DNA from: an uncultured Gammaproteobacteria bacterium
GTDB lineage: Bacteria > Patescibacteriota > Microgenomatia > CAYXHB01 > CAZYTL01
Direction of reading: 5' to 3'
Length of the DNA: 64,000 nt
NCBI GenBank assembly: GCA_964650355.1
Contig: CAZYTL010000004.1
Coordinates: 67,912 to 131,911 of the forward strand
A model generated the notes under the pieces. It was not told the DNA's origin. It did not search any database and was given only the letters and a program-made list of their open reading frames with translations. Positions within the stretch are counted from its first letter, which is position 1. The number at the start of each line of letters is the position of its first letter. The translations under genes and the position numbers were made by a program. Below are positions 1-64,000 of this stretch, in pieces.

Positions 1-3000
1 GTAACCTCCGCTTATAAGTCACCCCATCAGCCATTTTTTGCCTGGTACGCGGAATCCACACTTTCCAGTGCGCCGGCTTTCCTGAAATCAGTTTCTCATT
101 CTCAACTATCCCTCGACCATTAATATTTACCGGCACCAGTTTCTGGATGTCTCCCTCTTCAGGCCAATACAAGGGCACAAAAACCCTTCCACCCAATACC
201 GGGCTCTCATATTTATCCGGAGTGATCACTCCTTTATCTTTCAATAAATTTAAATTTCGCCAGCTTAACTTCCCCAATATCTGACGCTGTTCTCTCACTG
301 GCAAAAACTCTAATGACCTAAACACTTGACTTAACAATTCCAAACTCTCTTCCCCCAACCCGTATTCCATCAAATACTCGAGCGTCTTTTTCCCATCAAC
401 TTTCCTTCCTTTCATCTCCTTCCAAAACACCTTCCCTTCATCTCCTGTCAGACTGGCTAAACTCTTTCCCAATTCCAACGGAATAGAACCTAACCCCACC
501 CACTCTTCATCCGGATTTAAACCCCTACGCCTCAAATAATCCCTGGCTAACTGGTCGTGTTTCAAACATAACCTTCCAACATCCATAATCGCTCTCATGG
601 CCGCAATCCGATTAGAAGTGGGCGTTGCATACTCATTTACTTCAGCCCCTCTGGCTAACGGCACCTTGATCCTCTCCCTCAATCCAGCAGGTAACATAAT
701 CCACACGTCACAACGTCCTCGACACTTTATTCCTGCTGATTCAGGATAAAAGGTTGCCGCCTCCGTATCTCGATTATCATGGTTAGGAAGAGGACAATAC
801 ACATTTCCCTGGACATTACCTTCTTTAATTAAATCCATTAATTCTGCCAAATGCCAAGTGTCTAACTCTCCTTCATCAATTGCTTGCGCCGCTTCTCTCA
901 ACCAATCTTCTTTTAATACCCACCAACCGTTCAACACATCAGGTTCACAGACCACCGGCTTGCCAGGGACCCTCTTCACTTCTCTTCCGTCCGGATCTAC
1001 TAAATAATCCATGTCATTAATCCTTTCGACCCGTCTCAACTCCACATCAGCATCTCTAACCCTTGACCAGATATTTTCTTCATATGCCTCTCTCACCCGC
1101 TCCGGATCTGCTGCCACCCCTACCATCGTCCTATCAGTAGCCACGCGTCCCGTAACAAAAATCTCATCTCCTTTCAGAGTAAACTTTCCTCTTCTATCTA
1201 CTGCTAGCCTCAGGGAACCACCTTTCAAGCCGTCCAACCACACCACCTTCACTTCTTCTTGCACAAACTCGACTGCATCACTTACTTTCACCTCTCCTTT
1301 TGCCAATTGTTCGGCTAACACATCTAACTTTAAATAATCTCTATCTAAACTTCTTTCACACCAACCGGCACCTATCTCTGGTAACGCCTCTTTCACTTCT
1401 TCTAAAATCTTCACATGTTGTTCAGCTACTTGCGTTAACAACCGTAATGCCTTCAACACCGCTCTTTCATTCTCCGTCTGCATCACTTTTAACCGTCGCT
1501 CAATTATCTCTTGTCCCCACTTAATTAATCTTTCTCTTTCGCAAGGAATCTTTACTTCATGATCTACCCTTCCATCCGGGAATCGATACCAAATTACCCC
1601 CTTAAGCCTGCTTTGATCCTCTTCTCCAGCCTCAGGCCTTACAAAACCATGATCCAAAGCAAAATCGGCCACTTGTTCCACGGTCACCGGAAACTTTTCA
1701 TCTTTATTCCAATCAGCGTTTTTGGACCACTCATCCACTCTACATAACTGTACCAACATCCAAAACATATACTCTTCCACCTGTTTAATATGCTTATCAA
1801 CCGGCACACTCTCCCGACTCAACACCGCTTCAAGAGGTCCATCCCCTACAGCGAACTTATGATCTCCGATTCTAATTTCCATCTCGTCAGACACCGGCTT
1901 TCCCAGCCTCCGCGATTCTCTTAAAAATGAACCAGCAGTCTTAGGTAACCGGGTTTTCGTTTCTTTAGACTTTCCCTCCTCATCTACTTCTGATCTTCTA
2001 TATCTGACCATTTGCGATCCAAATAACCCCGAAATATGTTTCATAACTGTTTGCAAGTCCAATCCATAATGATCTCCTTGGGGAAACCCTACCTCAATTG
2101 CGTCCATCACTCCCCCCGTAAAAGCCACCTCTACCGATTCGCCATTTAAATTCACTGTCATCCAAATCTGATCCCCCAACTTCAACTCTGTCAAAACCCC
2201 CTTGTTACTATCTCTCACTCTCTCTCCGCTTCTGCAGATTTCTTCTGCCACACATAACCAATTTATAGCCGCCAATCCGTTTAATCCCTCAGGATCAATT
2301 TTCGCGTCAAATCCTTCCCGAGTGGTCTCCTCTATCAAGCTCATTGCTCCTCCCGGGCCTGCAATTATATGCCCTAGTTCAACTATCTGCGTCAAAATAC
2401 TCTGTCCATCATTATCGGCTATCACCTTTCCCATCTCGTAAGGTTTCTCTGGCAACCTCTCTAATCCTAAATCTCTACATCTTAATCCCAATCTTCCCAT
2501 CCTTTCCTTCAATTGTCGGTTTGCCCAAGTCTCAATTTCTTCTCCTTTCTCTGGTCCGAAAATGGGCGCTCCTAACTCTACTCTCAGACTAGGCCGGTGG
2601 TTATCTTCTTTCACCACCACCTCTTCTCTCCATTCCTCGCCCAGTCCCAATTGTCTGACTTCACCCCCATTTCCTCCGTTGATCCGATCTTGAAATACCG
2701 CTCCAACTACCAGACCAGACTGATCTTTTACTAATTCCACGCTATAATCAGACATCGGCTCACCTTCTAACCACCGACTCACTATCTCGTGTCCAGCCTT
2801 ACCCATCGCCAACACTGTTGGCTGGTTATCATTACGCTTCACTCGTTCTCCCCTCTGCCTAGCTTTTAATTCCCTTATCAGTCGACTAACTCCAGATTTT
2901 TTCGGTAAACGGGTCTGCTCCATCCTCAACAACTGGGCTAACTCTATTATTCCGTGCCTCAGAACCGCCTCCTGCTCTTGGCTTGGAACGGTCTGCATTC

Positions 3001-3211
3001 TGCCGACTAAATCTTCCAAAATTTCAGCTTTTCTTCCTCTCACCCCAGACCAAGGATCATCCTCCCCATCTTCTAACGCCCGCATTACCTGCCCTCCTAC
3101 CCATTCCAGTACATCCTGCTGGCCACCTCTAGCCAACACCGCCAATTGCTTATCCAGTACCGGCATCAAATCCCCAAACGGTTCCATTTCCCCACTCACC
3201 ATATTCACCAT
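1..3211 (-). CDS. Large hypothetical protein, partial: N-terminal >1060 aa in window, C-terminus beyond the window start
   Basis: Manual reverse-complement translation from the ATG at 3211 gives an uninterrupted open frame to position 1; a stop lies immediately upstream of that ATG. It is absent from the ORF track because no stop codon falls inside the window. The C-rich plus strand matches minus-strand coding. No catalytic motif recognised. Confidence 0.7.
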   Translation of the reverse strand, partial: MVNMVSGEMEPFGDLMPVLDKQLAVLARGGQQDVLEWVGGQVMRALEDGEDDPWSGVRGRKAEILEDLVGRMQTVPSQEQEAVLRHGIIELAQLLRMEQTRLPKKSGVSRLIRELKARQRGERVKRNDNQPTVLAMGKAGHEIVSRWLEGEPMSDYSVELVKDQSGLVVGAVFQDRINGGNGGEVRQLGLGEEWREEVVVKEDNHRPSLRVELGAPIFGPEKGEEIETWANRQLKERMGRLGLRCRDLGLERLPEKPYEMGKVIADNDGQSILTQIVELGHIIAGPGGAMSLIEETTREGFDAKIDPEGLNGLAAINWLCVAEEICRSGERVRDSNKGVLTELKLGDQIWMTVNLNGESVEVAFTGGVMDAIEVGFPQGDHYGLDLQTVMKHISGLFGSQMVRYRRSEVDEEGKSKETKTRLPKTAGSFLRESRRLGKPVSDEMEIRIGDHKFAVGDGPLEAVLSRESVPVDKHIKQVEEYMFWMLVQLCRVDEWSKNADWNKDEKFPVTVEQVADFALDHGFVRPEAGEEDQSRLKGVIWYRFPDGRVDHEVKIPCERERLIKWGQEIIERRLKVMQTENERAVLKALRLLTQVAEQHVKILEEVKEALPEIGAGWCERSLDRDYLKLDVLAEQLAKGEVKVSDAVEFVQEEVKVVWLDGLKGGSLRLAVDRRGKFTLKGDEIFVTGRVATDRTMVGVAADPERVREAYEENIWSRVRDADVELRRVERINDMDYLVDPDGREVKRVPGKPVVCEPDVLNGWWVLKEDWLREAAQAIDEGELDTWHLAELMDLIKEGNVQGNVYCPLPNHDNRDTEAATFYPESAGIKCRGRCDVWIMLPAGLRERIKVPLARGAEVNEYATPTSNRIAAMRAIMDVGRLCLKHDQLARDYLRRRGLNPDEEWVGLGSIPLELGKSLASLTGDEGKVFWKEMKGRKVDGKKTLEYLMEYGLGEESLELLSQVFRSLEFLPVREQRQILGKLSWRNLNLLKDKGVITPDKYESPVLGGRVFVPLYWPEEGDIQKLVPVNINGRGIVENEKLISGKPAHWKVWIPRTRQKMADGVTYKRRL

Positions 3212-3388
3212 TCATGTCAGGGGCAGCATCTCCAAGAGACTCAACGAGATAAAAAGTTACTCCATCATACCTTAAAGCCTATAGGGGAAAAAGAGGTAAA
3301 ATATCTTGAATTTATGCCCATAACTGACCATCCCTCCTCAAATTATCATCCCCCTCACCATCGCTTTCCTTAAACCCCCACCCACTCT

Positions 3389-3415
3389 CCATAGCACACT
3401 AGTCTTGTGCTATGG
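3389..3415. promoter_or_regulatory. Perfect inverted repeat CCATAGCACA-N7-TGTGCTATGG, a candidate operator in a divergent promoter region
   Basis: Read directly: a 10-bp perfect palindromic arm with a 7-nt spacer, between the start of the large minus-strand gene (3211) and the plus-strand gene at 3518. Confidence 0.45.
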
Positions 3416-3517
3416 TAAAAATAGATTTACCAAAACCTTACCTTTTAACAGATTCCTAAACATTATTAATAACTAAATTTCAAATTCACTAATTAACTCC
3501 ATCTCCCCATTTCCCTT

Positions 3518-5302
3518 ATGCCTAAAAATTCACCAGAATTTCCGTTGAGCACGATCACTCGAGGGTGGAAGGCAAAAACCGAAACCACGTACTTCAACGG
3601 AGAATTACGGCCTGAACTGGCTCATCAAGTTTTCCCAGTAAGAAATATTATCGGTCCGCCCGGCAAACCTCGTATATTTACCCTCGATCTTCCTCCCAGC
3701 TTTGAACGCGGTCCCCTCGCCAACTTCCAACCGGCAGATATTAAAGCCTGGATTCCACCAGATCATTCCGATCAAGAACGTTTTCCCCATGCTCCCTATT
3801 ATCCCAATATAGTGTACGAACATCATGCTGCCTCAGTCGAATTTGCTGTAGAAAGATGCGAATTTGTTCACCCCATCAGATTCTCATCAGTCTATCCCAA
3901 CGGTTTTGAAGCCCTAGATCCAGCCCAAGCAACTTTTGCCCACCAAATTACTCAGTCACTTATAGAAGGAGGTCATACTCAAGACGAGCAACCCAATCCC
4001 GATACCGACCTGATTTTCTATTTTGATCAAATTCCTCAAACCGGTGGAGATCTTTTAGCGAGAATGCCCGAAACTCCCAAGGCCATTCTCCGTCAAATTA
4101 GTAATCAATATATGAGAGAAGAAGGCAATCATCAATCTAAATATATTGGTAGTACTGTTGGTGTTATTACTGTACCAGAAGACCTAAGCCAATACACCCA
4201 TGAAAAAATGCAAGACATTATTTGGGGCACCATGGCCAAACGCGGAGCTTTAAAATTCATTTTCATCTCTACTGACGCCCAGGGCAACGCTAAGAATTAT
4301 ACCTATGCCACCATGGAACCTGGACATCCGCTATTTGATCCTCGTTATCCCCAAGCAATCACCGCCCTCCGTAACGCTATGGTTGTTCACGCTTGTACCA
4401 CCCAGAGCGAACGAGCTCTAGTTACCAGAAACCACCTCACTCAAGAACAATTTCTCAACTGTCCCACCATCGACCACCTGATTAACTTCGGCCGCCAATG
4501 GGGGGAACGAAAAACAATGGACTTACCCATTGGAATTGGTAAATACCAAGTATCTACACGACGAGAAAACGAATCACAAGCCATCCTTGGTTGGACAGGT
4601 CAATCTCCAGGTGCTATGGCTGCGAGAGCTCCGCTGCTTGACGAATTTCTTCCCGGAGGGCGAGCTTACATAATTACCGCCACAGGCCGTGACGAAACTG
4701 ATAAAACCAACATGGCTGCAATGAAGGGCGACCTAATTACAGTCAACTTAGTTGAAGGCAAGACTCATGCCTATGGTGTTGAAGGTATCCCTTTAAAAGA
4801 AACTTCAGTTGAAGCAACAGAACTAGTTGCCGTCATGGAGAATTCCCCTGATGTCACTCTTACGCAAACACCAGACGGACTAAAATTAGATCCCCAAGGA
4901 AAAATAAAATCCAAATTCATTCGTGCGGTACTCCACATCCATTTTGCCGTTGAAGAAATTCTCCCCTATATTATAAATGGTCAAGCATTTCAAGTTATCG
5001 AGCACATCCCCACCAATTGGGAAGAGTTTCAATTTCCCTTAGGTTGCGGCAAGCATGAAATGGAAGCGTTTACCACAGACCTCGCCAGCCGCGCAGGTAG
5101 GATAGCAACCGCTGCATATGGAATCGCTTATTTACCCAACCACGGCTTGCATATTTTCTGTTATAACCGACCACTACCTGGCACTGACATTATTCCCGAA
5201 GACCCGACAGAAGCATTACAATGGCTCGAACAACAAGGCTTTATTAAACTTACCAAAGAGATACCTCAAATACCCAACAAATCAACTCACTTCAAATCAT
5301 AA
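3518..5302 (+). CDS. Hypothetical protein, 594 aa
   Basis: Long ORF in an intergenic-bounded position; no recognised motif. Confidence 0.6.
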   Translation: MPKNSPEFPLSTITRGWKAKTETTYFNGELRPELAHQVFPVRNIIGPPGKPRIFTLDLPPSFERGPLANFQPADIKAWIPPDHSDQERFPHAPYYPNIVYEHHAASVEFAVERCEFVHPIRFSSVYPNGFEALDPAQATFAHQITQSLIEGGHTQDEQPNPDTDLIFYFDQIPQTGGDLLARMPETPKAILRQISNQYMREEGNHQSKYIGSTVGVITVPEDLSQYTHEKMQDIIWGTMAKRGALKFIFISTDAQGNAKNYTYATMEPGHPLFDPRYPQAITALRNAMVVHACTTQSERALVTRNHLTQEQFLNCPTIDHLINFGRQWGERKTMDLPIGIGKYQVSTRRENESQAILGWTGQSPGAMAARAPLLDEFLPGGRAYIITATGRDETDKTNMAAMKGDLITVNLVEGKTHAYGVEGIPLKETSVEATELVAVMENSPDVTLTQTPDGLKLDPQGKIKSKFIRAVLHIHFAVEEILPYIINGQAFQVIEHIPTNWEEFQFPLGCGKHEMEAFTTDLASRAGRIATAAYGIAYLPNHGLHIFCYNRPLPGTDIIPEDPTEALQWLEQQGFIKLTKEIPQIPNKSTHFKS

Positions 5303-5508
5303 CCCTTCACCCTTTCGACCGTCTTCTCTACCTGACCTCTTAAAAAGCTATACACTGCGACACTACTCTCTCCCTTGTTCTCCCGTGAAATCCTTCAAAA
5401 TCTCCTCATTCAGTTGCCCATGGCTAATCAATTTAGCCACTGAAACAGCGCACCACCATTTTCTCACCAAGAGTATAATAACTCCCTATAAAATTTTCCC
5501 TTTTTCCG

Positions 5509-6489
5509 ATGAACCGTCTACCCGAATTCCTCTTATTCCACCCCGGTGCCGGCAACGGCCAAGCAGAACAGATTGCCCGACAAGCTTCCGAACAAATGGG
5601 CGCTCCCGCCCAAAATCTCCAACATATCATCTCTGCACCTGAAAATTTTTTTGACAACACCCCGCCAGATGCTATCTTCTATGTGCTTTCCGGAGACGGA
5701 GGAGTCAGATTCACTCTTGAGAATATCACTCCCTGTCAAAAAATTGTCCCCATGCCATTTTCCGGCAGCGTTCGCGTTTTTAGTCGCACATCCGAATGGC
5801 TGCCTTCTCACCTCTCCCCCCTTGAGATTGTCAGCGCTGTCAGAAATGGCCAGTGTGAAACTCGGATTCTTCATCCCCTCCAGATAACCTCTCCTCGCTC
5901 CACCGATCAACCTTCTCTCGACCACCCAACTTATGCCTGGTGGTTAGCCGGCAGTTGTTATAGTGCATCTTTACTTAATGGCATCGAAAAATATCGCGAA
6001 TACCTTCCTCGTCCCCCCTTACTTCATCAGGCTCTTGCGGCCCTTAAAACCACTGCGGAAATTCTCCACAATAATCAGGCTTGGGTCACCGCCATTTTCA
6101 ATGGACACGAGGTTACAGCCAAGGGCTTTGATGTCAACCGCAGAGAAGTTCCTTACCTTGCCCACATCCGACTCCCATCTGACTCCGATTATCTGATAGT
6201 CACCGGATCACAGGACCAAATCTCCCAGGACGGCCTCTACCGCTATTGTTGTCGGCTCCTCCTTGACTACGTTTCCGCTCAAGTTGGTGCTCCTCCTTCC
6301 GCAGGCTCCTTCCAATTCCACCCCTTACCTGAAGGCCAGACAGTTATGATCGCCAACCCTCTGGAACTTCCCTATCATCTCGACTCTGTTCCTCAGCCAG
6401 GCGGGCCATTCCTTCACATCAACAACCAACCGCGCGATCCCCTCTCTCCTCATATCCGACGCCTGTTAATCTATCAACCCTCGGCTTAA
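5509..6489 (+). CDS. DAG-kinase catalytic / ATP-NAD-kinase-fold protein (putative), 326 aa
   Basis: N-terminal LLFHPGAGNG and SGDGG resemble the NPxAGxG and GGDGT motifs of the DAGK_cat/NAD-kinase fold, but are non-canonical. Confidence 0.45.
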   Translation: MNRLPEFLLFHPGAGNGQAEQIARQASEQMGAPAQNLQHIISAPENFFDNTPPDAIFYVLSGDGGVRFTLENITPCQKIVPMPFSGSVRVFSRTSEWLPSHLSPLEIVSAVRNGQCETRILHPLQITSPRSTDQPSLDHPTYAWWLAGSCYSASLLNGIEKYREYLPRPPLLHQALAALKTTAEILHNNQAWVTAIFNGHEVTAKGFDVNRREVPYLAHIRLPSDSDYLIVTGSQDQISQDGLYRYCCRLLLDYVSAQVGAPPSAGSFQFHPLPEGQTVMIANPLELPYHLDSVPQPGGPFLHINNQPRDPLSPHIRRLLIYQPSA

Positions 6490-6496
6490 GCATCAC

Positions 6497-7006
6497 TCAC
6501 CCGTCTCTCTCTTCCGGCCAGGTTCCCATCACCTGTCGCAAGATCCCCAATTCCCCGGTATGATATGCCGTATGATCTGCCACAATCAATACTTCCCTCA
6601 CCAGAGTATGCTGCTTATTTGGATCATTCATCACCGGTGCCCACAAATCCGTTTGCTCGTCCTCCACCAGCTTGATTAAGACCGCCAAATCATCTTCATA
6701 ACCCTGCAACGTCTCTTTCCACATTTGCTCATCCGCTTCCATATCTTGGGCGGGCCAATAATCATCCGGCCATTTCATTTCCTCATAATTCTCATCCACC
6801 ACATAATCCAAAATATCTTTCTGAGTTCTGCGGATATGCTCTACCAAATGCCAACAGGAATAAGACACCTGGGGCGGCTCTTCATTAATCCTGTCCATGG
6901 GAAAATCCTTTACCGCTGCTTCCAAAGGCATATGCGCTCCTCTACCTTTCAACAACTCCACCAATCGGTTCCTTAATAGTCGATCACCAGTTTGTTTCTT
7001 CGCCAT
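6497..7006 (-). CDS. DinB/YfiT-like (DinB_2) metal-dependent hydrolase-like protein
   Basis: About 170 aa with His-containing helices (HxxxH...HTAYHTGE) typical of the DinB_2 four-helix bundle family. Confidence 0.6.
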   Translation of the reverse strand: MAKKQTGDRLLRNRLVELLKGRGAHMPLEAAVKDFPMDRINEEPPQVSYSCWHLVEHIRRTQKDILDYVVDENYEEMKWPDDYWPAQDMEADEQMWKETLQGYEDDLAVLIKLVEDEQTDLWAPVMNDPNKQHTLVREVLIVADHTAYHTGELGILRQVMGTWPEERDG

Positions 7007-7069
7007 ACTTATTTTATTTTAACAGCATAAAAATGAAAAAACCCTGAACCTTGAATGAATCCAATTCTC

Positions 7070-7324
7070 CTAACTTTTCCATCCCACCAGCATCTCTTTT
7101 GCTTCCTGATCATTCAATTTTTTCACCACGATTCCCATTTGTACCATCACCCAATCACCCACCTTCACTCCTTCTTCTCCCACCATTGCCCCTCGAGCCT
7201 CAACATTCTCCTTATCTTTCTCATCCGAACTCCTGACTCTTGACTCTTGAATCTTGAATCTATACTCGATCATTGCCTTCCGTCCTTCAATTTTTTTAAT
7301 CTTGCCGGGAATTGCTAAACACAT
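7070..7324 (-). CDS. hypC: [NiFe] hydrogenase assembly chaperone HypC/HybG
   Basis: N-terminal MCLAIPGKI, the HypC hallmark (Cys2). About 84 aa, longer than usual because of an internal low-complexity insertion FKIQESRVRSSDEKDK encoded by heptamer repeats. Confidence 0.85.
   Translation of the reverse strand: MCLAIPGKIKKIEGRKAMIEYRFKIQESRVRSSDEKDKENVEARGAMVGEEGVKVGDWVMVQMGIVVKKLNDQEAKEMLVGWKS
7234..7261. repeat. Heptanucleotide tandem repeat (TGACTCT x2, TGAATCT x2) inside hypC
   Basis: Read directly. Confidence 0.8.
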
Positions 7325-7330
7325 AAAATA

Positions 7331-7384
7331 GTTTCAAGTTTCCCCCCAGGGGGCTTCTTCAGGGTAAATTCCAGTTTCGAGTTT
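7331..7384. promoter_or_regulatory. Two 14-bp direct repeats, AGTTTCAAGTTTCC and AGTTTCGAGTTTCC, in the divergent hypC / hydrogenase-subunit promoter region
   Basis: Read directly; 13 of 14 positions identical, about 40 bp apart. Confidence 0.35.
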
Positions 7385-7493
7385 CCTATTTATTTGATAG
7401 TATAAATATATCCTAATTAATTTTCATCCGTAACCGCTAACCGAAACGCCTGTCTGCCTTTGGCGGAGGCGTCGTCATCGTCATAATCTAACT

Positions 7494-7982
7494 ATGACCG
7501 AACAAAAAAAACTCGTCATCGGCTGGTTCTCTTTCACCTGCTGCGAAGACAGTACCATCGTCTTTTCCGAACTCCTTAACCAGCACCTGGACGAATGGAA
7601 AAACCTGGTCGAATTCCGTCACGCCAAAGTCCTCAAAACCCATAACGAGCTTAAAGACCTGGACGTAGCCTTTATCGAAGGCGCCATTTCTTCCGATTCC
7701 CAAGCTGAAGAAGTTAAGAGAATCAGAGATAACTCCAAGTACGTGGTAGCCATCGGTGCCTGCGCCTGTACCGGTCGTCCCTCAGCCAGCCGCAATGACT
7801 TCACGGACCAGGATATCACTGAAAAAATTCAGTGGTATTTCGATCACTTCGACTATTCCCAAAAAGTTCGCAAATTGGATGAAGTCATCAAAGTCGACGA
7901 TCAAGTCGACGGCTGCCCCATGAATGTCAATAAATTCCTTGAAATAGTGAATAAATACCTAAAGGAATTTAAAATAACTTAA
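7494..7982 (+). CDS. [NiFe] hydrogenase small (delta-like) subunit, NuoB-fold
   Basis: 162 aa immediately upstream of the large subunit. GACACTG and DGCP motifs typical of the group-3 small subunit C-terminal cluster. The N-terminal motif is atypical (FTCCED instead of CxGC). Confidence 0.65.
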   Translation: MTEQKKLVIGWFSFTCCEDSTIVFSELLNQHLDEWKNLVEFRHAKVLKTHNELKDLDVAFIEGAISSDSQAEEVKRIRDNSKYVVAIGACACTGRPSASRNDFTDQDITEKIQWYFDHFDYSQKVRKLDEVIKVDDQVDGCPMNVNKFLEIVNKYLKEFKIT

Positions 7983-8014
7983 AGAAAAATCTCCTACTAA
8001 AGATTTACAATCTT

Positions 8015-9319
8015 ATGCACCAAGAACCAATCACTCTCGACTCCATCACCAAAATCGAAGGCAACGCCAAACTCGAAGTCCAAATCCAAGACCACCAACT
8101 GGTAGATCTGAAATTCATCATCAACGACTACCGCCGCTTCTATACCCAAGCCATCAAAGGCAAACCCATGCTCACCGCTCCCTCATTTCTTTCCCGCATC
8201 TGCGGCACTTGCTCCGTCGCCCATCTCTTCTGTTCCATAGAAGCCGTGGAAAAATCCCAAAACATTAAAATTACCGACCAAACCAAACTCCTACGCCGCC
8301 TGGCGTATAACTCTCTCATGATCCGCGATCATGCCCTCCACCTTTATTTCTTTGTCCTGCCCGACGTCTTGGGCCTTGACTCCATCCTGGACATTCCCGA
8401 CGATCCTAACGACCTCGGCCACACTTTATTGCATGACTCTTTTGCCATCAAACAACTGGGCACCGATCTGTCTACCGCCATTATTGGCGCTGCCGTCCAT
8501 GCCCCCTTACCCACCGTGGGCGGCTTTTTCAAACTCCCTGACCCTTCCCAATTTCCCGCCTTTATCGATCGTCTACAAGCCATCCGTCCACAGGTTCTCC
8601 GCTGCATCAAACTCTTCTATGACTGGAAAGAAGAATTCAAACGCAACACCGATTACCTTTGCTTAAGAAACTCAGATCATTGGGATTTCCTCGAAGGCCA
8701 GGTCATCAACTCCAATGGCTTAAAAGTCCCCGAGGAACAATTCCACGACTTTCTCACCCAAGTAGTCATCCCCTATTCCCAGGCAGAAGGCTACAAATTC
8801 ACTGACACCCACGAAGACTATTTCGTCGGTGCCCTAGCCAGAATCAACCTCAATCAGGACCTTCTTCACCCCCGGACCCAAAAAGATATCGAACCCTACC
8901 TCAACTTTTTCCCTTCAGACAACATTCATGACAACGATCTCGCTCAGGCTATCGAAATCCTTCACGCTGTCGACGACTCCATTGACATCCTTCAAAACTT
9001 ACACCTCAACTCCGACGAAAAACCCATTCGCCAGCCTCCTCAAGCCGGCACTGGAGTAGGTGTTGTCGAGGCTCCCCGCGGCATTCTCTATCATCTAGCC
9101 CAAGTTAATGACAAAGGCATCATCACCGACTACGACGTCATCGTCCCCACGGCCCAAAACCAAATCAACATCGAAAACGACCTTAAAAAATACTTTTCCG
9201 CACACCACTCAGAAGACAAAAACACCGTCCAACTCCAGGCTGAAAAAATCATTCGTGCTTACGACCCTTGCATGTCCTGCGCCACCAACTTCCTCAAAAT
9301 TGAATGGATCAAAAAATAA
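8015..9319 (+). CDS. [NiFe] hydrogenase large (alpha) subunit, group 3-like
   Basis: N-terminal RICGTCSVAH (L1 Ni-binding motif) and C-terminal DPCMSCATN (L5 motif) followed by a short extension of the kind cleaved by the maturation protease. Confidence 0.9.
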   Translation: MHQEPITLDSITKIEGNAKLEVQIQDHQLVDLKFIINDYRRFYTQAIKGKPMLTAPSFLSRICGTCSVAHLFCSIEAVEKSQNIKITDQTKLLRRLAYNSLMIRDHALHLYFFVLPDVLGLDSILDIPDDPNDLGHTLLHDSFAIKQLGTDLSTAIIGAAVHAPLPTVGGFFKLPDPSQFPAFIDRLQAIRPQVLRCIKLFYDWKEEFKRNTDYLCLRNSDHWDFLEGQVINSNGLKVPEEQFHDFLTQVVIPYSQAEGYKFTDTHEDYFVGALARINLNQDLLHPRTQKDIEPYLNFFPSDNIHDNDLAQAIEILHAVDDSIDILQNLHLNSDEKPIRQPPQAGTGVGVVEAPRGILYHLAQVNDKGIITDYDVIVPTAQNQINIENDLKKYFSAHHSEDKNTVQLQAEKIIRAYDPCMSCATNFLKIEWIKK

Positions 9320-9582
9320 ACCCAAAAAGTTTGACTCACTCAATCTCTCTTTGACCAGGCCTTATATCAATCACAGGAATTCTCTTGATTCCTTGTCGTC
9401 CATTTACTACCCTTCTTCTTTGATCCGAGTCTTCGGCATCTATCTTCTGTCCAATTTTTTCAGCCAAAAGCACAAATACCCTTACTGTCGTAGGGTCTTC
9501 AAACCAAGGTGTTTCTAAACGAACAGTCATAAAACTCCACCTCCGTCCACTTTTTAGAATAAACACTATTATAGGCTATAAA

Positions 9583-9978
9583 TTAATCTCTGTCAAGATT
9601 CTTTCCACTTAATAAGTCAGCAATTCGCTCAGCGAAATTTGTCTCCCACCCCATCGGTATCCCGACAATCTTCACCTTCCCCAACTTGCCCAACTTCCGC
9701 AAATACCGAATCTGAAATCCTAAATCATAATCATGCACCGTACTCCTCTGAGACAAAACCAACTTATCCACATCTCTTTCGCTAAATAAAATCACCTTAT
9801 CAATTCCTTCCACCACATCCATCACCACCACCTCATCCTCCTCAGCAAACGGCAAATCCTCATTGGGATTCACAAACACTAACTCCATATTCTTAACCTT
9901 TCCTTCCAACTCCTTCGCCACTTTTATGGCCGCATTATCCATCTCCACATCCGGATTCCCAAACACATAAACTTTCAT
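9583..9978 (-). CDS. Hydrogenase maturation endopeptidase (HycI/HoxW family)
   Basis: 131 aa; N-terminal MKVYVFGNPDVEMDNAAIKVA resembles the VLGIGNxxxxDDGxG start of hydrogenase maturation proteases. Adjacent to the large subunit. Confidence 0.7.
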   Translation of the reverse strand: MKVYVFGNPDVEMDNAAIKVAKELEGKVKNMELVFVNPNEDLPFAEEDEVVVMDVVEGIDKVILFSERDVDKLVLSQRSTVHDYDLGFQIRYLRKLGKLGKVKIVGIPMGWETNFAERIADLLSGKNLDRD

Positions 9979-9996
9979 CTCCTCATTTTATATCCA

Positions 9997-10038
9997 AATA
10001 CTTGATACTTGATACCCAATGCTTAATCCATGATACTA
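9997..10038. repeat. Heptanucleotide tandem repeat (ATACTTG x2, then degenerate units)
   Basis: Read directly; lies in the divergent region between the protease gene and the next ORF. Confidence 0.8.
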
Positions 10039-10766
10039 GCCCCATGGATATTAAGGCCCTTCAACTCGTTTCCCGCTTCGCTTATTCACCCAACAAATTA
10101 GGTTACTGTGGCTTAAACTCAGCCAACGCCGCCTTTTCCAAATGTCTCGTTAACGGTGACTGTGATCAGGTACCCCAAGAAATAACTCATTTCCAGGGCC
10201 TCCACCCCTATCTCAAAACCATCGCCCAGGTATCAAACAAACATTTTCTTGACTACCAGGTTGTCGAAGCCTATTGGTTGGGTAACGATCAACTAAAAAA
10301 ATTCCAACCCCAACACTACCAAATCCTGATCGACAACCTTCAGGCCCAGGGTTTGCCTGACTTCTTTATTAAAGACGTCAAAAGCCATCCACCCAAAGTC
10401 TTCATTCCTCTCCACATCTTCAACGTCCTCCATATTGGCGTCGGCCGCATTACCGGCTCCGTACCGTTTAACCTCGACTCCATCAATCACTGTATGATCC
10501 GCTGGGGCAAAGTCACCCAAATCAATCCTTCAAAAGCTCAAGCCACCATCAAACTCAAACAATTAAAATACAAGTCAAAAACTAATCATTATCAACTAAT
10601 AACTAATAACGATAGCGAAACCGTCTCCTATGAACCACTCTTCCTTCCCGATTTGAAAATTAACCAGACCGTGGCCGTTCACTGGAAACAAATCACTAAA
10701 ATTCTTACCGCTCGAGAAACCCGTAACCTCTCTCACTGGACCAAAACCATTCTAGATTCTCTCTAA
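10002..10766 (+). CDS. Hypothetical protein, about 240-254 aa
   Basis: Long ORF. The 5' end overlaps the heptamer repeats; the true start may be the internal ATG near 10044 (MDIKALQ). Confidence 0.5.
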   Translation: MILDTQCLIHDTSPMDIKALQLVSRFAYSPNKLGYCGLNSANAAFSKCLVNGDCDQVPQEITHFQGLHPYLKTIAQVSNKHFLDYQVVEAYWLGNDQLKKFQPQHYQILIDNLQAQGLPDFFIKDVKSHPPKVFIPLHIFNVLHIGVGRITGSVPFNLDSINHCMIRWGKVTQINPSKAQATIKLKQLKYKSKTNHYQLITNNDSETVSYEPLFLPDLKINQTVAVHWKQITKILTARETRNLSHWTKTILDSL

Positions 10767-11696
10767 ATTTCGACTCCTTAACCGCAAAGACCTACCTTCT
10801 GCCACAGCCACAAACAATCCCACTCCCGAGATAATCAATCCCGCCTGTAACCCCATCTCCCATGTCCACTGATGGGTCACAAAAATAGCTGATAACACAT
10901 TCGTTACCAAAGTCGCCCCCACCAAAATAGTCGCTACCAATATAACCGGCGCCATCTTTAACGCCCGATACCAAGCCATCAATGTCGATACTAAGGTAAT
11001 CATAGTCACGAGCATCCATAAAAACTGATCCACAGACAAACTCAAAACTTGCCCTATAAACCCAGGATACATCCAAAATGACATGCTTAATAGAATTATC
11101 GATCCTATTCCTAATCTGAAAGCAATAATCAAATCCGGATCCACCTCCTTCACTACTAGTTTAATAATCATCTGTTCCACTGCCCATAAAACAGTTGCCC
11201 CCAGCACCATCAACTCCCCTGTAGAATATTTGAAACCTTCAAATCCTCCCACCACCAAATTACTCCCAAACAAAATTACTATTGCCAGTATCTGCAGCCC
11301 GGACAACCTTTCCTTTAATAAGGGCCATGTTAACAATGCTACCCACAACACCAAACTCTTATGAATCAAAGCCGCATTTATTGCCGGGATCTGCGCCAAT
11401 CCGGTAAAAAACAAATAAAAAGGTACCGCCCCCCCAACTACTCCAATCAGCACCAAACCAATAATATTCTGCTTTGCAGAACCTAATTTCTTTAGATCTC
11501 TCCATTTACCACTCATCACTATCCAGCTAATCACCAATAGCGCCACCCCTGTATTCTTAGTCGCTGTAAACACCAAAGGCGGCTGAATCGCCCCCACCGC
11601 AAACTTATTCACAAAAATCGCCACCCCTGAAATCAGTGCCGCTAACAATGCCCAATAAACACCTTTCTTTAACCTCATACCTTCTTTATATAACAC
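10752..11696 (-). CDS. DMT-superfamily (EamA-like) transporter
   Basis: About ten predicted TM helices with a two-fold repeat typical of EamA domains. Confidence 0.7.
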   Translation of the reverse strand: MLYKEGMRLKKGVYWALLAALISGVAIFVNKFAVGAIQPPLVFTATKNTGVALLVISWIVMSGKWRDLKKLGSAKQNIIGLVLIGVVGGAVPFYLFFTGLAQIPAINAALIHKSLVLWVALLTWPLLKERLSGLQILAIVILFGSNLVVGGFEGFKYSTGELMVLGATVLWAVEQMIIKLVVKEVDPDLIIAFRLGIGSIILLSMSFWMYPGFIGQVLSLSVDQFLWMLVTMITLVSTLMAWYRALKMAPVILVATILVGATLVTNVLSAIFVTHQWTWEMGLQAGLIISGVGLFVAVAEGRSLRLRSRNLERI

Positions 11697-11785
11697 ACGA
11701 CACCAAATTAACCTTCTTCAATTATTCAGTCTTCAATCTATATCCTATCTCTCTAATTTCTACTCTCTACTTCCTAATTCCTAAT

Positions 11786-12082
11786 CTATTCTTCCGGCCA
11801 CACTTGTTTCCCTGTCTCTGTGTCCACAATCACAATCGCCTTTGTTGGGCACGACTGTGCAGCCATCGCAATATTCTCCGGAGTGTCTGTACTTTCTTCC
11901 TTCACCACCGCTTTTTGAAACTCATCCAATTCAAACGTCAACGGAGAAATCGCAATACATGAAGCCGCCGCAATACACTTATCCCGAATCACCTTTACCT
12001 TATATTTTCCCACCTGCACAAATTTATCCCCATTCTCATCCGTCTGCACTTGCGGTTGTTGATTACCTTGATCATCAGCCAT
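11786..12082 (-). CDS. Small ferredoxin-like iron-sulfur protein
   Basis: 98 aa with Cys motifs CIAAASC...SCP, resembling single-cluster ferredoxins. Confidence 0.6.
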   Translation of the reverse strand: MADDQGNQQPQVQTDENGDKFVQVGKYKVKVIRDKCIAAASCIAISPLTFELDEFQKAVVKEESTDTPENIAMAAQSCPTKAIVIVDTETGKQVWPEE

Positions 12083-12164
12083 AATACTAATGTAAGCAAT
12101 CCCTCATCATTCGTCAAGCCCTGTTTATAATCATCTGCTTCTCTTCCGGATCCTCTTAATCATA

Positions 12165-12863
12165 TCACCCAAACGCTTCATGATAAATCCTGTTCTCCGG
12201 TACCCCGATCTGTTTGGCCAACTCCACACTTTCCTCAATCATCTTCGGATTCCCGCAAATGTAAACGGCCAACTTTGATCCGTCCTGATAATCCCCCTTC
12301 ACCAACTCCGTGATGTGCCCACAATCTCTTCTCCATGAATCATCCGGCTTTGATAAACACGGCACAAAAGTAAAATTGCTGAACCGAATTGCCATGTCGT
12401 CAAAATACTCATGCAAAAAAATGTCCCCGCAAAATCTTAGTCCGAAATACAACTTAATTGGTCTTTGCTCGTGTATTCGAAATAGCAACTGCTCAACCAT
12501 CGACTTCAATGGAGCAATTCCCGAACCTGTTCCTAAAAACACCATCTCTTCCGCCCCGTCATCCATTTTCAATTTAAAATTACCCATCGGCCCCATAAAC
12601 TCCAACACATCACCCTCCTGCAAATTATGGACAAAATACGATCCCTCGTGTCCGGGCTTAATATCCACAATCAACTCCATCCTATTTCCGTCAGGCAAAG
12701 AAGCAATCGAATAGTCCCGAATGTCCCTGTCATCTACCTTAATAGCAATAAATTGCCCTGGTTCAAACTGGAACTCATGCTCTTCTGTTTCCAAAGTAAT
12801 CACATGGAATGTGCTCGCCGGATTCTCAACCTTCACCACTTTCGCTTTCTTAAACTCTGGCAT
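12165..12863 (-). CDS. Ferredoxin-NADP reductase-family FAD/NAD(P)-binding oxidoreductase, possibly the hydrogenase/sulfhydrogenase gamma-like partner
   Basis: RDYSIAS (RxYS FAD motif) and GTGSGIAP (NAD(P)-binding GTGxAP). The link to the hydrogenase is inferred only from proximity. Confidence 0.7.
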   Translation of the reverse strand: MPEFKKAKVVKVENPASTFHVITLETEEHEFQFEPGQFIAIKVDDRDIRDYSIASLPDGNRMELIVDIKPGHEGSYFVHNLQEGDVLEFMGPMGNFKLKMDDGAEEMVFLGTGSGIAPLKSMVEQLLFRIHEQRPIKLYFGLRFCGDIFLHEYFDDMAIRFSNFTFVPCLSKPDDSWRRDCGHITELVKGDYQDGSKLAVYICGNPKMIEESVELAKQIGVPENRIYHEAFG

Positions 12864-12958
12864 ATAATCCTAGCTTACCGTAAAATTAGCTATTTGCAAC
12901 TACTACCTCCTTCCTCCTCCTATCAATGAGCTAACAGCTATAAGCTAAAAGTTGATTC

Positions 12959-13772
12959 TCATCCTCTCCACTCTCTAATCGCCTTTTCATAATTTCTAGG
13001 CGTCGACACTTCATACCAGTCACCCTCAAAAGTAAACCCCGCTAACTTGCCATCCTTTACTAATTTAGGGAACACATCATTGTCCAAATCAGCCTTTCCT
13101 CGTACCGGAATATAGTCAAACACCTCCGGACTAAACACATAAAAACCTGCGTTAATCAAATTTGCCGTCTTCTCAGACGATTTTTTCAAAAATTTCACAA
13201 TTCGCTCTCCTCTCAACAGCACCATTCCGTACCCCTCAGTTTCCGCCTTCGCCGACAAAGCCATCGTCGCCACATATCTTTCTTCTTGGTGATAATTCAT
13301 CAGCTCTCTGAGGTCGATCTTTGCCAGCACGTCCCCATTCACCACCAAAAACGGCTGCTGTTTAATTAATTGAAGTGCATTTCTAATCGCTCCCGCACTT
13401 CCCAATTCCTGCTTTTCCTCGCTATATCTGATCCGCATTCCCCACTTCCTCCTTAATCTTATCTCCCAAATGACCGATAGCCAAAATCACCTCTCTGATT
13501 CCCGCTTCCTGCAGCATTTCCAGTGTGTATTCGATTACCGGTTTCCCTCCCACAGGAATCAAAGCCTTCGGCACTTCATAAGTCAACGGCCGCATCTTCA
13601 CCCCTTGCCCCCCTGCCAGCACCACAGCCTGAGTCACCTTAGGATTCAATACCTGCGACAGCAAATACTCGATCGCGTGTGACCGGTTACGGATCTTCAC
13701 GCCGTCAATCACCTCATCCAATCTCTGCAGCACATCCCCCCGCAAAGTAATAGTCAATCTTTCCCTATCCAT
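12959..13772 (-). pseudogene. Sugar-phosphate nucleotidyltransferase with N-terminal ribbon-helix-helix (CopG/NikR-like) domain, split by a +1 frameshift in a C4 run near 13440 (pseudogene or sequencing artefact)
   Basis: The upstream ORF (13422..13772) carries an RHH-like RLTITLRGDVLQRLDEV...NRSHAIEYLL plus AVVLAGGQGVKMRPLT (the GxGxR NTP-transferase motif). The downstream ORF (12959..13438) continues with EEKQELGSAGAI. Removing one G from GGGG on the coding strand restores ...EEVG-MRIRYSEEKQELGSAGA. Confidence 0.6.
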
Positions 13773-13879
13773 AGCCTATATTATATCATCAATCAAATTC
13801 TTTTACTTTCGAGGGTATCTTTTAATAGTGATTCAATCCCCACAATCAACCACCCCAGGTAATCCTAATTTAACCAAAA

Positions 13880-14311
13880 TTAAACAAGATGTCTCTCTAA
13901 TGGGACGAACACTCCCCAGATAAATAAACATAACAAAAACGCCAATCCCAAAAACATCGAAAACAAAAGTAAAATTAACGATCTCTTAAAAATCCTTGAC
14001 CATAGTAACGCATCATAAAACCACAACATCAGCCAGCCTATTCCTGGCAATACTTCTCCCATACATGACCATGACCAGGGTTGATGACTGTAACAAGGAA
14101 TATACATCCCGAAAAACATCCTGAACATCTCATAAAAAGCATAAACCACTACCCCAAACAATATCATCAACACCGCCTGTATCTTACTTGGAACTAAAGA
14201 GACCCTTCTTTTCTTGGCAAAAAACCACCCGCTTAATAACCCTCCTATAAAATAAACTCTTACAAACCAGCCCATCAGTTCCCCCACACTAGTAACTTTA
14301 ATAATTCCCAT
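13880..14311 (-). CDS. Small hypothetical integral membrane protein
   Basis: 143 aa, hydrophobic, about 4 TM helices. Confidence 0.45.
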   Translation of the reverse strand: MGIIKVTSVGELMGWFVRVYFIGGLLSGWFFAKKRRVSLVPSKIQAVLMILFGVVVYAFYEMFRMFFGMYIPCYSHQPWSWSCMGEVLPGIGWLMLWFYDALLWSRIFKRSLILLLFSMFLGLAFLLCLFIWGVFVPLERHLV

Positions 14312-14340
14312 TATTCCCTACTTGTTTTCAGGATATAAAT

Positions 14341-15219
14341 CTACATGTACCCCTTCATCAATTCTCCCACATCTCGCTTAGTTGGCAACTGTTCCACCAA
14401 GGGCTTGTCTTTAATCGTCGGAAAATACGATTCCTGAGTCGGCTGTTCCACTTGGTAAAAGATCCCTAACGGAATCTGCTTATCGCCCGGCTTGGCATCC
14501 GGACTCGCCCACTCCAAAGCCTTCGTAAATGCCTTTCCTTTATCCGTCCGGTCATAATCATCCCCCAACCGGTAAATATGTTGTTGAAAAAACAAATGCG
14601 TATACAATTTATTAAACGTCACACACGGCTGCAACACATCCACAACCGCAAACCCCTTATGCTCGGCTGCTTTAACCATTAATTCAGATAAAGAAGGAAT
14701 ATCTCCGGCATATCCTCTGGCCACAAACGTAGCTCCGGCAGCAATCGCCAACGCCAAAGGATGAATCGGCTCATCAGGATTCCCGGCCGGCGTTGATTTC
14801 GACTTAAAATCCTTGGGTGAAGCCGGCGACGTCTGTCCTGTGGTTAGTCCGTAAATCGCATTATCATGAATCACCACCATCAAGTCCTGATTTCGTCTGG
14901 CCGCATGCACAAAATGATTACCCCCCTCAGCCAGACAATCTCCGTCGCCGGTAAACACCACCACATTCAACCGGTGATTAGCAAACTTAATCCCTGAAGC
15001 CACCGGAATCGGCCTGCCGTGCAATCCCTCCACCGCTGAAATCTTCACAAAATTCACAATATGACCGTGACATCCAATCCCGGCCACAATACAAGTATTC
15101 GTATCGTCCCATCCCTGGGCCACACAAGCCTGTTTAAACGCTGCCCAGATCCCAAAGTCCCCGCACCCAGGGCACCAATTCGGTATATTCGGAGTTTGTA
15201 AATTTTGTAGTTCAGTCAT
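14341..15219 (-). CDS. 2-oxoacid:ferredoxin oxidoreductase, beta (TPP-binding) subunit
   Basis: N-terminal WCPGCGDFG and GDGD TPP-binding motifs. Confidence 0.9.
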   Translation of the reverse strand: MTELQNLQTPNIPNWCPGCGDFGIWAAFKQACVAQGWDDTNTCIVAGIGCHGHIVNFVKISAVEGLHGRPIPVASGIKFANHRLNVVVFTGDGDCLAEGGNHFVHAARRNQDLMVVIHDNAIYGLTTGQTSPASPKDFKSKSTPAGNPDEPIHPLALAIAAGATFVARGYAGDIPSLSELMVKAAEHKGFAVVDVLQPCVTFNKLYTHLFFQQHIYRLGDDYDRTDKGKAFTKALEWASPDAKPGDKQIPLGIFYQVEQPTQESYFPTIKDKPLVEQLPTKRDVGELMKGYM

Positions 15220-15224
15220 AATCT

Positions 15225-16997
15225 TTATAAAACGCTTTTAACTTTTTTCACAATTTCTCCGGGATAAATCGGCCTCCCATCATACTTCAGCAAATCATCC
15301 AAAATATCAACTCCCGTATGTTGCTTGATCCACCCTCCCATCTGTCCACTAAAGTTACACTCCACATCAATTAAATATTTCGCCCTCAACAACTGCTGCA
15401 TTACCTCTTGAACAGGAAACGGATTGATCCAAGTCAAATGCAAGTAGTTCACCACGTCTTCGCTTTCATGATTTAAGACTTTCATCGCCTGTAAAATAGC
15501 TCCTTTATTACTACCCCAAGACACAATCGTCACCCGAGCATCTTTGTGCCCATACAACTTAGGTGCTTCCATGTCCTGCTCCCTGCACGTCTCTAACTTT
15601 CTCATCCGTTTAGTCATCTGCTGCATCCGATTTTCCGCATCTTCATCCGAATATCCGGAAGGACTATGTTCGTCCGAATTAACCGTCACGTGGTTACCCA
15701 CTCCCGGAATACTTCGTTCAGAAATCCCGTCTTCGGCCAAAGCGAATCGCCCATAACCTTCAACCTTTTCCATTACCAGCTTCCCTCGGTCCACCTCGTA
15801 GCCGTCGGAGTTAAACGGTGCAAAACTCTGATGGCTCTCACACATCATCTTGTCAATCAACACCACTACCGGAGTCTGATATTTCTCAGCTAAATTAAAT
15901 GCTTTCATCGTCAAATGAAAAGCCTCTTCCGCATCTCCCGGCGCTAACACAATCCTGGGAAACTCCCCCTGATGAGCATGCAACACAAACCGCAAATCCC
16001 CCTGTTCAGTCCAAGTCGGCAACCCTGTTGCCGGCGCCCCCCTCATTCCCATCACAATCACCACCGGCGTTTCCGTCATCCCTGCCAACCCATAACCTTC
16101 AGTCATCAAGCAGAATCCCCCGCCTGATGTGGCCACCATCGACCTCACTCCGGCATACCCTGCCCCAACCGCCATATTTATTCCCGACAACTCGTCTTCA
16201 GGTTGCTTATACACAAATCCGTACTTCTCCTGCCAAGGTGCCAACGCGTGCAAAATATTCGAAATCGGCGTCATTGGATAAATCGCCGCAAACTGCATTC
16301 CTCCCGCCACCGCCCCCAAAGCCACCGACTCATTCGCCGTCACCACCATTCTTTCTCTTGACTCTTGTTTCTCGCTTCTTGAATCTGGTATCACCACTCT
16401 AATTCCCTCATTAAAATGTTCCAATACATAATCATACCCCGCCTTAGCCACTTTTTGATTCTCATCAATAATCTCCTGCTTCTTATCGCTGAACTCCTCC
16501 GCAATCATCTCATTCAAATGCTGCAAGTTTCCTCCCAATAGCGCCATCGTCGCTCCCAAAGCCACCGTATTCCGCATCACTTCCAACCCGCCTAAATCCT
16601 TGGCAATCTTCACTAATGGCACCGGAAACAAATCCGCCTTATCGCTCAATTTACTCACATCTATATTCTGCTCCGAGTTATACAAAATCCCTGGCTTCAC
16701 CTGCTTACCTCCCGCCTCGTACGAGGCTAGTTCATCTTTATGCAGTTCAATCGTCTCGGCATTCAACGCCACCAAAAAATTAGTGTCTTTTACTGGAGCC
16801 GTCACCGGCTCTTTACCTACCACCACTTGCATCACGTTATGTCCCCCCCGCACAATCGAGGGATACTCAGTATAATCATAAATCTCATATCCCGACCTGG
16901 TGGCAATCTTTGAAAACGTCAACCCTGCAGACATGATCCCGAACCCCGCCGGACCCCCTATCTTAAACGAAAACAAACCCTTCATATCTTTCACCAT
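15225..16997 (-). CDS. 2-oxoacid:ferredoxin oxidoreductase, alpha subunit with fused N-terminal gamma domain
   Basis: 590 aa; N-terminal FKIGGPAGFGIMSAG (gamma domain) followed by the alpha domain. Adjacent to the beta subunit with a 6-nt gap. Confidence 0.9.
   Translation of the reverse strand: MVKDMKGLFSFKIGGPAGFGIMSAGLTFSKIATRSGYEIYDYTEYPSIVRGGHNVMQVVVGKEPVTAPVKDTNFLVALNAETIELHKDELASYEAGGKQVKPGILYNSEQNIDVSKLSDKADLFPVPLVKIAKDLGGLEVMRNTVALGATMALLGGNLQHLNEMIAEEFSDKKQEIIDENQKVAKAGYDYVLEHFNEGIRVVIPDSRSEKQESRERMVVTANESVALGAVAGGMQFAAIYPMTPISNILHALAPWQEKYGFVYKQPEDELSGINMAVGAGYAGVRSMVATSGGGFCLMTEGYGLAGMTETPVVIVMGMRGAPATGLPTWTEQGDLRFVLHAHQGEFPRIVLAPGDAEEAFHLTMKAFNLAEKYQTPVVVLIDKMMCESHQSFAPFNSDGYEVDRGKLVMEKVEGYGRFALAEDGISERSIPGVGNHVTVNSDEHSPSGYSDEDAENRMQQMTKRMRKLETCREQDMEAPKLYGHKDARVTIVSWGSNKGAILQAMKVLNHESEDVVNYLHLTWINPFPVQEVMQQLLRAKYLIDVECNFSGQMGGWIKQHTGVDILDDLLKYDGRPIYPGEIVKKVKSVL
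16354..16388. repeat. Heptanucleotide tandem repeat inside the OFOR-alpha coding sequence (encodes DSRSEKQESRER)
   Basis: Read directly: TCTCTTG ACTCTTG TTTCTCG CTTCTTG AATCTGG. Confidence 0.7.
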
Positions 16998-17040
16998 ATC
17001 AAATTACCACCAGCCCTACAACCACCAGCACCACAAAAAC

Positions 17041-17901
17041 TTAACCCCCATTTCCCGTGGGACCTCTCTTACTCATTACCGCCAGCCTTCTCTTCTTCAT
17101 CACCGACACCTGCAATACCAACCTCAGCACCAACACTCCCAACCCGAATATCACTACAGGTAAACTTAGCGGCGGCAGACCTTTATTCCAGTGAACCAGC
17201 CAATCCTGCCACACCACCACCCGTTTGATTCCGAAATGAATGATGGTGAGAAAATAAGCCGCATAACCCACCCGCAACAATCTCCGCCACCACAGTCCTA
17301 ATCTTCTTATCGACCAATTATTGGAAATCGCCGCCATCATAGTAAAAATCACCAAAGCTACCAAGCCACTCACGAAGGCCCAAATATTCGATAAAGTAAA
17401 ACTGCCCACCATCGGCCAATTAAAATACAAATCAAAAATTCCGCTGTCTCCCAACCTCAGCCAGTCTCTTATCATCAGTAAATTAAAATAATTTACCAGC
17501 CCAAATAAGCTATGTAACAACGCATACGCAAATCCTACTACTCCCAAATATCGGCGATAAATAATATATCCGTCAGCAAAATCCCAAAAATAAGCCAATC
17601 CGCTCAAAGCCATCGATAACCCCATTACCAGGAACCCGGCAAACCCGGCAGCCTGATTAAACAACACCAGCGACTCTTCCGATACTGACATATACAAATA
17701 CCCACTGCACAAACAGAATACCAACCCCGAAAACAAAAACGCCTTGGCCCATAATTTCAAAGTCGGGTGCTTATGAGGCCGGGTATCCACGTGATGCTCT
17801 TCTGGCTGTCCGCTGGTATTTGACGGGTTCTGCAAAACTGACAACTTAACAACCTTCTCCGCAATCTGCTGTCCTGTTTGAGTCTGACTCGGTTCGTCCA
17901 T
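17041..17901 (-). CDS. Integral membrane protein, possibly with a ferric-reductase-like transmembrane domain
   Basis: 286 aa, multiple TM helices; His-containing helix GFAYALLHSLFG. Weak. Confidence 0.45.
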   Translation of the reverse strand: MDEPSQTQTGQQIAEKVVKLSVLQNPSNTSGQPEEHHVDTRPHKHPTLKLWAKAFLFSGLVFCLCSGYLYMSVSEESLVLFNQAAGFAGFLVMGLSMALSGLAYFWDFADGYIIYRRYLGVVGFAYALLHSLFGLVNYFNLLMIRDWLRLGDSGIFDLYFNWPMVGSFTLSNIWAFVSGLVALVIFTMMAAISNNWSIRRLGLWWRRLLRVGYAAYFLTIIHFGIKRVVVWQDWLVHWNKGLPPLSLPVVIFGLGVLVLRLVLQVSVMKKRRLAVMSKRGPTGNGG

Positions 17902-18032
17902 AACTCCAATTTAACCTACCAGGTATCTCATCGCAATCTCCTAGCCCTTACTCTTTAGAGTAACATCCTTCTTATAAAATTCCGAAATCCTCAAACTTTA
18001 GTATACAATGAATTCAATCCCCAACTCTCTTC

Positions 18033-20696
18033 ATGAAAAACTGCCCCCTTCCTCAACCATTCAGACTCACCAACCGTCTCCGCCTCTTCCTCTTCCTTGG
18101 AGGTTTTTTCCTCCTCACCACTCAACCCGCCCTGGCGCAGACCACTGTTTCATCTGCTACGAACATTAGCCAAAATGTCAATCAAATTCCCCTCTATGAC
18201 AAATTTGAACTTACATTCGATATTCCCAATACTCACGCCACCAACCCCCAATGGCCTTATGACACTAACCCGCCTCCTGGCTTGCAGGGAGGAATCGGCA
18301 TCACCGTCAACGGTCTTTTCCTCCCCCCCAACCAAACCGACTGGTCCCAAGCTTACGTCCAACCCGCCTTCTGGTTTCAGGAAATGGATCGCCAAGAAAA
18401 AGGCACCATGGAATGGCTCTATCCTACTTCAAATTTTAATTGGAAAATCCGTTTTGCCCCTAACCAAACCGGCCAGTGGCATTACAAAATCACCACCCAA
18501 GATTCATCTGGTGTCTGGAAATCCTCAGTCTATACTTTTGAAGCCTTACCGGCTCGCCCAGGTATCCATGGTTTCATCAGAGCTTCCCAGACCGACGGCC
18601 GTTTCTTTGAATATTCAGACGGTACTCTATTCTGGGGTCTAGGACACCAACACGACTCCAATGTTGACAGTTATAAAACTATTAGAGACATCGAAAGTTT
18701 CCATCAACAAGGACAAAATCTCGTCCGTATCTGGATGAGTGCTGACAATGTTAATGGCGGTGCCTGGCAACCCTGGGCTTCCCGAACCATGAGCACCCAA
18801 AACCAATGGAACCGGGCCGCCCAGGTCGCCAGCTATTCCATCCCCGGCGGCACCTACCAAAACCACCGCTGGGCTCTCCGCCTCAGCTCCAGTGAAGATC
18901 CCCAAGCCAAGGATAACCCCTGCATGTTCCAGGGCTGGAGCGGCAAATACGCCGCTGTCAAGCCCTCCACTTGGTATGAAGTCACTGCTATTGTCAAAAC
19001 CGCCAATATTGACATTGACGATCCTATTGATTCTCGATCTGACTATGGCTTTACCATCAGCTATGCCGGTTGGGTGAATGACTGTAAACTTCCTGATCCC
19101 GGCCATTCCATTCTCAAAAACGATAATAACCGGCCCATCTACGTCAAAAGCACCTCCGGTAACTGGCAAACTGTCACCGGCAAATTCCAAACCACTTCAA
19201 CTCAAAAAAGTCTACTCTATACCTATCTAAAGCTGGAAAATACCAAAAACGGGCAAGTTTACTTGGACAAAGTCACCATCAAAGAAATCCTTCCCAATAA
19301 CCAAAGAGGAGAAAACATCCTCATCAGAAGTGACTTTAATGTTCAAAATTACTATGACCAGTTCTACTCTTACTCTTGGGATAAAATCATCGAAGCCGCC
19401 GAACAAAATGACTTTTATCTCAAGCTGGTCATTTTAGAAAAACAGGACCCCATCTATACCTCAGTTGACGAAAATGGCGTCTCCATCGATGATTCGATCA
19501 GTGGCGAATCGCACACCCAAAATTTTTACTCTCATGACCAAACCTATGTTCGCCGCCTTCACGAATACTGGTGGCGTTACCTCAAAGCCCGATGGGGATA
19601 TTCCCGCGCCATCCATTCCTGGGAATTGCTCAACGAAGGCGACCCCGCCAACACCGCCCATTTTGACCAGGCCGAAAAAATGGCTGAAATTATGGATCTC
19701 TACGGCTCAGAAAAACAGATGACCACCACCTCCTTTTGGCATAGCTATCCCCTCAGCCAGTTCTGGGGTAACCCTCAATACCAACAAACCGACTACTATG
19801 ACATTCACGGCACTGGTTGCTTTCTCTGGGTAGATCCCCAAACCGGCGAAGAAGTCGCTTATGACGCCGCCCTTTATCACTATTCCCATGCCCATTGCAT
19901 GTACCAGGGTTGCGGCAGTTGCCCCAGCCTCAACCAGTATCTGGCTTCCCATCCCCAAATTCAAAGAAAACCGCAGGTCAAAGGCGAAGCCTACCTCCAG
20001 TGCCAAACTAACCCTTCGGCTTTAAGTTGTCCCGGTATCGAACTGGACACTCAGGGCGTTTGGCTCCACAACTTTGTCTGGGCGCAAGTCCAGCCCTACA
20101 CTCTCACGGATATCATCTGGAAACAATCCTTTCTTAATCAATTCGACCTTCGCGGTGAATACGGCCGCTTCCGCAACTTCCTTAATCAACTTCCTCTCAA
20201 CAATGGCAGTTTTCAAGATGCTCAAGCCCAGGTTACCAACTCCAACCTCCGGGTTTGGGGCCAGAAAGATCTTCCTCACCAGGGTTTGGTTCTCTGGATC
20301 CAAAACAAACAACACACTTGGAAAAACGTAGTCGACAACCAAAACATTTCTCCCCAATCAGGCGCCATCACTGTCTCCGGATTCCAGCCCGGGCAATCTC
20401 TGACTGTCGAGTGGTGGGACACCTGGCAGGGCAACATCAATCGCACCACCACTCAAACTCCTGATTCCCAGGGCCGACTGACCTTTAATATCTCCAACCT
20501 CACCGCCGACCTGGCTATCCGCATTTTGCCTTCATCGCTACCTCCCGCCTCTGCCGACCTTGATCACAACGGCACTATCGACTTTCGTGACGCCCGCCTG
20601 CTCCTCTCTCGCTGGCTTACCCACCTCGCCGACCTCAACCATGACCTCCTCACCAACAGCTTGGACTTCACCCACCTTATCCTTCAGTGGAAATAA
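18033..20696 (+). CDS. Secreted glycoside hydrolase (clan GH-A / GH5-like) with C-terminal dockerin-like module
   Basis: N-terminal signal-like hydrophobic segment; HSWELLNEGDP (the NEP catalytic acid motif of clan GH-A); C-terminal ADLDHNGTIDFRDARLL matches the dockerin/EF-hand Ca-loop DxDxNGxIDxxD. Confidence 0.6.
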   Translation: MKNCPLPQPFRLTNRLRLFLFLGGFFLLTTQPALAQTTVSSATNISQNVNQIPLYDKFELTFDIPNTHATNPQWPYDTNPPPGLQGGIGITVNGLFLPPNQTDWSQAYVQPAFWFQEMDRQEKGTMEWLYPTSNFNWKIRFAPNQTGQWHYKITTQDSSGVWKSSVYTFEALPARPGIHGFIRASQTDGRFFEYSDGTLFWGLGHQHDSNVDSYKTIRDIESFHQQGQNLVRIWMSADNVNGGAWQPWASRTMSTQNQWNRAAQVASYSIPGGTYQNHRWALRLSSSEDPQAKDNPCMFQGWSGKYAAVKPSTWYEVTAIVKTANIDIDDPIDSRSDYGFTISYAGWVNDCKLPDPGHSILKNDNNRPIYVKSTSGNWQTVTGKFQTTSTQKSLLYTYLKLENTKNGQVYLDKVTIKEILPNNQRGENILIRSDFNVQNYYDQFYSYSWDKIIEAAEQNDFYLKLVILEKQDPIYTSVDENGVSIDDSISGESHTQNFYSHDQTYVRRLHEYWWRYLKARWGYSRAIHSWELLNEGDPANTAHFDQAEKMAEIMDLYGSEKQMTTTSFWHSYPLSQFWGNPQYQQTDYYDIHGTGCFLWVDPQTGEEVAYDAALYHYSHAHCMYQGCGSCPSLNQYLASHPQIQRKPQVKGEAYLQCQTNPSALSCPGIELDTQGVWLHNFVWAQVQPYTLTDIIWKQSFLNQFDLRGEYGRFRNFLNQLPLNNGSFQDAQAQVTNSNLRVWGQKDLPHQGLVLWIQNKQHTWKNVVDNQNISPQSGAITVSGFQPGQSLTVEWWDTWQGNINRTTTQTPDSQGRLTFNISNLTADLAIRILPSSLPPASADLDHNGTIDFRDARLLLSRWLTHLADLNHDLLTNSLDFTHLILQWK

Positions 20697-20733
20697 ACAT
20701 CCGGTCACAACCCTCTTCATTTTTCAACCATTG

Positions 20734-22737
20734 TTAACGGCCAGCCAACCACCCGAAATCCAATCCGTTCACCTTCCCGTCAACCATCAAATCATCAACC
20801 CAATTATTCGTAGACCAGTTAACCAGTATCTCCTTAAAAGTCACCGGCACCGGAGTTGGTGTCGGCACACCGTGTCCCAATCGTCTTTGCACTTGGTCTA
20901 CATACAGCGATTGCGGCTCTAGAGTGGTTCCCTGTCCGTCTCCAGAATTAGGATTGGCTGCCAACGTCGCCGGTTCCACCCAGTCAGGTCGGTGCGCATC
21001 TCCCGGATTTGCCGACCCGTAAACCGTTAATAAATTCGACTTCTGCGGCCCCCGCATCCCGATCACATAACCCCATCCCCATTGGTCAGACACCAGTGCT
21101 GTATCACCCCCCCTAATATGCGACCGGATCACATTCGTATTCCAAAACACATTTCCTGAAGAAGTAATCGTCTGATTACCAAATGCCCTATATTGGGCCA
21201 AAAAACTATCACCATCAAAAATCATATTATCAATTAAATTCGCGTGCGAAAACCACATATGAAAATCCGACTGCAGCGTCTTTCCGAAAATCTGCGTGTC
21301 CGAACTAGGATAATTCGGACTGAACCGGGCCGTCGAATTATAAATTACATTTCCATTTGCCTCCATACCTTTAAAATCAAAGTTGTGCCGCGCATTAGTC
21401 GCACTTGAATCCTTGAGTAAATTATCATTCCCATAGAGAATAAACATATATCCCATTCCTCCTTCCCCGTGGGACTCAGGATTTTTTAAGTGTACATTCT
21501 CAAGCGTCACATTCCGCACATCCCTCATCACTATCCCGTAACTATGAATGTTATACTTTAGCTCATCCGGTGCATTAGATGTATACCCGTAACCCTCGTG
21601 ATTTTGCCAAGGCGAATATGACTTCACGTTCCTGATCCAGCTATTCAAAGCATTGCGTACAAAAATTATCTGACTATTCCACAGATCGGAATCATCAGTC
21701 ATGTTAACAATTTCCCGCATCGCAAAAGCCATGCACTCTATGCCCACCTCTTGTACCGGCGTCCAAATCTTAAACACCACCGGTGAGTAAGTCAGCTTAA
21801 TCGGAAACCGAGTCGGAATATCAACAGTAATCGTCTTCGTTTGGGAATTAACCGCCATCACCTCCCGCTGGTACATTAACCCTCTAATCTGACTGTCATT
21901 AAATCTGTCAGCCTGCAAGTCTGCCTTTAACGCATCATTATTTCTCGCCTTCACTATCACCTGGTCTCCTACCTTAAACCCGCTAGTATCCGCCACCGGA
22001 ATCACCTTTGTCGGATATAATAAATTATTAGTGATCGCCACGATACTCCCTCTGGCATTTTCCTCTTCCCAGTCTCCTTTTTTCAAATCAAAAGCCGCCG
22101 GGGGCCAATAGTTCCTGTCCGCATTCGGATCCGGATCAATCCTGACAATCCCTCCTTTGCTCGAGTAAGTACTATCATAAAAAATCTTCGTCTTATCCGG
22201 TCCGTCACCCCTCATCACCACTCCGCTCTTCGTAATCAGCAACGCCCAGGGATAACCATTAGGGTCTCCGCTCCAGGCAGCATAATACCTTGGTTTCACA
22301 TAATAGGTCCCCTCCGGCAAATACACCACCCCGCCCCCGTTGCTTTCTGCCGCATCTATCGCCTTCTGAATCGCGACCGTATCATCGCCTGTATCATTTA
22401 CGCTACCATTAGCCCCGTAACTAGTCACATTATAAATCGGCCCGCTAATGTCAGGAATCGGCTGTTCTCCTCTGTGATACCCAGCATAAGAAAAATCCGG
22501 TAGCATTCTACCCGCACCCATATCCACCCCAGGTTGCCAATTAGTTGGGTAAAGTTGTGACCTCCACGCCCAAACCTGAGTCACATCTCTTCCATACCCT
22601 CCCAACCACCCCATCATCAATGCGATCAATAAAAACACCCTCATCCATCCTGCAACCGTAAACACTTCCTGCAAATTATATTTAATCTTGATGTTCATCC
22701 CTTTTACCACACCTCTCTCCCAATCTAGTTCATCCAT
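20734..22737 (-). CDS. Secreted right-handed beta-helix (pectate-lyase-fold) glycoside hydrolase-like protein
   Basis: N-terminal TM/signal, then YGANGSVNDTGDDTVAIQKAIDAAESNGGGVVYLPEGTYYV, matching the Pectate_lyase_3/GH28-55-like N-terminal signature. Confidence 0.65.
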   Translation of the reverse strand: MDELDWERGVVKGMNIKIKYNLQEVFTVAGWMRVFLLIALMMGWLGGYGRDVTQVWAWRSQLYPTNWQPGVDMGAGRMLPDFSYAGYHRGEQPIPDISGPIYNVTSYGANGSVNDTGDDTVAIQKAIDAAESNGGGVVYLPEGTYYVKPRYYAAWSGDPNGYPWALLITKSGVVMRGDGPDKTKIFYDSTYSSKGGIVRIDPDPNADRNYWPPAAFDLKKGDWEEENARGSIVAITNNLLYPTKVIPVADTSGFKVGDQVIVKARNNDALKADLQADRFNDSQIRGLMYQREVMAVNSQTKTITVDIPTRFPIKLTYSPVVFKIWTPVQEVGIECMAFAMREIVNMTDDSDLWNSQIIFVRNALNSWIRNVKSYSPWQNHEGYGYTSNAPDELKYNIHSYGIVMRDVRNVTLENVHLKNPESHGEGGMGYMFILYGNDNLLKDSSATNARHNFDFKGMEANGNVIYNSTARFSPNYPSSDTQIFGKTLQSDFHMWFSHANLIDNMIFDGDSFLAQYRAFGNQTITSSGNVFWNTNVIRSHIRGGDTALVSDQWGWGYVIGMRGPQKSNLLTVYGSANPGDAHRPDWVEPATLAANPNSGDGQGTTLEPQSLYVDQVQRRLGHGVPTPTPVPVTFKEILVNWSTNNWVDDLMVDGKVNGLDFGWLAGR

Positions 22738-22793
22738 ATTTCAACCTTACCTTAACGCTCACCACCCTACAAGCACTCATCTATATCCGCCGA

Positions 22794-24644
22794 TTAATAT
22801 TCTTGTAGCGTCGAAGTATCCCCAATCGGCAACCCCAACTCCCGGGCTTTAAGCAGCCTCCGCATAATCTTCCCCGACCTTGTCTTGGGCAACTTCTCCA
22901 CAAATTCAATTTCTCTGGGATACGCATGACCTGCCAAATGGTGCTTAATAAACTTCTGAATTCTCTCTTTTAAGGCTTCCGATCCTTCCACTCCTGGTCG
23001 CAACTTCACAAACGCTTTAATAATCTCGCCTCTCATCGGATCCGGTTTGCCAATCACCCCAGCCTCAATCACATCCGGATGCTCCACCAAAGCCGACTCC
23101 ACTTCAAACGGACCCACCCGTTCGCCCGAAGTCTTAATCACATCATCAGCCCGGCCAATAAACCAGAAATAACCGTCCTTATCCTTAAACGCTCTGTCCC
23201 CGGAAATATACCACCCCTTCATGAAATACTTCTTATACTTATTCGGTCTCCTCCAAATCTTCTTCATCATTGACGGCCATCCCGGCTTAATCGCCAAATT
23301 TCCTTCTTTGTTCGGACCCAGCACTTCCCCTTCATCACTCACAATCCCGGCCGTGATTCCTGGCAAAGGCTTGCCCATTGATCCCGGTTTGATATCCATT
23401 GATCTGTAATTGGCAATCAAAATTCCCCCCGTTTCCGTCTGCCACCAATTATCATGGAACGGTAACTTAAACACCTTCAAACCCCACCTAATCGGCTCCG
23501 GATTCAACGGCTCCCCCACACTCGCCAGATATCTTAGCGAACTCAAATCGTGCTTCTTTACCAACGCATCTCCCGCCGCCTGCAACATCCGGATCGCCGT
23601 TGGCGCCGTATACCACACATTCACCTTATACTTCTCAATAATCTTATACCAGGTTTCCGGATCAAACCTCCCGTTATACACCACTGTTGACGATCCATTG
23701 CTCCACGAACCCAAAATCTCATAAGCAATCCCTGTCACCCAGCCCGGATCAGCCGTACACCAATACACATCATCATCCCGCAAATCCAGCACAAACTTGG
23801 CACTCATGTGCTCGTGCAAAATCGCTTTGTGACAATGAATCACCCCTTTGGGCTTTCCTGTTGTTCCTGATGTGTAAAGCATAAACGCCGGGTCATCCGC
23901 ATTCATAAACCGGGTTTCATATTCGTTTGATTGCTTTTCCAGTAATTCCTGCAAACTCAAGATCTTTTTACCTCGTACCTTTAACTTCTTCACTTCTTTG
24001 GGATCACCCACCACCAAAATCGTTTCCAAATTTTCCAGATCCGGCGCTACCTTGGCAATCCGATCAAAAAATTGCAACTCTGTTATGACCACTTTGGCAT
24101 CACTGTTTCCCAATCGGTCAGCAATTGCCGACGGTCCGAAAGCCGAAAACATCGTCCCCGCAATCGCCCCTCTTTTCAAAGTTCCCAAAAACCCGAAATA
24201 CAACTCCGGCACCCGGGACAAAAAGAAAAACACCCGATCCCCGATATCCACATCTAAAGTATGCAACCCATTGGCAAACTTGTTCGCCCACTCATCTAAC
24301 TCCATAAAGGTATATTTCTTCTCCTCCATTTCCGGTTTACCTCGATTATTTGTAGTCTTCGACAAATCAGCGGGTCCTACCCAATACAAAGCAATCTTAT
24401 TCTTGCGCCAATTCTTGGCATTCCGCTCCACTGCATTATAAGCGGCATTCAACTTCCCACCCACAAATTCAATCTCCTTCTCAGCCTCCTTATACGAAAA
24501 ACTCTTATACACTTTCTCGTAATCCTCCAGATTCGGCTTCACCGTAAAGCTCTTGGGATCCTTCTTAATCACTTCATCCAGTTTCATAATAACCAAATTA
24601 ACACACCTTTCATCATCCACGCAACCCCCGATTTTCAACTCCAA
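22794..24644 (-). CDS. acs: Acetyl-CoA synthetase (AMP-forming)
   Basis: YTSGTTGKPKGV AMP-binding motif and WWQTETGG, the ACS hallmark; 616 aa. Confidence 0.9.
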   Translation of the reverse strand: MELKIGGCVDDERCVNLVIMKLDEVIKKDPKSFTVKPNLEDYEKVYKSFSYKEAEKEIEFVGGKLNAAYNAVERNAKNWRKNKIALYWVGPADLSKTTNNRGKPEMEEKKYTFMELDEWANKFANGLHTLDVDIGDRVFFFLSRVPELYFGFLGTLKRGAIAGTMFSAFGPSAIADRLGNSDAKVVITELQFFDRIAKVAPDLENLETILVVGDPKEVKKLKVRGKKILSLQELLEKQSNEYETRFMNADDPAFMLYTSGTTGKPKGVIHCHKAILHEHMSAKFVLDLRDDDVYWCTADPGWVTGIAYEILGSWSNGSSTVVYNGRFDPETWYKIIEKYKVNVWYTAPTAIRMLQAAGDALVKKHDLSSLRYLASVGEPLNPEPIRWGLKVFKLPFHDNWWQTETGGILIANYRSMDIKPGSMGKPLPGITAGIVSDEGEVLGPNKEGNLAIKPGWPSMMKKIWRRPNKYKKYFMKGWYISGDRAFKDKDGYFWFIGRADDVIKTSGERVGPFEVESALVEHPDVIEAGVIGKPDPMRGEIIKAFVKLRPGVEGSEALKERIQKFIKHHLAGHAYPREIEFVEKLPKTRSGKIMRRLLKARELGLPIGDTSTLQEY

Positions 24645-24699
24645 CCCCCAATCATGTTATAATATACTCACTTTCATCAACAAAAGACTTCAATTCAAA

Positions 24700-25005
24700 C
24701 CTATGCCTACACCACCCTCACACCGCCACGAGCAAGGCCCTGAAACAGAAGGCATCATCACGTTCAAAGACGGCAGAGTTGTCTTAGAGGGAGATCATCC
24801 CAACCCTTTCTCTGCCGAAGTTGCGATTCCCCAAAACGAGCTTCCACTTGCTCTCCTCTCTCTTCGCGAAATTATTAGAGATAATGTATATCACCAGAGA
24901 CTCACTCCAAATGGCATAGAGCAGTCCTTTGATGCTGCCGTCCTTATCGGCGTCATCACCTTTTATCAAGAAGGTTTTTCCGACCTCTTTAGAGGTCTCT
25001 CTTAA
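24700..25005 (+). CDS. Hypothetical small protein, about 101 aa
   Basis: Internal ATG of ORF 24553..25005, chosen to avoid overlap with the acs start. No motif. Confidence 0.3.
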   Translation, partial: PMPTPPSHRHEQGPETEGIITFKDGRVVLEGDHPNPFSAEVAIPQNELPLALLSLREIIRDNVYHQRLTPNGIEQSFDAAVLIGVITFYQEGFSDLFRGLS

Positions 25006-25297
25006 CACCATTCCCCCCCGATCCAATTCAGAGGCAACTTAGTCATTAACTCAATCCGCCAGCCGTCAATCCATAAACTAGAAATACTTCGTCTGCTTTT
25101 CAGAAGCACCCAGCAGCATATTCCTCACTATAAACCTGACATCATTTACCTTCAAATTTAGCAACCTTCTTTCAATATAATCATGAACTAATCTTTGCTC
25201 ATCACTCATCAATCTCCTTTGCAATTCAGGCAACAAATTAGTTTCATTTCGAAAAACCAAACAACATAATTCACAACCAGTAGTAAAATAAGCATGA

Positions 25298-26290
25298 ATG
25301 CAGGAACATCACCATCCCACTGCTGTCTTAGTCGACAACCGACGTGAACATCATCTTCCTTTCCCGCTTGGCTATCAACAACTTATCCAGAAGTTTAATA
25401 TCACCCGGGAATTTATCGGCCCTGAGCAACTAGTCGCTCTTACACCTCAGGATCTCCATGATGCCCAAGTTGTCATCGGAGCGTTCGGAGATGGTAGTTT
25501 GGGGCATTTACTTAGTCTTGAACCTCAAAGACCCATCATTTTACTCAACCTGGGTACGGCTAACACGACCTACCAAGGACTTGCCGGCCTAGCCGAATCC
25601 CCTCAGCCCGAATTTCTCCGCTCTCTTTCACAAAAACACCGACTTAAAGCCTATCAGTATCACCCGTTACACCTCGAATCCGCAAGCCAATCCTGGCAAC
25701 AAGCCTATCTAGGAGGGTTTTCCCATCTCACAATTAAAACCACCCGAAACAAAGAAAACCTGCAAGCTCATCCCCGACTGACACCATGGGTAAAAAGCAA
25801 CATCGGTCTGACATACAGTCTAGCTGGTTTAGCCTCCGCTTTTACTCTTCATCATCGGATTCAACCTCGTGATATTTGTTTTACAACTCCAGATGAACAA
25901 CCGCATCAAATTAATCCTGGTCAGCTCATTGCCGCCTGTGCTGTCAATACAATACCTATCCTCGGTACTTTTAAATTTCAACCATCCTCACCCGATCAAC
26001 AACTCAGCCTCCTCACCCTTACTGCAGACCGTACCGTAGAATTATATAGCAAATACGCTCTCACTCTCATGATCGGCGGACTGTTAAAAAATGGACCGGA
26101 CCTCTGTCGGCAAATTGGATTGATTGATGTCAGGCCGATTGATAATGTAAATCTACTGCCCGACCCCCAAGCAGCCGACTCCGGGCACTCAAATGTCTGT
26201 CTGGACGGACAATTGCTCACCCATCGAAATCCAATCACTCTTTCTCTTTCTGACTCACCCGTCACTATCTTACGTCCTTCCGATCCATAA
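25298..26290 (+). CDS. Hypothetical protein, possible divergent ATP-NAD-kinase/DAGK-fold paralog
   Basis: VVIGAFGDGSLGHLL and ILLNLGTANT resemble the GGDGT and GxNxG regions of the NAD-kinase fold. Weak. Confidence 0.45.
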   Translation: MQEHHHPTAVLVDNRREHHLPFPLGYQQLIQKFNITREFIGPEQLVALTPQDLHDAQVVIGAFGDGSLGHLLSLEPQRPIILLNLGTANTTYQGLAGLAESPQPEFLRSLSQKHRLKAYQYHPLHLESASQSWQQAYLGGFSHLTIKTTRNKENLQAHPRLTPWVKSNIGLTYSLAGLASAFTLHHRIQPRDICFTTPDEQPHQINPGQLIAACAVNTIPILGTFKFQPSSPDQQLSLLTLTADRTVELYSKYALTLMIGGLLKNGPDLCRQIGLIDVRPIDNVNLLPDPQAADSGHSNVCLDGQLLTHRNPITLSLSDSPVTILRPSDP

Positions 26291-26434
26291 TTAACCTTAA
26301 ACCCCCAACTATCAACTCCTAATCCCTAATGCCTTAAATACTTAGTATCACTTAAAGTAATACTAGTGATTCGTAACCCACATTAGTCACCAGTCATAAA
26401 TTATCCCCTATCAGGAATTCTTTATTCCCACTTC

Positions 26435-27175
26435 TTACTTCACCACCACCTTAATCCTCCCACTTTCGAAAAACGCCTCGTAGCCAGTATTACTCTTCAC
26501 CTGCACCACATAAGTATTCTGTCCAGACCACATTGCCAATTGACCGCTCACCAAATGCACCGAAGTCTCTGATCCCGTTTCCAATTCACTATTCGGTACC
26601 GCTATCCCGTTAGTTTTGTCATATAATCGCAGACTCACCTTGCCATTCCCTTGGTAAATCTTGGCGTAAGCATCCCAAGTCACCGTCCGCGCTTCACCGT
26701 ATTCCGACCAGTCGATCACCGTTTCCGTAGTTACAATATTCGTCCAATCCAGATTCTTTGTCGAACCCGTCCCGCTCAAAGGAATATAATACGTTCCCGC
26801 CTTGGACACTGTCACTGTAGCTCCTCCCCCGCTACTGGCCGGGGTCGGGGTTCTCGAAACTGCCGGAGTCAAACTGCCTATTGCCAACGCCACCTGCTGC
26901 TCAATCACTCGTTGGCAGATCGGACCGCAAGTATCCGACCTCACCGTTCCACTATCCTCATCTACCGGCATCAGTAAATCAGACGATCCATCCGTCATTC
27001 CCTCAATTATTCCTCCCAGACTGGTAAACGCCTGAGTTAACTGATTCAGCCTCTCTGTTGACTGATTAATCCTGTCCCTATCCCGCAACCAAATATAATC
27101 AATAAACAACAAATTCCCGATCGCAATCACGATCATCACTCCCACAAATATCCTCCATAAATGAATGGTACGCAT
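26435..27175 (-). CDS. Membrane-anchored exported hypothetical protein
   Basis: N-terminal TM helix, then a Ser/Thr/Gly-rich extracytoplasmic region. Confidence 0.55.
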   Translation of the reverse strand: MRTIHLWRIFVGVMIVIAIGNLLFIDYIWLRDRDRINQSTERLNQLTQAFTSLGGIIEGMTDGSSDLLMPVDEDSGTVRSDTCGPICQRVIEQQVALAIGSLTPAVSRTPTPASSGGGATVTVSKAGTYYIPLSGTGSTKNLDWTNIVTTETVIDWSEYGEARTVTWDAYAKIYQGNGKVSLRLYDKTNGIAVPNSELETGSETSVHLVSGQLAMWSGQNTYVVQVKSNTGYEAFFESGRIKVVVK

Positions 27176-27429
27176 AGGGCAGACTCCTTAATTCCACCCT
27201 AGCATAAAAACCCCTTTCCAAGAAGAACAAATTTCTTCCCTCTCCAACATCAGAAATCACCCCATCTTATCTACCTTCTCGCCACCGCTTGACAACCAAT
27301 ATATAATCTCCTTAGTTATTTTCCCAAAAACAGCCGACTTTATGTCCTCAACCGTCAAAGAAGCCCTTCTGGCAGATAATTGCAGAAAGTGTCCCCAGTT
27401 TACTGGAAAATTAAAAGTTCCAGAACTAG

Positions 27430-27670
27430 GCCAACCAATTACCACTTGTAGGATTGTTCCCCCCATTATTCACGGTATGAATATGAATACGGATAAACAA
27501 CCCACTACACCAGATGGACCACTAACCAACAGTCTCCGTACTTTTCAGGCTGCTATCGAACGAGTTACCACTTGGAGAATTGTTCCCCCCGTTATTCGCC
27601 ATTTGACCAAACAACTCATTATCCCAAATGGGCCAGTAGCCGCCGACCTCCGTACTTTTCAGATCGTCGT
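27430..27670. repeat. Two imperfect tandem ~100-bp repeat units in the intergenic region upstream of the ABC exporter gene
   Basis: Shared blocks ACCACTTGNAGNATTGTTCCCCCCNTTATTC and CTCCGTACTTTTCAG (15 nt identical) about 110 bp apart. They overlap the doubtful ORF 27342..27728. Confidence 0.7.
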
Positions 27671-27875
27671 CGAAGGTGCCCGTCCTGAATTCGCTGGCAT
27701 TGGTCCACATGAGCGCAACTGCAAATAGGAAGCTTTCACCCGGATATCATCTTCTTAACTCCTCTTCGCTTTCCTCCTCCCCAAACTTCTCTTCCTGTGC
27801 TAAAATACAGCCGGTTTCCTGTCCAAATTCCAAAAATCAAATTAACCATCAGTATAAAGCTTATGACCCATATCC

Positions 27876-29627
27876 ATGCTCAAAACTTACAAAACCTTTT
27901 ACCACTTCCTGCTCAAGTACCGCTGGCAGTTTGTCCTGTTCAGCCTTGCCCTCGTGGCCTTAAGCATCTCCGTCAGCATTCAACCCTACTTCTACAAGCT
28001 CTTCGTTGACCAATTAACCCAAACCGAAGGCCCTCTCCTTGCCGACAACTATCAATCCCTGCTCAACATCCTTCTCCTCTACATCGGCGTCCGCCTCCTG
28101 CACGTCATCTTTGACCTCCTCACCTATTTCCTGGGCGACACCATTCTCATCGCCGCCTCTCGAGACGCTCGTTTGGCCGTGTTCCGCCAACTCCAGAACC
28201 TGGACTTTGCCTTCCATCTTTCCAAAAGCACCGGATCTTTAATCAGCGCCATCAAACGCGGCGACAATGCCTTCTTTAACCTCTTTCATCGCCTCAACAT
28301 CGAAATTCCCCGCATCATTATCAACTTCTTTGTCATTCTTATCTTCTTTTCTACCATCCGCTGGGAAATCACTGCTCTGATGATCCTTTCTTTCGCCGTC
28401 AACCTTTTCGCCGCCAAGTTCCTCATCACCTACAATATCCGCACCCGGGCCCAATTTAACCAAGCCGAAGACCATATCTCCGACCTCATAGTTGATAACC
28501 TCATCAACTACGAAACCGTCAAACTCTTTGCTAAAGAAAACTGGGAATTCAACCGTCTCAAAAAAGACTTTAAAGATTGGGTAACCAAATTCTGGGCCTT
28601 TGCCAACTCCTTCCGCCTCATCGACATTACCATTGGTACCCTTGGTAACCTGGGTCTTTTTCTCGTCCTTCTTTTCAGCCTCCAACTAACCCATCGCCGC
28701 CAGTTCACTCCCGGGGAATTTATCCTCGTACTGGGATTTGTCAGCTCCTTCTATCCCCGATTCTTCGAATTAATTTTCAAACTTCGGGACCTAGTCAAAA
28801 ACCTCACCGACGTAGAAAAATACTTCGACATCCTCGACCAGAAAACCTTAATCAAGGACCCAGCCCATCCCGTATCCAACACCTCAGTCGCTGGGGAAAT
28901 CGAATTCCGCAACGTCACCTTCACGTATCCTGAAGCGAAAAAACCCGCTCTCCAAAATTTCGACCTCAGAATCCGCCAAGGCCAGTCAATCGCCTTTGTC
29001 GGCTCCTCAGGAGTAGGTAAAACCACCGTGGTCAAACTTCTCATGCGCTTCTTTGACGTTGACCGGGGAGAAATCTTAATCGACGGCATCAATATTAAAC
29101 ATTTCACTAAAAGCCAGCTCCGTTCCTTCATGGGCATCGTGCCCCAGGAACCCATCCTCTTCAACAACACCATCGGCTTCAACATCGCCTATGGAGCCAG
29201 CCGACCATCCCGTAAACAAATCATGGCCGCCATCAAAATGGCCAACCTGGATCAATTCATCTGGTCCCTACCTCAAAAACTCCGCACTCAAGTCGGCGAA
29301 CGCGGCATCAAACTTTCCGGCGGCCAAAAACAGCGTCTGGCCATTGCCCGGATGATCCTGGCCAACCCCGACATCATCATCTTTGACGAGGCCACTTCCC
29401 AGCTCGATTCCCATTCCGAAAAAATTATCCAGGACGCTTTTTGGAAAGCCGCCCAAAACAAAACCACCATCATCATCGCCCACCGTCTGTCTACCATTAC
29501 CCGCGCTGATCAAATCGTGGTCATGAAACACGGACGGGTTGTGGAAAAAGGCTCTCACCAAGACCTCATCCACCGCCAAAAATCCCTCTATAAAAAATTC
29601 TGGCGCCTCCAAACCCAAAAAACTTAA
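27876..29627 (+). CDS. ABC transporter, fused permease/ATP-binding (type I exporter, MsbA-like)
   Basis: Six N-terminal TM helices; Walker A GSSGVGKTT; signature LSGGQKQRLAIAR; Walker B IIIFDEATS. Confidence 0.9.
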   Translation: MLKTYKTFYHFLLKYRWQFVLFSLALVALSISVSIQPYFYKLFVDQLTQTEGPLLADNYQSLLNILLLYIGVRLLHVIFDLLTYFLGDTILIAASRDARLAVFRQLQNLDFAFHLSKSTGSLISAIKRGDNAFFNLFHRLNIEIPRIIINFFVILIFFSTIRWEITALMILSFAVNLFAAKFLITYNIRTRAQFNQAEDHISDLIVDNLINYETVKLFAKENWEFNRLKKDFKDWVTKFWAFANSFRLIDITIGTLGNLGLFLVLLFSLQLTHRRQFTPGEFILVLGFVSSFYPRFFELIFKLRDLVKNLTDVEKYFDILDQKTLIKDPAHPVSNTSVAGEIEFRNVTFTYPEAKKPALQNFDLRIRQGQSIAFVGSSGVGKTTVVKLLMRFFDVDRGEILIDGINIKHFTKSQLRSFMGIVPQEPILFNNTIGFNIAYGASRPSRKQIMAAIKMANLDQFIWSLPQKLRTQVGERGIKLSGGQKQRLAIARMILANPDIIIFDEATSQLDSHSEKIIQDAFWKAAQNKTTIIIAHRLSTITRADQIVVMKHGRVVEKGSHQDLIHRQKSLYKKFWRLQTQKT

Positions 29628-29644
29628 CCGATACCTTCCTTTAT

Positions 29645-32600
29645 CTACAAACCGTTATACTGGGTCGCCCCGTCACCGTTCACTTGGCTACCCGACTGAG
29701 CAGCAATCACCATCAACGGTACTCCATTGGTTGATTCCACCACCACTGACCCTGCCCAACCATCCGGAATATCTAATCCATCCGGTTGCTTATCCGTAGT
29801 GCTTCCCAACCATCTACTCAGTGACCGATATTGAGGTAAAGCATCGCCGCTAGAGTTAGAATAACTCACCGTCTTCATCGGACTCGCCTGTCCCGAAGAG
29901 TAATACTTTACCAACAGATTAGCTGCTGCCCCACTCCCCACATTCATGATCTGAAAACTCGACAAATACTGTCCCCCGCCCACATTCTTATTCACCGACG
30001 GTAGGAACAGTTTAGTATTTCCCGCGCCCTCTCCGTTATACGAAGACGCTCCTAAACCCCCTGCATAGTTAGCCTGATTTACAATTAAAATTACCTTTTT
30101 GTTTGCAGTCACCACCAATGACCCAAACCAGGAACTACCTAAGTCTGTATCCGGTCCTCCGTCTCCTTGGAAACGACTCACACTTTGATATTGGTTAAAA
30201 GGTGGTCCGTTTGTCCCGTCATATCTAACCGTCTTCACCAAACCGTTGTCTCCGTAATACCTAATAGTCACATTAGTTGTCCCTGCATCCACTGCCATCA
30301 CCTGATAACTGGTCGTCCATCTTCCGCTCCCCACATACCGCAAAATACTTGGAGCATAAACGATTGAAGATCCATCCTTTACCCCGTTATATGAAGTCAA
30401 CCTTCCTTCGCTATTATAACCATTTACCACTACTGCTATTTGATCTGTTCCGCTACCCGTACTCACCATTGCTCCGCCAAAAAATCCGTCAGGCAGTTGG
30501 CTATTATTAATCTGCTTCAAACTCACCACTCCATGACCCGCAATCGCTCTCGTCTCACTCGCTCCGGTTAATTCCCCTCCGTTGCTCCCTTGATAATACC
30601 TCACTGTCACATTAACTGTCGTTGATTTGGTATTCTGAATTATCATCTCGCTGCTGTATTGCCCTCCGCCAAACCGTTTTGTCACCGTCGGTAGATAAAA
30701 TCTATTTCCCAAATTGGCATTGTCCACTCCTGAGTACTGAGCAGCTCCGCTACCTCCACCGCTCCAGTTAAACACCTCGCCCACCACCGCCCCGATCGGC
30801 TGGCCGGCGTCCACCACCACGCTTCCCAGAAATCCATTCGGCAAATTAGCTACTGTTGGTTGATACACGCTCACTGACGAGCCTGCTGCTACATCAAAAG
30901 TGTGACTGGGTTGCCAAGCCACTTGATTCCCACTCTGTCCATAATATCGCGCGGTTACTTGCGTGCTCTGACTCCCTTGATTCTGCACCTGAAAACTTGT
31001 TGTCCCGTGATCAGCAGTAGCATTATTCAAAATATAGGGTAAATAAACCTTATAAGCGCCTGGAATCGGTGTAGGCTGTGGAGTCGGGGTCGGCGTTGGA
31101 GTCATTGTCGGTGTCGCAGTAGGGTTAGGATATTTCACATAAGTCACCCCATCCACTCCCACATAGTTATCATTCCCGTGAGCTTCAAAAGCCAGAAACA
31201 GCTTGCTCCCCCCATGATAGTCATTAATATTCACCGTCCGAAATACCCATCCGATAACGTCAGTACTAAAATTGATAGTCTTCAACGGCTCCCAGTGAGG
31301 CGGACTTTCTATGTAAATCTTCACCACTAAGCTCCCCGCCACATTTGTCACATTCTTGGACCAAAAACCTATCCCCCCCGGACCATACAGCGGCTCCGTA
31401 TGCACGATTGTTCCTGTATCTCCGCTAGTCTTACCCACCAGTATCACATAGGGATCATTCTCCCCCAAATGGCCATTAATCGTGCTCTTAGCACTAATTT
31501 GTGCATTCCAACATGTTGATAAGTCTTGTGTAAACTCACCGTTACATAACAACTGCGGAGCAGGTGTTGGCCCCCCAGTTGGCGTAGGCGTCGGTGTGTT
31601 AGTCGGTACCATCTCCAAACCACACATCTTTATATCCCCTGCTGTAGGCCATTGACTGTACTCAAAATATGATACCATCGGTTTTCCCGCCGAACTAACT
31701 CGGGGATCTTCAAAAGATTCATATGCAAATCCCCCGCTATTGTCAAACAACACCGGTTCCGTCCACGGACCGGTCGGACTGCCACCTCTGGCAATCTTAA
31801 TCCCCCCACCAGGTGAACTATTCGGCGAGTGATTATAAACCAACCACCAATAATCACCATACTTAAAAACGATTGAACTCTCAGGAATATCTTGTCCCGG
31901 TAGCACCAACTTCTGTCCATTCTCTTTATACATCGCCCCGTGGTCAACATAATTTCCTTGCAACAAAGACTGCACATCATTAAAAGTCACATATCCCACT
32001 ATGCCTCCGTCCGTATCTCTCCCCGTATAAAACAAATAACCCTGAGTTCCGTCATCTAACAAATAAGGATCCCGGCAATCCGACCATAAACCTCCGCCTG
32101 GGTAATCGGCTCCTGCATGCGTCGGTGTAAATACCACCGGCTTAACCTGCCAAGCGCTGGAATTAAAAGGATCAGCACTATTATTAATTGCCAATCGAAT
32201 TCTTTGTTCTCCAAGAAAAGTCGTTCCCCCTGAAATAATTCCGTTAACCTCTGTAAAAGCCATCAAATAGCTAATTTGACTCATAGGTTTGCTTTGCAGT
32301 TCAGCCACCTTTAGGAACCTTCCTGTTTGCAAATCATAAGGAGCCACATGCGGTACCCAAATATTAATAATATCCGTAGGATTAGGCTCTACCACCGGTG
32401 ACCCCGGAGGCGTATTCCCAGATAAGGTGTGTGATCCCAAAATCGTTCCCTTGTAAACCCAGCTGCTCAAATTATCAGATGACCCCGTTCCAAACCTGTC
32501 TTCGCATCCGGCTGACCCTCTCTGACAACTCGCTGTTGTCCGGTAAATGCTGATTACTGCTTCATGCAACCCGGATGAATTCTTGTAAGTAAAAGTGGTA

Positions 32601-32953
32601 TGGTCTTTAGGCAAAAACGGAGGTGAAAACCAACCCAATCCCGTACACTTCCTGACCGGATAACCCTCTATTAGTTGGACTCCAATCCCTCCAGAAGTCG
32701 GCCACATACATCTCAACCAATCAAGTAGATTAACTTTCCCGTCTGCATTTTGCTCGTCTGTATTGGGCAAACCATACACACCCAATATTGATCCACAAGT
32801 CACAGCTTCTTGAGCCATTACCACTTTCCATCCACCCCACAATACGGCCACCATCATCAACCCCAGCACCCACCATCTTCTCATTATATTTACTCTATCA
32901 GTATCCAAAATCATCGCACAAGTGGAAATTAAATTGCTCGGCATCTGCAACAC
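29645..32953 (-). CDS. Large secreted multidomain protein: beta-propeller glycosidase-like N-terminal region, PT-rich linkers, five tandem ~95-aa beta-rich repeats
   Basis: N-terminal TM/signal (likely true start MRRWWVLGLMMVAV); RDPYLLDDGTQGYLFYTG resembles GH43/GH32 propeller blades; linkers TPTPTPTGGPTPAPQ and TPTMTPTPTPTPQPTPIP; repeated units with a conserved LFLPxV...GGGQYSS...IxN...VxVxYY pattern. Confidence 0.75.
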   Translation of the reverse strand: MLQMPSNLISTCAMILDTDRVNIMRRWWVLGLMMVAVLWGGWKVVMAQEAVTCGSILGVYGLPNTDEQNADGKVNLLDWLRCMWPTSGGIGVQLIEGYPVRKCTGLGWFSPPFLPKDHTTFTYKNSSGLHEAVISIYRTTASCQRGSAGCEDRFGTGSSDNLSSWVYKGTILGSHTLSGNTPPGSPVVEPNPTDIINIWVPHVAPYDLQTGRFLKVAELQSKPMSQISYLMAFTEVNGIISGGTTFLGEQRIRLAINNSADPFNSSAWQVKPVVFTPTHAGADYPGGGLWSDCRDPYLLDDGTQGYLFYTGRDTDGGIVGYVTFNDVQSLLQGNYVDHGAMYKENGQKLVLPGQDIPESSIVFKYGDYWWLVYNHSPNSSPGGGIKIARGGSPTGPWTEPVLFDNSGGFAYESFEDPRVSSAGKPMVSYFEYSQWPTAGDIKMCGLEMVPTNTPTPTPTGGPTPAPQLLCNGEFTQDLSTCWNAQISAKSTINGHLGENDPYVILVGKTSGDTGTIVHTEPLYGPGGIGFWSKNVTNVAGSLVVKIYIESPPHWEPLKTINFSTDVIGWVFRTVNINDYHGGSKLFLAFEAHGNDNYVGVDGVTYVKYPNPTATPTMTPTPTPTPQPTPIPGAYKVYLPYILNNATADHGTTSFQVQNQGSQSTQVTARYYGQSGNQVAWQPSHTFDVAAGSSVSVYQPTVANLPNGFLGSVVVDAGQPIGAVVGEVFNWSGGGSGAAQYSGVDNANLGNRFYLPTVTKRFGGGQYSSEMIIQNTKSTTVNVTVRYYQGSNGGELTGASETRAIAGHGVVSLKQINNSQLPDGFFGGAMVSTGSGTDQIAVVVNGYNSEGRLTSYNGVKDGSSIVYAPSILRYVGSGRWTTSYQVMAVDAGTTNVTIRYYGDNGLVKTVRYDGTNGPPFNQYQSVSRFQGDGGPDTDLGSSWFGSLVVTANKKVILIVNQANYAGGLGASSYNGEGAGNTKLFLPSVNKNVGGGQYLSSFQIMNVGSGAAANLLVKYYSSGQASPMKTVSYSNSSGDALPQYRSLSRWLGSTTDKQPDGLDIPDGWAGSVVVESTNGVPLMVIAAQSGSQVNGDGATQYNGL

Positions 32954-33014
32954 TTTCTCATCGTTTTAAAACAGACTATTCCTTTCCCCCTCCCCGTATG
33001 CTATCATTCCCCTA

Positions 33015-33659
33015 ATGAAAAAGTTTCTCCTCCCCGCCCTCTTCAGTCTTCTCCTCTCCGGTTGTACCCTTAACCAAGCCGCCCAGACAACTCCTCCCTC
33101 TACCACTCAACCCAACACCCAATCAGACCAATCAATGGCCAATAACATTACTGGTTCACTTGAAGATCTTATCAACCAATCTAAATCCCTCAAATGCACC
33201 TGGCAATACACTGATCCTCAAAACCAAAGCCAGGGACAGGGAGAAATCTTCGTCTCAGGCAAAAAATTTAGCGGCTCTACTACCATCCAAGTCCCCGGCC
33301 AAAACCCTATTACTTCCGAAATGATCAGCGACGGTCAATGGCTATACCAATGGGGCGGTCCTCTGGCTCAGGGAGTCAAAATGAACATCAGTGAACTTCA
33401 AGACATGGGTTCTGACCAAACCAACGATCAGGCCCAGTCCGCTTACAAAACTCTTAACCAGCAGTATCAATATCACTGCCAAGCCTGGACTCCCGACCAA
33501 TCTAAATTCCAACTCCCCTCAGGGGTTAAGTTTACCGATTTGACTCAGCTAATGCAAAATGCTGTCGAAAATTCCCAAGATATGCAACAAAACGCCTGCG
33601 CCATGTGCGACCTCCTTCCTGCTGACGCCAAAACCGAGTGCCTCAAATCCTGCCAATAA
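33015..33659 (+). CDS. Lipoprotein, Q/N/S-rich, C-terminal Cys pairs
   Basis: MKKFLLPALFSLLLSGCT gives a lipobox LSGC; the C-terminus carries CAMC...CLKSC. Confidence 0.6.
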   Translation: MKKFLLPALFSLLLSGCTLNQAAQTTPPSTTQPNTQSDQSMANNITGSLEDLINQSKSLKCTWQYTDPQNQSQGQGEIFVSGKKFSGSTTIQVPGQNPITSEMISDGQWLYQWGGPLAQGVKMNISELQDMGSDQTNDQAQSAYKTLNQQYQYHCQAWTPDQSKFQLPSGVKFTDLTQLMQNAVENSQDMQQNACAMCDLLPADAKTECLKSCQ

Positions 33660-33763
33660 ACTCCTCTCTATCTTCTTCATTTGTCTTCTTTTCACAAAGG
33701 TGTTAGTCTGAAATTAAGAGCGATATTCGAGGATCTCTTATTATTAAAAATAATTAAGGTACT

Positions 33764-33772
33764 AGGAAAGGA
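33764..33772 (+). promoter_or_regulatory. Shine-Dalgarno AAGGAGGTG for the ORF at 33782
   Basis: Read directly; 9-nt spacing to the ATG. Confidence 0.7.
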
Positions 33773-33781
33773 GGTGAACAC

Positions 33782-34420
33782 ATGGCCAAAACCAAAACTC
33801 CCAACCACTTACACGTTTCCATCTTATTTCTGGCGGCAATCGCTTTAGTCGCCGTTATTTTTGCCTATTCGACCAGCATGTCCCTGGCTGGACCTCAATT
33901 CGGATGGTCTCAACAAGTAGGACCTAAAGAATGTGACCAGACAGGCGCCCCTGTCATCAACGTCACTCAAAAAATCGTCCACACCGTTGATTCCGGAGAA
34001 GCTGGCAATAACTGGGCTTATGATGATCTCAATCGCCAAATACAAGTCTGGCAACAATCGGACAACACCTACTGTGCTTTAATCGACAATCAAGGTAAAT
34101 TCGATTCCCAACCAGGTCAAGCCAGCCCAGGCAACACGGGCACCTTAACCGGCAAAGAAGATGGTACGTTTAAGGGTGGATACCGAGCCGTAATCGTTGG
34201 CAGTCTCAAAGCTAGCCCAGCTTACAAAACTCACGGCTCCATCGGCACTTTTGATTTCCAGTGCGACCTTTCAGGTAACTGTCCGGGTTACGTCAACTGG
34301 GTTGATAGCTACTTCAGCCCAGGTTACCAATTCAGCTATCAGTGGTGGGGTTGGCAATACCAGTACAAAAACAAAGTCTGGACCAACTCTTCCGACGGCA
34401 ACACTGGCGACATCCTCTAA
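33782..34420 (+). CDS. Membrane-anchored or secreted hypothetical protein
   Basis: Strong RBS; N-terminal TM helix; Gly/Trp/Tyr-rich C-terminus. Confidence 0.65.
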   Translation: MAKTKTPNHLHVSILFLAAIALVAVIFAYSTSMSLAGPQFGWSQQVGPKECDQTGAPVINVTQKIVHTVDSGEAGNNWAYDDLNRQIQVWQQSDNTYCALIDNQGKFDSQPGQASPGNTGTLTGKEDGTFKGGYRAVIVGSLKASPAYKTHGSIGTFDFQCDLSGNCPGYVNWVDSYFSPGYQFSYQWWGWQYQYKNKVWTNSSDGNTGDIL

Positions 34421-34591
34421 TCCTGAAACCTGACATTGTTATTTCGGAATTAAGAGTCTTAGCTGCATGAACCCCAATTTATTTCTTGGGAAGATGTAGC
34501 TATTCTTTGGCTTCCAACTTTCAACCGAACACCCCGCCGGAGCTTACCCATATTCTTTCCACCACTGACCGATTCCACCCAACAAATCCTT

Positions 34592-35308
34592 TCAATCTTC
34601 TTCTAACTCCATCCCTGAACCTGCCACTCTATGCGCTACCAACTTTACCCCTACTCCCACAGTCTTGAAATACGCATCCCGAACCGGAGGTAAAAACGTC
34701 AACCCAATCAACCTTCCTCCCTTTTCTGGCCTTAACAGTTCCATCGGGATCTCCAAATCTGCAATTCTTAAAAACGGCTCGGCAAAACCTTCGCAACTTA
34801 TTCCCTCCTTTTGCCATTCATTAAGCGCGTCTGACATAATCCTTTCAATCTCCGGATAATGTCTTCTCGGATCAACCGCTTTTTTCTTCTCGCCTAAAAC
34901 ATGCAATAACTTCTTTACCCGCTCACCCATCTTCAACGGCCGATTCATCTCTCGCTTCATTTCATCAGATACTGCCTCCTCACTATACTTCCACTCTTCA
35001 AATACCAGTCTCCTGTCACCGGCTGACACAGAATTCACCGCCCGGTTCCAACCTTCGCGGAAAGCAGCTCTTACTTCATCACCCTCCGCTCCATAAAAGT
35101 CCCCTGCCTTCATCAGAGTTACCAATGTGGCCGCATCATAACCCAACGACCAAGCACCGAAGCCTTCCCTCGATTGCCAACCCAATAAAACATTCCCGGT
35201 TTCCTGGGCCAATTCTTTCAACAAAAACCCTTTCTTTTCCTCATCCCATCTCTCACCACCTATCCCCTCAACGGTTTCTAGAGGAACAATCTCCGTTTCT
35301 TCTGCCAT
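34592..35308 (-). CDS. Hypothetical protein, 238 aa
   Basis: Long ORF; no motif. Confidence 0.5.
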   Translation of the reverse strand: MAEETEIVPLETVEGIGGERWDEEKKGFLLKELAQETGNVLLGWQSREGFGAWSLGYDAATLVTLMKAGDFYGAEGDEVRAAFREGWNRAVNSVSAGDRRLVFEEWKYSEEAVSDEMKREMNRPLKMGERVKKLLHVLGEKKKAVDPRRHYPEIERIMSDALNEWQKEGISCEGFAEPFLRIADLEIPMELLRPEKGGRLIGLTFLPPVRDAYFKTVGVGVKLVAHRVAGSGMELEED

Positions 35309-35370
35309 TATCTCATTTTACCCCAACGCTACCGGATCCGTCATCATCTCTAATCCTCCACCTCTTCATC

Positions 35371-35559
35371 CTACCCCGCATCCCAATCCGGCCGAGTAAT
35401 CGCCACATACTCCAAACCTTGGGTTTCAATATGATGCTTCACCTTCGGCTCCACAATCACCAAATCCTTCCCTTTAACCTTATATGCCTGATCACCTATA
35501 CACAAAAGCGCATCACCTAAGTAACAATTTACAAGTACCCTATAATAATATATACTCAT
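35371..35559 (-). pseudogene. Displaced 3' fragment of a cupin gene, paralogous to the C-terminal half of 36124..36462
   Basis: KVKGKDLVIVEPKVKHHIETQGLEYVAITRPDW closely matches EVKAKDLVIVEPKVKHHIETRGLEYVAVTRPDW of the intact cupin. Nucleotide identity is about 85% over roughly 150 bp (35345..35495 against 36125..36275). Confidence 0.6.
35528..35556 (+). promoter_or_regulatory. Putative sigma70-type promoter TTTACA-N17-TATACT, with the ATG 6 nt downstream (possible leaderless transcript)
   Basis: Read directly upstream of 35563. Confidence 0.4.
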
Positions 35560-35562
35560 AAT

Positions 35563-36120
35563 ATGAGTGGATATATGGACTGGTATTTTGACGATCGTGA
35601 AACTAAAGTCTATACAGTACGAGAATACTGGCGATATCTGTGTCTTGCTAATTCAACAATCGACGCTTTAAAAGCTACCGGCAACCAATTATCCCCACGC
35701 GAGGAACTAGACATCAGATTCTACCGCGCTCAGCAACTCGAGGAAAAGGGCATCCAAAACTGGGATCATCATAACGACCACAGTTTTATCACCTCTGCGG
35801 TGTCTTCATATGGACTAAAAGTTGAAAGGCATACTGCCACAGATTATCAAGAATTAGTCCGCAACACTAATGCTGACCAAAGATTTATTCTCTATCTTAC
35901 TCGAAGCGTTCGTCCCAAAAACTTCAGACACCCGCACACTATACATTTGGCTCGAGAAGTTACTTCTTCTTTCCGCAGCGGAGTCTTAGGGAATGATGGT
36001 AGAATATACTCAGAACCCAGAATCAACTTGGCATTAGAAACAAACCTAGACCACTTTAGGCAGTTTGGCATGGACTTCAATATCTGGCGCATCTTTCGGC
36101 CAGGTTCCTCCCCTACCTAG
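35563..36120 (+). CDS. Hypothetical protein, 185 aa, single gene of an inserted cassette flanked by cupin 3'-end direct repeats
   Basis: ORF bounded precisely by the two cupin-homologous segments; own promoter-like sequence. Confidence 0.55.
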   Translation: MSGYMDWYFDDRETKVYTVREYWRYLCLANSTIDALKATGNQLSPREELDIRFYRAQQLEEKGIQNWDHHNDHSFITSAVSSYGLKVERHTATDYQELVRNTNADQRFILYLTRSVRPKNFRHPHTIHLAREVTSSFRSGVLGNDGRIYSEPRINLALETNLDHFRQFGMDFNIWRIFRPGSSPT

Positions 36121-36123
36121 CAA

Positions 36124-36462
36124 TTAGTCCACCTCTTCATACTGCTCCGCGTACCAATCCGGACGAGTAACCGCCACATACTCCAAACCTCTAGTCTCAA
36201 TATGGTGTTTTACCTTCGGCTCCACGATTACCAAATCCTTTGCTTTTACTTCATAAACTTCGTCCCCCACATAAAAAGTCCCCGAACCTTTGACAATAAA
36301 GAACATCTCATGGCAAACCCGATTCAAACACCGCCCCTTCTCCGGCACCCTAGACTTCACCCGCTGATAAGAAATCCCCACTTTATCATCCGGCATCGGA
36401 TAATCCCACACCACCCAATCCTTTACAGGAAACTTTGTCGTGTCTGAAAATTTAATAAGCAT
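36124..36462 (-). CDS. Cupin-domain protein, 112 aa
   Basis: Small beta-barrel cupin-like sequence with a His-containing motif VKHHIE. Confidence 0.65.
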   Translation of the reverse strand: MLIKFSDTTKFPVKDWVVWDYPMPDDKVGISYQRVKSRVPEKGRCLNRVCHEMFFIVKGSGTFYVGDEVYEVKAKDLVIVEPKVKHHIETRGLEYVAVTRPDWYAEQYEEVD

Positions 36463-36513
36463 AATCTAAGCAAAAAATTTCAATCACTTTAAATTTTTTT
36501 TAAATCAAACCCG

Positions 36514-37065
36514 CTAATCAGAATTTCTTAAATCGCTTTTAACATGGTCAGGTAAATTATCAAATGAAAACATCCCTTGTTCACAATATCTCTTAAGTCT
36601 TTCATTCAACTCTAATTTATCAAACATTTGGTTTGTAACAGGCAGAATCGAAGCCTCACAAATTTTAGGACACACGATTCTAACAAACTTTAACAACTTA
36701 TTAAGCTTTATATCTACAATACTCCAATGAAGATGTTTATGAGAAAAACCCACTAAGTCATCATCAATTTGTTTCAATTTGAAGTTTTTTCCCAACTCTT
36801 GGGGTTCCAACAGCACATACCCTTTGGATTTTATCCCATCTTTAGTTATTGCCATTCTGGTAACAACCAGATCAATTTGACTTTCATTTGTTACTCTCCA
36901 TAGAGATAATTCACCATTCACGACCTTAAAATCTTTAAATTCTTCATCATCAAGCACGTCCCCGGGCAAATTATCAGGCTTGTATGTTCTGATCTTCCCA
37001 ATATTAACTTTCTCTGGAATCTTTCCCCACTTTTTTGGATTAAACGTCCTCAAATACCATACCAT
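36514..37065 (-). CDS. Hypothetical protein, 183 aa (third gene of the AT-rich operon)
   Basis: Tight spacing with upstream genes; AT-rich codon usage distinct from neighbours. Confidence 0.55.
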   Translation of the reverse strand: MVWYLRTFNPKKWGKIPEKVNIGKIRTYKPDNLPGDVLDDEEFKDFKVVNGELSLWRVTNESQIDLVVTRMAITKDGIKSKGYVLLEPQELGKNFKLKQIDDDLVGFSHKHLHWSIVDIKLNKLLKFVRIVCPKICEASILPVTNQMFDKLELNERLKRYCEQGMFSFDNLPDHVKSDLRNSD

Positions 37066-37076
37066 GCTTGTTAAAC

Positions 37077-37709
37077 TTAAGTTTCTGCCCTACTTAATCG
37101 AGTTAATAGTTTGTGAATCATTCCTTTTAGCAATGGGTTACTCTCTTCTCCTTCTCTCTCCCTTAACTCGTCAATCAAAGCTTGTGCATCCATTTTTGAA
37201 ATGTACATCACGACACCATACCTCAAATCATAGAAACTACTTCTCAACACTCTTTTAAGTAAGGATCTTCTTTCCAGATCATCGGTATATTTGGTTAACT
37301 TAGCAATTATGGAAATTAATTCGCCTAAAAACTCTTGCCTACTTTCATCTTCCACGTCCACCTTAGCTATTTCGCTCTCAATATAATTTAGTATTTCTCC
37401 CGAATTCAATCTAACTAAATCGTACAATTTATCGTATGTTTTGCTAACAAATGCTTCATTCTGGCCTGCATTAGAAGAAACCAAAAACTCCTTATAAACC
37501 TCTTCTAGCTTTTCTGGCATTGTTTCCTCATACAGAGGTTGATATTCATCAGAGGTACTTGAATTTTCTACAACAACAGCGACACCAGGCCTTCCTATTT
37601 GTGTCGTTGTGCCCATTAATCTATTTATCTCAAACAACTGATTAAGGTCATATTTTGGTTTATCAAAGGGATCTGTCCGGCTAGTTCGTGTTAAGTTATT
37701 ATCAGGCAT
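37077..37709 (-). CDS. Hypothetical protein, 210 aa (second gene of the AT-rich operon)
   Basis: Same as above; 11-nt gap to the next gene. Confidence 0.55.
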   Translation of the reverse strand: MPDNNLTRTSRTDPFDKPKYDLNQLFEINRLMGTTTQIGRPGVAVVVENSSTSDEYQPLYEETMPEKLEEVYKEFLVSSNAGQNEAFVSKTYDKLYDLVRLNSGEILNYIESEIAKVDVEDESRQEFLGELISIIAKLTKYTDDLERRSLLKRVLRSSFYDLRYGVVMYISKMDAQALIDELREREGEESNPLLKGMIHKLLTRLSRAET

Positions 37710-37713
37710 ATTT

Positions 37714-38472
37714 TTATATTCCTTTCTTGCTTATGCTTTGTCCAATAGAAACCAACTCTCTAAATAGGTCCGTTAAAGAGACCTTAGTTAACTCACTGCT
37801 TGATTCCGGTTTGGTATTTATATCCAGTTCTAAATTACTTAAAAAAATGTCCTTTGTAGCAGATTTTGTAACATTATCCGACGTTTGAGGGCTTACTCTA
37901 AGAACAGCCCATTTTGTTAATCTATTTATTTTTATCCCCTGATTAGTCTTTGCTTCAATAGGTTTATTGATCTGAAACATAAAATTCTCTGTTTCTCCTG
38001 GTTCAATATCAAGTTTTAAATAAGAATTAATATCTTTGTAACCAACTTCCCTATTTGGAACCTGATTTACCAAAATCGCACCAAAGGCGAGTCTAGATGC
38101 CTTTATGTCTGAACACTTTTCAATAAATTTTTGCGTAACATTCAACCACCCTTCTTTGAGATTCTCAAGACTACCTAAATTAGTAAATTCCAAAGAGCCG
38201 TCTTCTTCAAAAAGGATATCTTGTTTTGTACGATATACGAAATCAATACGCACAGGAGTTTTGATTAACTCCAAAATACCTTTCTCATAATCACCCACTA
38301 ATCTAAATTCTCCACTATTTGGAGAGAAGTTTCTTGAATCTGGCTTCGAGTCCAATAATTTTTCCCATATTTCATCTACTTTCAGATCAAAGTTTAGTTT
38401 GGGAAATAAAGTTAGACGAAACAACTTAACACCCCAATTAACATTTTTTTCGTACTTTCTTTTCTTTACCAT
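37714..38472 (-). CDS. Hypothetical protein, 252 aa (first gene of the AT-rich operon)
   Basis: Same as above; 4-nt gap to the downstream gene. Confidence 0.55.
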   Translation of the reverse strand: MVKKRKYEKNVNWGVKLFRLTLFPKLNFDLKVDEIWEKLLDSKPDSRNFSPNSGEFRLVGDYEKGILELIKTPVRIDFVYRTKQDILFEEDGSLEFTNLGSLENLKEGWLNVTQKFIEKCSDIKASRLAFGAILVNQVPNREVGYKDINSYLKLDIEPGETENFMFQINKPIEAKTNQGIKINRLTKWAVLRVSPQTSDNVTKSATKDIFLSNLELDINTKPESSSELTKVSLTDLFRELVSIGQSISKKGI

Positions 38473-38735
38473 ATATCTATCAAGAATTATACCTCAAATT
38501 AAAATATCCTCCAATTCGCATTTATATTTCCTCCTCACTAAGCTTCTGGAGTAATTCACCTCTTATATTTAACCAACCAACCCTCCGTATTCCTCAGACT
38601 GCAGAACCTACTTCGACCCCCTTAAACAAACACCCCAGGCAGGACCCGAGGCAGACGAGTTAAATTATCTATTCGCAGTCTAACAGTTAAAGCGCTAATT
38701 ATCAACTCCAACCCACCTCTCACACCCACTCAAAA

Positions 38736-41012
38736 TCACCCCACGGTCTGCTCTCCCAGCATCCCCTTTGGTCTGGGTCGTCTCACCGGACCCGACCTCC
38801 GGATATCAGTCCCCACACACCATGTAAACTTAGTACCTTCAGGGAAGCGCTTTCTTTTATGAACTAAATCCCGTTCCAGCCTTTCACTCATCTTCCACAC
38901 CGTTTCCACCTCAGCATCAGCTGGCAACTTCATCTTCCTCCTTAACCAAGCCTGATATGCTCTATTCGCATCCCCGGACGGCTGTCCAAAACTCACATAA
39001 CCAGTGGTCGCAACTCTTTTAGGCGTCCTCTTCACATGAGGTCTTACCGCATGAGTCGGCGGGCCCATTGGCTCTGCAGGGTTCTTCTCCTGTTGCACTC
39101 CAATATTATCCGCATTACAACACGATTCCCGAATCAAAGGGTTCACCACCGCATATTCCATCCACCATTTGATATTATGAGGCAAAGGAGGATCAAAATC
39201 CTCAAATTTAGGGCCAAAGTCCCCGTAACCTACATGACAAACCAGATCCCGATTAGTTTCAAAATAAGGTTTTTGTGGCTTTAACCTAATAATCACATCC
39301 CAACCACCTTGTTCATCATTTTCTTTAATTTCTACATTCCTGATTAACTTTGACAACCCGTGACCCTTAAAATCATACCTATCCCATTGGGTATCTTGAT
39401 AAAAATCCCGCATTTTTTGCTGTTGTTCCAAACTTCTTTGCAACGCTAAAATTGAATTTCTTTTCACATCTTCAGGCAACCATCTCTCCAATGCTAATGC
39501 CACCTCGTTAGTCGGCACCACATTTTCGACTAAACAATATATCGAGTCCTCCTTCGGTAAATTTCTCGCCGTTGCAAAACCAGACTTATAAATTTGACTC
39601 TCGGTTAATTCACTCATGACCTCAATTAATTCCTCCCTATCTCGATTCAATCTTTCTTGAAGTAACTCATTGATTCTTACATAATCCCACCTTCCTTCGG
39701 CTTCAAACATTGCGTAACCAGACGCCCCTTCAATTACAAACCAGGTACCAACGACCTCCTTACCTTCTCCTTTGTAACTCGCACCAAACCTATTCTTCAC
39801 ATCTTCTATCACCGCTAACACCAAGTCCGCACCCACCTCTTCATAAGTTCTGGATCTCATCGGCAACCCCCTATACAGAATATTCTGCGGATAAGGCAAC
39901 TGACTAACATCCAGCCCAAAGTCAACTGGCTGATCAAGATATAGATTGTATAAATCACGACTATCACCCATCAGCCTCTCGTCATACTCTAATAATTGCC
40001 TCACCCTCTCCGAATTTCTTATATCCGACCGAGCCGCTTCCATCAACTGCGCTGAAACCGGATAATTGGCTATCGCCCACCATTGATCATCACGCAACTC
40101 AGTTCCCATTGCCTGCCCAATCAAAACTCTTTCTTGCTCAGGAATCCCTTTCAACAATTCAAACAATAAGTGCGGATATGATCTTTGACTACGCAAATAC
40201 TCAGCCGCTGCTTCTATCCTCGCTGCTACCAACAACTGGGATCCCTCTTGCGCTTCAAACTTGGGCTCCCATCCAATTCTCTGATTTAGCAAATGCGAAC
40301 TCTGTAAAATGTCCTCTGACTTCGTGTGCATATCATCCCATTCCGGATCCATCATCGAATTTGTCACCTGAATCGCTTCCCAGGCGGGAGATCCGCTTGA
40401 ATCACCCAACGACGGTAGTCGCAAAATTTTAGGAAATCCGCCCCCTACTAACCTATCAAATGTGTGGGCTGACACCAAAAAGTCACTTCCCGTAGGCTCC
40501 CTTGAAGCCATTCCTAATGCATGTAGCGTATTCACCACTCCCCTAGTATTAAAACCGGTTCCGGTATATTGATCTTCGATCACCCCGGTCAATACCCTTT
40601 CGGTTAACCTTCGTTCAAAAAATAACCTGTCACTCACTCCTTCCACTTCCTCTCTACTTAACACCATCGTACTTGCATCCCATAATCGGACTGCCTTTCT
40701 CTCATCTAGCCGTACCTCTGCATCCTGCCAATAAACAAAATCTCCAAAGATATTAACCATCCGACCCAAGGTTGCATCCAAATTCGCTATTCCCTGTCTT
40801 GAATTTCTTCCCAATAAACCCAAATCGTCTCTTCTCAAAGAAGCTAACATCAGAAACTCACCCAATCTCCATGGTTCATGTTTTAATACAGCAGCATTAT
40901 GTTGTCCGAAATGGCCACTATCTGTATCCTGTACTCTTTGAGGTAAATAAAACTCACCCTGTTCAATCGAGACTCTCTTTGACATACCTTTAAATGCAAC
41001 TTCACAAACCAA
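38736..41012 (-). CDS. Hypothetical protein, 758 aa
   Basis: Long ORF with normal GC; no recognised motif. Confidence 0.6.
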   Translation of the reverse strand: MVCEVAFKGMSKRVSIEQGEFYLPQRVQDTDSGHFGQHNAAVLKHEPWRLGEFLMLASLRRDDLGLLGRNSRQGIANLDATLGRMVNIFGDFVYWQDAEVRLDERKAVRLWDASTMVLSREEVEGVSDRLFFERRLTERVLTGVIEDQYTGTGFNTRGVVNTLHALGMASREPTGSDFLVSAHTFDRLVGGGFPKILRLPSLGDSSGSPAWEAIQVTNSMMDPEWDDMHTKSEDILQSSHLLNQRIGWEPKFEAQEGSQLLVAARIEAAAEYLRSQRSYPHLLFELLKGIPEQERVLIGQAMGTELRDDQWWAIANYPVSAQLMEAARSDIRNSERVRQLLEYDERLMGDSRDLYNLYLDQPVDFGLDVSQLPYPQNILYRGLPMRSRTYEEVGADLVLAVIEDVKNRFGASYKGEGKEVVGTWFVIEGASGYAMFEAEGRWDYVRINELLQERLNRDREELIEVMSELTESQIYKSGFATARNLPKEDSIYCLVENVVPTNEVALALERWLPEDVKRNSILALQRSLEQQQKMRDFYQDTQWDRYDFKGHGLSKLIRNVEIKENDEQGGWDVIIRLKPQKPYFETNRDLVCHVGYGDFGPKFEDFDPPLPHNIKWWMEYAVVNPLIRESCCNADNIGVQQEKNPAEPMGPPTHAVRPHVKRTPKRVATTGYVSFGQPSGDANRAYQAWLRRKMKLPADAEVETVWKMSERLERDLVHKRKRFPEGTKFTWCVGTDIRRSGPVRRPRPKGMLGEQTVG

Positions 41013-41233
41013 ATATTTGATATATTATACTATGAGACAAAACAACTATCAATAAACCGACTGAATCAAACCGTCCCTATCCTCGACTGATAAAACCAGA
41101 CTTTCATATCCACTCAAAATCCGGACGCACTCCAAAAGGCTCTTCCAGCCCCACAACCAACCCAACTCACCTCAAAATTTCCTCCGTCGCCACGAATTAG
41201 CTATAATATAGCCAATTCATAGCACCCTCTTTC

Positions 41234-41938
41234 ATGACAGAACTCGATCCGGCCACTCGAAAGGCTGCCCTCCGACTCTTGGAATCAGACTCCCGAACCA
41301 AAGGTCCCGATTACTGGAATAGTCGCACAAAATGGCTGATGGATAAATATCTTAGCGCCTCATTAACCATTCCCGCCCTCGGCATTTGCTTCGCCACCGG
41401 GTTACAGATCTTTTCTCTGGATAGACACTTTCCTTTTGTCAGTCTACCCAGATATCACCCACTTTACGGCACCCTTTACCAATGGAAACTCAGAACCATG
41501 CCCCCCGGAACAGACAAACAACCTCAGCCCAACTGCGCTGCAGAATTCCGACACCTTAAAATGTCCGGTGACCCTCGGGTTATTCCCCAAGCCATGATTT
41601 GGCGCAGAACCAGTTTCGACGAAATGCCTCAGATTTTTAATGTCATCATCAATGACGATCTCCGTCTGGTTGGTCCCCGGCCTTTATCACAACCTGAATG
41701 GATTAACGATATCGAGCCTCGTTCCCACCTAGAACCTTATCAAACATTTGTCCACAACCTAAATGCAGGCTTGGGATATGGGACCACTTGTCTTGCCAGT
41801 ATCTTAGGCAGACATCAACTTCAATTCGAACAAAGATTACAACTAGACAATCTCTACGCCTCACACGCCTCTGCCGCAGCAGACTGGCGCATCTTTCTTC
41901 ATACATTACTAGTCCCCCTTAAGCTCACCGGCGCTTGA
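41234..41938 (+). CDS. Bacterial sugar transferase (polyprenyl-phosphate glycosyl-1-phosphate transferase family, WbaP C-terminal-like), possibly degenerate
   Basis: One TM helix followed by DEMPQIFNVIINDDLRLVGPRP, matching the DELPQLxNVLxGxMSxVGPRP motif. Confidence 0.65.
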   Translation: MTELDPATRKAALRLLESDSRTKGPDYWNSRTKWLMDKYLSASLTIPALGICFATGLQIFSLDRHFPFVSLPRYHPLYGTLYQWKLRTMPPGTDKQPQPNCAAEFRHLKMSGDPRVIPQAMIWRRTSFDEMPQIFNVIINDDLRLVGPRPLSQPEWINDIEPRSHLEPYQTFVHNLNAGLGYGTTCLASILGRHQLQFEQRLQLDNLYASHASAAADWRIFLHTLLVPLKLTGA

Positions 41939-41955
41939 ACCAACCCACTCTCCAA

Positions 41956-42327
41956 CTATCCAATCCGTCCTGTACCCCATTCTCTCGGGCCCATGTCAAA
42001 CCATCTTCCTATCTCTCGCCACCCTTTCGCCACTTCGTAATCTTGCTCGCTCGGCTGATCTCCAATTCCCTTAGGTGCCATCGCCATCCCCACCATCCGA
42101 TCACACAATTCCCTAGTAATCTTTACTCCCTCAAGTAACGGCCGCACAAAAGCCCCTACCACCTGCCCGCCTTCCCGCATCAAAATTCCGCACCGCACCG
42201 CCACAGGAGAAGCTTTAATATGCGCCCATTCATGCGCAATCACTCTTTCTGCATATTGAGGAATCTTCTCCCATAGAACTTGGCCCATCCGAACAGGTGA
42301 GCCCTGCTCAACTGCTCTTAATTTCAT
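41956..42327 (-). CDS. Small HExxH-motif protein, putative metallopeptidase (ImmA/IrrE- or SprT-like)
   Basis: HEWAH motif. Weak. Confidence 0.4.
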   Translation of the reverse strand: MKLRAVEQGSPVRMGQVLWEKIPQYAERVIAHEWAHIKASPVAVRCGILMREGGQVVGAFVRPLLEGVKITRELCDRMVGMAMAPKGIGDQPSEQDYEVAKGWREIGRWFDMGPREWGTGRIG

Positions 42328-42386
42328 TAAGTATATTATACCTTATTAGAGAGCCTCCCTATCAAATCTTTCCACGACTCATTGCT

Positions 42387-43674
42387 TTACTGTTCAATAT
42401 AATCCCTTAAAGTTCTGGCCTTTTGGGGAAGTCTTAATTTTCGTAATGCTTTAGCCTCAATCTGTCTGATCCGCTCCCTGGTCACCCCAAATTCCTGACC
42501 CACCTCCTCCAAAGTCCGCGATTGGCCATCAACTAAACCAAATCTCATCTCCAAAACTTTTCTTTCTCTATCAGATAATTCGTCTAATAAATCTCCAATT
42601 TTTTCTTTTAATAACGCCTCCACGGCTGCATCTTCTGGTCGAATCGTTCTTTCATCTTCAATAAAATCTCCTAACGTGCTGTCTTCCCCTTCCCCCACCG
42701 CCTCTTGTAGAGAATCTGGTTGCTGAGTCAATCGGCGAATTCCCTTTATTTTTCTCACCGCCTTATCCCACTTCTTTCTAACCGTCGCATCAAGTTTGGG
42801 TGTTTCTCCCTCCATCCATTCCCTGATTGCTCTTATATCCTCCTCACCCAAAAGTCCTATTTCCAATTCCAATGCTAATTCTTCTTCAGTTGGCTCTCGC
42901 CCCTTTTCCCCGAGCAACCTTCTTTGCCCGCGATTCAGACGACTAGCAGTCTCAAGCATGTGCACCGGCAGTCTGATTGTTCTTCCTTTATCGGCCAGCG
43001 CCCGTGTTATAGCCTGACGGATCCACCAACTAGCGTACGTAGAAAACTTATATCCTCTCCGATAGTCAAATTTTTCCACCGCCCTTATTAGCCCCCACAT
43101 TACCCTCCTGAATTAAATCTAGGAAATGTAAACCACGACCCTGATATTTTTTGGCCACACTGACTACTAACCGTAAATTAGCCTCAATCAAATGCTCTCT
43201 GGCTCGCTCGCCTTCCTCTACTTTTCTTTCCAATTTTTTTCTTTTCCCTTCATCTAATTCACTCGCTTCTAATTTCTTCGCTGCTTTCCGGCCCCGTTCA
43301 ATTTTTTTAGCCAGACTCACCTCTTCTTCTTGAGTTAACAAGGGTCTTCTAGCAGCTTCCCTCAGATAAAAACCCACTGGATTATCCCTCGGATTTAATC
43401 CCCCATCGTCTCCCTCATCTTCAATGGTTAGCAATTCTTGTTCACGTTCAATTTGCACCTCTAAATCCTTTAATTGCTCCTCTGTAGGCTCCTTATCGCT
43501 ACTCTCATCCCTTCCCACATCTCTAGCCAGACCCCCTCCTCCTCTTCTCTCATCAGCTGTCTTCCGCGCATAAAATTCCCTTCCTGAAAACAAACCTGGT
43601 CTACCTCCCTCATCCGCCCGAATCCCCTCCGGCAATATCTCGGGACTAAAGGCAAATTCAGGACTCAACACCAT
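42387..43674 (-). pseudogene. rpoD: RNA polymerase sigma-70 (RpoD-like), interrupted by a +1 frameshift in a C5 run at 43094..43098 (pseudogene or sequencing artefact)
   Basis: The upstream ORF ends [41 protein letters not shown]; the downstream ORF begins [34 protein letters not shown] (region 2.3/2.4) through regions 3 and 4. Deleting one G restores the canonical [15 protein letters not shown]. Confidence 0.8.
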
Positions 43675-43783
43675 CTTGCCCCTATTTTATATCTTACTTC
43701 CCCCACCCTCAACCTCATCACCACCATACGAATCTGCTGGTCGCCAACAGCTAATAAATCCAGTATTATAACCAAAAGTCACC

Positions 43784-44197
43784 ATGGATTTCCCTCTACT
43801 TCTCACTGAATTAAAGGATCTTAACCTCCCTCCTGAAGAATTCGTAATCATCAACTCAGGGTCTTTGGCCGTTCGTGGCATCCGGGAAGCTCAGGACCTC
43901 GACATCGTCCCCAGCCATCAACTCTGGGAGAGACTAGCCAAGAAATATCCCATTAGCAACACCCCTTATCGCCAGATGATCACCCCTTCTCCCCACATTG
44001 AAATCCTCGGTCCCAGTCATCAACCCGATTTTGATCTTTTTTCCAACGAACAACTCATCGCGCAGGCCGATATCATTGATGGCATCAGATACGCTAATCT
44101 GGAAACCATTAAAACCATGAAGCGCAAAATGAACCGCCCCAAAGATATCAAAGACCTCCAACTCATTGACCGCTACCTGTTCAAACAAAACCAATAA
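43784..44197 (+). CDS. Minimal nucleotidyltransferase-fold (Pol-beta superfamily, MNT-like) protein
   Basis: GSLAVRG...DLDIV matches GSxxxG...DxD. Weak. Confidence 0.45.
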   Translation: MDFPLLLTELKDLNLPPEEFVIINSGSLAVRGIREAQDLDIVPSHQLWERLAKKYPISNTPYRQMITPSPHIEILGPSHQPDFDLFSNEQLIAQADIIDGIRYANLETIKTMKRKMNRPKDIKDLQLIDRYLFKQNQ

Positions 44198-45637
44198 TCA
44201 CCTGACATTCCTCTTCACTTTCGCCCCCTCTTCCGTATCCTCCACCGTATACCCCAGATCCTCAATCTGCTTCCTCAATTCATCCGCTTCCTCCCACTTC
44301 TTCTCCCTTCGTAAAGTCTCTCTCTTATCAACCAAATCTAATACCTCTTTCGATACTTGATACTTAATACTTGATACCTGATACAAATTTAGTCCCAGCA
44401 CCTGGTCCCAATCCAGCAGCAAATCCACCTTGTCATAACCAGGAATATTATCTTTCAGCATCTCCCACACAATGGCCAAAGCCCCTGGCATATCCAAATC
44501 ATCTTCAATCCGTTCTCTAAACCTCGCCTGCCACATCTGCACCTTCTGCAACTTCTCTTCCGACAACTTAGTTCGTGACTCTTCCTTTCCTTCAACCCTA
44601 GATCTCATCTCCGCCAACCGATCTCTTAACTTATTCAAAGCAATTTGCGCCCCCTTCAGCGCCTCCCATGTAAAATTCAATTCCGTACTATGATGGGCTG
44701 TTAAAAACAAATATCTCAAGGCTATCACATCGAATCCCTTCTCTTCCACATCTTCGACTTTGACCAAGTTTCCTAAACTCTTACTCATCTTCTGTCCTTC
44801 GACCTTTAAAAAATTATGGTGTATCCAGTACTTTACCCAGGGAGACTTTCCGGTAGCTGCTTCCGACTGGGCAATCTCATTGGGATGGTGCACAGAGAGA
44901 TGGTCTTTTCCGCCGGTATGAATATCAAACTGCTCTCCCAAATATTTCATACTCATCGCCGAACACTCTACATGCCACCCTGGGAATCCCTCTCCCCAAG
45001 GGCTGTCCCAATGCATCACATGGTCGGCAAACCGGCCAACCCGCTTAAACCACAAAGAAAAATCGGCCGGGTGTTTTTTATGTTCACCAGTCTTAACTTC
45101 TTCGCGAACAGCAACCTTTTTATCTTCGAGCTTTTGTCCAAACATCTTCCCATAATCTTTAAATTTAGTTACATCAAAATACACCGCTTCTTCAGTCTCA
45201 TACCCATATCCTTTCTCAACTAATTTCCTTACCAATTCGATCTGCTCCGGAATATGTTCAGTAGCTTTGCATATGACATTAGGTCTCAATATATTTAATT
45301 TATCCATCGTCTGATAAAAATAATCCGTAAAATACTCTGCCACCTCCCACACAGTCTTCCCGAACTTCTTCGCACCTTTTTCCAGCTTGTCTTCACCTTC
45401 GTCAGCATCTGAAACCAAGTGACCTACGTCAGTCACATTTTGTACATGTTTTACCTCATATCCCAAATATTCCAAAGTTCTCCGCAGCACATCATCATGA
45501 ACATATTTAAATCCGTGCCCGATATGCGCATAGTCATATACTGTCATTCCACACGTATACATTCCCACTTTTTTCCCTGCAGGATCAATTGGTACAAACT
45601 CCTCTTTCTGGCGAGATAAAGAATTATACAATCTCAT
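44198..45637 (-). CDS. cysS: Cysteine--tRNA ligase
   Basis: CGMTVYDYAHIGHG (the HIGH motif) and KMSKSLGN (the KMSKS motif). The C-terminal region carries a YQVSSIKYQVS insertion encoded by heptamer repeats. Confidence 0.95.
   Translation of the reverse strand: MRLYNSLSRQKEEFVPIDPAGKKVGMYTCGMTVYDYAHIGHGFKYVHDDVLRRTLEYLGYEVKHVQNVTDVGHLVSDADEGEDKLEKGAKKFGKTVWEVAEYFTDYFYQTMDKLNILRPNVICKATEHIPEQIELVRKLVEKGYGYETEEAVYFDVTKFKDYGKMFGQKLEDKKVAVREEVKTGEHKKHPADFSLWFKRVGRFADHVMHWDSPWGEGFPGWHVECSAMSMKYLGEQFDIHTGGKDHLSVHHPNEIAQSEAATGKSPWVKYWIHHNFLKVEGQKMSKSLGNLVKVEDVEEKGFDVIALRYLFLTAHHSTELNFTWEALKGAQIALNKLRDRLAEMRSRVEGKEESRTKLSEEKLQKVQMWQARFRERIEDDLDMPGALAIVWEMLKDNIPGYDKVDLLLDWDQVLGLNLYQVSSIKYQVSKEVLDLVDKRETLRREKKWEEADELRKQIEDLGYTVEDTEEGAKVKRNVR
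44342..44376. repeat. Heptanucleotide tandem repeat (GATACTT x2, AATACTT, GATACCT, GATACAA) inside the cysS 3' coding region
   Basis: Read directly. Confidence 0.8.
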
Positions 45638-45722
45638 TTACCTTTATTTTAAACTTTAATTTAGTTTCTAGCCATTCTATCTAACCTTACAGCAGCTAGC
45701 ATTAATTACTCAACTGAAACTT

Positions 45723-46562
45723 TTAACTATCCTTATCCCATTCTCCGTCATACTCTAAAATTCTAAATCCTTCCGCATACTTCAAACCAACCATTTCTCC
45801 TACTCTTTCTGCGGTTCTGGTTAGCATCCTTTCCACCTTTTTCCATTGTACTTCCCGATCAAACTGAGACACAAACCCCTCCACCGTTTGCAATCTCTCC
45901 TGCCATACAGATTCCACATCCACCACCACATTGGCTTCCGCCGGAGCAAACAACCACACCTGTGACTTGGGAGACAAAAACCGATCACCCAAACCGTTTT
46001 TTTTCACCCACTTCGGCAGAGTAGCCATCATCACTCCCACATTCACCGCCCATGCCAAAGCCCGATGGTCCGGATGCACATACGCATCATACCTACCCCA
46101 CGGATCAAATGAAAACACCAAGTCGGGTTGCTCATTAAAAAGAACCTTAACTACTCTTTTGAGTAACTGTTTTTTCCTATTCTGCAAATCCAGGTCAGCA
46201 TAACCCCAAAACTTAATCTCTTTAGCCTCAAACTTCTTAGCGGCTATCTTCGCCTCTGTCATCCGCATACTCACTAACTCTGACCTGTCCTGATCATGAT
46301 CATGAGTGCCCATGTTTCCGTCAGTGGCTACCACCACCTTCAAACTATTATTCTGCTTTGCAGAACCTAACTGTATCAGAGTCCCCGCCGCCAAAAACTC
46401 CGCGTCATCACTGTGCGCCCCAAACACCAAAATGCGCTTTTTCTTAATCTTGCTAATATCTATTAAATCTGGTTTCAAAATCTTATAACCACCCATAATA
46501 AAAGTGTTTAGTATTTGGTATTTTGTATAACGTATTAAGCATTGTGGTACAAAAATCACCAC
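45723..46562 (-). CDS. PIG-L/LmbE-family N-acetylglucosaminyl deacetylase
   Basis: ILVFGAHSDDAEFLAAGT matches the PIG-L motif (H-x-DD). Confidence 0.75.
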   Translation of the reverse strand: MVIFVPQCLIRYTKYQILNTFIMGGYKILKPDLIDISKIKKKRILVFGAHSDDAEFLAAGTLIQLGSAKQNNSLKVVVATDGNMGTHDHDQDRSELVSMRMTEAKIAAKKFEAKEIKFWGYADLDLQNRKKQLLKRVVKVLFNEQPDLVFSFDPWGRYDAYVHPDHRALAWAVNVGVMMATLPKWVKKNGLGDRFLSPKSQVWLFAPAEANVVVDVESVWQERLQTVEGFVSQFDREVQWKKVERMLTRTAERVGEMVGLKYAEGFRILEYDGEWDKDS

Positions 46563-46583
46563 TGCTAAAATCCGACCTTTGCT

Positions 46584-46618
46584 ATACCTAATACCTGATA
46601 CCTCATACCAAATACCAA
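46584..46618. repeat. Heptanucleotide tandem repeat (ATACCTN x3, ATACCAA x2), intergenic
   Basis: Read directly. Confidence 0.8.
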
Positions 46619-46643
46619 TAAAAAACCTCCCTGGTCAGGAGGC
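46615..46643 (-). terminator. Rho-independent terminator-like hairpin (CCTCC-N7-GGAGG followed by a T-run on the minus strand)
   Basis: Read directly; lies downstream of the minus-strand NUDIX gene. Confidence 0.5.
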
Positions 46644-46678
46644 TAACATAAATCTTAAAAACTGTTTGTGATCTAAAC

Positions 46679-46710
46679 CACAAAACCGCCTCCCAACCTA
46701 AGAGGAGGCG
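46679..46710 (-). terminator. Second terminator-like hairpin (CGCCTCC-N10-GGAGGCG, then TTTTG on the minus strand)
   Basis: Read directly. Confidence 0.4.
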
Positions 46711-46814
46711 CAACAACAAGCTAAATTTTTACCTACAATTCGCATAAAATACCTATTAAAATTCTTAACTTACCCGAATCTTATTCTACACTATCCTAAA
46801 TGTCAACCACCCTT

Positions 46815-47276
46815 TTACTCCTCCAAACCCAAATCCTCCTTTTTCGGCAATTCTTTACCCAATAAACCTCTGGCGAAAAAATGATCTAAATCCTCCACAT
46901 AATCCTTCAAGGCTGGACACAAAACAATCCCCTTCAACTCAACCGGAGAAAACCACTCCATCCTTTGACCCTCATCTCCCAGTTTAAACTTCTCTACCTC
47001 ATGATCTTCAGCTTCGCACCAATACAAGCAATCTTTCAAGTCTTCCTCTGGCCACTCTCTTGTCCCCAGGTAAACCAATCGTTTGGGCACATAACTTATC
47101 TCTTCTTGCAACTCCCGTTTAATCGTCTCTTGATGGGTTTCACCTTTTTCAATTACCCCGCCGGGCAAATCCCAAGTACTGGGATAAGGAATATCATCGA
47201 AATCATCTCTGAGAATTAATAAAATTTTCCCTTGATGTACTATGAACACCGCACTAGCCATGCCGCCATTATACAC
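46815..47276 (-). CDS. NUDIX hydrolase
   Basis: GGVIEKGETHQETIKRELQEE matches the Nudix box Gx5Ex7REUxEExGU. Confidence 0.8.
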   Translation of the reverse strand: MYNGGMASAVFIVHQGKILLILRDDFDDIPYPSTWDLPGGVIEKGETHQETIKRELQEEISYVPKRLVYLGTREWPEEDLKDCLYWCEAEDHEVEKFKLGDEGQRMEWFSPVELKGIVLCPALKDYVEDLDHFFARGLLGKELPKKEDLGLEE

Positions 47277-47397
47277 CCAACATCTACTACGCGGGCTCCG
47301 ATATCCCTCGGGACCCGCCCACTATTCGCTCCAAATTCTGAGTGAATCCAAAGTCGAATCAACAATCTTCTATTTATCAGTAAATGATCTTTACTGT

Positions 47398-47432
47398 TTA
47401 CTGATTACTGATAACCGATTACCGACGGCCTA
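47398..47432. repeat. Heptanucleotide tandem repeat (TTTACTG x2, ATTACTG, ATAACCG, ATTACCG), intergenic
   Basis: Read directly. Confidence 0.75.
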
Positions 47433-47852
47433 TTTTTTCTTTGCTTTGACAGCAATCTTTTTCGGCTTCACCTCTTCCGCCTTAGGCAACACCAACTTTA
47501 ACACTCCGTTTTCCACTGTAGCGTCTGCTTTATCAGCCTTTACCGGACAAGGCAGTGATGTCGTATACAAATACTTGGCTTGCCGGGCTTGGCGGTAAAC
47601 CACTTTGCGCTTCTTCTTTTCCTCTTCATTAGTTTCATATTCCGCCTTAACCGTCACTGTACCCCCTTCCACCGACACCTCAACCTTATCTTCCGGCACT
47701 CCAGCCACATTGGCTTCTACCACCACATCATTGTCGGTTTCATACACAGTCAATCCTTGTTCAACATCACTCCACCAGTCTTCGTCAAACATGCTCGGCA
47801 TGCGCCAAAAGTCTCTTGACAAAGCCATCGGATCCCATCTGACAATCGCCAT
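47430..47852 (-). CDS. Small heat shock protein, Hsp20/alpha-crystallin family
   Basis: Start set at the internal ATG (MAIVRWDP...), which is preceded by a perfect SD AAAGGAGGTGA with 9-nt spacing. The ORF track's longer form begins inside the upstream hairpin. Alpha-crystallin-domain-like sequence, C-terminal IAVKA. Confidence 0.8.
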   Translation of the reverse strand: MAIVRWDPMALSRDFWRMPSMFDEDWWSDVEQGLTVYETDNDVVVEANVAGVPEDKVEVSVEGGTVTVKAEYETNEEEKKKRKVVYRQARQAKYLYTTSLPCPVKADKADATVENGVLKLVLPKAEEVKPKKIAVKAKKK

Positions 47853-47900
47853 AATTATCTCACCTCCTTTCGCATACCGCTTAAAATACAATAATATGCG

Positions 47901-48060
47901 ATCCTCCAAAGTCGCTCTTCGAGCCGCCCTTACTAATGAAGAAAGGCTCGAAGGAAGACTCGGAGGATACGTTCATTTTCAATGATAGCACGCAGTCCAC
48001 CGATTTCGCTCTTGAATCCGCCCCTACTAATGAGGAAAGGATTCAAGGAAGATAAGGTGG
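47901..48060 (-). ncRNA. Structured 5' leader of hsp20: two tandem ~65-nt hairpin modules with compensatory substitutions (candidate thermosensor or cis-regulatory RNA)
   Basis: Copy 1 (47901..47968) is TCCTCC...CTCTTCGAGCC-[GCCCTTACTAATGAAGAAAG]-GCTCGAAGGAAG...GGAGGA. Copy 2 (47996..48060) is TCCACC...CTCTTGAATCC-[GCCCCTACTAATGAGGAAAG]-GATTCAAGGAAG...GGTGGA. Both the inner and outer stems covary while the loop is conserved. Confidence 0.5.
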
Positions 48061-48091
48061 ACAAACTGCCTTTATTAAACTTCAAAACATT

Positions 48092-48112
48092 TAGAATTCT
48101 CCGAATTCTAAC
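48092..48112. promoter_or_regulatory. Perfect inverted repeat TTAGAATTC-N3-GAATTCTAA
   Basis: Read directly; lies between the hairpin modules and the CIRCE element. Confidence 0.4.
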
Positions 48113-48157
48113 TAACTTCCAATTTTCAATCTCTTCAATCTCTAATTTTAGACGCCC

Positions 48158-48184
48158 TTAGCACTCTTGTATCATAAGTGCTAA
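48158..48184. promoter_or_regulatory. CIRCE element (HrcA operator) TTAGCACTC-N9-AAGTGCTAA
   Basis: Matches the CIRCE consensus TTAGCACTC-N9-GAGTGCTAA at 17 of 18 arm positions; upstream of hsp20. Confidence 0.7.
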
Positions 48185-48344
48185 CTACTTGTCAAGACCT
48201 TTTCCTTAATTTTTGAACTTACATTAACAGCCTATAGAAGAAAAATGATAACTCCATGAGAAAAATCTCGTTTATATCAACCTCTCTAAATCCACTCAAC
48301 CCATTCCTTACTCTCACTAAAACCTCTGTCACAAATCAATCAAA

Positions 48345-49601
48345 TCAATTCTCTCCACCTCTCCTCCATTCGTAAAACCATCTCCAGACCTTCTCCCACC
48401 AACTATAACTCTCCTTTAATAACTTCACTTCATACTCATCCTTAAACGCGTCAAGCTGCACCGTCTGACTTAAATACCCGTCTGCCGTCACCCCAAACTC
48501 CTGCTCACTGCTCAGCACCGCCAACTTAAACTCCCCGTTACCATCTGTCGTCCCTTGCTTTAACTCCGTAACCACCTGCGCCCCCCCGACCCCCTGCCCC
48601 CACTCATTCACCACCCTGCCACTAATCACCCGCGGCTCATAAAACGACTTCAATACCTGCACTGCCAACTTCGCCTGCCCGTCATCTCTCCACAAAGCCG
48701 TGGATCCGCCCCTGTTCACCCAATAATTCATGCCCATGAATCCGTCTACTCCTGACAAACCCCTCAACGCTTCATTTAACCACCGCCCTTGACTCTCTTC
48801 ACTCAAGTCCCCATGAATATCCTTCACCGGCACCCCGGTTTCCCCTAACAACACCTGGCCCTGGCTGTTCCCGATCAAATCTTCCACATCACTTACCAAC
48901 TTCTCCGGCGTGGCCACATAATGGTCCACCGTCACTACTCCCCCCAACTTTTTCGTCGTTTCTGCGTTCATTATTAACCTGGCCACGTCCCCGTTCATCG
49001 AATACACACTTCTCACCTGCTTGCCTATCTGCTTAAAAGCCAACTGCTCCAGACCATACTCCTCAATCAAAAACGCTCGATGTTCTTTCACGTCTCCGTT
49101 CCACCTGGGGTCACCCGGACCTCCGTTCTCGCATTCCGGACAGCCGTCAAAAATATCCCCGTCCGCAAACAACTCCCCATGCTGCAAAATAAAATCTTTT
49201 GTCTTGCTCAAATGCTCATCCCTATTAATCTTGTCATACCCAAACCAACCCTCCCAGCCTGACCAATTACCCCTAAACCAAACGTTCAGTCCGTAACCTC
49301 GTGCCGTTTGTACCCACAACCGCAAAAACGGCAAAAACTCCTCATCATAAGGCGTGCCAATCGCCACATGAGTGGCTCCCAAATCCGCAATCTCCTTCAC
49401 CTGATCATCAATCACCTGCGCAAATTCTTCGTCATTCAGCTTCTCCCGCGCCACATCCCGCGAATACTTCATCGTGTCCACCGCCTGCACTGGCCACCAC
49501 TGAACCCTCTTCTCTTCCGCCCGCACCTTCATACCACTACCCCACTCCCATCCCATCAAAGCCAAAAACACCGCCGAAATAACCAATATATTCACTTTCA
49601 T
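48345..49601 (-). CDS. Secreted TIM-barrel glycosyl-hydrolase-like protein with C-terminal beta-sandwich (CarboxypepD_reg-like) domain
   Basis: Signal peptide; the C-terminal GRVVNEWGQGVGGAQVVT...DGNGEFKL resembles a carboxypeptidase-regulatory-like domain. The catalytic assignment is weak. Confidence 0.45.
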   Translation of the reverse strand: MKVNILVISAVFLALMGWEWGSGMKVRAEEKRVQWWPVQAVDTMKYSRDVAREKLNDEEFAQVIDDQVKEIADLGATHVAIGTPYDEEFLPFLRLWVQTARGYGLNVWFRGNWSGWEGWFGYDKINRDEHLSKTKDFILQHGELFADGDIFDGCPECENGGPGDPRWNGDVKEHRAFLIEEYGLEQLAFKQIGKQVRSVYSMNGDVARLIMNAETTKKLGGVVTVDHYVATPEKLVSDVEDLIGNSQGQVLLGETGVPVKDIHGDLSEESQGRWLNEALRGLSGVDGFMGMNYWVNRGGSTALWRDDGQAKLAVQVLKSFYEPRVISGRVVNEWGQGVGGAQVVTELKQGTTDGNGEFKLAVLSSEQEFGVTADGYLSQTVQLDAFKDEYEVKLLKESYSWWEKVWRWFYEWRRGGEN

Positions 49602-49726
49602 AAATCGTTTGAACTTTAATTACCGTCATATTTTACTATACTTTAGGCAAAATTGCCCCAAAACAATACTTTTCGCTTCCCAAATTTTAATTAGCACCCC
49701 CAAGAGATAACACAAATAAAATTTAG

Positions 49727-51421
49727 TTACGTCTCCGTCCTCCTGAAAATCAAAATCTCCTTCGAGGTGTAGACCTTCTCAAAATGAGCATATAACCGCC
49801 CCCGCTTATCCTCAGGCGCATACAACTGATCCCACACCTCATCATCCTTCTGAATAATAATCCACCGTGCATACTTTTCCGGCTCTTCCAAAGATTCCTC
49901 CCAATAAGGCCTAGTACCAACGTAAATCACATTTTGCATCGGAATTCCGCTTCTTATAATACTTAACAATCTTGAATAATCGTCAATCAACACCAGCCCG
50001 TTATCATAATGCTGCGCCAGCCAAACTTCGGCATCCAATCGGTACGCAGTTGATAAGCCTCTTACCCCGTCTTCCATTGCCAAATTTCTGCTATACCCGA
50101 TTAAAAACAAACCGGATTGTAACACCAGGCTCGCAATTATTACCAGTTTGCCTACTGATTTACTTTTGGCAAACAGCATCCCCACGAATACCGCTACCGT
50201 CGGCACCATCATCAATCCGTATCTCACGTTAAACAAAGTCCACTCAAAACTCGTCGGCGTCAAATGAGGAATAAAAATAATCGATTGGCCCATATACAAA
50301 GTCACCACATAAAACACAAACGGCACCATCAACAACCCCACAATCAACCCTCTCCTGTATAAACCACTACTGATTAATTGGCGGACATTAGCCTTCACTT
50401 CAGACCACCATCTTCCCATCTTCAGCACTGGCTTTAAATATCCCGTCAGACCAATCACGAACATCACCAGAGTTACCGGCCCCACAGCATTCATGGTAGT
50501 CACCAGATAATAAAGAAACGATAACCCCATATTTTGATAAGCCGGCAGTTGTCCTTTAGCCAACCACCCCTGTTGCTGCGACTTGGCTGAAAATTGACTG
50601 TTAGTAAAATACAGCGGATCACCCAATATCAGCCACGCCCATAACAGCCACAACCCTATTCCTAAAAAGGCCATCGTGGAATATAAAATCACCTTACCTT
50701 CCATTTCTCGCCAGTATTTCCTTCCCCTCACTAAATAAAAAACAGTTAATATCGCTGCTTCCGCCAACACCAACAGCCAACCATCATACCTGGATAACGT
50801 GGCACAAAATCCGAAAAAAGCCGCAAACAGCAAATTCATCAACCGTGAGTACTCTCCATCCGATTTAGCCCCACTGCCAAAATCGCCTCTTTGACCGTCC
50901 GTCAATAAATACTTAATGAAAAAATAACTAGAAAGCGTAAAAAATCCAATCAATGGCAACTCAGTCATCGGCGTGCTTTGCATGTACAAGATCCCTGGAT
51001 TCAAACTAAAAACCAGCCAAGCCAACACCCCTGCCCATCTCTGCTGAGTTAACAACTTGGTCAGCTTATAAATAAACACAGAGCTAATCACATAAAAAGC
51101 TCCTGAAATAATTGCCCCTGCCAAACCAGTCCGCCACATCCAGTCACTCCATATCAACGGCAACATCAATACATGAGGCAGTGGTAACCAAATACCACCC
51201 AATTGCGCCATCCCGGGCGTTAAACTATCCACTACCCGCTTACTAATATTCAAATGACTCTCTGCATCACCGTACACCACAATCACGTCATTGTGTAACG
51301 CCAGCCCGATTCTCATCATGCTTAACACCGTAGACACCAGTAACACGATTTTCTCCCACGACCATCCCGCGGCCTTTTGTCGGATTTGATCTATCTGGTG
51401 TCTATCAAAAGCAATTGTCAT
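49727..51421 (-). CDS. Polytopic membrane protein, GT-C-fold glycosyltransferase-like (ArnT/PMT family-like)
   Basis: 564 aa, more than 10 TM helices, large loop regions. Family assignment by architecture only. Confidence 0.5.
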   Translation of the reverse strand: MTIAFDRHQIDQIRQKAAGWSWEKIVLLVSTVLSMMRIGLALHNDVIVVYGDAESHLNISKRVVDSLTPGMAQLGGIWLPLPHVLMLPLIWSDWMWRTGLAGAIISGAFYVISSVFIYKLTKLLTQQRWAGVLAWLVFSLNPGILYMQSTPMTELPLIGFFTLSSYFFIKYLLTDGQRGDFGSGAKSDGEYSRLMNLLFAAFFGFCATLSRYDGWLLVLAEAAILTVFYLVRGRKYWREMEGKVILYSTMAFLGIGLWLLWAWLILGDPLYFTNSQFSAKSQQQGWLAKGQLPAYQNMGLSFLYYLVTTMNAVGPVTLVMFVIGLTGYLKPVLKMGRWWSEVKANVRQLISSGLYRRGLIVGLLMVPFVFYVVTLYMGQSIIFIPHLTPTSFEWTLFNVRYGLMMVPTVAVFVGMLFAKSKSVGKLVIIASLVLQSGLFLIGYSRNLAMEDGVRGLSTAYRLDAEVWLAQHYDNGLVLIDDYSRLLSIIRSGIPMQNVIYVGTRPYWEESLEEPEKYARWIIIQKDDEVWDQLYAPEDKRGRLYAHFEKVYTSKEILIFRRTET

Positions 51422-51436
51422 AATCTTTCTTTAAGC

Positions 51437-52990
51437 TCACTTTCCCCTATTCTTGAGCGTCTTTGGCCGTTGCTCAAACATCGGCCCTATAAATAAAACC
51501 ACTCCCATCACTAACAAAACCAAGCTTAAAATTACCGCATAATATTCGCCCAAAGAATATCTGCCCCTTAACCATTGGTTAAACACGAAATTTCCGGTTA
51601 TCGACTGACTAAAAAATACCCGACTGGCTTCCAATCCGTATTTCACTTTCCAATAATCTGCTTCTACCTTGGGAGGCACTGCATTAGTGGTCAACACCCC
51701 CAATAAAGCCACCACACAAGAGTAAAATAACAGCAAAAAGGCTGCCAGCAAATAATAAATTTTTCTCCTGTATTCTGCTATCCATTTGGCTGAAAATAAT
51801 GCCAAAATCGCCATTGAAGGAATCAAATACCTTGGTCCGAATGCCCATCCTCCCCAGGGATCGCCAAAACTCGCGTACACAAATAAGTTAATTCCTGCCA
51901 GACCCATTAAAGTTCCGGCCGCTAAACCCATCCCTCCATTAATCACCAACCACATTCCCCAAATGGCCAAAATAAATATCGGGGCATAAACAAACAGGCC
52001 CTTGTCAGGCGCAAACAATAATACATATAAACCGTGTGGCAACCTTTCTTCCTTAAATAGACTGCTCACCCCTTCTTTATGAGCCATAATCTCCGATTGC
52101 TCTTCCTTGGTGGTTTCCAACACCGCTGCTGACTTTGCCGCCCCCTCATACCTCACTAACGTATTACTCAACGTTCTCCAGCTACCATAATTCACATAAT
52201 TATAATAAGCATGCACTCCGGAAAGCACCATAAACACCAAGGCTGTCACCACCACGCTGGCCCGGAAATTTAGTTTAATTTTTTCCTTCGTAGCATGAAC
52301 ATTTCCTGCCACTAACATTAAATAAACTATATTAGGGACCAATAAAATCACATTTGGATAATCAACAAAGATCGCCAAGGCATAACCTAACCATACCGAT
52401 GCCGCCCACATCCAACTGAACCTTCCCTGCTGGCTGTACTTATACACCGACCAAAACCCCGCCAACATCAAAAACACCGAGATCGCGTGCTGGTAAATGG
52501 TTACCGAGTAACTCCAAGCTGGACTCGCAAAAGCATAAATCAATGCTGCCAATAGAGCTGCCCAATTCGGCAACTTTAATATCTGTCTCGCGATTAAAAA
52601 CAACAACACCATACCTCCAATATTAAATATCGGAATCGTGGCATAAGCAGCCAACTGGCCCCAGCCATATTTACTCCCCAACAAATACAACGGCTCAATC
52701 AACAGCGGTACCCCAGGTGGAAAAAAACTATAAAACTTGCCGTCCAAATACCCCACATCTGGCGCTGCCACCTCCGCCCAACCGGGAGACAAAGCAAACG
52801 AATGATCATCCACCAACGACATCAACAGCGCATATGGAGATCGCTCATGAGAAGATTCAAAGGGCGAACCTGTCCTGGTCAACTTCTGCACGGCTCTCAT
52901 ATCAGGATTGCCAGGCACTCCCCGCAAAGTCAACGCATGGAAGAATATCCCGACTACGACGATAATTAAAATGTATAAAAGATTCTTCAT
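51437..52990 (-). CDS. Polytopic membrane protein, GT-C-fold glycosyltransferase-like (ArnT/PMT family-like)
   Basis: 517 aa, more than 10 TM helices; paralogous architecture to the preceding gene. Confidence 0.5.
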   Translation of the reverse strand: MKNLLYILIIVVVGIFFHALTLRGVPGNPDMRAVQKLTRTGSPFESSHERSPYALLMSLVDDHSFALSPGWAEVAAPDVGYLDGKFYSFFPPGVPLLIEPLYLLGSKYGWGQLAAYATIPIFNIGGMVLLFLIARQILKLPNWAALLAALIYAFASPAWSYSVTIYQHAISVFLMLAGFWSVYKYSQQGRFSWMWAASVWLGYALAIFVDYPNVILLVPNIVYLMLVAGNVHATKEKIKLNFRASVVVTALVFMVLSGVHAYYNYVNYGSWRTLSNTLVRYEGAAKSAAVLETTKEEQSEIMAHKEGVSSLFKEERLPHGLYVLLFAPDKGLFVYAPIFILAIWGMWLVINGGMGLAAGTLMGLAGINLFVYASFGDPWGGWAFGPRYLIPSMAILALFSAKWIAEYRRKIYYLLAAFLLLFYSCVVALLGVLTTNAVPPKVEADYWKVKYGLEASRVFFSQSITGNFVFNQWLRGRYSLGEYYAVILSLVLLVMGVVLFIGPMFEQRPKTLKNRGK

Positions 52991-53007
52991 ATCTTTCTGC
53001 TTACCCT

Positions 53008-55200
53008 CTAAGAGCTTTGAGTTAACATCTCTGGACCTTCCACCGTCATTGGTGTCCAGTCGCCTACTATTAACTTTTGATGTTTGATCTTAGATATTAG
53101 ATCTCTGTACCACTCATCCATCCTTCCCGCCACTTCCCTCCAGGAATTCTGTAGCCCTTCCTCCCGATTCCTCTCTTCGATTTGCTTTACCTTCCTGCTC
53201 TGCTTATTTGCCAACACATAATTGATCTTCTCGGCCAAGGTTTTATCATCTCGGGTTTGAACACAAAACCCATTTACTTCGTGTTTGATTAACAACGGCA
53301 GGGCCGTATTATTGGCTACAATGCACACCAGCCCCTGACTCATCCCCTCATGCACCACATTACAAAAACTCTCCCACAACGCCATATGCACCATCATCTG
53401 ACTGTGTTTAAGAGCGTAATATTTATCAATCCCTCGGATCACTCCCGGAAATACCACCCGATTTTCTACCCCCAATTCCTTAGCCAGTTTCTTTAAATAA
53501 TCAAAGTATCCGGCGTGCTGGTTCTTTTCCACCGGACCGATCGCCACATACTTAACCTCTTTTGGCACATCAACTAAGGCCTTAATCACCGTCTCCAAGT
53601 TCTTAATCGGATAAATCCTTCCTATCTGAATCAGATACTTTCCCCAATCTTTAACCTGACTTTTAATCTCCTTGCTGGCCAGTTTATCAGCCTCCATGTA
53701 AGCTTCGTCATCCAAACCATTGGCAATCACCTCAATCAAATCCTCTCTGACCCCGTGCTTCAACATCTCCTGCTTTTCCCATTCCGATACTGCTCGTACT
53801 CCGTCAACTACTGCATTTATCATCCAGGTGCCCAAGGAATAATGATAAACCTGTTTTCCCCATCTCTGCCACCAGGGAAATACCGCCCATTCAGGATTAA
53901 ATCCTCCATGCGGAGTCAATATTACCGCATACCCCTTCCTTCCTAATAACTTATCCACCCCTGCCTTTAACAAGATATGCAAATGTGGGAATACATTAAA
54001 ATTATGCAACGCCACCACCGCAGTCCTCTGCCAATCAATTTGAGGGAAAAACCCATATCCGGGATGATATCCGTACCGTTTTACATTCATCCCCGAAATC
54101 GTCTCCTCATCCCCTAACGCCTGCTTTTCAGTCAACGTATCTTTTGATGTATGTATCTGAACATCCCACCCCTTCTCAGCCTGCCTCGCCTGACGGCTGT
54201 CAAAGCGGGCTAACACTTTATAAGTCTGCAAAATGTTTACCTCAATCCCAGCCGTCACCGGATAAAAGTACTTGGTGACGAGGTCGACGCGCATACCAGA
54301 ATGTTCATCGCTCACATCTTTCACAGGTTTTCGCAAACTAGACCAAACAGGCAGAACTAACAAAGAGATGCGTTTCCAAATCTTCTTAAATGACCTTAAT
54401 AACTTCTTAATTAATCCTCTTACTTGCACCACCGACGGACTCACCATTGCCCTTACTTCAGCCAAACTATGCGTTCCGTTAACCCCGATTCTGGATACCC
54501 GTAACCTGTCTGTCAGCGGTTTAATCAACTCATCATCCATACTCAACCCCAGATCAAAACCGGCGTTCTTCACCATCTCCCAAACTTTTCCATCGTACGC
54601 CCCCTTGGGATAAGCAAAATACCTAATCTTTATACCTAAATCCTGCTCTAACTTCTTTTTCGCTTCGACTATTTCTTTCTCTATCTGGGTTGCATCCAGC
54701 TTCTCAAAATCCGCATGCGTCATACTGTGGCACCCCACTTCCCAACCCACCTTTACCAACTGCTTAATTTCCCGTTTGCTCAGTAGTTGATTATTATTGG
54801 CTAATTCTTCCCGGTTAGCTTTTGAAGGATCAGCCAACAAGTTAATACAAGGTTTGATCCCTTTCTTCTTCAACCAGTCCTTCACCTCTAACACACTGGC
54901 ATAGCCGTCATCAAAAGTGACCGCGGCCACCGGCTTGTTAAATGTCCTCTTCCCTTTAATAAACTCCTCAATCTCCTTCAACCTCACAAATTCACAATCT
55001 CGGCTTAACAGTTTCATTTGCTGCTTAAAAGCCTTCTCGTTCACATTCAGCCACCAGTCATTCCCGATCCCGTGATAGACCAACACCACCACCTGATTCT
55101 TCCTTCCCAGCATTTGATCCGCTGACCACAGGATCACATAAACCAGCCTCCTCAACCAGGAAAATAATTTGAATGGTAATCGTGAAATAAAATTCTTCAT
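53008..55200 (-). CDS. Fusion protein: polysaccharide deacetylase (NodB homology) domain plus GT4 (group 1) glycosyltransferase domain
   Basis: N-terminal VVLVYHGIG...FDDGY...HSMTHADF (NodB motifs); C-terminal GT-B region with EGMSQGLVCIVANN (an E-x7-E-like motif). Confidence 0.7.
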   Translation of the reverse strand: MKNFISRLPFKLFSWLRRLVYVILWSADQMLGRKNQVVVLVYHGIGNDWWLNVNEKAFKQQMKLLSRDCEFVRLKEIEEFIKGKRTFNKPVAAVTFDDGYASVLEVKDWLKKKGIKPCINLLADPSKANREELANNNQLLSKREIKQLVKVGWEVGCHSMTHADFEKLDATQIEKEIVEAKKKLEQDLGIKIRYFAYPKGAYDGKVWEMVKNAGFDLGLSMDDELIKPLTDRLRVSRIGVNGTHSLAEVRAMVSPSVVQVRGLIKKLLRSFKKIWKRISLLVLPVWSSLRKPVKDVSDEHSGMRVDLVTKYFYPVTAGIEVNILQTYKVLARFDSRQARQAEKGWDVQIHTSKDTLTEKQALGDEETISGMNVKRYGYHPGYGFFPQIDWQRTAVVALHNFNVFPHLHILLKAGVDKLLGRKGYAVILTPHGGFNPEWAVFPWWQRWGKQVYHYSLGTWMINAVVDGVRAVSEWEKQEMLKHGVREDLIEVIANGLDDEAYMEADKLASKEIKSQVKDWGKYLIQIGRIYPIKNLETVIKALVDVPKEVKYVAIGPVEKNQHAGYFDYLKKLAKELGVENRVVFPGVIRGIDKYYALKHSQMMVHMALWESFCNVVHEGMSQGLVCIVANNTALPLLIKHEVNGFCVQTRDDKTLAEKINYVLANKQSRKVKQIEERNREEGLQNSWREVAGRMDEWYRDLISKIKHQKLIVGDWTPMTVEGPEMLTQSS
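53076..53103. repeat. Heptanucleotide tandem repeat (TTTGATG, TTTGATC, TTAGATA, TTAGATC) in the 3' coding region of the deacetylase-GT4 fusion
   Basis: Read directly; encodes DLISKIKHQK. Confidence 0.7.
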
Positions 55201-55210
55201 ATTCTACAAA

Positions 55211-56128
55211 CTAAGTTTTTATTAACCTTGTAGTGCTCATCGACCTTTCCCAGGGACCGTTAATCGGTTTAGCCCACAACGATCGTACCGAGGTCAGCAA
55301 GTTCAAACCCAAATAAACCACCATATAAAAAGGAGTTCTCAACATAAATATCAAACCTCTTAACATACTCATCGGCCAAATTATCGGCAACCAATATTCT
55401 TTAATCACCCTCCCTGCTCCGAACTCGCTTTTGTATAAGTATTTAGACCGATGGTAACGGTTACTCTGTTTTTGATGATCACTCATCGTCTCCGGCAGCT
55501 TGATCTTTAATACTGCCCTTGGCGCGTATTCGTATTTAAATCCCTTAGACACGGTAAATAAGTACGAGTAGGCATCCTCCCCCTCCTTATCCGGAAACCG
55601 CAACCCAGAATACAACCTTCTGGAAAGCGCTCTTGCTGCCCCGTGGACCGTATAAACATTCCTCCCCTGTCTAAATTGTTCAAACACAAAATTCTTCAAA
55701 ATCAAACTCTCCACCAGCACTTTCTCCAAAAAGGTTCTTGGTTCCACCCCTACCATCCGTCCAGATGTTAAGTCAACTCTTCTGTTAACAATCGACTCCA
55801 CCAGCTTGCTGATAAACCTATCATCCTCTATCAAAATATCCGCATTCAGCAATACCAAAATATCCGTCTCCGTCAAACTGATCATCTGATTCTGTCTGAA
55901 AGACAAACCCTTATTTACTCGATCATCGATCACCTCAATCTTTTTACTTCTCACTTTCCTGGCCACCTCCACAGTCCGGTCCTCGCTCCCGTCGGAAACC
56001 ACCAGAATTTTTTCCACCACGAATCCCTCGGCTCTTTGCTTTAATAAACTCTCGAGCAAGTATCCGATATTGGCCTCTTCGTTAAAGGCCGAAATCCCGA
56101 TGGTGACAGTTGGTTTATTTTTAGACAT
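55211..56128 (-). CDS. Family 2 glycosyltransferase
   Basis: TIGISAFNEEANIGYLLESL; a D-rich VVSDGSED motif typical of GT2. Confidence 0.8.
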   Translation of the reverse strand: MSKNKPTVTIGISAFNEEANIGYLLESLLKQRAEGFVVEKILVVSDGSEDRTVEVARKVRSKKIEVIDDRVNKGLSFRQNQMISLTETDILVLLNADILIEDDRFISKLVESIVNRRVDLTSGRMVGVEPRTFLEKVLVESLILKNFVFEQFRQGRNVYTVHGAARALSRRLYSGLRFPDKEGEDAYSYLFTVSKGFKYEYAPRAVLKIKLPETMSDHQKQSNRYHRSKYLYKSEFGAGRVIKEYWLPIIWPMSMLRGLIFMLRTPFYMVVYLGLNLLTSVRSLWAKPINGPWERSMSTTRLIKT

Positions 56129-56162
56129 AGTTATACTTTTATTCGAGGCATAATGATCCTAA

Positions 56163-57941
56163 TTATTTAAACTTTTCGCTTCTTAATACATAAAAATGGA
56201 AAAACGTAAACTCCGGCATTCGATAATCATTCACAATCTCAAAACCTGCCTTCTTAATCGACTCCCGCCATCTTTTTTCAGGAAAACCGGCCGCTTCCAA
56301 CTCCCAGTAATGATTACCCGGCCGTAGATGCTTTCTGGGGCTCGGAAAAGTAAATCCCCACTTCCAGGTAGGCAAAAACCACAATTTCACCCTTACCAAA
56401 AAATTTATTCCTTTATGTGGTACCGAAATCACTGCGTATTTGGCTCTTCTGGCCATCTCTGCCAGAGCTTTCTCCGAATCACCATATTCAATATGCTCCA
56501 AAGTCTGACAGCACAAAATACAATCGAACTTCTTCGGCTTATCCACCGGAATCTCCGGTAATGCCCCCACATAGTCCGGATTCAACTCCGGGTCAATATC
56601 CATGGTCACCACTTTCATCCCTTGACTCTGTAGCACACTCGCCACGCTCTTGTCCGCTGGCCCAATCTCCAACACCGAAATCGCCTTCTTTCCTAGTCTT
56701 TGAGCCACCTCTTGGACCAACTGTATCTGGTGGTAATAGGCAGTCCACCTCTCCTCATGTACATACCGGTCAAACCCAAAATAATCCTTATTCTCCTGCT
56801 TCTGATATTTGGCTTTGCTCTCTTCGTCGTCTTCACTTGACACGACTGATAAACTTTTCAAATCCGTCGTGTCATCCCGCACAGACTTGAAACCAGGTGA
56901 GGTTTCAACCTGTTGCGGGATCTTCCCCTCACCTTCAGACCCTCCTGCTGATCTCGCCGCTACTTCCTCTGAGTTAAGCCCTCCTACCTCCTCCTTATTA
57001 GAAATCTTAATCTTCTCTTTATCATCATCTGCCAACACCTTTGACGATTCGGCCATCTCCCACTTCGCCGTCATCTTACTTTCGTTTTTACGAGCCTTCC
57101 AGGCGCAATACTGATTCACCGCAAAAATATAACTACAGGCAATCGGGTCTTTAATAAATTGAACAACTAAGTTCTTCACAAACAAACCTCGGGGAATAGC
57201 TCTCTCCTTCTCCACCAATTCTTTAGGAAAATATTTGCTCATCCTCACCGGTGAAGCCTTAAACCTGCTCATCTGTCTGATGTGATCCCTTAAAGTCTGG
57301 GGAGACCTGAACCAGACTATCGCGCTGGGTACGTGCTTAAATTTATAACCCTTTTCCAAACAAACAAAATAGGTATAAGTATCATTACAAATCATGTCCT
57401 CGGGTACATGAATCTTCTTTGTCAACTCCCTCCGATAAGCCAAAATCCTCCCATCAGCCGCCATCACATTGTTTCCTCCTTTAACTTTGGCTCTGAAATC
57501 TAAATATGCCTCTACAGTTCTATTCACTGCCCGTTCAGTAAAAGTAGTAGCCGCCAATGGCCTGGGATTACCTCCGCACATCCCCACTTTCGGATCCTTT
57601 ATCAGAGGTTGAATCATATCCCTGACCACATACTCATGACTGAAAATTACGTCCGCATCAGTCTGTACCAAAAAATCCGTATCTAACTTCTGATAAATTT
57701 GATTTAACCGACTTGACTTACCCAAGCGCTTCCGGTCATCAAACACTTTCACCTTACGTGATTTAAAAGCCTTCACCACCTTCACTGTCTCATCGTCAGA
57801 TCCGTCATTAAACACCCAAATTTGCTTCAACTTAAACCCTTCCTCTTTCTGGTCCAACACAGACTCCAGCCACTTACCAATGTTCTTTTCTTCATTGTAA
57901 GCGCTCACTGCAATGGTCACGGTTGGTAGTCGTTTCTTCAT
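56163..57941 (-). CDS. Fusion protein: GT2 glycosyltransferase plus class I SAM-dependent methyltransferase
   Basis: N-terminal TIAVSAYNEEKNIGKWLESV, VFNDGSDD (GT2); C-terminal VLEIGPADKS...VVTMDIDPE...ILCCQTLEHI (methyltransferase motifs I and post-I). Confidence 0.7.
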   Translation of the reverse strand: MKKRLPTVTIAVSAYNEEKNIGKWLESVLDQKEEGFKLKQIWVFNDGSDDETVKVVKAFKSRKVKVFDDRKRLGKSSRLNQIYQKLDTDFLVQTDADVIFSHEYVVRDMIQPLIKDPKVGMCGGNPRPLAATTFTERAVNRTVEAYLDFRAKVKGGNNVMAADGRILAYRRELTKKIHVPEDMICNDTYTYFVCLEKGYKFKHVPSAIVWFRSPQTLRDHIRQMSRFKASPVRMSKYFPKELVEKERAIPRGLFVKNLVVQFIKDPIACSYIFAVNQYCAWKARKNESKMTAKWEMAESSKVLADDDKEKIKISNKEEVGGLNSEEVAARSAGGSEGEGKIPQQVETSPGFKSVRDDTTDLKSLSVVSSEDDEESKAKYQKQENKDYFGFDRYVHEERWTAYYHQIQLVQEVAQRLGKKAISVLEIGPADKSVASVLQSQGMKVVTMDIDPELNPDYVGALPEIPVDKPKKFDCILCCQTLEHIEYGDSEKALAEMARRAKYAVISVPHKGINFLVRVKLWFLPTWKWGFTFPSPRKHLRPGNHYWELEAAGFPEKRWRESIKKAGFEIVNDYRMPEFTFFHFYVLRSEKFK

Positions 57942-57945
57942 AAAT

Positions 57946-58866
57946 TTATTTATGGGATAACACTTTTGAACTCACAGACGAATTCCACAACGGATTATAG
58001 AACTCGGTGGTCCATTGACTCTCCACTCTGCACTTAATCAATATCAGTCCGTAAGCAATAGTTCTTATCGGATCGACCAATAACGCCTTCGCTCCCGATT
58101 CAACCATCAGCTTCGTAGGCACCCTATATTCCTGCTCCACATCCAGGTCAGGAAACAATTCCGCCATCTTCTTCTGACTCAGCATCGCCCTCACACTCTG
58201 CCTGCTATGGCCCGCCAAGTTATCCGGCGAACGATACCATACCACCGCCTTAGGCTGATAAACAAATTTCCACCCCTTTGATTTGCAACTCAAATAACTG
58301 AAAGCATCTTCCCCCACCACCGGCAAAAATCTTAACTGCCGGTAAAAATCCTTCTTAAAAGCCCTGGCCCTCCCATGACACAAATGGATCGTGTCTCCTT
58401 TTCTAATCTTTTCCGCCATTTCAATCTTCACTACATGACTAAAATTAATCACTGACTCAAACCAGTTTCTGGCAGGCATAGGCACCACTTTCGCTCCCAC
58501 CAAACCGACCTGATCGTTCCGTCTCATCGGCTCAACTAATCTGGTTAAAAACCCACCGCCTGCAGGCAACACATCTGCATTCATCAACACCAACACATCC
58601 GACATACAGGCTTTAATTATCCGATTCTGACTTTTAGCCTGGCCGCTCCTTTGCCTATTCCGCAATAATTCCACTCTTTTGTCCTTAATTCCTTTGACTA
58701 TCTCATCCGTCCTGTCCCGACTCGCATCCGATACTACCACGATCTTATCCAGCTTAAATCCTTCCTTCTTTTGCTTCAATAACTCCTTCAGCAACCGGCC
58801 AATATTCCCCTCCTCATTGTAAGCCGGAATTCCGATGGTAATAGTCAAATTCTTATTTATTTTCAT
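57946..58866 (-). CDS. Family 2 glycosyltransferase
   Basis: TITIGIPAYNEEGNIGRLLKEL, VVSDASRD. Confidence 0.8.
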   Translation of the reverse strand: MKINKNLTITIGIPAYNEEGNIGRLLKELLKQKKEGFKLDKIVVVSDASRDRTDEIVKGIKDKRVELLRNRQRSGQAKSQNRIIKACMSDVLVLMNADVLPAGGGFLTRLVEPMRRNDQVGLVGAKVVPMPARNWFESVINFSHVVKIEMAEKIRKGDTIHLCHGRARAFKKDFYRQLRFLPVVGEDAFSYLSCKSKGWKFVYQPKAVVWYRSPDNLAGHSRQSVRAMLSQKKMAELFPDLDVEQEYRVPTKLMVESGAKALLVDPIRTIAYGLILIKCRVESQWTTEFYNPLWNSSVSSKVLSHK

Positions 58867-58932
58867 ATTCAGTAAATTAAGTTCTCCTTATTCGTATCAT
58901 TCGGATGTTTATTTGTAGATTAGGATCGCATT

Positions 58933-61900
58933 TTATTCTCTTTGATAAATAACATTTGGCACTAATCGAGGACGCTTAATCTCCTCCGGAACCGCTCTCA
59001 CTTCTGCAGCATCTTCAATTAACTGCAAAAACTTCTCCGCTGCCTTGTCCCAAGTAAACTGTTGCACAAATACATAGGCATTGCTACCCATCCTGCTCCT
59101 TAAACTCTCATGAGTAATTGCCACTTCCATTGTCTTAGCCCAGGCGTCTACGTCCTTTAAGGCCACCAGCCAGCCCGTTTTCCCGTCCACCACCGAATCG
59201 CACAATCCGTGCACTTTAGCTGCAATCGTCGGAGTTCCGCACGCATTCGCCTCCAACACCACCAGGCTCCAACCTTCTATTGACGACGGCTGCAGCAGCA
59301 CCCAGCTGCTCGATAACAACTTAACTTTTACCTTCTCGCTCACCTTACCCCAGAACTTCACCGACTTTTCGACTCTCAAATTTTTGACCAACTTCATCAA
59401 ATCCCGGGTCTTTTCCCCTTCCCCCGCGATTTCCAACCTGGCATCCGGGAACTTCTTTACCACCTGGCTGAAAGCCTTAATTCCCACATCCACGTTCTTA
59501 TACGCCTGATGTCTGCCCACATACACAAAAGACGGATACTTAGTCTTGGCACCTCGATAATAATCTTTCAAATTCACCCCGCAATACGCAAACTCGATCT
59601 GCTCCGGCTTAAACCGACCCAAACTTACAATATCCTTCTTAGACGATTCTGAAATCGTCACCACCTGCTCGTTTCTATACAACCACGGCATCACCACTCC
59701 TTCCATCAACTTAGCTATCACCGCAAACGATTTTAAGTACCATCTTAATTGCAAATGCTTCAAATACACTCCCTGATGCACATGATAAACCACTAAAAAC
59801 TTAGGTTTCCTCACATACAAAGGCGTAAAAAATGGAATCCCGTTCTCACAATCCACCACCACGTCAAACTTCCCCCTGAACCTGGTCACGTAACACCAAA
59901 ACGCCCAGAAATAAACCGTATAAAAGCCTCCCTTACGTACTATCCGCACCCCGTCGATTACTTCTTCTTCTTTATTCTTCTTGTCATTGCCACAAAACAA
60001 CGTCACCTCATGCCCTTCTTTTACCCAACGCTTGGCCATTTCGTGAGCATAAACTTCTGCTCCTCCTGCCCACACGTGCTTAATATCCCGCCAGTTATAA
60101 ATCAGAATCCGTAATCCTTTCCCTTCTTCCTCCTCCAGCTCCTTATGCCCGTTACCGCTCCCGTTTCCCCAAACAATCCTCACCCTCCCGAACACCTTCT
60201 CCATCACCTTTTCTATCTGCTTGGCAAACACATGCATCACCAGCATTCCTTCCATGAACACCACTCCTGACAACAACATCATCATCGCCATCATCTCCAC
60301 TGATTGATGCCAAACCGCCAACCCTGCCACCTGCATGATCGATAACCCCAATCCCACCACCGGAAACACATTCTTCTTCTTCAACTGGTAATAAGACATG
60401 AAATTGTTGGCAATCGCAAACAACACACTCGCCCCCGCATAGATCGGCAATAATCCCAAAATCACTCTTGATTTCTCCCCCAACAACAACGGCACGGTCA
60501 ACCTCCCCAACCATCCCACCGCCACAAACCCGGCTAAATTAACTACTGTGGCCAACCCTAACAATTTGTAAAATACTGACTTAGAATCCCTGCCTGCTCC
60601 TTCTTCCCTACTCACCAACGGAGGAATAAATTGGGCAAACAGTGATCCGCCGAAAAACACCATCTTTCCTACCAAAGACAACAACGCATATTCACCTGCT
60701 TCCACCGGTGACAAAAAGTACTTTGCCGCCACCACGTCCAAATTCATGAATCCCAAAGTGGCCAGTTTCGTCATCAAGGAAGTACCTACAAACTTATAAG
60801 ACAACTGCCGAATTTGCTTCTTACTCGCTTCTACCATATCCACCGGCAACCTGATGGCCACACTCCAACCGATAAACAATCCCATCCCCATCGACACCGG
60901 AATCGCCGCATATACCCAGGCATTCAATCCCAGTTTCACCAACACCACCGAAATCACCAACTTGGCCAAAGCCTCTGTCAGAATCACCACCCCCATGGCT
61001 GCAAACTTCATACTTCCCCGCAAAAATCCGCTATCAATCGCATACAATGTTCCGATTATCCACACCGGAGTAAACAAATAAAACGGCAACATGTCGCTGC
61101 TCTGGAACACTCTGGCCCAAATCGGCACCGTCATCAACCACATTCCCGTGATCGCAATCGCCACCTTCATTGCCTGCCACCTGGTGTATCGCCAAAACCT
61201 CTTCGCCACTTCCCCATGTTCACCTAACCAATACCCGCTTTTGTACATCACCGTTCTGGAAACTGCCTGCAGCGGGATCTGGGCCAAATACACCAAACTT
61301 CCCATTAAACTTACCAACCCGAACTGCTCCACACTTACCGCTCTTCCCAGATAAGCATTATATAAAAAGTTCAAAAAATTACTCGCTACCGACGCCCCCA
61401 CCAACACTCCACCCATAGAAGTTGCCGACTTTAACTGGTCAATCAACCAACCAGTCTGCTCTTTATCTACTCTCCGCGTCTTCCGCGCTCCCGCTTTACC
61501 ATCCGTCTGTCCGGACTGACTCTCAGCTTGATCAGTTTTCCCGTTTAGCCAACTCAAAGGCCAAAAATCACCTAATGAAATCAACCCTCTCCTCTTGCCA
61601 TTTGCTAATCCTGGTAAACTTCCCATCTCTGCATTAATTGGAACCTCCATCCGTCCCCCCCTAACCGCCGAAGCAGTCGCATACACCGGCGCCGGCTGCG
61701 GCAAAACCTCCGGTCCCCACGCCGGCTCTTCCACCACTTCTTCTTCCGCCTGTTCTAGGTGGAAACCGTGTTTGGTTTTCGCCCAATAATAAGGATTCAC
61801 TATCACCTCATAACCCGCCCGCCAGGCAGCCACGCTCATCCCCAGCCAATAAAAGGGCACTAAAAACACATACTTAATCAACTCCCACTGTCCCCGCTTG

Positions 61901-63969
61901 GCACATCCCACCATGTAAGCGTACAAATAACAAAAATTACCAAATACCATTGAAAACACCCCCAAATATAAAATCGGAGTCAAATATAAAGATTCGATCA
62001 CTTCCCCTACTATTGGCCTGAAAGCAAAATAACTTGCCGTCAACAACCATAAAAACGGATTCACCATCATCGACAACACCTTTCCTCCCACCGTCAACTG
62101 AAAGTACAAATTCTTCACCCACGTCCAACCATCATCATCTGATTTGACAACATCTGAATTCTGAATTCTAACTCCTAACTCCTGTATTCCTGATCCCTGA
62201 TTACTGCTTACTGATTGCTTGTTTCTTCTCATATGAACAAGGTACGTCTGTACATACCCCTTCACCCATCTGGTTCTTTGCCTATACCAGTTAAATATCC
62301 TGCTATTAGCTTCTTCCCAGGTCGTGGAATCCACAATCGCCGTCTGATAACCATGCTTCACCAGCCGCATTCCCAAATCGCAATCCTCTGTCACATTAAA
62401 CGCATCCCATTTATGCAATCTCAGCAAATCCTCAGTCCTAAAATGATTCGAAGTCCCGCCCAAAGGAATCGGCGCCTGAATCGACTGTAAACCTGGCAGG
62501 ATCAAATCAAACCACAGCGAATATTCAGCCGTAAACAACCTAGTGAGTAAATTTTGTTCCTGATTATAATAATTTAACTTAGCTTGAATACAAATCGTCT
62601 GCGGCCCTGCTTTTCTAAAAGCTAATACGGCTTTTTTCAACTGTAACGCATCTGGCCAGTCTTCCGCATCATAAACCACTACATACTCACCCTTGGCCAT
62701 CGATAAACCATAATTACACGCCTTTGGCTTCGTCTTAGGCAATCCGTGCGGCACCACCACCACCTGAAAATAATCAGGCAAATCAAACTCTCCCACCTTA
62801 TTAATTGTCTGTCTGTCATCCTCTTCCAATAACAGCAACACTTGCAACCTATCTTTGGGATAATCCAACTGCTGAATTCCCTGCACGAACTGGGGCACCA
62901 CCTGCCACTCCTTATATAACGGACACAAAATCGTATAACTCGGCCACTTATCCCCAAAGTCATTCATCTCCTCCTCTGTTACCTTAAACTCCACATCTTT
63001 CGCCAGACTCCTGTACACCAGCCATAAACTGAACACCAAATCAGCCAAATAATATAAAGTCAACCCGCTAATCACCCCAATCAGCGTCCCCCTCCAGTTC
63101 ACTGCCAAACCCAAGACCAGCAGCGCTGTTAACAATCCGATCACCAACTTTTGCCGACCGGTCGCCTGTTCGAACGCGCTTTCCGTCTTAGGTAAATCAG
63201 TTCGCGGCTCATACCTTTGCCCCTTATGCACCCACTTTTCTTCCTCTTCTGATTTTTGCTCTGTCATCGTCCCTTTCCTCCTTCTCATTTTTAACTTCAG
63301 AGCCGACCACCCAATCTCCAGACTCGTTTTCAAGATATTTACTTTTGCTTGACCTACAGTTCTCTCTGCAAAATCAATCTCCACTCCTCCAATTCTATAA
63401 CCCGCCTCCCTGGCATTCAGTAAAAATTCCAAATCAAACGTCCATCCTGTGGGATCCAATTCCATCCCCTCCAGCACCTGTTTGCGCCATACCTTCAATC
63501 CGGACTGCACGTCACAGTTCAAACCATGTAATCCCTTACCAAACACCCATCTAAACGCCTTACTTACCACCCTCCGTTTCCACCCGGTCCCCTGATAATT
63601 CCGATTCGCCACCACCACATCCGCCTCACCACTGGCAATTCTTTCCACCATTTCTGCGAGCGCTTCCGGCGGATACTGCAAATCCGCATCCATCATCCCC
63701 ACCACATCATACTTAGCCTGGGCAAATCCCTCTAACAACGAAAAAGCCTTACCTTGCGGACCTTGTTTTTCTACTAATCTGACCGGATAATCCTTACTCA
63801 GCGTCAAAGTCTCCTCTCGTGTTCCGTCAGTTGATCGGTCATTCACCACCAATACCTCATAGCCAATCCCAGCTGACCGCAAATTCGCGTCAATTCTTTT
63901 CACCAACGGGGTTAGATTTCCTTCCTCGTTAAACGCTGGAACAACAATTGAGATATATACCTGGGACAT
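58933..63969 (-). CDS. 1678-aa multidomain glycan-assembly fusion: GT2 (DPM/GtrB-like), then a processive GT2 synthase (cellulose/chitin/PNAG-synthase-like, with TM), then a Wzx/MOP-family flippase-like polytopic domain, then a C-terminal GT4 glycosyltransferase
   Basis: Approximate residue ranges follow. Residues 1-230: VVPAFNEEGNL, VVNDRSTDGT, MDADLQ (GT2). Residues 330-600: DAEDWPD (DxD), TEDCDLG (the TED motif), QRTRW (QxxRW of processive GT2), followed by TM helices. Residues 790-1290: 12-14 TM helices resembling polysaccharide biosynthesis/Wzx proteins. Residues 1300-1678: GT-B with EGWSLVVLEANACGTPTIA...VVDGKTGWLV, the GT4 E-x7-E region. Confidence 0.8.
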   Translation of the reverse strand: MSQVYISIVVPAFNEEGNLTPLVKRIDANLRSAGIGYEVLVVNDRSTDGTREETLTLSKDYPVRLVEKQGPQGKAFSLLEGFAQAKYDVVGMMDADLQYPPEALAEMVERIASGEADVVVANRNYQGTGWKRRVVSKAFRWVFGKGLHGLNCDVQSGLKVWRKQVLEGMELDPTGWTFDLEFLLNAREAGYRIGGVEIDFAERTVGQAKVNILKTSLEIGWSALKLKMRRRKGTMTEQKSEEEEKWVHKGQRYEPRTDLPKTESAFEQATGRQKLVIGLLTALLVLGLAVNWRGTLIGVISGLTLYYLADLVFSLWLVYRSLAKDVEFKVTEEEMNDFGDKWPSYTILCPLYKEWQVVPQFVQGIQQLDYPKDRLQVLLLLEEDDRQTINKVGEFDLPDYFQVVVVPHGLPKTKPKACNYGLSMAKGEYVVVYDAEDWPDALQLKKAVLAFRKAGPQTICIQAKLNYYNQEQNLLTRLFTAEYSLWFDLILPGLQSIQAPIPLGGTSNHFRTEDLLRLHKWDAFNVTEDCDLGMRLVKHGYQTAIVDSTTWEEANSRIFNWYRQRTRWVKGYVQTYLVHMRRNKQSVSSNQGSGIQELGVRIQNSDVVKSDDDGWTWVKNLYFQLTVGGKVLSMMVNPFLWLLTASYFAFRPIVGEVIESLYLTPILYLGVFSMVFGNFCYLYAYMVGCAKRGQWELIKYVFLVPFYWLGMSVAAWRAGYEVIVNPYYWAKTKHGFHLEQAEEEVVEEPAWGPEVLPQPAPVYATASAVRGGRMEVPINAEMGSLPGLANGKRRGLISLGDFWPLSWLNGKTDQAESQSGQTDGKAGARKTRRVDKEQTGWLIDQLKSATSMGGVLVGASVASNFLNFLYNAYLGRAVSVEQFGLVSLMGSLVYLAQIPLQAVSRTVMYKSGYWLGEHGEVAKRFWRYTRWQAMKVAIAITGMWLMTVPIWARVFQSSDMLPFYLFTPVWIIGTLYAIDSGFLRGSMKFAAMGVVILTEALAKLVISVVLVKLGLNAWVYAAIPVSMGMGLFIGWSVAIRLPVDMVEASKKQIRQLSYKFVGTSLMTKLATLGFMNLDVVAAKYFLSPVEAGEYALLSLVGKMVFFGGSLFAQFIPPLVSREEGAGRDSKSVFYKLLGLATVVNLAGFVAVGWLGRLTVPLLLGEKSRVILGLLPIYAGASVLFAIANNFMSYYQLKKKNVFPVVGLGLSIMQVAGLAVWHQSVEMMAMMMLLSGVVFMEGMLVMHVFAKQIEKVMEKVFGRVRIVWGNGSGNGHKELEEEEGKGLRILIYNWRDIKHVWAGGAEVYAHEMAKRWVKEGHEVTLFCGNDKKNKEEEVIDGVRIVRKGGFYTVYFWAFWCYVTRFRGKFDVVVDCENGIPFFTPLYVRKPKFLVVYHVHQGVYLKHLQLRWYLKSFAVIAKLMEGVVMPWLYRNEQVVTISESSKKDIVSLGRFKPEQIEFAYCGVNLKDYYRGAKTKYPSFVYVGRHQAYKNVDVGIKAFSQVVKKFPDARLEIAGEGEKTRDLMKLVKNLRVEKSVKFWGKVSEKVKVKLLSSSWVLLQPSSIEGWSLVVLEANACGTPTIAAKVHGLCDSVVDGKTGWLVALKDVDAWAKTMEVAITHESLRSRMGSNAYVFVQQFTWDKAAEKFLQLIEDAAEVRAVPEEIKRPRLVPNVIYQRE
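62153..62222. repeat. Heptanucleotide tandem repeat array (about 10 units: CTGAATT x2, CTAACTC x2, CTGTATT, CCTGATC, CCTGATT, ACTGCTT, ACTGATT...) inside the fusion glycosyltransferase
   Basis: Read directly; encodes the low-complexity linker KQSVSSNQGSGIQELGVRIQNSD. Confidence 0.8.
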
Positions 63970-64000
63970 AACTTAAAATTCCCCCATCCCAATTTACCGC

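Follow-up and report, generated by a model that had tools for sequence, protein, structure and literature searches.

The window analysed here, a stretch of 64,000 nucleotides, belongs to a small and uncultivated genome that is Microgenomates-like (Patescibacteria, candidate phyla radiation, CPR), and it carries twelve loci at which short units of 7 nt follow each other head to tail in at least three copies, as detected by TRF and by lag-7 identity. Eight of these arrays had been reported in the initial annotation, and all eight have a period of 7 within about 10 nt of the positions given there, with lag-7 identities of 0.95 (7234-7261), 0.63 (9997-10038), 0.68 (16354-16388), 0.68 (44342-44376, increasing to 0.86 for 44350-44384), 0.86 (46584-46618), 0.75 (47398-47432), 0.81 (53076-53103) and 0.71 (62153-62222, over 70 nt). 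Four further arrays were found at 10590-10610, 11752-11795, 12929-12951 and 46503-46528. Six of the twelve arrays are located inside genes and six fall in the intergenic part, which makes up about 11% of the window (P = 0.001).

Intergenic arrays

The plus-strand array at 9997-10038 consists of 2.6 copies of ATACTTG and three degenerate units (TRF and lag-7 scan) and is flanked by divergent genes, a 131-aa ORF at 9583-9978 on the minus strand and a DUF6390 gene (Pfam match) on the plus strand. It stops 5 nt upstream of the DUF6390 ATG at 10044, which lacks a Shine-Dalgarno sequence (SD) and agrees with the start of a 239-aa orthologue in the syntenic relative L180. A promoter scan identified a sigma-70-like match within the array (TTGATA, a 17-nt spacer and GATACT; 9/12), located 6 nt before this ATG. 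The degenerate array at 11752-11795, assigned to the minus strand, reads TCTAATT/TCTACTN/CCTAATT on the plus strand, is represented by TRF rows of period 7 and period 21, and begins where a ferredoxin-like gene (98 aa, 11786-12082) has its stop codon, upstream of an EamA transporter gene. A short array of 3.3 copies of AGCTAAN at 12929-12951, between an NTP-transferase and an FNR-like gene, is weak, with 0.4 comparable loci expected in shuffled sequence.

Two arrays of opposite orientation lie upstream of a PIG-L gene. The one at 46501-46535, given above as 46503-46528, reads ATACAAA ATACCAA ATACTAA on the minus strand and stops about 7 nt before the PIG-L ATG at 46496, a start codon that is uncertain (the gene caller chose GTG at 46562). 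Together with the plus-strand array at 46581-46621 (ATACCTN, 5.4 copies, TRF) it forms an inverted pair, in which the latter provides the 5' arm and the former the 3' arm of a predicted hairpin in the minus-strand transcript (-39.7 kcal/mol, z = -5.5). The array at 46581-46621 is situated just downstream of two terminator-like hairpins (46624-46644 and 46687-46710). The last intergenic array, 4.6 copies of TTTACTG/ATTACTG/ATTACCG at 47384-47427 (TRF), directly adjoins the HSP20 stop codon (47430) and is preceded by a single inverted unit, CAGTAAA, at 47375-47381.

Arrays inside genes

Every coding array is located in a variable linker, loop or tail. In-frame translation within conserved genes, as proposed in the initial annotation, was found for hypC, OFOR-alpha, cysS and two glycosyltransferase genes, and the peptides YQVSSIKYQVS of CysRS and SEKQESRER of OFOR-alpha had been read correctly. 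Since the unit comprises 7 nt, the encoded peptides repeat every 7 aa (21 nt).

In hypC (7070-7324, minus strand; identified by a Pfam HupF_HypC match of the Logan gene call), the array extends over 7222-7270 on the minus strand, with 4.7 copies and 92% match according to TRF (7229-7261). Its units, ACTCTTG/AATCTTG on the plus strand and TCAAGAG/TCAAGAT in the sense direction, encode RFKIQESRVRS in a loop that exceeds its counterpart in solved HypC structures by 11-17 aa (PDB alignments). The same unit is found in the OFOR-alpha gene (15225-16997), where a degenerate minus-strand array at 16354-16388 (CTCTTGA CTCTTGT TTCTCGC TTCTTGA on the plus strand) encodes DSRSEKQESRER in an inter-domain linker, as located by PDB alignments, which exceeds the linker of most of 22 orthologues by 4 aa. 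The minus-strand array of cysS (44198-45637) at 44348-44387 comprises 4.7 copies of GATACTT (sense unit CAAGTAT; TRF), and its peptide belongs to a variable linker that leads into the C-terminal domain and has the same length in 10 aligned orthologues. Alignment with orthologues, which had been suggested as a check, confirmed that the array peptides are absent from them; the description of these peptides as insertions missing from canonical proteins applies to HypC, to only 4 aa in OFOR-alpha and not to CysRS, in which no length is added.

The three-unit AACTAAT array on the plus strand within the DUF6390 gene (10590-10610; 2.4 perfect copies at 10594-10610 by TRF, lag-7 identity 0.86) is the weakest of all, with 0.3 such loci expected in shuffles. 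A degenerate four-unit array on the minus strand at 53073-53105 (TTTTGAT GTTTGAT CTTAGAT ATTAGAT) is located within the sequence for the C-terminal tail of a polysaccharide-deacetylase/GT4 protein (730 aa) and encodes DLISKIKHQKLIV, and a composite minus-strand array of about 10 units at 62150-62219 (three TRF rows) encodes NKQSVSSNQGSGIQELGVRIQNSD within a 1678-aa multi-domain glycosyltransferase; it is built from TCTGAAT (two units), YCTAACT (two), CCTGAT-type (three) and TACTGMT (two) units.

Specificity of the period-7 signal

At each observed identity threshold, the lag-7 scan of the window yields 1-12 loci, compared to 0-4 at the other lags (4-12) and at most 0.4 in dinucleotide shuffles. 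TRF reports 13 period-7 rows with a score of at least 30, versus a mean of 2.25 and a maximum of 6 in 40 shuffles, and a strict scan (at least 3 units, at least 85% match) finds eight arrays of period 7, two of period 6 and none of periods 5 and 8-12. The lag-7 scan and TRF confirm the enrichment over shuffled sequence, which had likewise been set as a check, and the excess over composition is specific for one unit length. The 4-10 units per array claimed before turned out to be too many, since TRF copy numbers range from 2.3 to 5.4 and about 10 units are reached only in the composite array at 62153-62222. Perfect tracts comprise just 2-3 units and are interrupted, and the arrays at 16354 and 53076 are degenerate beyond detection by TRF, both being found by the lag-7 scan. 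A wider set of loci picked solely for encoding CysRS (858 kb) contains 45 period-7 arrays, compared to 0-10 at other periods, and these 45 arrays cluster in few genomes. The view of a genome-wide, non-chance period-7 signature that gene content does not explain is supported.

Units shared between loci

The units are not random. In three cases two unlinked loci have a unit in common, each time on the same strand (7229/16354, 9998/44352 and 47391/62186), with 0.075 such pairs expected, and TGA is present in 9 of 15 units compared to a background of 7.4%. Most units take the form N4-TGA on the G-poor strand, corresponding to TCA-N4 on the sense strand of most genes, and the unit families are ATACYTN, CTCTTGA, TCTGAAT and TTACTGA/ATTACTG. 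Single copies of the unit words show no excess. The arrays at 9997-10038 and 46525-46558 have their variant units in the same order and share a 34-nt block (10003-10036) with 74% identity and an exact 11-mer, CAATGCTTAAT, and a 26-nt module of the glycosyltransferase gene, CAGGAGTYAGGAGTYAGAATTCAGAA (62159-62184), is identical at 24 of 26 positions in an array of the L180 hydrogenase gene. Within arrays, adjacent identical unit pairs are visible and unit similarity falls with distance, a trend to which detection bias may contribute. Unrelated to the heptamer arrays, the EamA and PIG-L genes share an in-frame patch with 24/25 nt identical, from which we conclude that short-patch copying occurs in the host genome.

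Comparison with other genomes

The nearest relative of the host shares only 68% identity in CysRS. Syntenic L180 contains the same unit families as the window at different sites, and array positions differ between the window and the syntenic loci L180 and L182 with the exception of the OFOR linker, where the unit differs. The L180 hydrogenase harbors a 17-aa array-encoded insertion, which is absent from the 75%-identical orthologue in the window, and its N-terminal FKIQ segment has a periodic sequence without a change in length. In two genomes of Zixibacteria, a lineage other than that of the window (L035 and L038, about 90-94% nucleotide identity), orthologous arrays differ by exactly 28 nt and 7 nt; a change in whole 7-nt units, and thus the slippage suggested in the initial annotation, is therefore supported. 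For the host itself no length variants were detected in independent Logan contigs of the same run, which are 100% identical over 10 of the 12 arrays (those at 16354-16388 and 62150-62219 lie outside the contigs); these unbroken identical contigs argue only weakly against copy-number variation in the host. L180 and L181, which stem from two samples, are identical without variation in the arrays. Heptamer arrays are present in many unrelated assemblies, with a patchy occurrence in Zixibacteria and in many metagenome contigs, and inverted pairs of arrays were also seen in L053, in L038 and in about 10 metagenome contigs. Among ATACYTN arrays in 80 metagenome contigs, the start of a long ORF follows within 60 nt for 29 of 94 forward versus 14 of 93 reverse arrays (P = 0.014).

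Discussion

We consider it probable (roughly 60%) that the arrays represent heptanucleotide simple-sequence repeats (SSRs) of the 'long SSR' class, which arose from local 7-nt slippage and survive under weak constraint; this is a known bacterial repeat class, here in a new lineage, the CPR. Whole 7-nt units would be gained or lost by local slipped-strand mispairing or unequal duplication, and neighbouring units would then diversify through point mutations. The arrays would survive only where sequence constraint is weak, i.e. in intergenic spacers, inter-domain linkers, surface loops and C-terminal tails. Coding arrays would be translated as hydrophilic peptides with the 7-aa period and, since coding DNA tolerates only net changes divisible by 3, would swap a linker at constant length or add few residues. 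The process would prefer few units that are typical of the lineage, in most cases N4-TGA on the G-poor strand, and a minority of arrays might since have taken on a role, either as a 5' leader or promoter that lacks an SD or, in inverted pairs, by forming an intergenic hairpin. The data show the period-7 enrichment, where the arrays are placed, that their units are not random and that related genomes differ by 7n-nt indels; slippage as the generator in the host genome, the reason why 7 nt is preferred and any function are inferred. Slippage from random seeds does not predict the observed unit sharing (identical pairs, TGA excess and L180 unit families), and slippage alone neither explains why the period is 7 nor accounts for the constant-length periodic sequence in CysRS and in the FKIQ segment of the L180 hydrogenase. 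The composite module common to non-homologous genes of two genomes and the 34-nt intergenic block also speak against the slippage model, as does the lack of observed copy-number variation in the host.

That the arrays are mainly functional cis-elements under selection, such as ssDNA landing pads or protein-binding sites in SD-less leaders, short-leader promoters, or regulatory or stabilising hairpins, appears unlikely to us. Such roles would fit the two sense arrays ending 5-7 nt before SD-less ATGs (9997-10038 and 46503-46528), the promoter match in the first of them, the forward bias of ORF starts after ATACYTN arrays, the recurring inverted pairs and the unit families conserved between the window and L180. 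However, half of the arrays are located in coding linkers, where a leader or promoter makes no sense, the intergenic arrays at 11752, 12929 and 47384 directly follow stop codons or lie far from starts, array positions are not conserved between relatives, and unit sequences drift apart with distance rather than keeping to a consensus. Moreover, the orientation bias is only about 2-3 fold and concerns one unit family in organisms of unknown taxonomy, and the promoter match is a consensus match and no proof of function. The identical unit pairs, the shared variant order, the 26-nt module, the lack of an excess of singleton unit words and the short-patch copying demonstrated by the EamA/PIG-L patch could instead indicate that pre-formed heptamer blocks spread by copy-paste, i.e. 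as a mobile mini-element, by ectopic gene conversion or by templated repair or synthesis, with slippage only modifying them, a scenario we regard as equally improbable. A mini-element had already been raised as an alternative, and the shared unit families and the 26-nt module are suggestive of it, but the flanks, compared across all arrays, proved unrelated and devoid of terminal inverted repeats and target-site duplications, and no transposase or reverse-transcriptase gene was found near any array. The inverted arrays at 46503 and 46583 are the repeats themselves rather than the defined ends of a MITE. Internal sequence beyond the unit is shared in two cases (34 nt at 74%, 24/26 nt), too few to point either way. 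In this small sample the same order of two families could also reflect convergence, and the CysRS array leaves protein length unchanged, unlike a simple insertion. More speculatively, a specific activity might write or spread N4-TGA units into weakly constrained DNA, be it synthesis from a template, conversion of patches or a very small mobile module; loops of essential proteins could be replaced by it as well, without a change in length, and the units could be related to the TAACTGA that is found in giant sulfur bacteria and cyanobacteria. If true, this would explain the patchy phylogeny, the conserved unit families with turnover of positions, and the 26-nt module in unrelated genes.

The fact that 7 is not a multiple of 3, so that a one-unit change shifts the frame, had been pointed out in the initial annotation and holds true, and heptanucleotide promoter SSRs that tune expression are known (hmw1A, PMC8262952; ctxAB, bioRxiv 10.1101/2021.05.14.444153). 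Phase-variable contingency loci, in which such a change would switch genes by frameshift or tune promoters, are nevertheless very improbable here and largely refuted, because the tracts are short and interrupted and because a frameshift would be harmful in the genes concerned, cysS, OFOR-alpha and hypC, which have housekeeping functions and are present in single copy. The arrays lie in internal linkers or near 3' ends, outside 5' coding regions, the independent contigs contain no length variants, and no dispensable or variable gene was found to carry a long uninterrupted tract in its promoter or 5' coding part. Chance due to skewed composition or codon periodicity, or an assembly artefact, is hardly credible. 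The window does have an extreme G/C strand bias and pyrimidine-rich low-complexity stretches, and period-9 TRF rows are also in excess (13 vs 1.9 in shuffles), presumably due to codon periodicity, but the shuffle and cross-period controls refute this explanation: 8-12 loci were observed versus at most 0.4 in shuffles, and periods 8 and 10, also non-multiples of 3, show no excess. In addition, ORFs are open and homologous on both sides of coding arrays, the independently assembled contigs from the run are identical, and the phenomenon recurs in many unrelated assemblies.

The SSR interpretation places the arrays among repeats that are not novel in kind. Published work cited in PMC4679880 and PMC4692102 has already described heptanucleotide SSRs as over-represented in bacteria (Mrazek, Guo and Shah 2007 for prokaryotic long SSRs); in many bacteria they outnumber every other 5-11-nt class, polymerase slippage has been proposed for them, and they were described earlier in Burkholderia, Xanthomonas, cyanobacteria and actinobacteria. 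Our literature search returned no paper linking them to Patescibacteria/CPR. The arrays resemble long SSRs in their specifically over-represented tandem 7-nt units, their patchy distribution across genomes, the slippage proposed and the indels in 7-nt steps, here in the Zixibacteria pair and previously in Cyanothece strains (PMC4679880). Unlike in the surveys, in which coding SSRs are mostly multiples of three, half of the arrays here are translated in conserved housekeeping genes. TAACTGA direct repeats, known from marine Beggiatoaceae, some cyanobacteria and Bacteroidetes, with a proposed cis-element role in Beggiatoaceae (MacGregor 2015, PMC4679880), likewise form short sets of 2-6 heptamers that are often 'split' by related 7-mers, occasionally occur as inverted pairs, share the N4-TGA form (TTACTGA at 47391 and 62186 is one base off) and in some cases precede, in forward orientation and by a few nt, a start codon without an SD. 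In contrast to these repeats, the exact TAACTGA unit is absent here, several unit families coexist, the forward start-proximal arrangement applies to just 2 of 6 intergenic arrays, and many arrays lie in sense orientation in ORFs, whereas 145 of 170 BOGUAY sets are fully intergenic. The cyanobacterial STRR heptamers and the GGGNATC repeats of Xanthomonas and Nostoc (Rehm et al. 2015, PMC4692102) also represent genome-specific heptamer families at many loci, some as inverted pairs capable of forming stem-loops, are mostly intergenic, and vary in length and sequence between close relatives. Those units are G-rich and G-quadruplex-capable, whereas the units here contain one G and are otherwise rich in A and T, and the arrays are shorter (3-5 units) and half of them coding. 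An assignment to cyanobacterial STRRs was rejected, as the units CCCCAGT, TTGGTCA and CAACAGT of heterocystous cyanobacteria differ from those here and the host is Microgenomates-like. Promoter heptads tuning expression, i.e. TTTTGAT of V. cholerae ctxAB and the 7-bp SSR of H. influenzae hmw1A (references above), are tandem 7-nt units upstream of genes as well, and TTTTGAT is contained in the array at 53076; unlike the dispersed set described here, with its many coding arrays and no observed variation, they are single defined loci with population copy-number variation. Borg tandem repeats create intrinsically disordered regions (PMC9879509). Like these, the arrays evolve fast, arise independently in genes and add hydrophilic low-complexity peptides, but coding Borg units are divisible by 3, perfect and recent, whereas the arrays here have 7-nt units and are short and decayed.

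Some bacteria have been known since 1990-2007 to contain an excess of 7-nt tandem repeats, for which, to our knowledge, neither a mechanism nor a function has been established. The signature in tiny CPR genomes widens the range to organisms whose gene sets for replication and repair are minimal and, together with the patchy occurrence in Zixibacteria and metagenome contigs, leaves fewer candidate causes and opens a way to the determinant by phyletic profiling. In CPR genomes, gene calling and annotation by alignment can be misled by such arrays. At the same time, they are a concrete way for loops of essential enzymes to gain or renew hydrophilic low-complexity segments, the enzymes affected including CysRS, OFOR, HypC, NiFe hydrogenase and SAH hydrolase.

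Heptamer arrays are enriched in the window

A tandem-repeat scan of the 64-kb window (TRF, score ≥30) returned 42 rows, 13 of which have a period of 7, as compared to a mean of 2.25 and a maximum of 6 in 40 dinucleotide-preserving shuffles, so that the repeats are commoner than in shuffled sequence; the opposite would have refuted the initial annotation. Period 9 was enriched as well (13 rows vs 1.9 in shuffles), which is expected from codon periodicity, an explanation that does not account for period 7, and no enrichment was found at periods 8, 10 and 11. A stricter scan (≥3 units, ≥85% lag identity) identified eight arrays of period 7, two of period 6 and none of periods 5 and 8-12. Each of the eight loci initially named shows period-7 structure, with a lag-7 identity of 63-95% and coordinates that are correct within about 10 nt; at these identity thresholds, 1-12 loci are found in the window for lag 7, 0-4 for any other lag (4-12) and at most 0.4 in the shuffles. 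The dinucleotide shuffles and the comparison with lags 4-12 thus rule out chance or base composition as the source of the signal. In contrast, the 4-10 units assigned to each array were an overestimate, since TRF copy numbers amount to only 2.3-5.4 and about ten units are reached only at 62153-62222, a composite of three sub-families. Four further arrays were detected, at 10590-10610, 11752-11795, 12929-12951 and 46503-46528.

We also rejected chance or an assembly artefact, since reading frames run uninterrupted through the arrays and keep their homology, Logan contigs L057-L059, which are independent assemblies of the same run, are identical to the window without length variants across the 10 of 12 arrays that they cover, and the signature recurs in many assemblies. 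A search of the whole window against Rfam matched no RNA family. Apart from the arrays, the window contains a direct repeat of 150 nt (35357-35506 and 36128-36277, 79% identity, 771 nt apart), located in a stretch of low GC content (35-39% over 36-38 kb).

Arrays occupy intergenic regions and weakly constrained protein segments

Based on curated start codons, the 12 arrays are divided equally between intergenic and coding positions, although intergenic DNA makes up only about 11% of the window (P = 0.001). Every coding array in the window lies within a weakly constrained segment. The array in cysS (44348-44387) encodes YQVSSIKYQVS in the linker preceding the C-terminal domain of CysRS, and the one in the OFOR-alpha gene (16354-16388) is translated as DSRSEKQESRER in the linker that joins the gamma-like domain to the alpha domain. 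The suggestion that in-gene arrays represent insertions absent from canonical proteins clearly applies only to HypC (7222-7270), whose array-bearing loop exceeds those of three solved HypC proteins by 11-17 aa. In OFOR-alpha, the linker comprises 50 residues in the window, whereas most of 22 orthologues have 46 and the nearest relatives 54-77. The CysRS array is a replacement rather than an insertion, since the linker is equally long in 10 aligned orthologues. In L002, a Patescibacteria MAG, this CysRS linker is occupied by another heptamer array (CAATGAG). The array at 53073-53105 encodes part of the C-terminal tail of a deacetylase/GT4 protein, and that at 62150-62219 falls within the long GT2-domain stretch of a glycosyltransferase of 1678 aa.

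Heptamer arrays occur patchily in other genomes

Among 56 loci (858 kb) chosen solely for encoding CysRS, we counted 45 arrays of period 7, as compared to 0-10 for each other period. A few genomes hold most of them, namely L002 with 11-14 arrays in 14 kb and L028 with 8-10; arrays are also found in L007, L053, L055 and the Zixibacteria loci L035 and L038, and 38 of the 56 loci have none. In L028, L046, L021 and L185, arrays lie within variable regions of CysRS. The S-adenosylhomocysteine hydrolase gene of L002 (2408-3811) contains four arrays, two of which encode FEIQNSKLQTNSKFQILNSK, and the enzyme is presumably about 17 aa longer than its human counterpart between the DDGxD and SEETTTGV motifs. 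L180 and L181, which are syntenic with the window (OFOR 66% identical), harbor seven arrays in 12 kb, and the likewise syntenic L182 two; among further relatives, L185 has two and L183 and L184 none, and L001, L003-L005 and L016 are likewise array-free. One L180 array encodes a clean insertion of 17 aa (LDEFRSQESEFRRTDQL) in the large subunit of the NiFe-hydrogenase, which is missing from the 75% identical window orthologue. The trait is patchy even within the Microgenomates. Beyond these loci, (ATACYTN)x3.5 occurs in at least 120 metagenome contigs, and the 80 listed ones that we examined range from 25% to 68% in GC content.

Two relatives of the window organism carry a free-standing 23S_rRNA_IVP (PF05635) gene, adjoining hydrogenase genes in L180 (11053-11421) and cysS in L184 (12073-12432). 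In the Zixibacteria loci, a repeat of about 90-100 nt is scattered over at least five intergenic sites (L035 4287-4386; L038 12-48, 1086-1174, 4167-4266, 6927-7015 and 11393-11482; 83-97% identity); it looks MITE-like and is distinct from the heptamer arrays.

Host affiliation and strand composition

The best matches of CysRS (44198-45637, minus strand) are from Patescibacteria/Microgenomates, including Gottesmanbacteria, Chisholmbacteria and Collierbacteria (55-68% identity), with no relative closer than 68% among 5.8 billion proteins. The plus strand of the window consists of 14.3% G and 31.1% C, and its GC skew stays near -0.37 throughout. At four-fold degenerate sites, the skew reaches -0.76 for genes on the plus strand and the equivalent of -0.64 for those on the minus strand; the disparity is thus independent of gene orientation. 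This composition matches that of the Microgenomates order UBA1400 (Ch65: C 29.8%, G 15.0%; PMC7143001), so that the disparity is already known and separate from the heptamer finding. Moreover, a link between the two was rejected, since L054 is equally skewed and lacks arrays.

The G-poor strand carries real genes, with Pfam matches to DUF6390, NiFe hydrogenase, an ABC transporter and a sugar transferase (10044-10766, plus strand, for DUF6390; also 8015-9319, 27876-29627 and 41234-41938). Only one of 12 such genes has a Shine-Dalgarno sequence, and DUF6390 is absent from the gene calls attached to L059. A TATAAT-like box lies 6-12 nt ahead of the ATG in many minus-strand genes, pointing to mRNAs with a short leader or none.

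Origin and possible function of the arrays

A slipped-strand origin of heptanucleotide SSRs has already been proposed in work cited in PMC4679880 and PMC4692102. Between L035 and L038 (DNA identity about 90-94%), two orthologous arrays differ by exactly 28 nt, i.e. four units, and by 7 nt. Unit variants tend toward adjacent identical pairs, and mismatches per 7 nt in the window arrays increase from 1.95 at a unit separation of 1 to 3.6-4.7 at separations of 4-5, with a similar trend in 210 other arrays; we regard this decay as supportive only, since the detection method favours adjacent similarity. Array positions are not kept between the window and L180/L182, except for the OFOR linker, where the unit is different. 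Whole-unit change, local duplication and turnover agree with a process in which strand slippage or unequal local duplication would build the arrays in steps of 7 nt and selection would filter them. With respect to strain-level copy-number variation, L180 and L181 are identical to each other, and a search for variants of the 1678-aa glycosyltransferase found no database record. Phase variation was rejected, since perfect runs comprise just 2-3 units, housekeeping genes are affected and the independent contigs show no variants.

Several observations go beyond simple slippage. Identical units on the same strand are shared by three pairs of unlinked loci among 14 arrays (7229/16354, 9998/44352 and 47391/62186), as compared to 0.075 expected. 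Read on the G-poor strand, nine of 15 units include TGA (background 7.4%; P = 2e-7, chosen post hoc), and each of the 12 distinct units includes a stop trinucleotide (composition-matched probability 1e-5). Since the excess of stop trinucleotides is small and only marginal in other genomes, we record this 'three-frame stop' pattern without explanation. Seeding by frequent words was rejected, since single copies of the unit heptamers show no over-representation. The same unit families recur at different loci in L180 (ATCTTGA, TTCTGA/CTCCTGA, TATTTGA and AACTTGA). Longer stretches are shared as well: a composite module of 26 nt, CAGGAGTYAGGAGTYAGAATTCAGAA, links the window glycosyltransferase gene to the L180 hydrogenase gene (24/26 identity), and a block of 34 nt with variant units in the same order is common to two intergenic arrays (10003-10036 and 46525-46558). 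A patch unrelated to the heptamers, TA(A/T)TATTCTGCTTTGCAGAACCTAA with the hairpin TTCTGC-TTT-GCAGAA, is identical at 24 of 25 nt between an EamA transporter gene (11462-11486) and a PIG-L deacetylase gene (46346-46370); it encodes LGSAKQN in the same frame in both unrelated genes, the flanks are unrelated, which suggests that a short patch was copied from one locus to another, unlinked one. While these non-random units, modules and the patch make a contribution of copy-paste or of a motif-specific process possible, we consider it unlikely that either is the main driver of the arrays.

A function as the primary explanation appears similarly improbable, although some arrays are suggestively placed. 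Two end 5-7 nt upstream of ATGs without Shine-Dalgarno sequence in sense orientation, those of DUF6390 (10044) and PIG-L (46496; the gene caller chose the GTG at 46562 instead), and the former array contains a 9/12 sigma-70-like match (TTGATA, 17-nt spacer, GATACT) 6 nt before the ATG, whose spacing follows from the repeat register (unit GATACTT, offset 4x7 - 5 = 23 nt). This echoes the TAACTGA repeats of Beggiatoaceae, which mostly lie a few nt upstream of starts without RBS (PMC4679880), as does the orientation of ATACYTN arrays in the 80 listed metagenome contigs, where a long ORF starts ≤60 nt downstream of 29/94 forward and 14/93 reverse arrays (P = 0.014). In addition, the inverted arrays at 46501-46535 and 46581-46621 are predicted to form a hairpin (-39.7 kcal/mol, z = -5.5). 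On the minus strand, two tandem intrinsic-terminator-like hairpins (46687-46710 and 46624-46644) stand between the NUDIX stop just before them and the heptamer hairpin directly after. Comparable inverted pairs occur in L053, L038 and at least about 10 metagenome contigs, where (AAGTATT)n and (AATACTT)n lie 50-500 nt apart (L084 122-626; L136 323-564; L075, L080, L081, L087, L109, L120, L130 and L131); in L084 (response-regulator receiver) and L136, an entire small gene lies between the two arrays, and its mRNA would carry complementary 5' and 3' arrays. However, the orientation effect is modest, and a leader- or promoter-type function cannot apply to the coding arrays. A terminator role of the array at 47384-47427 was rejected, since its hairpin is weak (z = -1.9) and lacks a T-run. 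A G+C-rich hairpin, GCGGGCTCCGATATCCCTCGGGACCCGC (47281-47330), lies in the leader region that precedes the NUDIX gene.

Relation to known repeats

The arrays share with prokaryotic long SSRs the tandem copies of a short unit and an excess specific to one unit length, and whole-unit length differences are seen in the Zixibacteria pair L035/L038. Their unit sequences differ from those of TAACTGA repeats and cyanobacterial STRR, they lack the long uninterrupted tracts of contingency loci and they do not have the ends expected of a MITE. From this we conclude that they belong to a known kind of repeat. In the searchable literature, we found no paper connecting heptamer repeats with Patescibacteria; the study describing strand disparity in Microgenomates does not mention tandem repeats and uses 'repeat' solely within the spelled-out CRISPR (PMC7143001). 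Two aspects deserve note, namely the frequent in-frame occupation of essential-protein loops by arrays and the conservation of N4-TGA unit families in the lineage while positions turn over. The array finding does not by itself reveal a mechanism; it is a solid observation, which carries an unexplained repeat phenomenon over to minimal genomes.

Follow-up and report, generated by a model that had tools for sequence, protein, structure and literature searches.

A Cupin Gene End Duplicated around a Single Gene: The Scar of a DNA Insertion or Rearrangement

Within the window (the whole stretch of DNA analyzed here, 64,000 nucleotides), a block of minus-strand genes between positions 34592 and 41012 contains just one plus-strand gene, a 558-nucleotide open reading frame (35563..36120) encoding an orphan protein of 185 amino acids that has one distant homologue (P0007). 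Convergent with it is an intact minus-strand cupin gene of 112 amino acids (copy B; 36124..36462), which matches the Pfam profile Cupin_2 (PF07883) with 36.5 bits against a gathering cut-off of 27.2 (E = 4e-9); its stop codon is TAA at 36124-36126, and the stop codons of the two genes lie 3 nucleotides apart. On the far side of the 185-aa gene is a displaced cupin 3' end, also on the minus strand (copy A; 35350..35520), recognized by translation, three-way alignment, and tblastn. Directly downstream of copy A and co-directional with it is a gene for a 238-aa orphan protein (34592..35308, minus strand); the 41-nucleotide spacer between the original stop codon of copy A and this gene (35309..35349) carries, on the same strand, a promoter-like ATGACG-18-TAAAAT match (35344-35315).

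The two cupin sequences form a direct repeat of 150 nucleotides with a period of 771, the left copy at 35357..35506 (within copy A) and the right copy at 36128..36277 (within the 3' part of cupin B), identical at 79% of positions in an ungapped alignment. The best blastn segment of the repeat covers 128 nucleotides at 83.6% identity (E = 3e-32). At E<1e-5 the whole 64-kb window yields no other non-self match, and neither a third cupin fragment nor any other partial duplication was found within it. An earlier sequence-only reading of this DNA had claimed direct repeats of the cupin 3' end around a single gene, and the alignment bears this out: the repeats bound the insert, the upstream copy provides the last ~55 codons of cupin B and thereby completes the intact gene, and copy A extends to its own stop codon. 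That reading had also counted 30 of 35 amino acids as identical, which is about right for the core, because the central stretch (KDLVIVEPKVKHHIET.GLEYVA.TRPDW) agrees between copies A and B at 27 of 29 residues. Homology between the copies stops precisely at the stop codons. At the 5' edge of the repeat, identity drops from 80-95% to 55% and then to 40%, and no sharp identical core is seen there; the longest identical run, 19 nucleotides (35401-35419), lies in mid-repeat.

Copy A represents roughly codons 58-113 of another cupin allele and is 68.5% identical to the cupin B protein over 54 amino acids (tblastn, E = 3e-20). Its 5' boundary is fuzzy, falling between 35507 and 35530, and no trace of the 5' half was left in the translation or the three-way alignment. 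The copy has no indel and a single premature stop, an in-frame CAG to TAG change at 35371-35373, beyond which the original stop codon survives at 35350-35352. At residues that are invariant in copy B and in the cupins of two relatives (R and L012, described below), it shows changes of its own (E to K, Y to D, Q to stop, and Y to D). The remnant had earlier been placed at 35371-35559; cupin homology runs instead from about 35520 down to 35350, and the 62-aa open reading frame that begins with the ATG at 35559 opens with about 13 codons that are not cupin and run antisense through the promoter region of the 185-aa gene. The sequence marks the 62-aa "protein" (P0004) as a pseudogene fragment, which corrects its public annotation as a protein.

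The sigma-70-like promoter proposed earlier for the 185-aa gene, TTTACA-17-TATACT on the plus strand, is indeed found at 35528..35556, as a pattern match with 10 of 12 positions matching. Its -10 hexamer ends 6 nucleotides before the ATG, a spacing equal to that at the promoter-like site of the 238-aa gene. Because a TANNNT hexamer lies 4-10 nucleotides upstream of the start in 21 of 45 genes and Shine-Dalgarno-like motifs occur in only 6 of the 45, a leaderless start of the 185-aa gene, suggested by these start-site patterns, is plausible.

The 558-bp reading frame described earlier is present and is a genuine gene. The homologue search that had been suggested for its product, run against 1.84 billion representatives, returned one distant match, P0007 (33% identity over 173 amino acids, E = 8e-19), which is not encoded beside a cupin gene: on its contig (L011) the P0007 gene follows an HhH-GPD glycosylase gene in an ordinary row of co-directional genes. 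The 185-aa protein has no match in Pfam, PHROG, PADLOC, or NCBIfam and no sequence-profile match to any peptidase family or PDB chain, and no relatives of its gene were found in viral contigs (IMG/VR), GenBank phages, or PLSDB plasmids. An AlphaFold2 (AF2) model built from the two-sequence alignment reached a pLDDT of 74 and a pTM of 0.75. Its best fold matches in the PDB are weak, though without exception papain-like (best E = 1.8e-3; TM 0.37-0.52), led by AvrPphB (E = 1.8e-3) and followed by Josephin, staphopain, C39, and phytochelatin synthase. Cysteine C27 at the start of helix 27-38, histidines H125 and H128 in strand 125-129, and D145 are conserved between the 185-aa protein and P0007. 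On the model and these residues, the protein is a candidate papain-like Cys/His enzyme.

The GC3 skew of the 185-aa gene is -0.43, compared with a mean of -0.58 (sd 0.11) for the other plus-strand genes. The gene thus carries the extreme strand bias of the host, and so has either been in place for long or was acquired, already in this orientation, from a relative with a like bias, a point that weighs against the import reading set out below. The strand bias of the 238-aa gene is fully host-like (GC3 skew +0.68), and its product has no homologue but itself among 5.8 billion proteins; it is presumed to be the original downstream neighbor of the cupin gene. An adjacent 183-aa protein gave a faint, non-significant PADLOC match to "homing endonuclease" (E = 0.004), and its single-sequence AF2 model (pLDDT 34) was unusable.

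A search with the cupin protein recovered one related cluster only (R, nine contigs, L002-L010), and a scan of genome contigs recovered one Parcubacteria MAG (L012); two metagenome scans, with the cupin alignment and with a 758-aa neighbor, found nothing. Cupin B shares 80% amino acid identity with its homologue in R (P0005) and 52% with that in L012. The sequence-only reading had held that an ancient pair of tandem cupins, with the intervening gene conserved in relatives, would speak against it; both relatives carry a single cupin gene and lack the 185-aa gene. A convergent gene directly follows the cupin in both of them, as it does here. In the comparison with insert-free relatives that had been proposed, R and L012 thus have one cupin and no insert, but neither flank in R or L012 is syntenic with the window, and the nine contigs of R share no flank with it, so that no true empty site is available. 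The cupin stands in an unrelated neighborhood in each genome, and so evidently moves between contexts.

Cupin B and its homologue in R differ with a dN/dS of 0.09 over the full gene, and by its pattern of substitution cupin B is under selection. A possible chimeric structure of cupin B was considered and rejected, as its 5' half (80.5% identity to R) and its 3' half (77.6%) do not differ in this respect, with R too distant to inform. Copies A and B differ with a pS of 0.57 and a pN of 0.10, giving a dN/dS of about 0.06-0.10 (0.055 in the core), with synonymous sites near saturation; nucleotide identities are 79% for A and B, 77% for A and R, and 76% for B and R. Because the divergence is mostly synonymous and near saturation, a recent duplication in place is ruled out; such a duplication would have left near-identical copies, but these are 79-84% identical. 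An old duplication shared with the relatives would have left both copies in them, but both are single-copy; an old duplication confined to this lineage is possible. The divergence fits a history in which one of the 3' ends evolved in a working gene at another place. The mostly synonymous differences, at a distance from B comparable to that from the cupin of R, further show that copy A resided in a functional gene, selected as a whole, for almost all of the divergence, and that its disruption is comparatively recent. In a quartet with L012 as outgroup, sisterhood of A and B was slightly favored (7 versus 5 versus 3 sites), not significantly. The orphaned 3' end is in this respect a molecular fossil, testifying that both ends diverged as working genes before being brought together.

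No integrase gene is present between the repeats, as had been stated, and the absence extends further: no Pfam match to an integrase, transposase, or resolvase was found among the open reading frames of at least 100 aa in the 64-kb window. Terminal inverted repeats, attC-like sites, and target-site duplications were looked for at the ends of the insert, and none were found. Nor does the insert recur at the same target elsewhere, since the contig carrying the sole homologue of the 185-aa protein among the 1.84 billion representatives (L011) contains no cupin sequence. The earlier interpretation of the locus as a site-specific integration footprint consequently stands in part: the geometry of a displaced 3' end is there, but no recombinase or sharp core was found, and the single gene of the ~0.6-kb insert looks like a papain-fold enzyme, not a mobility gene. 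The locus is a real scar of DNA insertion or rearrangement, and nothing shows that a mobile element with an integrase of its own made it.

The best reading of this scar, which we hold tentatively, is displacement of the cupin 3' end by imported DNA through host recombination. The resident cupin gene would originally have been followed directly by the 238-aa gene. DNA of ~0.77 kb from a related yet well-diverged genome would then have been joined into the resident cupin gene near codons 58-65, bringing in the last ~55 codons of that genome's cupin allele together with the convergent, promoter-bearing 185-aa gene. The resident 5' half would then read into the imported 3' end, yielding the working 112-aa cupin (36124-36462), and the resident 3' end (35350 to about 35520) would have been pushed 771 bp downstream, where copy A, presumably no longer translated as a cupin, would be beginning to decay. 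We infer here which copy is resident and which imported, the joint arrival of the 3' end with the 185-aa gene, and the route by which they recombined.

The joint itself may have been made by host recombination acting on incoming DNA, either homology-facilitated illegitimate recombination (HFIR) or a single crossover with a circularised fragment, with no dedicated integrase. Published HFIR events involve ~1 kb, and when a circularised fragment enters by a single crossover, 109-950 bp of a gene end are duplicated around the insert (PMC3240628); the 771-bp unit, in which no recombinase gene was found, fits this size range of ~1 kb for recombinase-independent insertion (PMC3240628). As in the cases described from S. 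pneumoniae, A. baylyi, P. stutzeri, and E. coli conjugation, about 1 kb of foreign DNA would have been taken up with no dedicated recombinase (PMC3240628). HFIR would be expected to leave a homologous anchor on one side and, at the other junction, 3-10 bp of microhomology and a loss of resident DNA. Those cases, however, are laboratory events with a known donor and recipient, whereas no donor or empty-site recipient of the cupin locus was found in the collections searched, and the identity of its repeats is low for a RecA-dependent crossover. At ~80% identity and with no identical run longer than 19 nucleotides, a RecA-type crossover inside the repeat would be inefficient, which counts against the displacement reading.

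HFIR has also been put forward to explain how gene 3' ends are displaced at T6SS effector and Rhs loci (PMC5361080). At Rhs, CdiA, and T6SS effector loci, as in the reading proposed here, the 3' end of a resident gene gives way to an incoming module and the old end is left as an orphan downstream (PMC5361080). The displaced ends at those loci encode variable toxin domains and are accompanied by a co-directional immunity gene, whereas the two ends at the cupin locus encode the same conserved C-terminus, the gene between them is on the opposite strand, and the cupin is no polymorphic toxin. On the first two of these grounds, the orphan module of a polymorphic toxin was rejected as an explanation. 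Were displacement by host recombination the true history, the locus would be a clean natural example of an uncultured bacterium with a small genome gaining a gene and keeping the target gene, apparently without mobile-element machinery. The same geometry is also produced by site-specific integration or by the truncation of an old tandem paralogue.

In the second of these histories, which is possible but rather unlikely, A and B would be old tandem cupin paralogues, and the later insertion of the 185-aa gene would have come with a deletion that took out the DNA between them along with the 5' half of the downstream one, leaving its 3' end. Synonymous saturation under strong purifying selection is typical of paralogues that have long coexisted, both copies carry the host strand bias, and the quartet leans, within its non-significant 7 versus 5 versus 3 sites, toward A and B as sisters. 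Against these points, the cupin is single-copy in both relatives found, no residue of the 5' half of A survives, and at least two events are needed, a duplication and then an insertion-deletion that happened to stop 3 nucleotides from the stop codon of B.

It is unlikely that a site-specific integrative element targeting the cupin 3' end and bringing a replacement end produced the locus, whether one now reduced to a single cargo gene or a small satellite that depends for its movement on an integrase encoded at another place. A close precedent is e14 (or phage 21) in icd of E. coli K-12, where, as here, the last ~55 codons are duplicated directly around the insert (PMC13626634), the upstream copy completes the working gene, the downstream copy (the icdC pseudogene) is an orphaned 3' fragment, and the differences are mostly synonymous. 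Measured as a benchmark, the icd/icdC repeat is 165 nucleotides long with 92.7% identity, 11 of its 12 differences fall at third codon positions, and homology continues to the stop codon. This shared geometry, a cupin gene that is reconstituted and under selection, relatives with a single cupin, and the 19-nucleotide identical run (35401-35419), which could be a core, favor such an element. However, e14 is 15.2 kb long and carries intE, xisE, and many phage genes, whereas the cupin insert is about 0.6 kb with one gene of predicted papain-like fold rather than a recombinase, and the open reading frames of at least 100 aa in the 64 kb include no recombinase. The e14 repeats have an 11-nucleotide identical run at a sharp 5' edge; the cupin repeats agree at 79-84% of positions and their 5' edge is fuzzy, although decay in the pseudogene copy could have erased a core. 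The cargo gene has a single homologue, which occurs without a cupin, and the viral, phage, and plasmid collections contain no match to the cargo gene.

The polarity might also be reversed, with cupin B and the 185-aa gene native and the DNA to their left foreign, running from the middle of a cupin into the 238-aa gene and joined illegitimately upstream of the promoter of the 185-aa gene. In agreement with this arrangement, the cupin is directly followed by a convergent gene in both relatives too, and the 238-aa gene is an orphan. It is nonetheless improbable: a foreign fragment beginning in mid-cupin would have landed 0.6 kb from a resident cupin by coincidence, unless cupin homology guided it, and the strand bias of the 238-aa gene is that of the host.

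More doubtful again is the proposal that the 771-bp unit, made up of a replacement cupin 3' end and one gene of predicted papain-like fold with a leaderless-type promoter, is a minimal, integrase-less mobile cassette that specifically targets the cupin gene of these probably Parcubacteria-like bacteria and is moved in trans; if true, it would represent a new class of tiny gene-end-replacing element in very small genomes. The insert resembles an integron gene cassette in being a single-gene insert of ~0.6 kb. It differs in having a promoter-like site of its own and a flanking repeat that is a gene end and not attC/attI; no attC-like imperfect palindrome was found, nor any integron integrase among the open reading frames of at least 100 aa.

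A metagenome assembly mis-join of two cupin strain variants, conceivable given the metagenome source and two other window genes that look frameshifted, is hardly credible, as an independent Logan assembly of run SRR14802573 yields a 6,184-bp contig that is identical and runs through the insert and both copies, copies 80% identical do not collapse or mis-join, and unique sequence containing a real gene lies between them.

The cupin locus reveals no new kind of system. It does add a two-member family of previously unannotated proteins, the 185-aa protein and P0007, with a probable, predicted papain-like Cys/His fold.

The sequence-only reading held that the 3′ end of a cupin gene is duplicated around a single ORF, and our analysis bears this out. 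A direct repeat of 150 nt (35357-35506 and 36128-36277; 79% identity, no gaps, spacing 771 nt) joins an intact cupin gene on the right (copy B) to a cupin 3′ remnant on the left (copy A). Its best blastn segment (128 nt, 83.6%, E 3e-32) is the sole non-self match at E<1e-5 in the entire 64-kb window, placing the repeat far beyond chance. The intact gene (36124-36462, minus strand) encodes 112 aa with a Cupin_2 match above the Pfam cut-off. Copy A, identified by cupin-frame translation of the minus strand, reads ...GDQAYKVKGKDLVIVEPKVKHHIETQGLEYVAITRPDWDAG-stop-DEEVED-stop, which corresponds to the last ~55 codons of the cupin; an in-frame TAG (35371-35373) replaces a Gln found in all homologues, the original stop (35350-35352) lies seven codons further on, and there is no trace of the 5′ half upstream of the remnant. 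Most safely stated, the locus is a 3′-end displacement scar, with two diverged cupin 3′ ends and a single orphan gene between them; one end completes a working gene, and the other is orphaned and decaying. The displaced copy that had been placed at 35371..35559 is indeed a cupin remnant, except for its start codon (ATG, 35559) and initial ~13 codons, which are antisense of the promoter of the neighboring 185-aa gene. Public protein collections list this 62-aa ORF (35371-35559, minus strand) as a predicted protein (P0004); it is a mis-annotated cupin 3′ pseudogene fragment.

Copies A and B were compared with the cupin of a related organism (P0005; 80% aa identity, nine short contigs, L002-L010) over the 141 nucleotides common to all three. 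Nucleotide identities are 79% (A and B), 77% (A and the relative) and 76% (B and the relative), and the differences cluster at third codon positions. Nei-Gojobori analysis of A and B over 47 codons gives pS 0.57 and pN 0.096 (dN/dS about 0.1; 0.055 in the core up to W103), the same substitution pattern as between the intact genes of B and the relative; the copies thus diverged nearly to synonymous saturation while both were part of selected, working genes. A recent in-place duplication is ruled out by the near-saturated synonymous sites and the purifying-type dN/dS. Unique changes number 11 in A, 12 in B and 16 in the relative, the A branch being no longer than the others. Copy A is richer than B or the relative in unique changes at first and second positions (6 of 11), and departs from B, the relative and a Parcubacteria homologue at four residues that these three keep invariant, a pattern consistent with function having been lost comparatively recently. 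With the Parcubacteria cupin as outgroup, a quartet analysis gave no significant preference (site split 7:5:3). Identity between B and the relative, compared as a check on chimerism of B, does not differ between the two gene halves and speaks neither for nor against it.

Both in this relative and on a Candidatus Parcubacteria MAG contig (L012; 52% identity), the cupin is single-copy, with no 185-aa gene or cupin fragment nearby; the paired cupins with a conserved intervening gene that would have pointed to ancient tandem duplication were thus seen in neither. The flanks of these cupins have nothing in common with the window at the DNA or protein level, the 238-aa neighbor downstream of copy A (34592-35308, minus strand) has no homologue at all, and further metagenome scans for related loci, with the cupin alignment and a 758-aa neighbor as queries, gave no matches; these comparisons yielded no true empty site. 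On contigs L002-L004 of the relative, the pair formed by a 296-aa ORF and the cupin has an HTH gene and a PIN / PhdYeFM toxin-antitoxin pair close by on its upstream side, so this cupin is also in a variable-looking neighborhood. Downstream of the relative's cupin, a 340-nt intergenic region contains at least eight direct and inverted copies of TCACCGCAC / GTGCGGTGA (L005, 1468-1646), a motif not enriched in the window.

We tentatively prefer an origin in which DNA incoming from a diverged relative would have been joined by host recombination; this preference is based on the lack of a recombinase among window ORFs of at least 100 aa, the fitting size and the change of cupin neighborhoods between relatives. 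Possible routes would be homology-facilitated illegitimate recombination or a circularised fragment entering by a single crossover, an event known to duplicate gene ends over 109-950 bp (PMC3240628); 3′-end displacement has also been proposed at T6SS and Rhs loci (PMC5361080). That copy A is instead an old tandem paralogue, later truncated by insertion-deletion, is possible but less likely. The locus adds one more case of a known kind of recombination footprint, from a lineage that is poorly sampled, and its by-products are a mis-annotated pseudogene and an unannotated, probably papain-fold, protein family.

The sequence-only reading proposed site-specific integration at the cupin 3′ end. In Escherichia coli K-12, we measured such a case: the 15.2-kb prophage e14, which encodes intE and xisE (PMC13626634), lies between the final 165 nt of icd and the icdC pseudogene. 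Identity between the icd and icdC repeats is 92.7%, with 11 of the 12 differences at third codon positions; their sharp 5′ edge carries 11 identical nt in a row, and homology stops at the stop codon. The cupin locus has the same geometry, which supports the proposed integration in part, but it lacks an integrase, a sharp core and element-like content: over 35470-35530, identity drops stepwise (80-95%, 55%, 40%), and the longest stretch of full identity, 19 nt, is mid-repeat. A remnant of site-specific integration is possible but rather unlikely. As had been noted, no integrase lies between the repeats, and no window ORF of at least 100 aa matches a Pfam family of integrases, transposases or resolvases; the insert ends have neither terminal inverted repeats nor an attC-like structure. 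The window is chromosomal, encoding CysRS, sigma-70, PFOR, NiFe hydrogenase and many glycosyltransferases. The reverse polarity, with the left-hand DNA as newcomer, is improbable, and an assembly artefact is unlikely given that an independent Logan assembly shows the whole structure again.

The gene between the copies (35563-36120, plus strand) is convergent with the intact cupin gene, 3 nt separating the stop codons, and is the lone plus-strand gene in a minus-strand block (34592-41012). Its 185-aa product has no match in Pfam, PHROGs, PADLOC or NCBIfam, and when 5.8 billion proteins were searched by word index, nothing but the protein itself came up. Scanning 1.84 billion representatives exhaustively with HMMER, however, gave a single real homologue (P0007, of 195 aa; E 8e-19, with 33% identity across 173 residues), indicating a genuine coding gene. 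The P0007 gene follows an HhH-GPD glycosylase gene on a 1.8-kb metagenome contig (L011) with no cupin sequence and no extreme strand bias. A moderately confident AlphaFold model from the two-sequence alignment (pLDDT 74, pTM 0.75) has weak matches to PDB folds (best E 1.8e-3, TM 0.37-0.52) that are consistently papain-like (AvrPphB, Josephin, staphopain, C39 peptidase domains, phytochelatin synthase and pseudomurein endoisopeptidase). Residues common to both proteins, C27 (start of helix 27-38), H125/H128 (strand 125-129) and D145, fit the papain-like fold, and the two form an unannotated, probably papain-fold, family; no test applied identified the 185-aa protein as a recombinase or nuclease. 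Third-position GC skew of the gene (-0.43) is at the weak end of the plus-strand range (mean -0.58, sd 0.11), so the gene is either a long resident or originated in a similarly biased relative. Residues 134-152 (SGVLGNDGRIYSEP) match a motif (GGVLGNDGKIYGIP) of which two unrelated large proteins, P0008 and P0009, carry four to seven repeats; the likeness probably amounts to a single beta-hairpin motif. The D of this motif, D145, is also kept in P0007.

The promoter-like TTTACA-N17-TATACT reported ahead of this gene is present (35528-35556), its -10 ending 6 nt before the ATG, a spacing shared with the 238-aa gene. TANNNT hexamers end 4-10 nt ahead of the start codon in 21 of 45 window genes (about 8-9 expected by chance, as a rough estimate), several being perfect TATAAT or TAAAAT at 6-7 nt, and Shine-Dalgarno-like motifs are rare (6 of 45). 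These motifs suggest that leaderless mRNAs occur widely in this organism, and a leaderless start of the 185-aa gene would fit this habit as a pattern match.

The strand bias of the window (G 9,180 vs C 19,930; overall GC skew -0.37) is extreme, uniform and far above usual bacterial replication skew. All 1-kb bins fall within -0.14 to -0.52 regardless of gene strand, and the skew at third codon positions is about -0.6 for plus-strand genes and +0.6 for those on the minus strand. The relative's contigs (L002-L010) share the bias (0.28-0.48); it is absent from L012 (-0.10) and L011 (0.06).

Immediately upstream of the intact cupin gene begins a low-GC stretch (36463-38472; 33-36% vs about 45-47%) that may be an acquired island. 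It carries three co-directional orphan genes (183, 210 and 252 aa), for none of which Pfam, PHROG, PADLOC or NCBIfam gave a significant match; a structure model built for the 183-aa protein from its sequence alone was too poor to use (pLDDT 34). Two other minus-strand genes are apparently split by frameshifts into overlapping ORFs: a sigma-70 factor (43066-43674, regions 1.2 and half of region 2; 42387-43100, the rest of region 2 and regions 3 and 4) and an NTP_transferase (13422-13772, profile positions 2-54; 12959-13438, positions 75-245). These could be pseudogenes, assembly errors or cases of frameshifting.

Follow-up and report, generated by a model that had tools for sequence, protein, structure and literature searches.

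The three minus-strand genes that lie between positions 36514 and 38472 of the window (the whole stretch of DNA analysed here, 64 kb in length) can be recognised, by comparison with homologous loci, as a horizontally acquired copy, diverged in sequence, of a conserved cassette that is passed among distantly related bacteria. Most probably it acts as a conflict module in its own right, resembling toxin-antitoxin systems or serving as an anti-phage defence of the abortive-infection type. We infer this function at about even confidence. The three genes, in the order A-B-C, and the elements around them are the following:

36470 to 38560, no strand assigned: low-GC island of about 33–36% GC, delimited in a 400-nt GC profile
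37714 to 38472, minus strand: gene A (252 aa, from the ORF list), family core protein of the cassette
37077 to 37709, minus strand: gene B (210 aa, from the ORF list), divergent protein of the HEAT-repeat partner family
36514 to 37065, minus strand: gene C (183 aa, from the ORF list), third-gene family member and predicted effector
38473 to 38630, minus strand: upstream region, probably the promoter, a putative reading of the sequence
38631 to 38653, minus strand: terminator-like hairpin, a 10-pair stem followed by a T-rich tail, found by pattern match only

The description of three tightly packed minus-strand genes given in the first-pass annotation was accurate, since the ORFs are intact, have the lengths listed above and are separated by intergenic gaps of 4 and 11 nt. 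Equally well founded was its remark that they are AT-rich, with lower GC and a different codon usage from the flanking DNA. The trio (1959 bp) has a GC of 0.342 (34.2%) vs. a mean of 0.459 elsewhere in the window, i.e., 11.7 points below its surroundings, and when all other same-size windows of the 64 kb were taken as a reference (n = 1163, sd 0.019, minimum 0.406) it was the lowest (z = -6.3), with no other as low. The GC3 values of the three genes were 0.33, 0.32 and 0.28, compared to 0.50 ± 0.06 for the 39 other ORFs (minimum 0.36), and the strand skew at third positions indicates that adaptation to the host is only partial. The edges of the low-GC island are sharp, at ca. 36,470 and 38,560, and it contains the trio with its upstream region and nothing else. 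Within that upstream region there are a putative TATAAT (38491–38486), 13 nt ahead of the ATG of gene A, a putative upstream ORF of 13 codons (38521–38480) with a GAGGAGG Shine-Dalgarno sequence, and two 15-nt direct repeats of the GGAGGA type placed 22 nt apart. A sigma-70 scan reported no full promoter in 38473–38630. The terminator-like hairpin stands after the upstream gene, which codes for a 758-aa protein, and as a pattern match it sets the trio apart as a putative transcription unit of its own. Reading the three ORFs as spurious was ruled out because all three genes are conserved.

Gene A belongs to a large family. A first search over 5.8 billion proteins gave 29 homologs with E-values from 2e-30 to 2e-8, and the family profile retrieved 3,920 representative clusters at 50% identity; all the matches listed were standalone proteins of about 250 aa. 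No Pfam model exists for this family. The protein of the window keeps the motifs RLAFGA, QINKPI (QINRPR in the family consensus), KINRL and LELDINT, together with the invariant residues R127, N169, I182-N183-R184, L216, D217, N219, T220 and G251. With these residues and a best E-value of 2e-30 it can be assigned to the first-gene family of the cassette that we call A-HEAT-C. Its AlphaFold2 model (pLDDT 90.9) contains two beta-alpha-beta4-alpha repeats. The comparison of this predicted fold with the PDB gave no significant match (best TM-score 0.28), the weak matches being S-adenosylmethionine decarboxylase (AdoMetDC) and proteins like the TATA-box-binding protein (TBP), and the family profile had no matches among PDB sequences. 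Because no fold in the PDB matches significantly, any role given to gene A is only a guess. One homolog, from Desulfonema magnum (WP_207681939.1 / A0A975BJF0), carries in UniRef the name of TIGR04255, an uncharacterised family of NCBIfam/TIGRFAMs, and the likeness consists of that name. In contrast, gene A itself did not match the TIGR04255 model in NCBIfam at E ≤ 0.1, so that the curated cut-off is not reached. Since TIGR04255 is uncharacterised, the name tells nothing about the mechanism of gene A, and the literature searched on TIGR04255 neither mentions the family nor describes the cassette.

The two smaller genes are much more diverged. A word-indexed homolog search with B and with C returned only the query itself, and their homology was recovered exclusively through synteny and profiles. 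When 44 partner proteins were made into a profile, with the window sequence left out, gene B matched it at E = 1.7e-9, and by BLAST single linkage it fell in the cluster of HEAT partners. We place it, as a divergent sequence, in the HEAT-repeat family whose members come second, after A, in about half of the loci. At the family level, 37 of the 44 members match HEAT_2 (PF13646, best E = 3e-12), 26 of the 44 match HEAT_PBS, and there are matches to alphaRep and HEAT structures in the PDB; the window protein aligns with the family but, taken alone, gives no HEAT_2 match in Pfam. These HEAT_2 and HEAT_PBS matches are what the B proteins share with the HEAT proteins of the PBS-lyase type (PF13646 / PF03130), from which they differ in being short (2–3 repeats), in starting with a variable N-terminus rich in Ser/Thr, in having the motif FEDGxESxFS as a family-specific feature, and in being always encoded between A and C.

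Gene C can likewise be placed in the third-gene family, whose profile, built without the window sequence, it matches at E = 7e-16. An invariant Ser (motif LS[VL]W) and an invariant His (motif [WL]H) characterise this family and correspond to S54 and H113 in gene C. Neither Pfam nor the PDB sequences gave a match to the family, and no toxin or catalytic domain could be recognised in the protein of the window. Its single-sequence structure model was unusable (pLDDT 34).

The homologs of the trio show a recurrent arrangement. We found more than 80 homologous loci in more than ten phyla (among them Chloroflexota, Cyanobacteria, Nitrospira, Planctomycetota, Acidobacteriota and Proteobacteria), with A in first place and two small genes after it. 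In 70 of 80 loci the end of A and the start of the second gene share 4 nt, where the window copy has a 4-nt gap. In the main type, which accounts for about half of the loci, the second gene codes for a HEAT-repeat protein and the third for a member of family C, and these two co-occurred in all of the 45 loci where this could be tested. Among cultured organisms, main-type homologs occur in Phormidesmis priestleyi BC1401 and Nitrospira sp. NS4, and variants in Desulfonema magnum and Acidithiobacillus ferrianus. The cassette was defined in this analysis by comparative genomics. Judged from the family membership of its three proteins and from strand, order, spacing and low GC, the window trio can be identified as one of its copies. 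The literature searched (on TIGR04255 and on HEAT repeats in defence) gave no account of such a cassette. The statement that the function is entirely unknown and that the genes carry no recognisable motifs was therefore an overstatement, given that the trio is part of a large and conserved family of three-gene cassettes. As regards the motifs, it holds for the proteins of the window taken alone (Pfam, NCBIfam, PHROGs and PADLOC) and does not hold at the level of the families, with HEAT repeats in one and a relationship to TIGR04255 in another.

Composition and context both indicate mobility. In all of the 71 loci compared, the GC of the module was below that of the 5 kb on either side (mean difference -9.3 points, p = 2e-13); the genes flanking the module are not conserved and its distribution is patchy. 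Together with the outlying composition in the window, this strongly supports the earlier proposal of an acquired module. No member of the A family turned up among 2.9 million viral contigs, 50,697 phage records or 72,556 plasmids. A search for empty sites in metagenomes, by means of the flanking 758-aa protein and the cupin, found no relatives. The proposed integration hotspot next to the trio, with a scar at the 3' end of the cupin gene, fared differently. A repeat does exist there (35357–35506 vs. 36128–36277, 79% identical over 150 nt), but it has no link to the trio: it brackets an ORF on the plus strand (35563–36120) at the far side of the cupin gene, within a segment (35507–36127) of host-like composition. 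The scar was rejected as the integration site because it does not bracket the trio, and the hotspot fails along with it. At the edges of the island there were no shared direct or inverted repeats of at least 9 nt and no att-like repeats, no tRNA genes were found in the 64 kb, and none of the eight proteins scanned between 34.6 and 41.9 kb gave integrase-like Pfam matches.

The duplicated 3' end of the cupin gene, and the fact that some homologous modules lie in or beside phage-like regions, would be in line with the trio being leftover cargo, devoid of a coherent function, from a prophage or integrative element for which the cupin gene was the point of entry. We regard this as very improbable, given that the repeat surrounds DNA of host composition instead of the trio, that no integrase was found among the eight proteins scanned, nor any tRNA gene in the 64 kb or flanking repeat, and that the three genes are intact, keep the invariant residues of their families and appear together in at least 45 unrelated genomes.

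What points to a conflict module is the nature of the third gene in the remaining loci, in which A is found with other partners. There, the third gene codes for a PIN, HEPN, HNH or peptidase A2 protein, all of them domains commonly seen in toxins or effectors. Three members are of the PIN type (E of about 3–5e-4, full-length alignments, motifs LDTG and DAD), one of them named "nuclease" in UniRef, and the HEPN match (E = 2e-5) was above the Pfam cut-off. The HNH match was weak, and both PIN and HNH were slightly under the Pfam thresholds. Peptidase A2 was recognised by an LLDTGA motif and by the UniRef name. Profile-profile comparison did not link the variant partners to B or C, and a profile search with the three variant third-gene families against PDB sequences gave no matches. 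In the tree of A, which is poorly resolved, the partner types are interspersed, as would be expected from repeated partner swapping, and the association of A with PIN, HEPN, HNH, peptidase A2 and family C indicates that such swapping has taken place in evolution. Since the third gene is in some versions a toxin-type nuclease, the cassette as a whole is therefore most likely toxin-antitoxin-like or anti-phage.

Among the immediate neighbors of the homologous modules, about 10 of 148 (ca. 7%, a raw share without a background rate) had a strong match to defence or mobile-element families, and the majority were ordinary metabolic or housekeeping genes, which makes the defence-island signal weak. 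Some copies lie in an inovirus-like prophage, beside a primase/DUF3987 element, beside a methyltransferase with ResIII or beside toxin-antitoxin pairs; other neighbors were AbiE, type I specificity, MzaA and phage capsid genes. With PADLOC-DB 2.0 the window proteins produced only noise (E ≥ 0.004), and no model matched any of 30 members of the A family. The defence-database check suggested along with the first-pass annotation thus gave no match either for the window proteins or for their A homologs. Its expectation of an anti-phage or toxin-like system finds only indirect backing, in the variant third genes and in some defence and phage neighbors, and none in PADLOC, in the low share of such neighbors or in the phage and plasmid collections.

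These same neighbors, mostly metabolic or housekeeping, and the absence of the A family from phages and plasmids would also suit a mobile accessory module that works outside conflict, e.g., a niche-adaptive metabolic or stress-response complex that is often transferred. A would then be an enzyme or a small-molecule binder, an alpha/beta sandwich of the AdoMetDC or TBP type with a polar cleft, with B as its HEAT scaffold and C as the subunit in charge of regulation. The alternating conserved polar residues on the beta-strands of A, as found in enzymes and ligand binders, and its weak fold matches to AdoMetDC and TBP-like proteins go in the same direction, and HEAT proteins of the PBS-lyase type are often accessory subunits of enzymes. 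However, the replacement of the partner by PIN, HEPN, HNH or peptidase A2 fits a single metabolic activity badly, no pathway gene is conserved beside the module, and the low GC relative to the host in every locus compared and the patchy distribution also speak against it. We consider such a complex unlikely, although deserving of some weight.

A purely selfish, tripartite toxin-antitoxin addiction module, which would stabilise itself and its carrier DNA and have no role in phage defence, would draw on the same evidence as the conflict module favored here, namely toxin-type third genes in variants, tight coupling, mobility and low GC. In one copy of the family a frameshift interrupts C, which would be in line with a cost of carrying that gene. 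Plasmids are where addiction modules are most common, yet not one of the 72,556 plasmids carries the family. The genes are also larger than those of the classic type II pairs, and no DNA-binding antitoxin domain was recognised in the window proteins with Pfam or NCBIfam. Pure addiction appears to us decidedly unlikely.

In the conflict module that we favor, C would act as the effector or toxin, and the HEAT-repeat surface of B might hold or neutralise C, or else recognise a trigger protein. A, as the universal core, would be kept in a fixed ratio with B through translational coupling, and may sense or regulate by means of a conserved polar patch (R127, N169, N183/R184, E215/D217/N219), proposed to lie on the beta-strands of its C-terminal half.

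Two known systems are among the closest to the cassette. Toxin-antitoxin-chaperone (TAC) systems (CmdTAC) are mobile, and a role in phage defence has been demonstrated for them (PMC11618068; 10.1101/2024.02.24.581848). Both they and the present cassette consist of three tightly coupled genes, in which a conserved accessory protein is combined with differing toxin-antitoxin pairs. Unlike A, which is encoded first, the accessory protein of TAC systems is encoded last, and it is a SecB-like chaperone; besides, the fold of A has no significant match in the PDB and its sequence no PADLOC model, and no antitoxin with a chaperone-addiction tail was identified in the cassette. The second is Panacea (PanA, DUF4065), with the combinatorial toxin-antitoxin network (10.1101/2021.05.07.442387; PMC10440598). 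As with PanA, a single conserved family is found here beside many unrelated domains (PIN, HEPN, HNH, peptidase A2 and family C). However, Panacea consists of two-gene pairs in which PanA itself is the antitoxin, whereas our cassette has a middle gene and its A protein has no match in Pfam.

For the source genome, the trio marks a clean horizontal insertion of 2.1 kb. At the level of the family, we would give slightly less than even chances to a broader proposal, i.e., that it represents an undescribed family, widespread in environmental bacteria, of immune or toxin-antitoxin-like systems with three genes, composed of the core A, a HEAT adaptor and an interchangeable effector. The core would be a TIGR04255-related protein, with neither Pfam model nor significant PDB fold match and translationally coupled to the adaptor; the effectors would comprise the new Ser/His family (C), PIN, HEPN, HNH and a retropepsin-like protease. 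Chloroflexota, Cyanobacteria, Nitrospira, Planctomycetota and Acidobacteriota are poorly covered by defence-system screens. If true, the system would be common in these five groups, and a large family for which we found neither a Pfam model nor a paper in the literature searched would get a testable role, that of the component which stays constant in a modular conflict system. To the known repertoire it would add a core fold and an effector family (C), both new, as well as an effector of the retropepsin-like kind, and the cassette would show clearly how effectors are exchanged while the sensor or regulator is conserved.

The three-gene block singled out in the first-pass annotation was recovered at exactly the positions given there, as minus-strand ORFs separated by gaps of 4 nt (A-B) and 11 nt (B-C). 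In order of transcription they are:

37714..38472, minus strand, gene A, ORF of 252 aa
37077..37709, minus strand, gene B, ORF of 210 aa
36514..37065, minus strand, gene C, ORF of 183 aa

The distinct AT-rich composition claimed for this block was borne out by windowed GC and by GC3. The GC content of the 1959-bp block was 34.2%, against a mean of 45.9% (sd 1.9, minimum 40.6) over 1163 other windows of equal length (z = -6.3), and the edges of the low-GC region were sharp, at ca. 36,470 and 38,560. GC3 was 0.33 in A, 0.32 in B and 0.28 in C, compared to 0.50 ± 0.06 (minimum 0.36) in the 39 other ORFs of the window. A terminator-like hairpin is located after the upstream 758-aa gene, so that the trio looks like a separate transcription unit. 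Gene A is closely preceded by a 13-codon ORF (MRIGGYFNLRYNS, 38521-38480) with a strong GAGGAGG Shine-Dalgarno, which ends 7 nt before the ATG of A; gene A has no Shine-Dalgarno of its own. Two 15-nt direct repeats of the GGAGGA(A/T)AT type, 22 nt apart, are found in the same place (38480-38534). Such elements might serve coupling or regulation, or be due to chance.

The strand asymmetry of the window is far above what bacterial chromosomes usually show. The GC skew of the plus strand was -0.37 ± 0.06 in every 2-kb window across 1-64000, and at third codon positions genes on the minus strand had a coding-strand skew of +0.60 and those on the plus strand one of -0.57, indicating that the bias tracks the DNA strand and not gene direction. 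The trio reached only +0.50, +0.28 and +0.30, below the minus-strand value, as expected of DNA not fully adapted to the host. Outside the trio the window is ordinary chromosomal DNA that encodes glycosyltransferases, an ABC exporter, pyruvate:ferredoxin oxidoreductase and an enzyme resembling acyl-CoA synthetases. Two minus-strand ORFs, 38736-41012 (758 aa) and 29645-32953 (1102 aa), had no match in Pfam, NCBIfam, PHROGs or PADLOC, and the metagenome scan gave no relatives of the 758-aa protein. A long polysaccharide-biosynthesis region spans 41234-63969; among its products are several glycosyltransferases, a sugar transferase of the Bac_transf type, a fusion of deacetylase and glycosyltransferase, and a protein of 1678 aa with two GT2 domains and a GT4 domain.

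The repeat at the 3' end of the nearby cupin gene, previously flagged as an integration scar, is real: the last 150 nt of the gene (36128-36277) recur in frame at 35357-35506, with 79% identity, as a 3' remnant. However, what it flanks is a stretch of 620 bp with host-like composition, which lies beyond the cupin gene as seen from the trio and carries a plus-strand ORF (35563..36120, 185 aa) that matched nothing in any library searched. The duplication may have arisen when the cupin gene underwent insertion or gene conversion long ago; it is unrelated to the boundaries of the trio. The edges of the low-GC island have no common repeats of at least 9 nt, no tRNA gene or Rfam family was found at threshold within the 64-kb window, and the Pfam scan of the eight proteins at 34.6-41.9 kb gave no integrase. 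The scar therefore does not account for the entry of the trio, and the argument for an integration hotspot is not supported.

Taken singly, the window proteins A, B and C had no match in Pfam, NCBIfam, PHROGs or PADLOC, and each was a singleton in clustering at 90% identity. To this extent the initial description of proteins without recognizable motifs stands, but it fails at the family level, where gene 2 encodes a HEAT-repeat family and A is related to a protein with a TIGR04255 annotation. The alignment of A has strong motifs (RLAFGA, QINRPR, KINRLxKWS, LELDINT and a C-terminal GDI). We found 29 full-length homologs of A (ca. 250 aa, E 2e-30 to 2e-8, 26–36% identity), and a profile built from them reached 3,920 representative clusters at 50% identity (2,118 at E <= 1e-30), the best 150 of which were standalone proteins of 234–342 aa. 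Neither A nor its 29 homologs contain a Pfam domain. One homolog, WP_207681939.1 of Desulfonema magnum, is named "TIGR04255 family protein" in UniRef; the window A did not reach the TIGR04255 model in the NCBIfam search, and a literature search found no paper mentioning this family. The AlphaFold2 model of A from a 30-sequence alignment (pLDDT 90.9, pTM 0.89) has the strand and helix order of two beta-alpha-beta4-alpha repeats. Foldseek found nothing significant in the PDB (top global TM-score 0.28, to S-adenosylmethionine decarboxylase, AdoMetDC), and in the viral structure library all matches were weak, namely to small proteins of giant viruses, TATA-box-binding protein (TBP)-like proteins and a prokaryotic AdoMetDC. 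Tentatively, the predicted fold may be a TBP/AdoMetDC-like double alpha/beta unit. In the C-terminal half, beta-strands carry the conserved polar residues (R127, N169, N183/R184, E215/D217/N219), which alternate with hydrophobic ones in strand 214-220; this suggests a putative binding or catalytic surface.

Gene maps around the A homologs, together with 80 additional loci taken from species-representative genomes, revealed a common layout in which A leads and two genes on its strand come after it, one of ca. 200–300 aa and then one of ca. 150–180 aa. The hosts include Chloroflexota, Cyanobacteria, Nitrospira, Planctomycetota, Acidobacteriota, Gemmatimonadota, Verrucomicrobia, Latescibacterota and several classes of Proteobacteria (among them Acidithiobacillus and Desulfonema). 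In 70 of the 80 loci a 4-nt overlap (ATGA) joins the stop of A to the start of gene 2, suggesting that both genes are translationally coupled. Gene 2 encodes a HEAT-repeat protein in about half of the loci (PF13646 matched 37 of 44 members and PF03130 matched 26), and its family also matches alphaRep/HEAT structures. In these loci gene 3 belongs to a single family, C, in which a Ser (in LS[VL]W) and a His (in [WL]H) are invariant and no known domain was found; both partners co-occurred in all 45 loci with a long enough contig. Profiles of these partners built without the window sequences matched window B (E = 1.7e-9) and window C (E = 7e-16), and BLAST clustering assigned both to the same groups. 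The window trio, which retains every invariant residue of A and those of B and C, is thus a diverged yet complete member of this main type. In another locus (L002, 7619-8100) the C profile matches two separate frames, of 106 and 54 aa, in place of one C gene, which looks like a frameshifted copy.

In the other loci A is paired with different small proteins, without detectable similarity to B or C in profile-profile comparison. Three variant third genes are of PIN type (E ca. 3-5e-4 over the full domain, just below the Pfam cut-off), with the pattern LDTG...E...DAD...T(T/N), and one of them carries the source name "nuclease". One encodes a HEPN protein (E = 2e-5, above the Pfam cut-off) and one a weakly matching HNH protein. 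A further family (loci L046, 7431-7910; L023, 7392-7886; L033, 7350-7829) has the retropepsin signature LLDTGA and the UniRef name "Peptidase A2 domain-containing protein", with no Pfam detection at E <= 0.5; as a candidate effector of a bacterial conflict module it would be unusual. In a rough, star-like tree of A the variants are scattered among the HEAT and C type, which fits repeated replacement of partners around a constant A.

The GC of the cassette was below that of its 5-kb flanks in all 71 loci compared (mean -9.3 points, Wilcoxon p = 2e-13; -11.7 points in the window), and no neighbor was conserved. Together with the GC and the partly adapted skew of the trio, this gives good support to the earlier proposal of an acquired module. 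The 148 immediate neighbors were mostly metabolic or regulatory genes, with a minority of phage capsid (3), Pol-beta nucleotidyltransferase (3), PDC-S09 (3), AbiEi/AbiEii, type I specificity subunit, methyltransferase and MzaA genes. One copy of the main type (L007, 1-9739) lies within an inovirus-like region, between replication/RstB/coat B genes and Zot/DUF2523 genes, and seems to be carried as cargo by a filamentous prophage. Single copies adjoin a primase/DUF3987/HTH_17 element or a methyltransferase and ResIII helicase, or are close to DUF433/DUF5615 toxin-antitoxin pairs or a group II intron; further copies are found among housekeeping genes. Searches of 2.9 million viral contigs, 50,697 phage records and 72,556 plasmids gave no member of the A family.

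The cassette may be a conflict module, either toxin-antitoxin-like or an abortive-infection-type defence, and we give this reading about an even chance. We infer it from the constant first gene tightly coupled to a variable adaptor, the lineage-dependent third gene (PIN, HEPN, HNH, retropepsin-like protease or family C), the universal AT-richness relative to the host, the patchy spread across phyla and the variable neighborhoods. C would be the effector, the HEAT protein B would hold C or recognize the trigger, and A would be the core sensor or regulator. The comparison itself shows the family, its synteny, the coupling, the co-occurrence of partners, the composition and the kinds of variant third gene; the conflict function and these three roles are inferred. 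The anti-phage or toxin-like role first proposed is thus plausible from the types of variant third gene and the mobility, although no window protein matched PADLOC and the defence-island signal is weak. This weak signal, the absence of A from the phage and plasmid collections searched and the enzyme-like conserved patch of A all favor the main rival, a mobile accessory enzyme or regulatory complex, which we consider rather unlikely. The cassette matched no described system in the libraries searched. For a conflict module, its two nearest analogies are the toxin-antitoxin-chaperone systems of phage defence, in which a conserved chaperone is combined with differing toxin-antitoxin pairs (PMC11618068; 10.1101/2024.02.24.581848), and the Panacea antitoxin domain, whose partners are many unrelated toxins (10.1101/2021.05.07.442387; PMC10440598). 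It is plausible that A and its partners form a modular conflict cassette that is not among the systems described in those libraries.

Follow-up and report, generated by a model that had tools for sequence, protein, structure and literature searches.

The hsp20 locus, its operator and its promoter

The gene under study encodes a small heat-shock protein (Hsp20) and lies on the minus strand of the window, by which we mean the whole 64-kb stretch of DNA that was analysed. The protein has 331 homologues, mostly Patescibacteria proteins from metagenomes or MAGs. On the 5' side of hsp20 the neighbouring gene, whose 418-residue product carries a CarboxypepD_reg domain, ends at position 48345. A promoter, an operator and a series of repeated and palindromic elements lie between the two genes (Table 1). 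The first-pass annotation had listed a CIRCE operator, a 9-N3-9 palindrome and two tandem modules in the hsp20 leader, and all of these elements are present where it had placed them. The small ORFs that cross the modules (50 and 59 residues) have neither a Pfam match nor a Shine-Dalgarno (SD) sequence.

Table 1. Positions of the elements at the hsp20 locus and of the third module copy within the window
Feature	Position	Strand	Basis and scores
Sigma-70-type promoter	48195..48166	minus	Read from sequence: TTGACA 48195-48190, 18-nt spacer, extended -10 TG-n-TACAAG 48174-48166
CIRCE operator, TTAGCACTT-N9-GAGTGCTAA	48184-48158	both	17/18 bases against the consensus
Direct 9-nt tandem repeat, GAGATTGAA x2	48142-48125	minus	Repeat search; distal leader
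Perfect 9-N3-9 palindrome, TTAGAATTC-N3-GAATTCTAA	48111-48091	both	Inverted-repeat scan; 0.03 expected at up to 3 mismatches
Module A, distal 68-nt hairpin	48062-47995	minus	MFE -29.8 kcal/mol; covariance-model score 99.2 bits
Module B, proximal 68-nt hairpin	47968-47901	minus	MFE -35.3 kcal/mol; covariance-model score 98.7 bits
Small AU-rich hairpin, CGCAUA...UAUGCG	47900-47871	minus	Between module B and SD; z -1.5, alone not significant
Shine-Dalgarno region, AAAGGAGGTG (SD GGAGG 47867-47863)	47870-47861	minus	Sequence; unpaired in predicted folds
hsp20 CDS (small heat-shock protein, 140 aa)	47852..47430	minus	Pfam HSP20, E 3.6e-16
Third, degenerate module copy	33661..33738	plus	17.9 bits with the covariance model (E about 0.03 for the whole window)

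Measured against the consensus TTAGCACTC-N9-GAGTGCTAA, the CIRCE site has the exact N9 spacing with one mismatch, and it is the sole such site in the 64 kb, where 0.01 would be expected by chance; the earlier call of a near-consensus CIRCE upstream of hsp20 was therefore correct. The site overlaps the TTGACA/extended -10 promoter in such a way that the -10 box of hsp20 sits within the CIRCE spacer. Our consensus promoter scanner missed this promoter because its -10 ends in G. Neither reading of the sequence nor the scanner recognised a second promoter between the modules and the SD and, since no alternative promoter is recognisable, transcription probably runs through the ~300-nt leader and its hairpins.

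This arrangement resembles the class I operators of the CIRCE/HrcA system (Bacillus subtilis groESL/dnaK and Lactobacillus acidophilus hsp16) in that a chaperone gene is directly preceded by a sigma-70-type promoter and, overlapping it, a 9-N9-9 inverted repeat with 17/18 consensus bases. It differs from them in that the operator spacer carries the -10 and forces it into the non-canonical form TACAAG, a layout that is common to the nearest relatives. We consider the CIRCE upstream of hsp20 a credible operator, from which we infer binding of HrcA. In that case hsp20 would be transcribed from a sigma-70-type promoter with its -10 inside CIRCE, under classical heat-shock repression of the HrcA type. 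HrcA, GroEL and DnaK are absent from the scanned ORFs of the 64-kb window.

The distal leader, between the operator and the modules, holds the direct 9-nt repeat and the perfect palindrome. Each palindrome half-site has 6 of 9 bases in common with the CIRCE half-sites, and the palindrome could be a separate operator. As an RNA hairpin it reaches -6.9 kcal/mol (z -2.6). A perfect 9-bp inverted repeat alone is not unusual in 64 kb, since three perfect 10-nt ones occur elsewhere in the window, and the palindrome is absent from the hsp20 leaders of relatives. We also considered the distal leader, that is the direct repeat together with the palindrome, as a decayed third tandem unit and rejected this idea: the local alignments were no better than those of shuffles, of which 28/500 and 92/500 scored as high.

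Two tandem hairpins and a third copy

Modules A and B belong to a direct repeat of 77 nt with 73% identity and a period of 94 nt. Module A lies 94 nt upstream of module B, the two are spaced by 26 nt, and the leader thereby holds two tandem 94-nt units, each made up of a 68-nt hairpin and a short AU-rich tail. The module GC content is about 50%, compared with 45% for the window. Both modules fold better than their dinucleotide shuffles (z -4.3 for module A and -4.4 for module B), none of 200 shuffles folding as well. From the end of module B it is 45 nt to the ATG of hsp20, and the hairpins lie at least 33 nt upstream of the SD.

Compensatory changes between the tandem hairpins had already been described in the first-pass annotation, and our count bears them out. 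Among the 24 pairs common to modules A and B, 6 are changed on both sides, none on one side only, and none is broken, in a comparison that rests on two sequences and has a weak shuffle control (6/500). By simple combinatorics of our own, the chance that 12 substitutions land as 6 complementary pairs among 48 stem positions is of the order of 1e-9. As a further control, the 3' partner columns were slid by 1-3 positions, upon which pairing dropped to 40-50% with zero double changes. Compensatory differences of this kind between paralogous hairpins show that a structure has been kept, not that it regulates the adjacent gene.

The apical part of the modules had been described as a conserved 19-nt loop, a description that we revise. 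On the sense RNA it forms an apical helix with six further pairs (two of them G-U) and a C-AUUA-G apex, and the sole two differences within these 19 nt constitute one of the six compensatory pairs, C-G versus U-A. Overall, modules A and B differ at 6/20 unpaired and 12/48 paired positions. Since unpaired positions vary about as often as paired ones, there is no real contrast between a conserved loop and variable stems.

The pattern of change also bears on the suggestion, made with the first-pass annotation, that the modules are protein-binding sites. Inverted repeats bound as duplex DNA by a dimeric transcription factor would suit modules that lie between promoter and gene, with a perfect 9-N3-9 palindrome of CIRCE-like half-sites nearby. 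However, the half-sites differ between modules A and B at 3/9 inner-stem and 2/7 outer-stem positions, and always in both arms together. It is thus the pairing that is kept rather than a recognition sequence, which argues that a hairpin in single-stranded nucleic acid is maintained and not a duplex protein-binding site. In addition, the arms lie 19-55 nt apart with asymmetric internal loops between them, and the third copy described below is not at a promoter. We regard duplex operators as very unlikely.

A covariance model of modules A and B (R1), run over the whole window with filters off, retrieved one further full-length match and no other, a degenerate third module copy that the first-pass annotation had missed. 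It is also detected by blastn (E 0.003-0.005) and nhmmer (E 0.005) and, when used as the query itself, matches nothing else in the window but modules B and A. The copy lies in sense orientation between two co-directional genes: it starts immediately past the stop codon of one (33015-33659) and stops about 48 nt short of the ATG of the other (33782-34420). Its similarity to module B spans the 3' arm, the AU-rich tail and the SD, with a local alignment score of 42 compared with 17.7 +/- 2.4 for shuffles (0/500 as high); by this alignment the small AU-rich hairpin of the hsp20 leader is part of the common tail. The third copy keeps 14/18 homologous pairs of the outer, middle and inner stems and adds 2 new compensatory pair types. 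Its apical part has been replaced, and its fold is no longer better than those of shuffles. No copies beyond these three were found in the 64-kb window.

Gene 33782-34420 encodes a hypothetical protein with a membrane anchor, which occurs widely in Patescibacteria, belongs to no Pfam family and is not a heat-shock protein. Because the third copy thus stands beside an unrelated, non-heat-shock gene, the module family would not be specific to hsp20, and the copy points to a repeat family rather than to an hsp20-specific regulator.

The tandem arrangement by itself might have a simpler cause, a functionless local duplication whose arms were kept complementary by template switching during replication (quasi-palindrome correction), with neither selection nor mobility. 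A 94-nt period that includes partly conserved tails is what in-place duplication would leave behind. Template switching can make perfect stems and multi-base compensatory changes in one event (PMC8794818), and 3/6 compensated pairs lie close together (columns 19, 20 and 22), as from one templated event. This qualifies the earlier argument that covariation between the copies speaks for selection on RNA or DNA secondary structure: pairing has indeed been kept through compensatory differences, but template switching can keep arms complementary without selection as well. Local duplication nevertheless leaves the homologous copy 14 kb away unexplained. Moreover, the internal loops and bulges are unpaired and identical in both modules, and indiscriminate correction of the arms would tend to erase them. 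We consider this explanation unlikely.

The locus in relatives and the predicted fold of the leader

CIRCE or a close variant lies upstream of hsp20 in eight loci of relatives (L001, L002, L033, L035, L036 and L040, with variants in L018 and L023). In L001, L033 and L002, where Hsp20 identity is 82%, 79% and 74%, respectively, TTGACA and a CIRCE carrying the -10 are followed by an AT-rich leader of 90-130 nt without a module, and in L001 the upstream gene is syntenic as well. L040 (64% identity) and L018 and L023 (65-69%) have the promoter and CIRCE and then, almost directly, the SD. The leaders of L035 and L036 (69%) measure 130-140 nt and carry hairpins of their own that are unrelated to the modules. 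The TTGACA-N17/18-TAnAAG layout is kept in L001, L002, L033 and L036. CIRCE at an hsp20 gene had been thought less common; in this clade it is the rule across the eight loci, and CIRCE on a small HSP gene has already been described for Lactobacillus acidophilus hsp16 (PMC3179173).

The modules, by contrast, are absent upstream of hsp20 in all eight loci, the nearest at 82% Hsp20 identity included. A scan of the relatives' loci with the covariance model from modules A and B gave generic hairpin matches of 7-12 bits only. Conservation of the hairpins upstream of hsp20, on which the first-pass annotation had staked its reading in advance, is thus missing at 82%, 79% and 74% Hsp20 identity despite the presence of promoter and CIRCE. 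The search for the loop motif in other genomes that it had proposed was run with the apex motif, which is less conserved than the 3' block of the modules, as the query and gave no genuine match in GTDB representative genomes (185,579), JGI metagenomes or IMG/VR: all 13 of the matches (2, 10 and 1, respectively) lack flanking inverted repeats and are attributed to chance. A search of phage and plasmid collections (blastn, distant mode) returned no match.

Since CIRCE is found upstream of hsp20 in the relatives and the modules are not, CIRCE-hsp20 emerges as the conserved feature. On this comparison, CIRCE with its promoter is the ancestral part of the hsp20 locus, and the modules are a lineage-specific addition to its leader, the 5' UTR measuring 20-140 nt in relatives compared with about 300 nt here. 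CIRCE-hsp20 would then be a conserved heat-shock circuit of this Patescibacteria clade, useful for regulon reconstruction in tiny genomes with few regulators.

Two further observations concern the long leaders. TCATTA recurs in 4/6 long hsp20 leaders, including at the C-AUUA-G apex of the L035 hairpin. The latter hairpin, of roughly 74 nt, has the same apex as the modules and is otherwise unrelated to them.

An RNA thermometer of the ROSE, fourU or zipper type would control translation of hsp20 by melting, and a thermometer-like element had been put forward as one possibility for the modules. The gene class fits, as small HSP genes are classic targets (PMC4152365), and in module B a GGAGGA that resembles an SD pairs with a UCCUCC that resembles an anti-SD. 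The predicted transcript was folded at temperatures of 15-60 °C, with its 5' end set at about 48163 and its 3' end at +40 of the CDS. In this thermodynamic prediction modules A and B remain 0.87-1.00 paired from 15 to 60 °C, hence at least 87% paired even at the upper end. The real SD lies outside both modules, and the SD and the AUG are unpaired in the MFE as well as in the ensemble folds: the AUG has an unpaired probability of at least 0.89 from 15 to 42 °C, and the predicted accessibility of the SD rises only from 0.46 at 15 °C to 0.58 at 42 °C. With the real SD, the UCCUCC arm of module B could make no more than 5 pairs, compared with 7-9 in its own stem.

Comparison with known RNA families argues in the same direction. 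Rfam gave no match over the whole window at the gathering score, and over 47700-48400 at E up to 10 there was no ROSE or fourU, only mir-3099 and mir-186 far below threshold; such sub-threshold matches to miRNA precursors are typical of any long hairpin. As with the thermometers of small HSP genes (ROSE, fourU and cyanobacterial hsp17; PMC4152365), the gene belongs to the hsp20 family and has hairpins in its 5' UTR, but neither SD nor AUG is masked by a temperature-labile helix, and the hairpins are far too stable. With the modules not kept in relatives either, an RNA thermometer is the most improbable of the explanations that we weighed. As predicted here, the modules would be very stable, temperature-insensitive hairpins of the 5' UTR that leave the SD free.

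Origin of the modules and their possible role

The reading that we favour, with a probability of roughly 0.5, is that the CIRCE-type promoter is ancestral and that the 5' UTR was expanded by two tandem units from a small family of intergenic repeats that is palindromic and lineage-specific (MITE-, REPIN- or ERIC-like). The growth of the 5' UTR in this genome alone would consist mostly of the two tandem 94-nt units, whose mobility we infer. A third member that lies between unrelated genes and is decaying is expected of small palindromic intergenic repeats. The hairpin structure in single-stranded nucleic acid would be preserved by selection on propagation of the element or on the transcript, and hairpin-templated correction by template switching may contribute to the complementarity of the arms. 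The leader 3' of the conserved operator is fast-evolving and ranges from about 20 to 300 nt, and there is about an even chance that the longest one arose when a hairpin-forming repeat was acquired and duplicated in tandem. The likeliest consequence for hsp20 would be an effect on mRNA stability or processing, the modules serving for example as substrates of double-strand RNases as in the case of Correia and ERIC elements. Should the repeat prove abundant, it would join the few families of small palindromic repeats that have been described in bacteria of the candidate phyla radiation.

MITE transcripts form stable stem-loops, occupy intergenic and UTR sites, and may be cleaved by RNase III (PMC10969869). 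Like the Correia elements of Neisseria and the enterobacterial ERIC (PMC10969869), the modules are short non-coding repeats with inverted arms that form a long stable stem-loop, found here in a 5' UTR and in an intercistronic spacer; they are likewise lineage-specific with a decaying copy, and an effect on mRNA processing or stability would be expected of them too. Unlike those elements, they have no target-site duplication and no cognate transposase in the window, number three copies in 64 kb, are not AT-rich and stand at hsp20 as a direct tandem. As read from the sequence, the flanks of module A, module B and the third copy have no common direct repeat; target-site duplications decay in old MITE copies (PMC10969869), so that their lack here is weak evidence. 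No transposase or RAYT is encoded among the scanned ORFs of the 64-kb window, and tblastn with a Y1 transposase gave no match. A similar comparison can be made with the REPIN/REP and RAYT system, in which the hairpin arms commonly show compensatory changes and the elements commonly form ordered clusters (PMC3116915). The modules resemble it as extragenic hairpins in the ~70-110 nt range with compensatory arm changes and a tandem order, but their arms are not REP-type palindromes and the window holds no RAYT gene (PF01797).

Several points tell against the repeat-family reading. The three copies lie at only two loci within the 64-kb window. The similarity of the third copy reaches to the SD, so that a "leader cassette" could have been copied here rather than an element transposed. 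The hsp20 copies are intact after 27% divergence while the third is decaying, which fits selection on the hsp20 transcript. Finally, a selfish repeat leaves unexplained the complementarities between leader and CDS that are described next.

A perfect 12-nt complement joins the 5' arm/internal-loop region of module A (ACCUUAUCUUCC) to nt 159-170 of the hsp20 CDS, and a perfect 11-nt complement joins the apex of module B (UCUUCAUUAGU) to CDS nt ~220-230. None of 300 leader shuffles attained a 12-nt complement to the CDS. Complements of at least 11 nt to the leader number about 14 in 128 kb (both strands), and two of them fall within the 423-nt hsp20 CDS, for which our own, post hoc estimate of P is about 1e-3. 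Judged by alignment score the complementarity is modest (2/300 shuffles). A duplex prediction with RNAduplex for the complete leader and CDS is uninformative at such lengths, 15/41 control CDS chunks scoring as well as hsp20. Apart from the short perfect matches, the antisense leader has no colinear homology to the CDS, and nothing similar to these matches is seen in relatives. The MFE of the full mRNA keeps the hairpins and forms no leader-CDS pairs.

These matches bear on the possibility that the modules are a dedicated, lineage-specific cis-regulatory RNA, acting as a platform for a protein or RNase, as a stabiliser or as a long-range pairing partner of the CDS, with stems whose divergence would let each tandem copy fold on its own. 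Such a role would account for 6/24 pairs being compensated and none broken at 27% divergence while the copy away from hsp20 decays. All copies are sense-oriented and end 45-48 nt before a start codon, and the two perfect complements involve less-structured parts of the hairpins. The L035 leader hairpin with its C-AUUA-G apex can be counted on the same side. So can the two invariant G-U pairs, which extend the apical helix of both modules on the sense RNA only and thus favour that strand, if slightly; the minus- and plus-strand fold energies are equal, so folding does not single out the acting strand. Against a dedicated RNA stand the lack of modules in all relatives' hsp20 leaders, the lack of an Rfam family, the family member beside an unrelated gene, the full-mRNA fold free of leader-CDS pairs, and the post hoc nature of a complementarity signal whose alignment score is modest. 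We hold a dedicated RNA to be possible but doubtful. It is compatible with an origin as a repeat element, since an element can be exapted, and the two readings are not exclusive.

The leader-CDS complements and the recurring TCATTA keep one specific form of the dedicated-regulator reading alive, at a low probability. In this form the tandem hairpins would be a new, lineage-specific cis-regulatory device whose exposed parts pair with the two sites in the hsp20 CDS, or which gives rise to hairpin-derived antisense RNAs after cutting by a double-strand RNase. By either route, mRNA stability or translation would be linked to stress without the involvement of HrcA, with the UCAUUA of the long leaders as a conserved core. 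We think this improbable; if the complementarity were functional, it would represent a new kind of control of small HSP mRNAs.

An origin of the modules from an IS200/IS605 or RAYT element was considered separately and rejected: the window holds no Y1 transposase, and the octamer CCTCCGAG, which the modules have in common with REP-like palindromes of the relative L003, is too short to mean anything. In L003 itself, a Y1 transposase gene (Y1_Tnp) flanked by the REP-like palindromes adjoins hsp20.

Complementarity between the leader hairpins and the hsp20 coding sequence

Each of the two tandem 68-nt hairpins in the hsp20 leader, modules A and B, contains a perfect complement to a segment of the small heat-shock gene itself, of 12 nt for module A and 11 nt for module B, and both complements lie within less-structured portions of the hairpins. 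About 14 such complementary matches were found across the window, two of them inside hsp20, an observation made post hoc. The predicted minimum-free-energy fold of the full hsp20 mRNA uses neither pairing, and no comparable leader-coding sequence complements were found in the relatives.

Coordinates of features in the window and in the hsp20 loci of relatives (L numbers)
Feature	Location	Strand	Description
12-nt complement	47683-47694 / 48047-48058		hsp20 CDS / module A
11-nt complement	47623-47633 / 47932-47942		hsp20 CDS / module B
TCATTA / C-AUUA-G sites	L035:1085-1160; L036:1150-1190; L033:225-250; window module apices
REP-like palindromes	L003:540-600		GAACAACCTC-G-GAGGTTGTTC, perfect
Y1 transposase gene	L003:627-1298		PF01797, RAYT/IS200-like
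Inverted repeat	47374-47414	-	TTATCAGTAA/TTACTGATAA, perfect, 10 nt
Direct tandem repeat	48332-48349	+	CAAATCAAT x2, 9 nt
sigma-70 ORF	43066-43674	-	region 1.2, first half of region 2
sigma-70 ORF	42387-43100	-	remainder of region 2, regions 3 and 4
[NiFe]-hydrogenase small/large subunit and pyruvate:ferredoxin oxidoreductase alpha/beta genes	7494-9319; 14341-16997	+; -

Leader motifs and palindromes in relatives

Four of six relatives have the TCATTA hexamer in their long hsp20 leaders, versus about 0.4 expected, and the C-AUUA-G apex of the window modules is also the apex of an unrelated 74-nt leader hairpin in L035. Periodic 7-nt CATWAYT/TATACYT repeats stand immediately 5' of the SD in L001 and L033. 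In L003, where the normal start and upstream region of hsp20 are apparently missing, the gene is followed by REP-like palindromes and then by a Y1 transposase gene; REP/RAYT-type systems therefore occur in this clade.

Sequences flanking hsp20 and other genes in the window

The inverted repeat located 3' of the hsp20 stop codon is accompanied by CAGTAA repeats, lacks a T-run and is possibly a non-canonical terminator; hairpins 3' of hsp20 are also found in L001, L002 and L003. On the other side, the upstream gene carries a tandem repeat at its 3' end, and the hsp20 intergenic region thus holds several short tandem duplications.

Farther away, a sigma-70 (RpoD-like) gene is divided into two overlapping ORFs (together 42387-43674); the split points to a frameshift, a pseudogene or an error in the assembly. 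The hydrogenase and pyruvate:ferredoxin oxidoreductase genes are consistent with the fermentative metabolism expected for this candidate-phyla-radiation genome.
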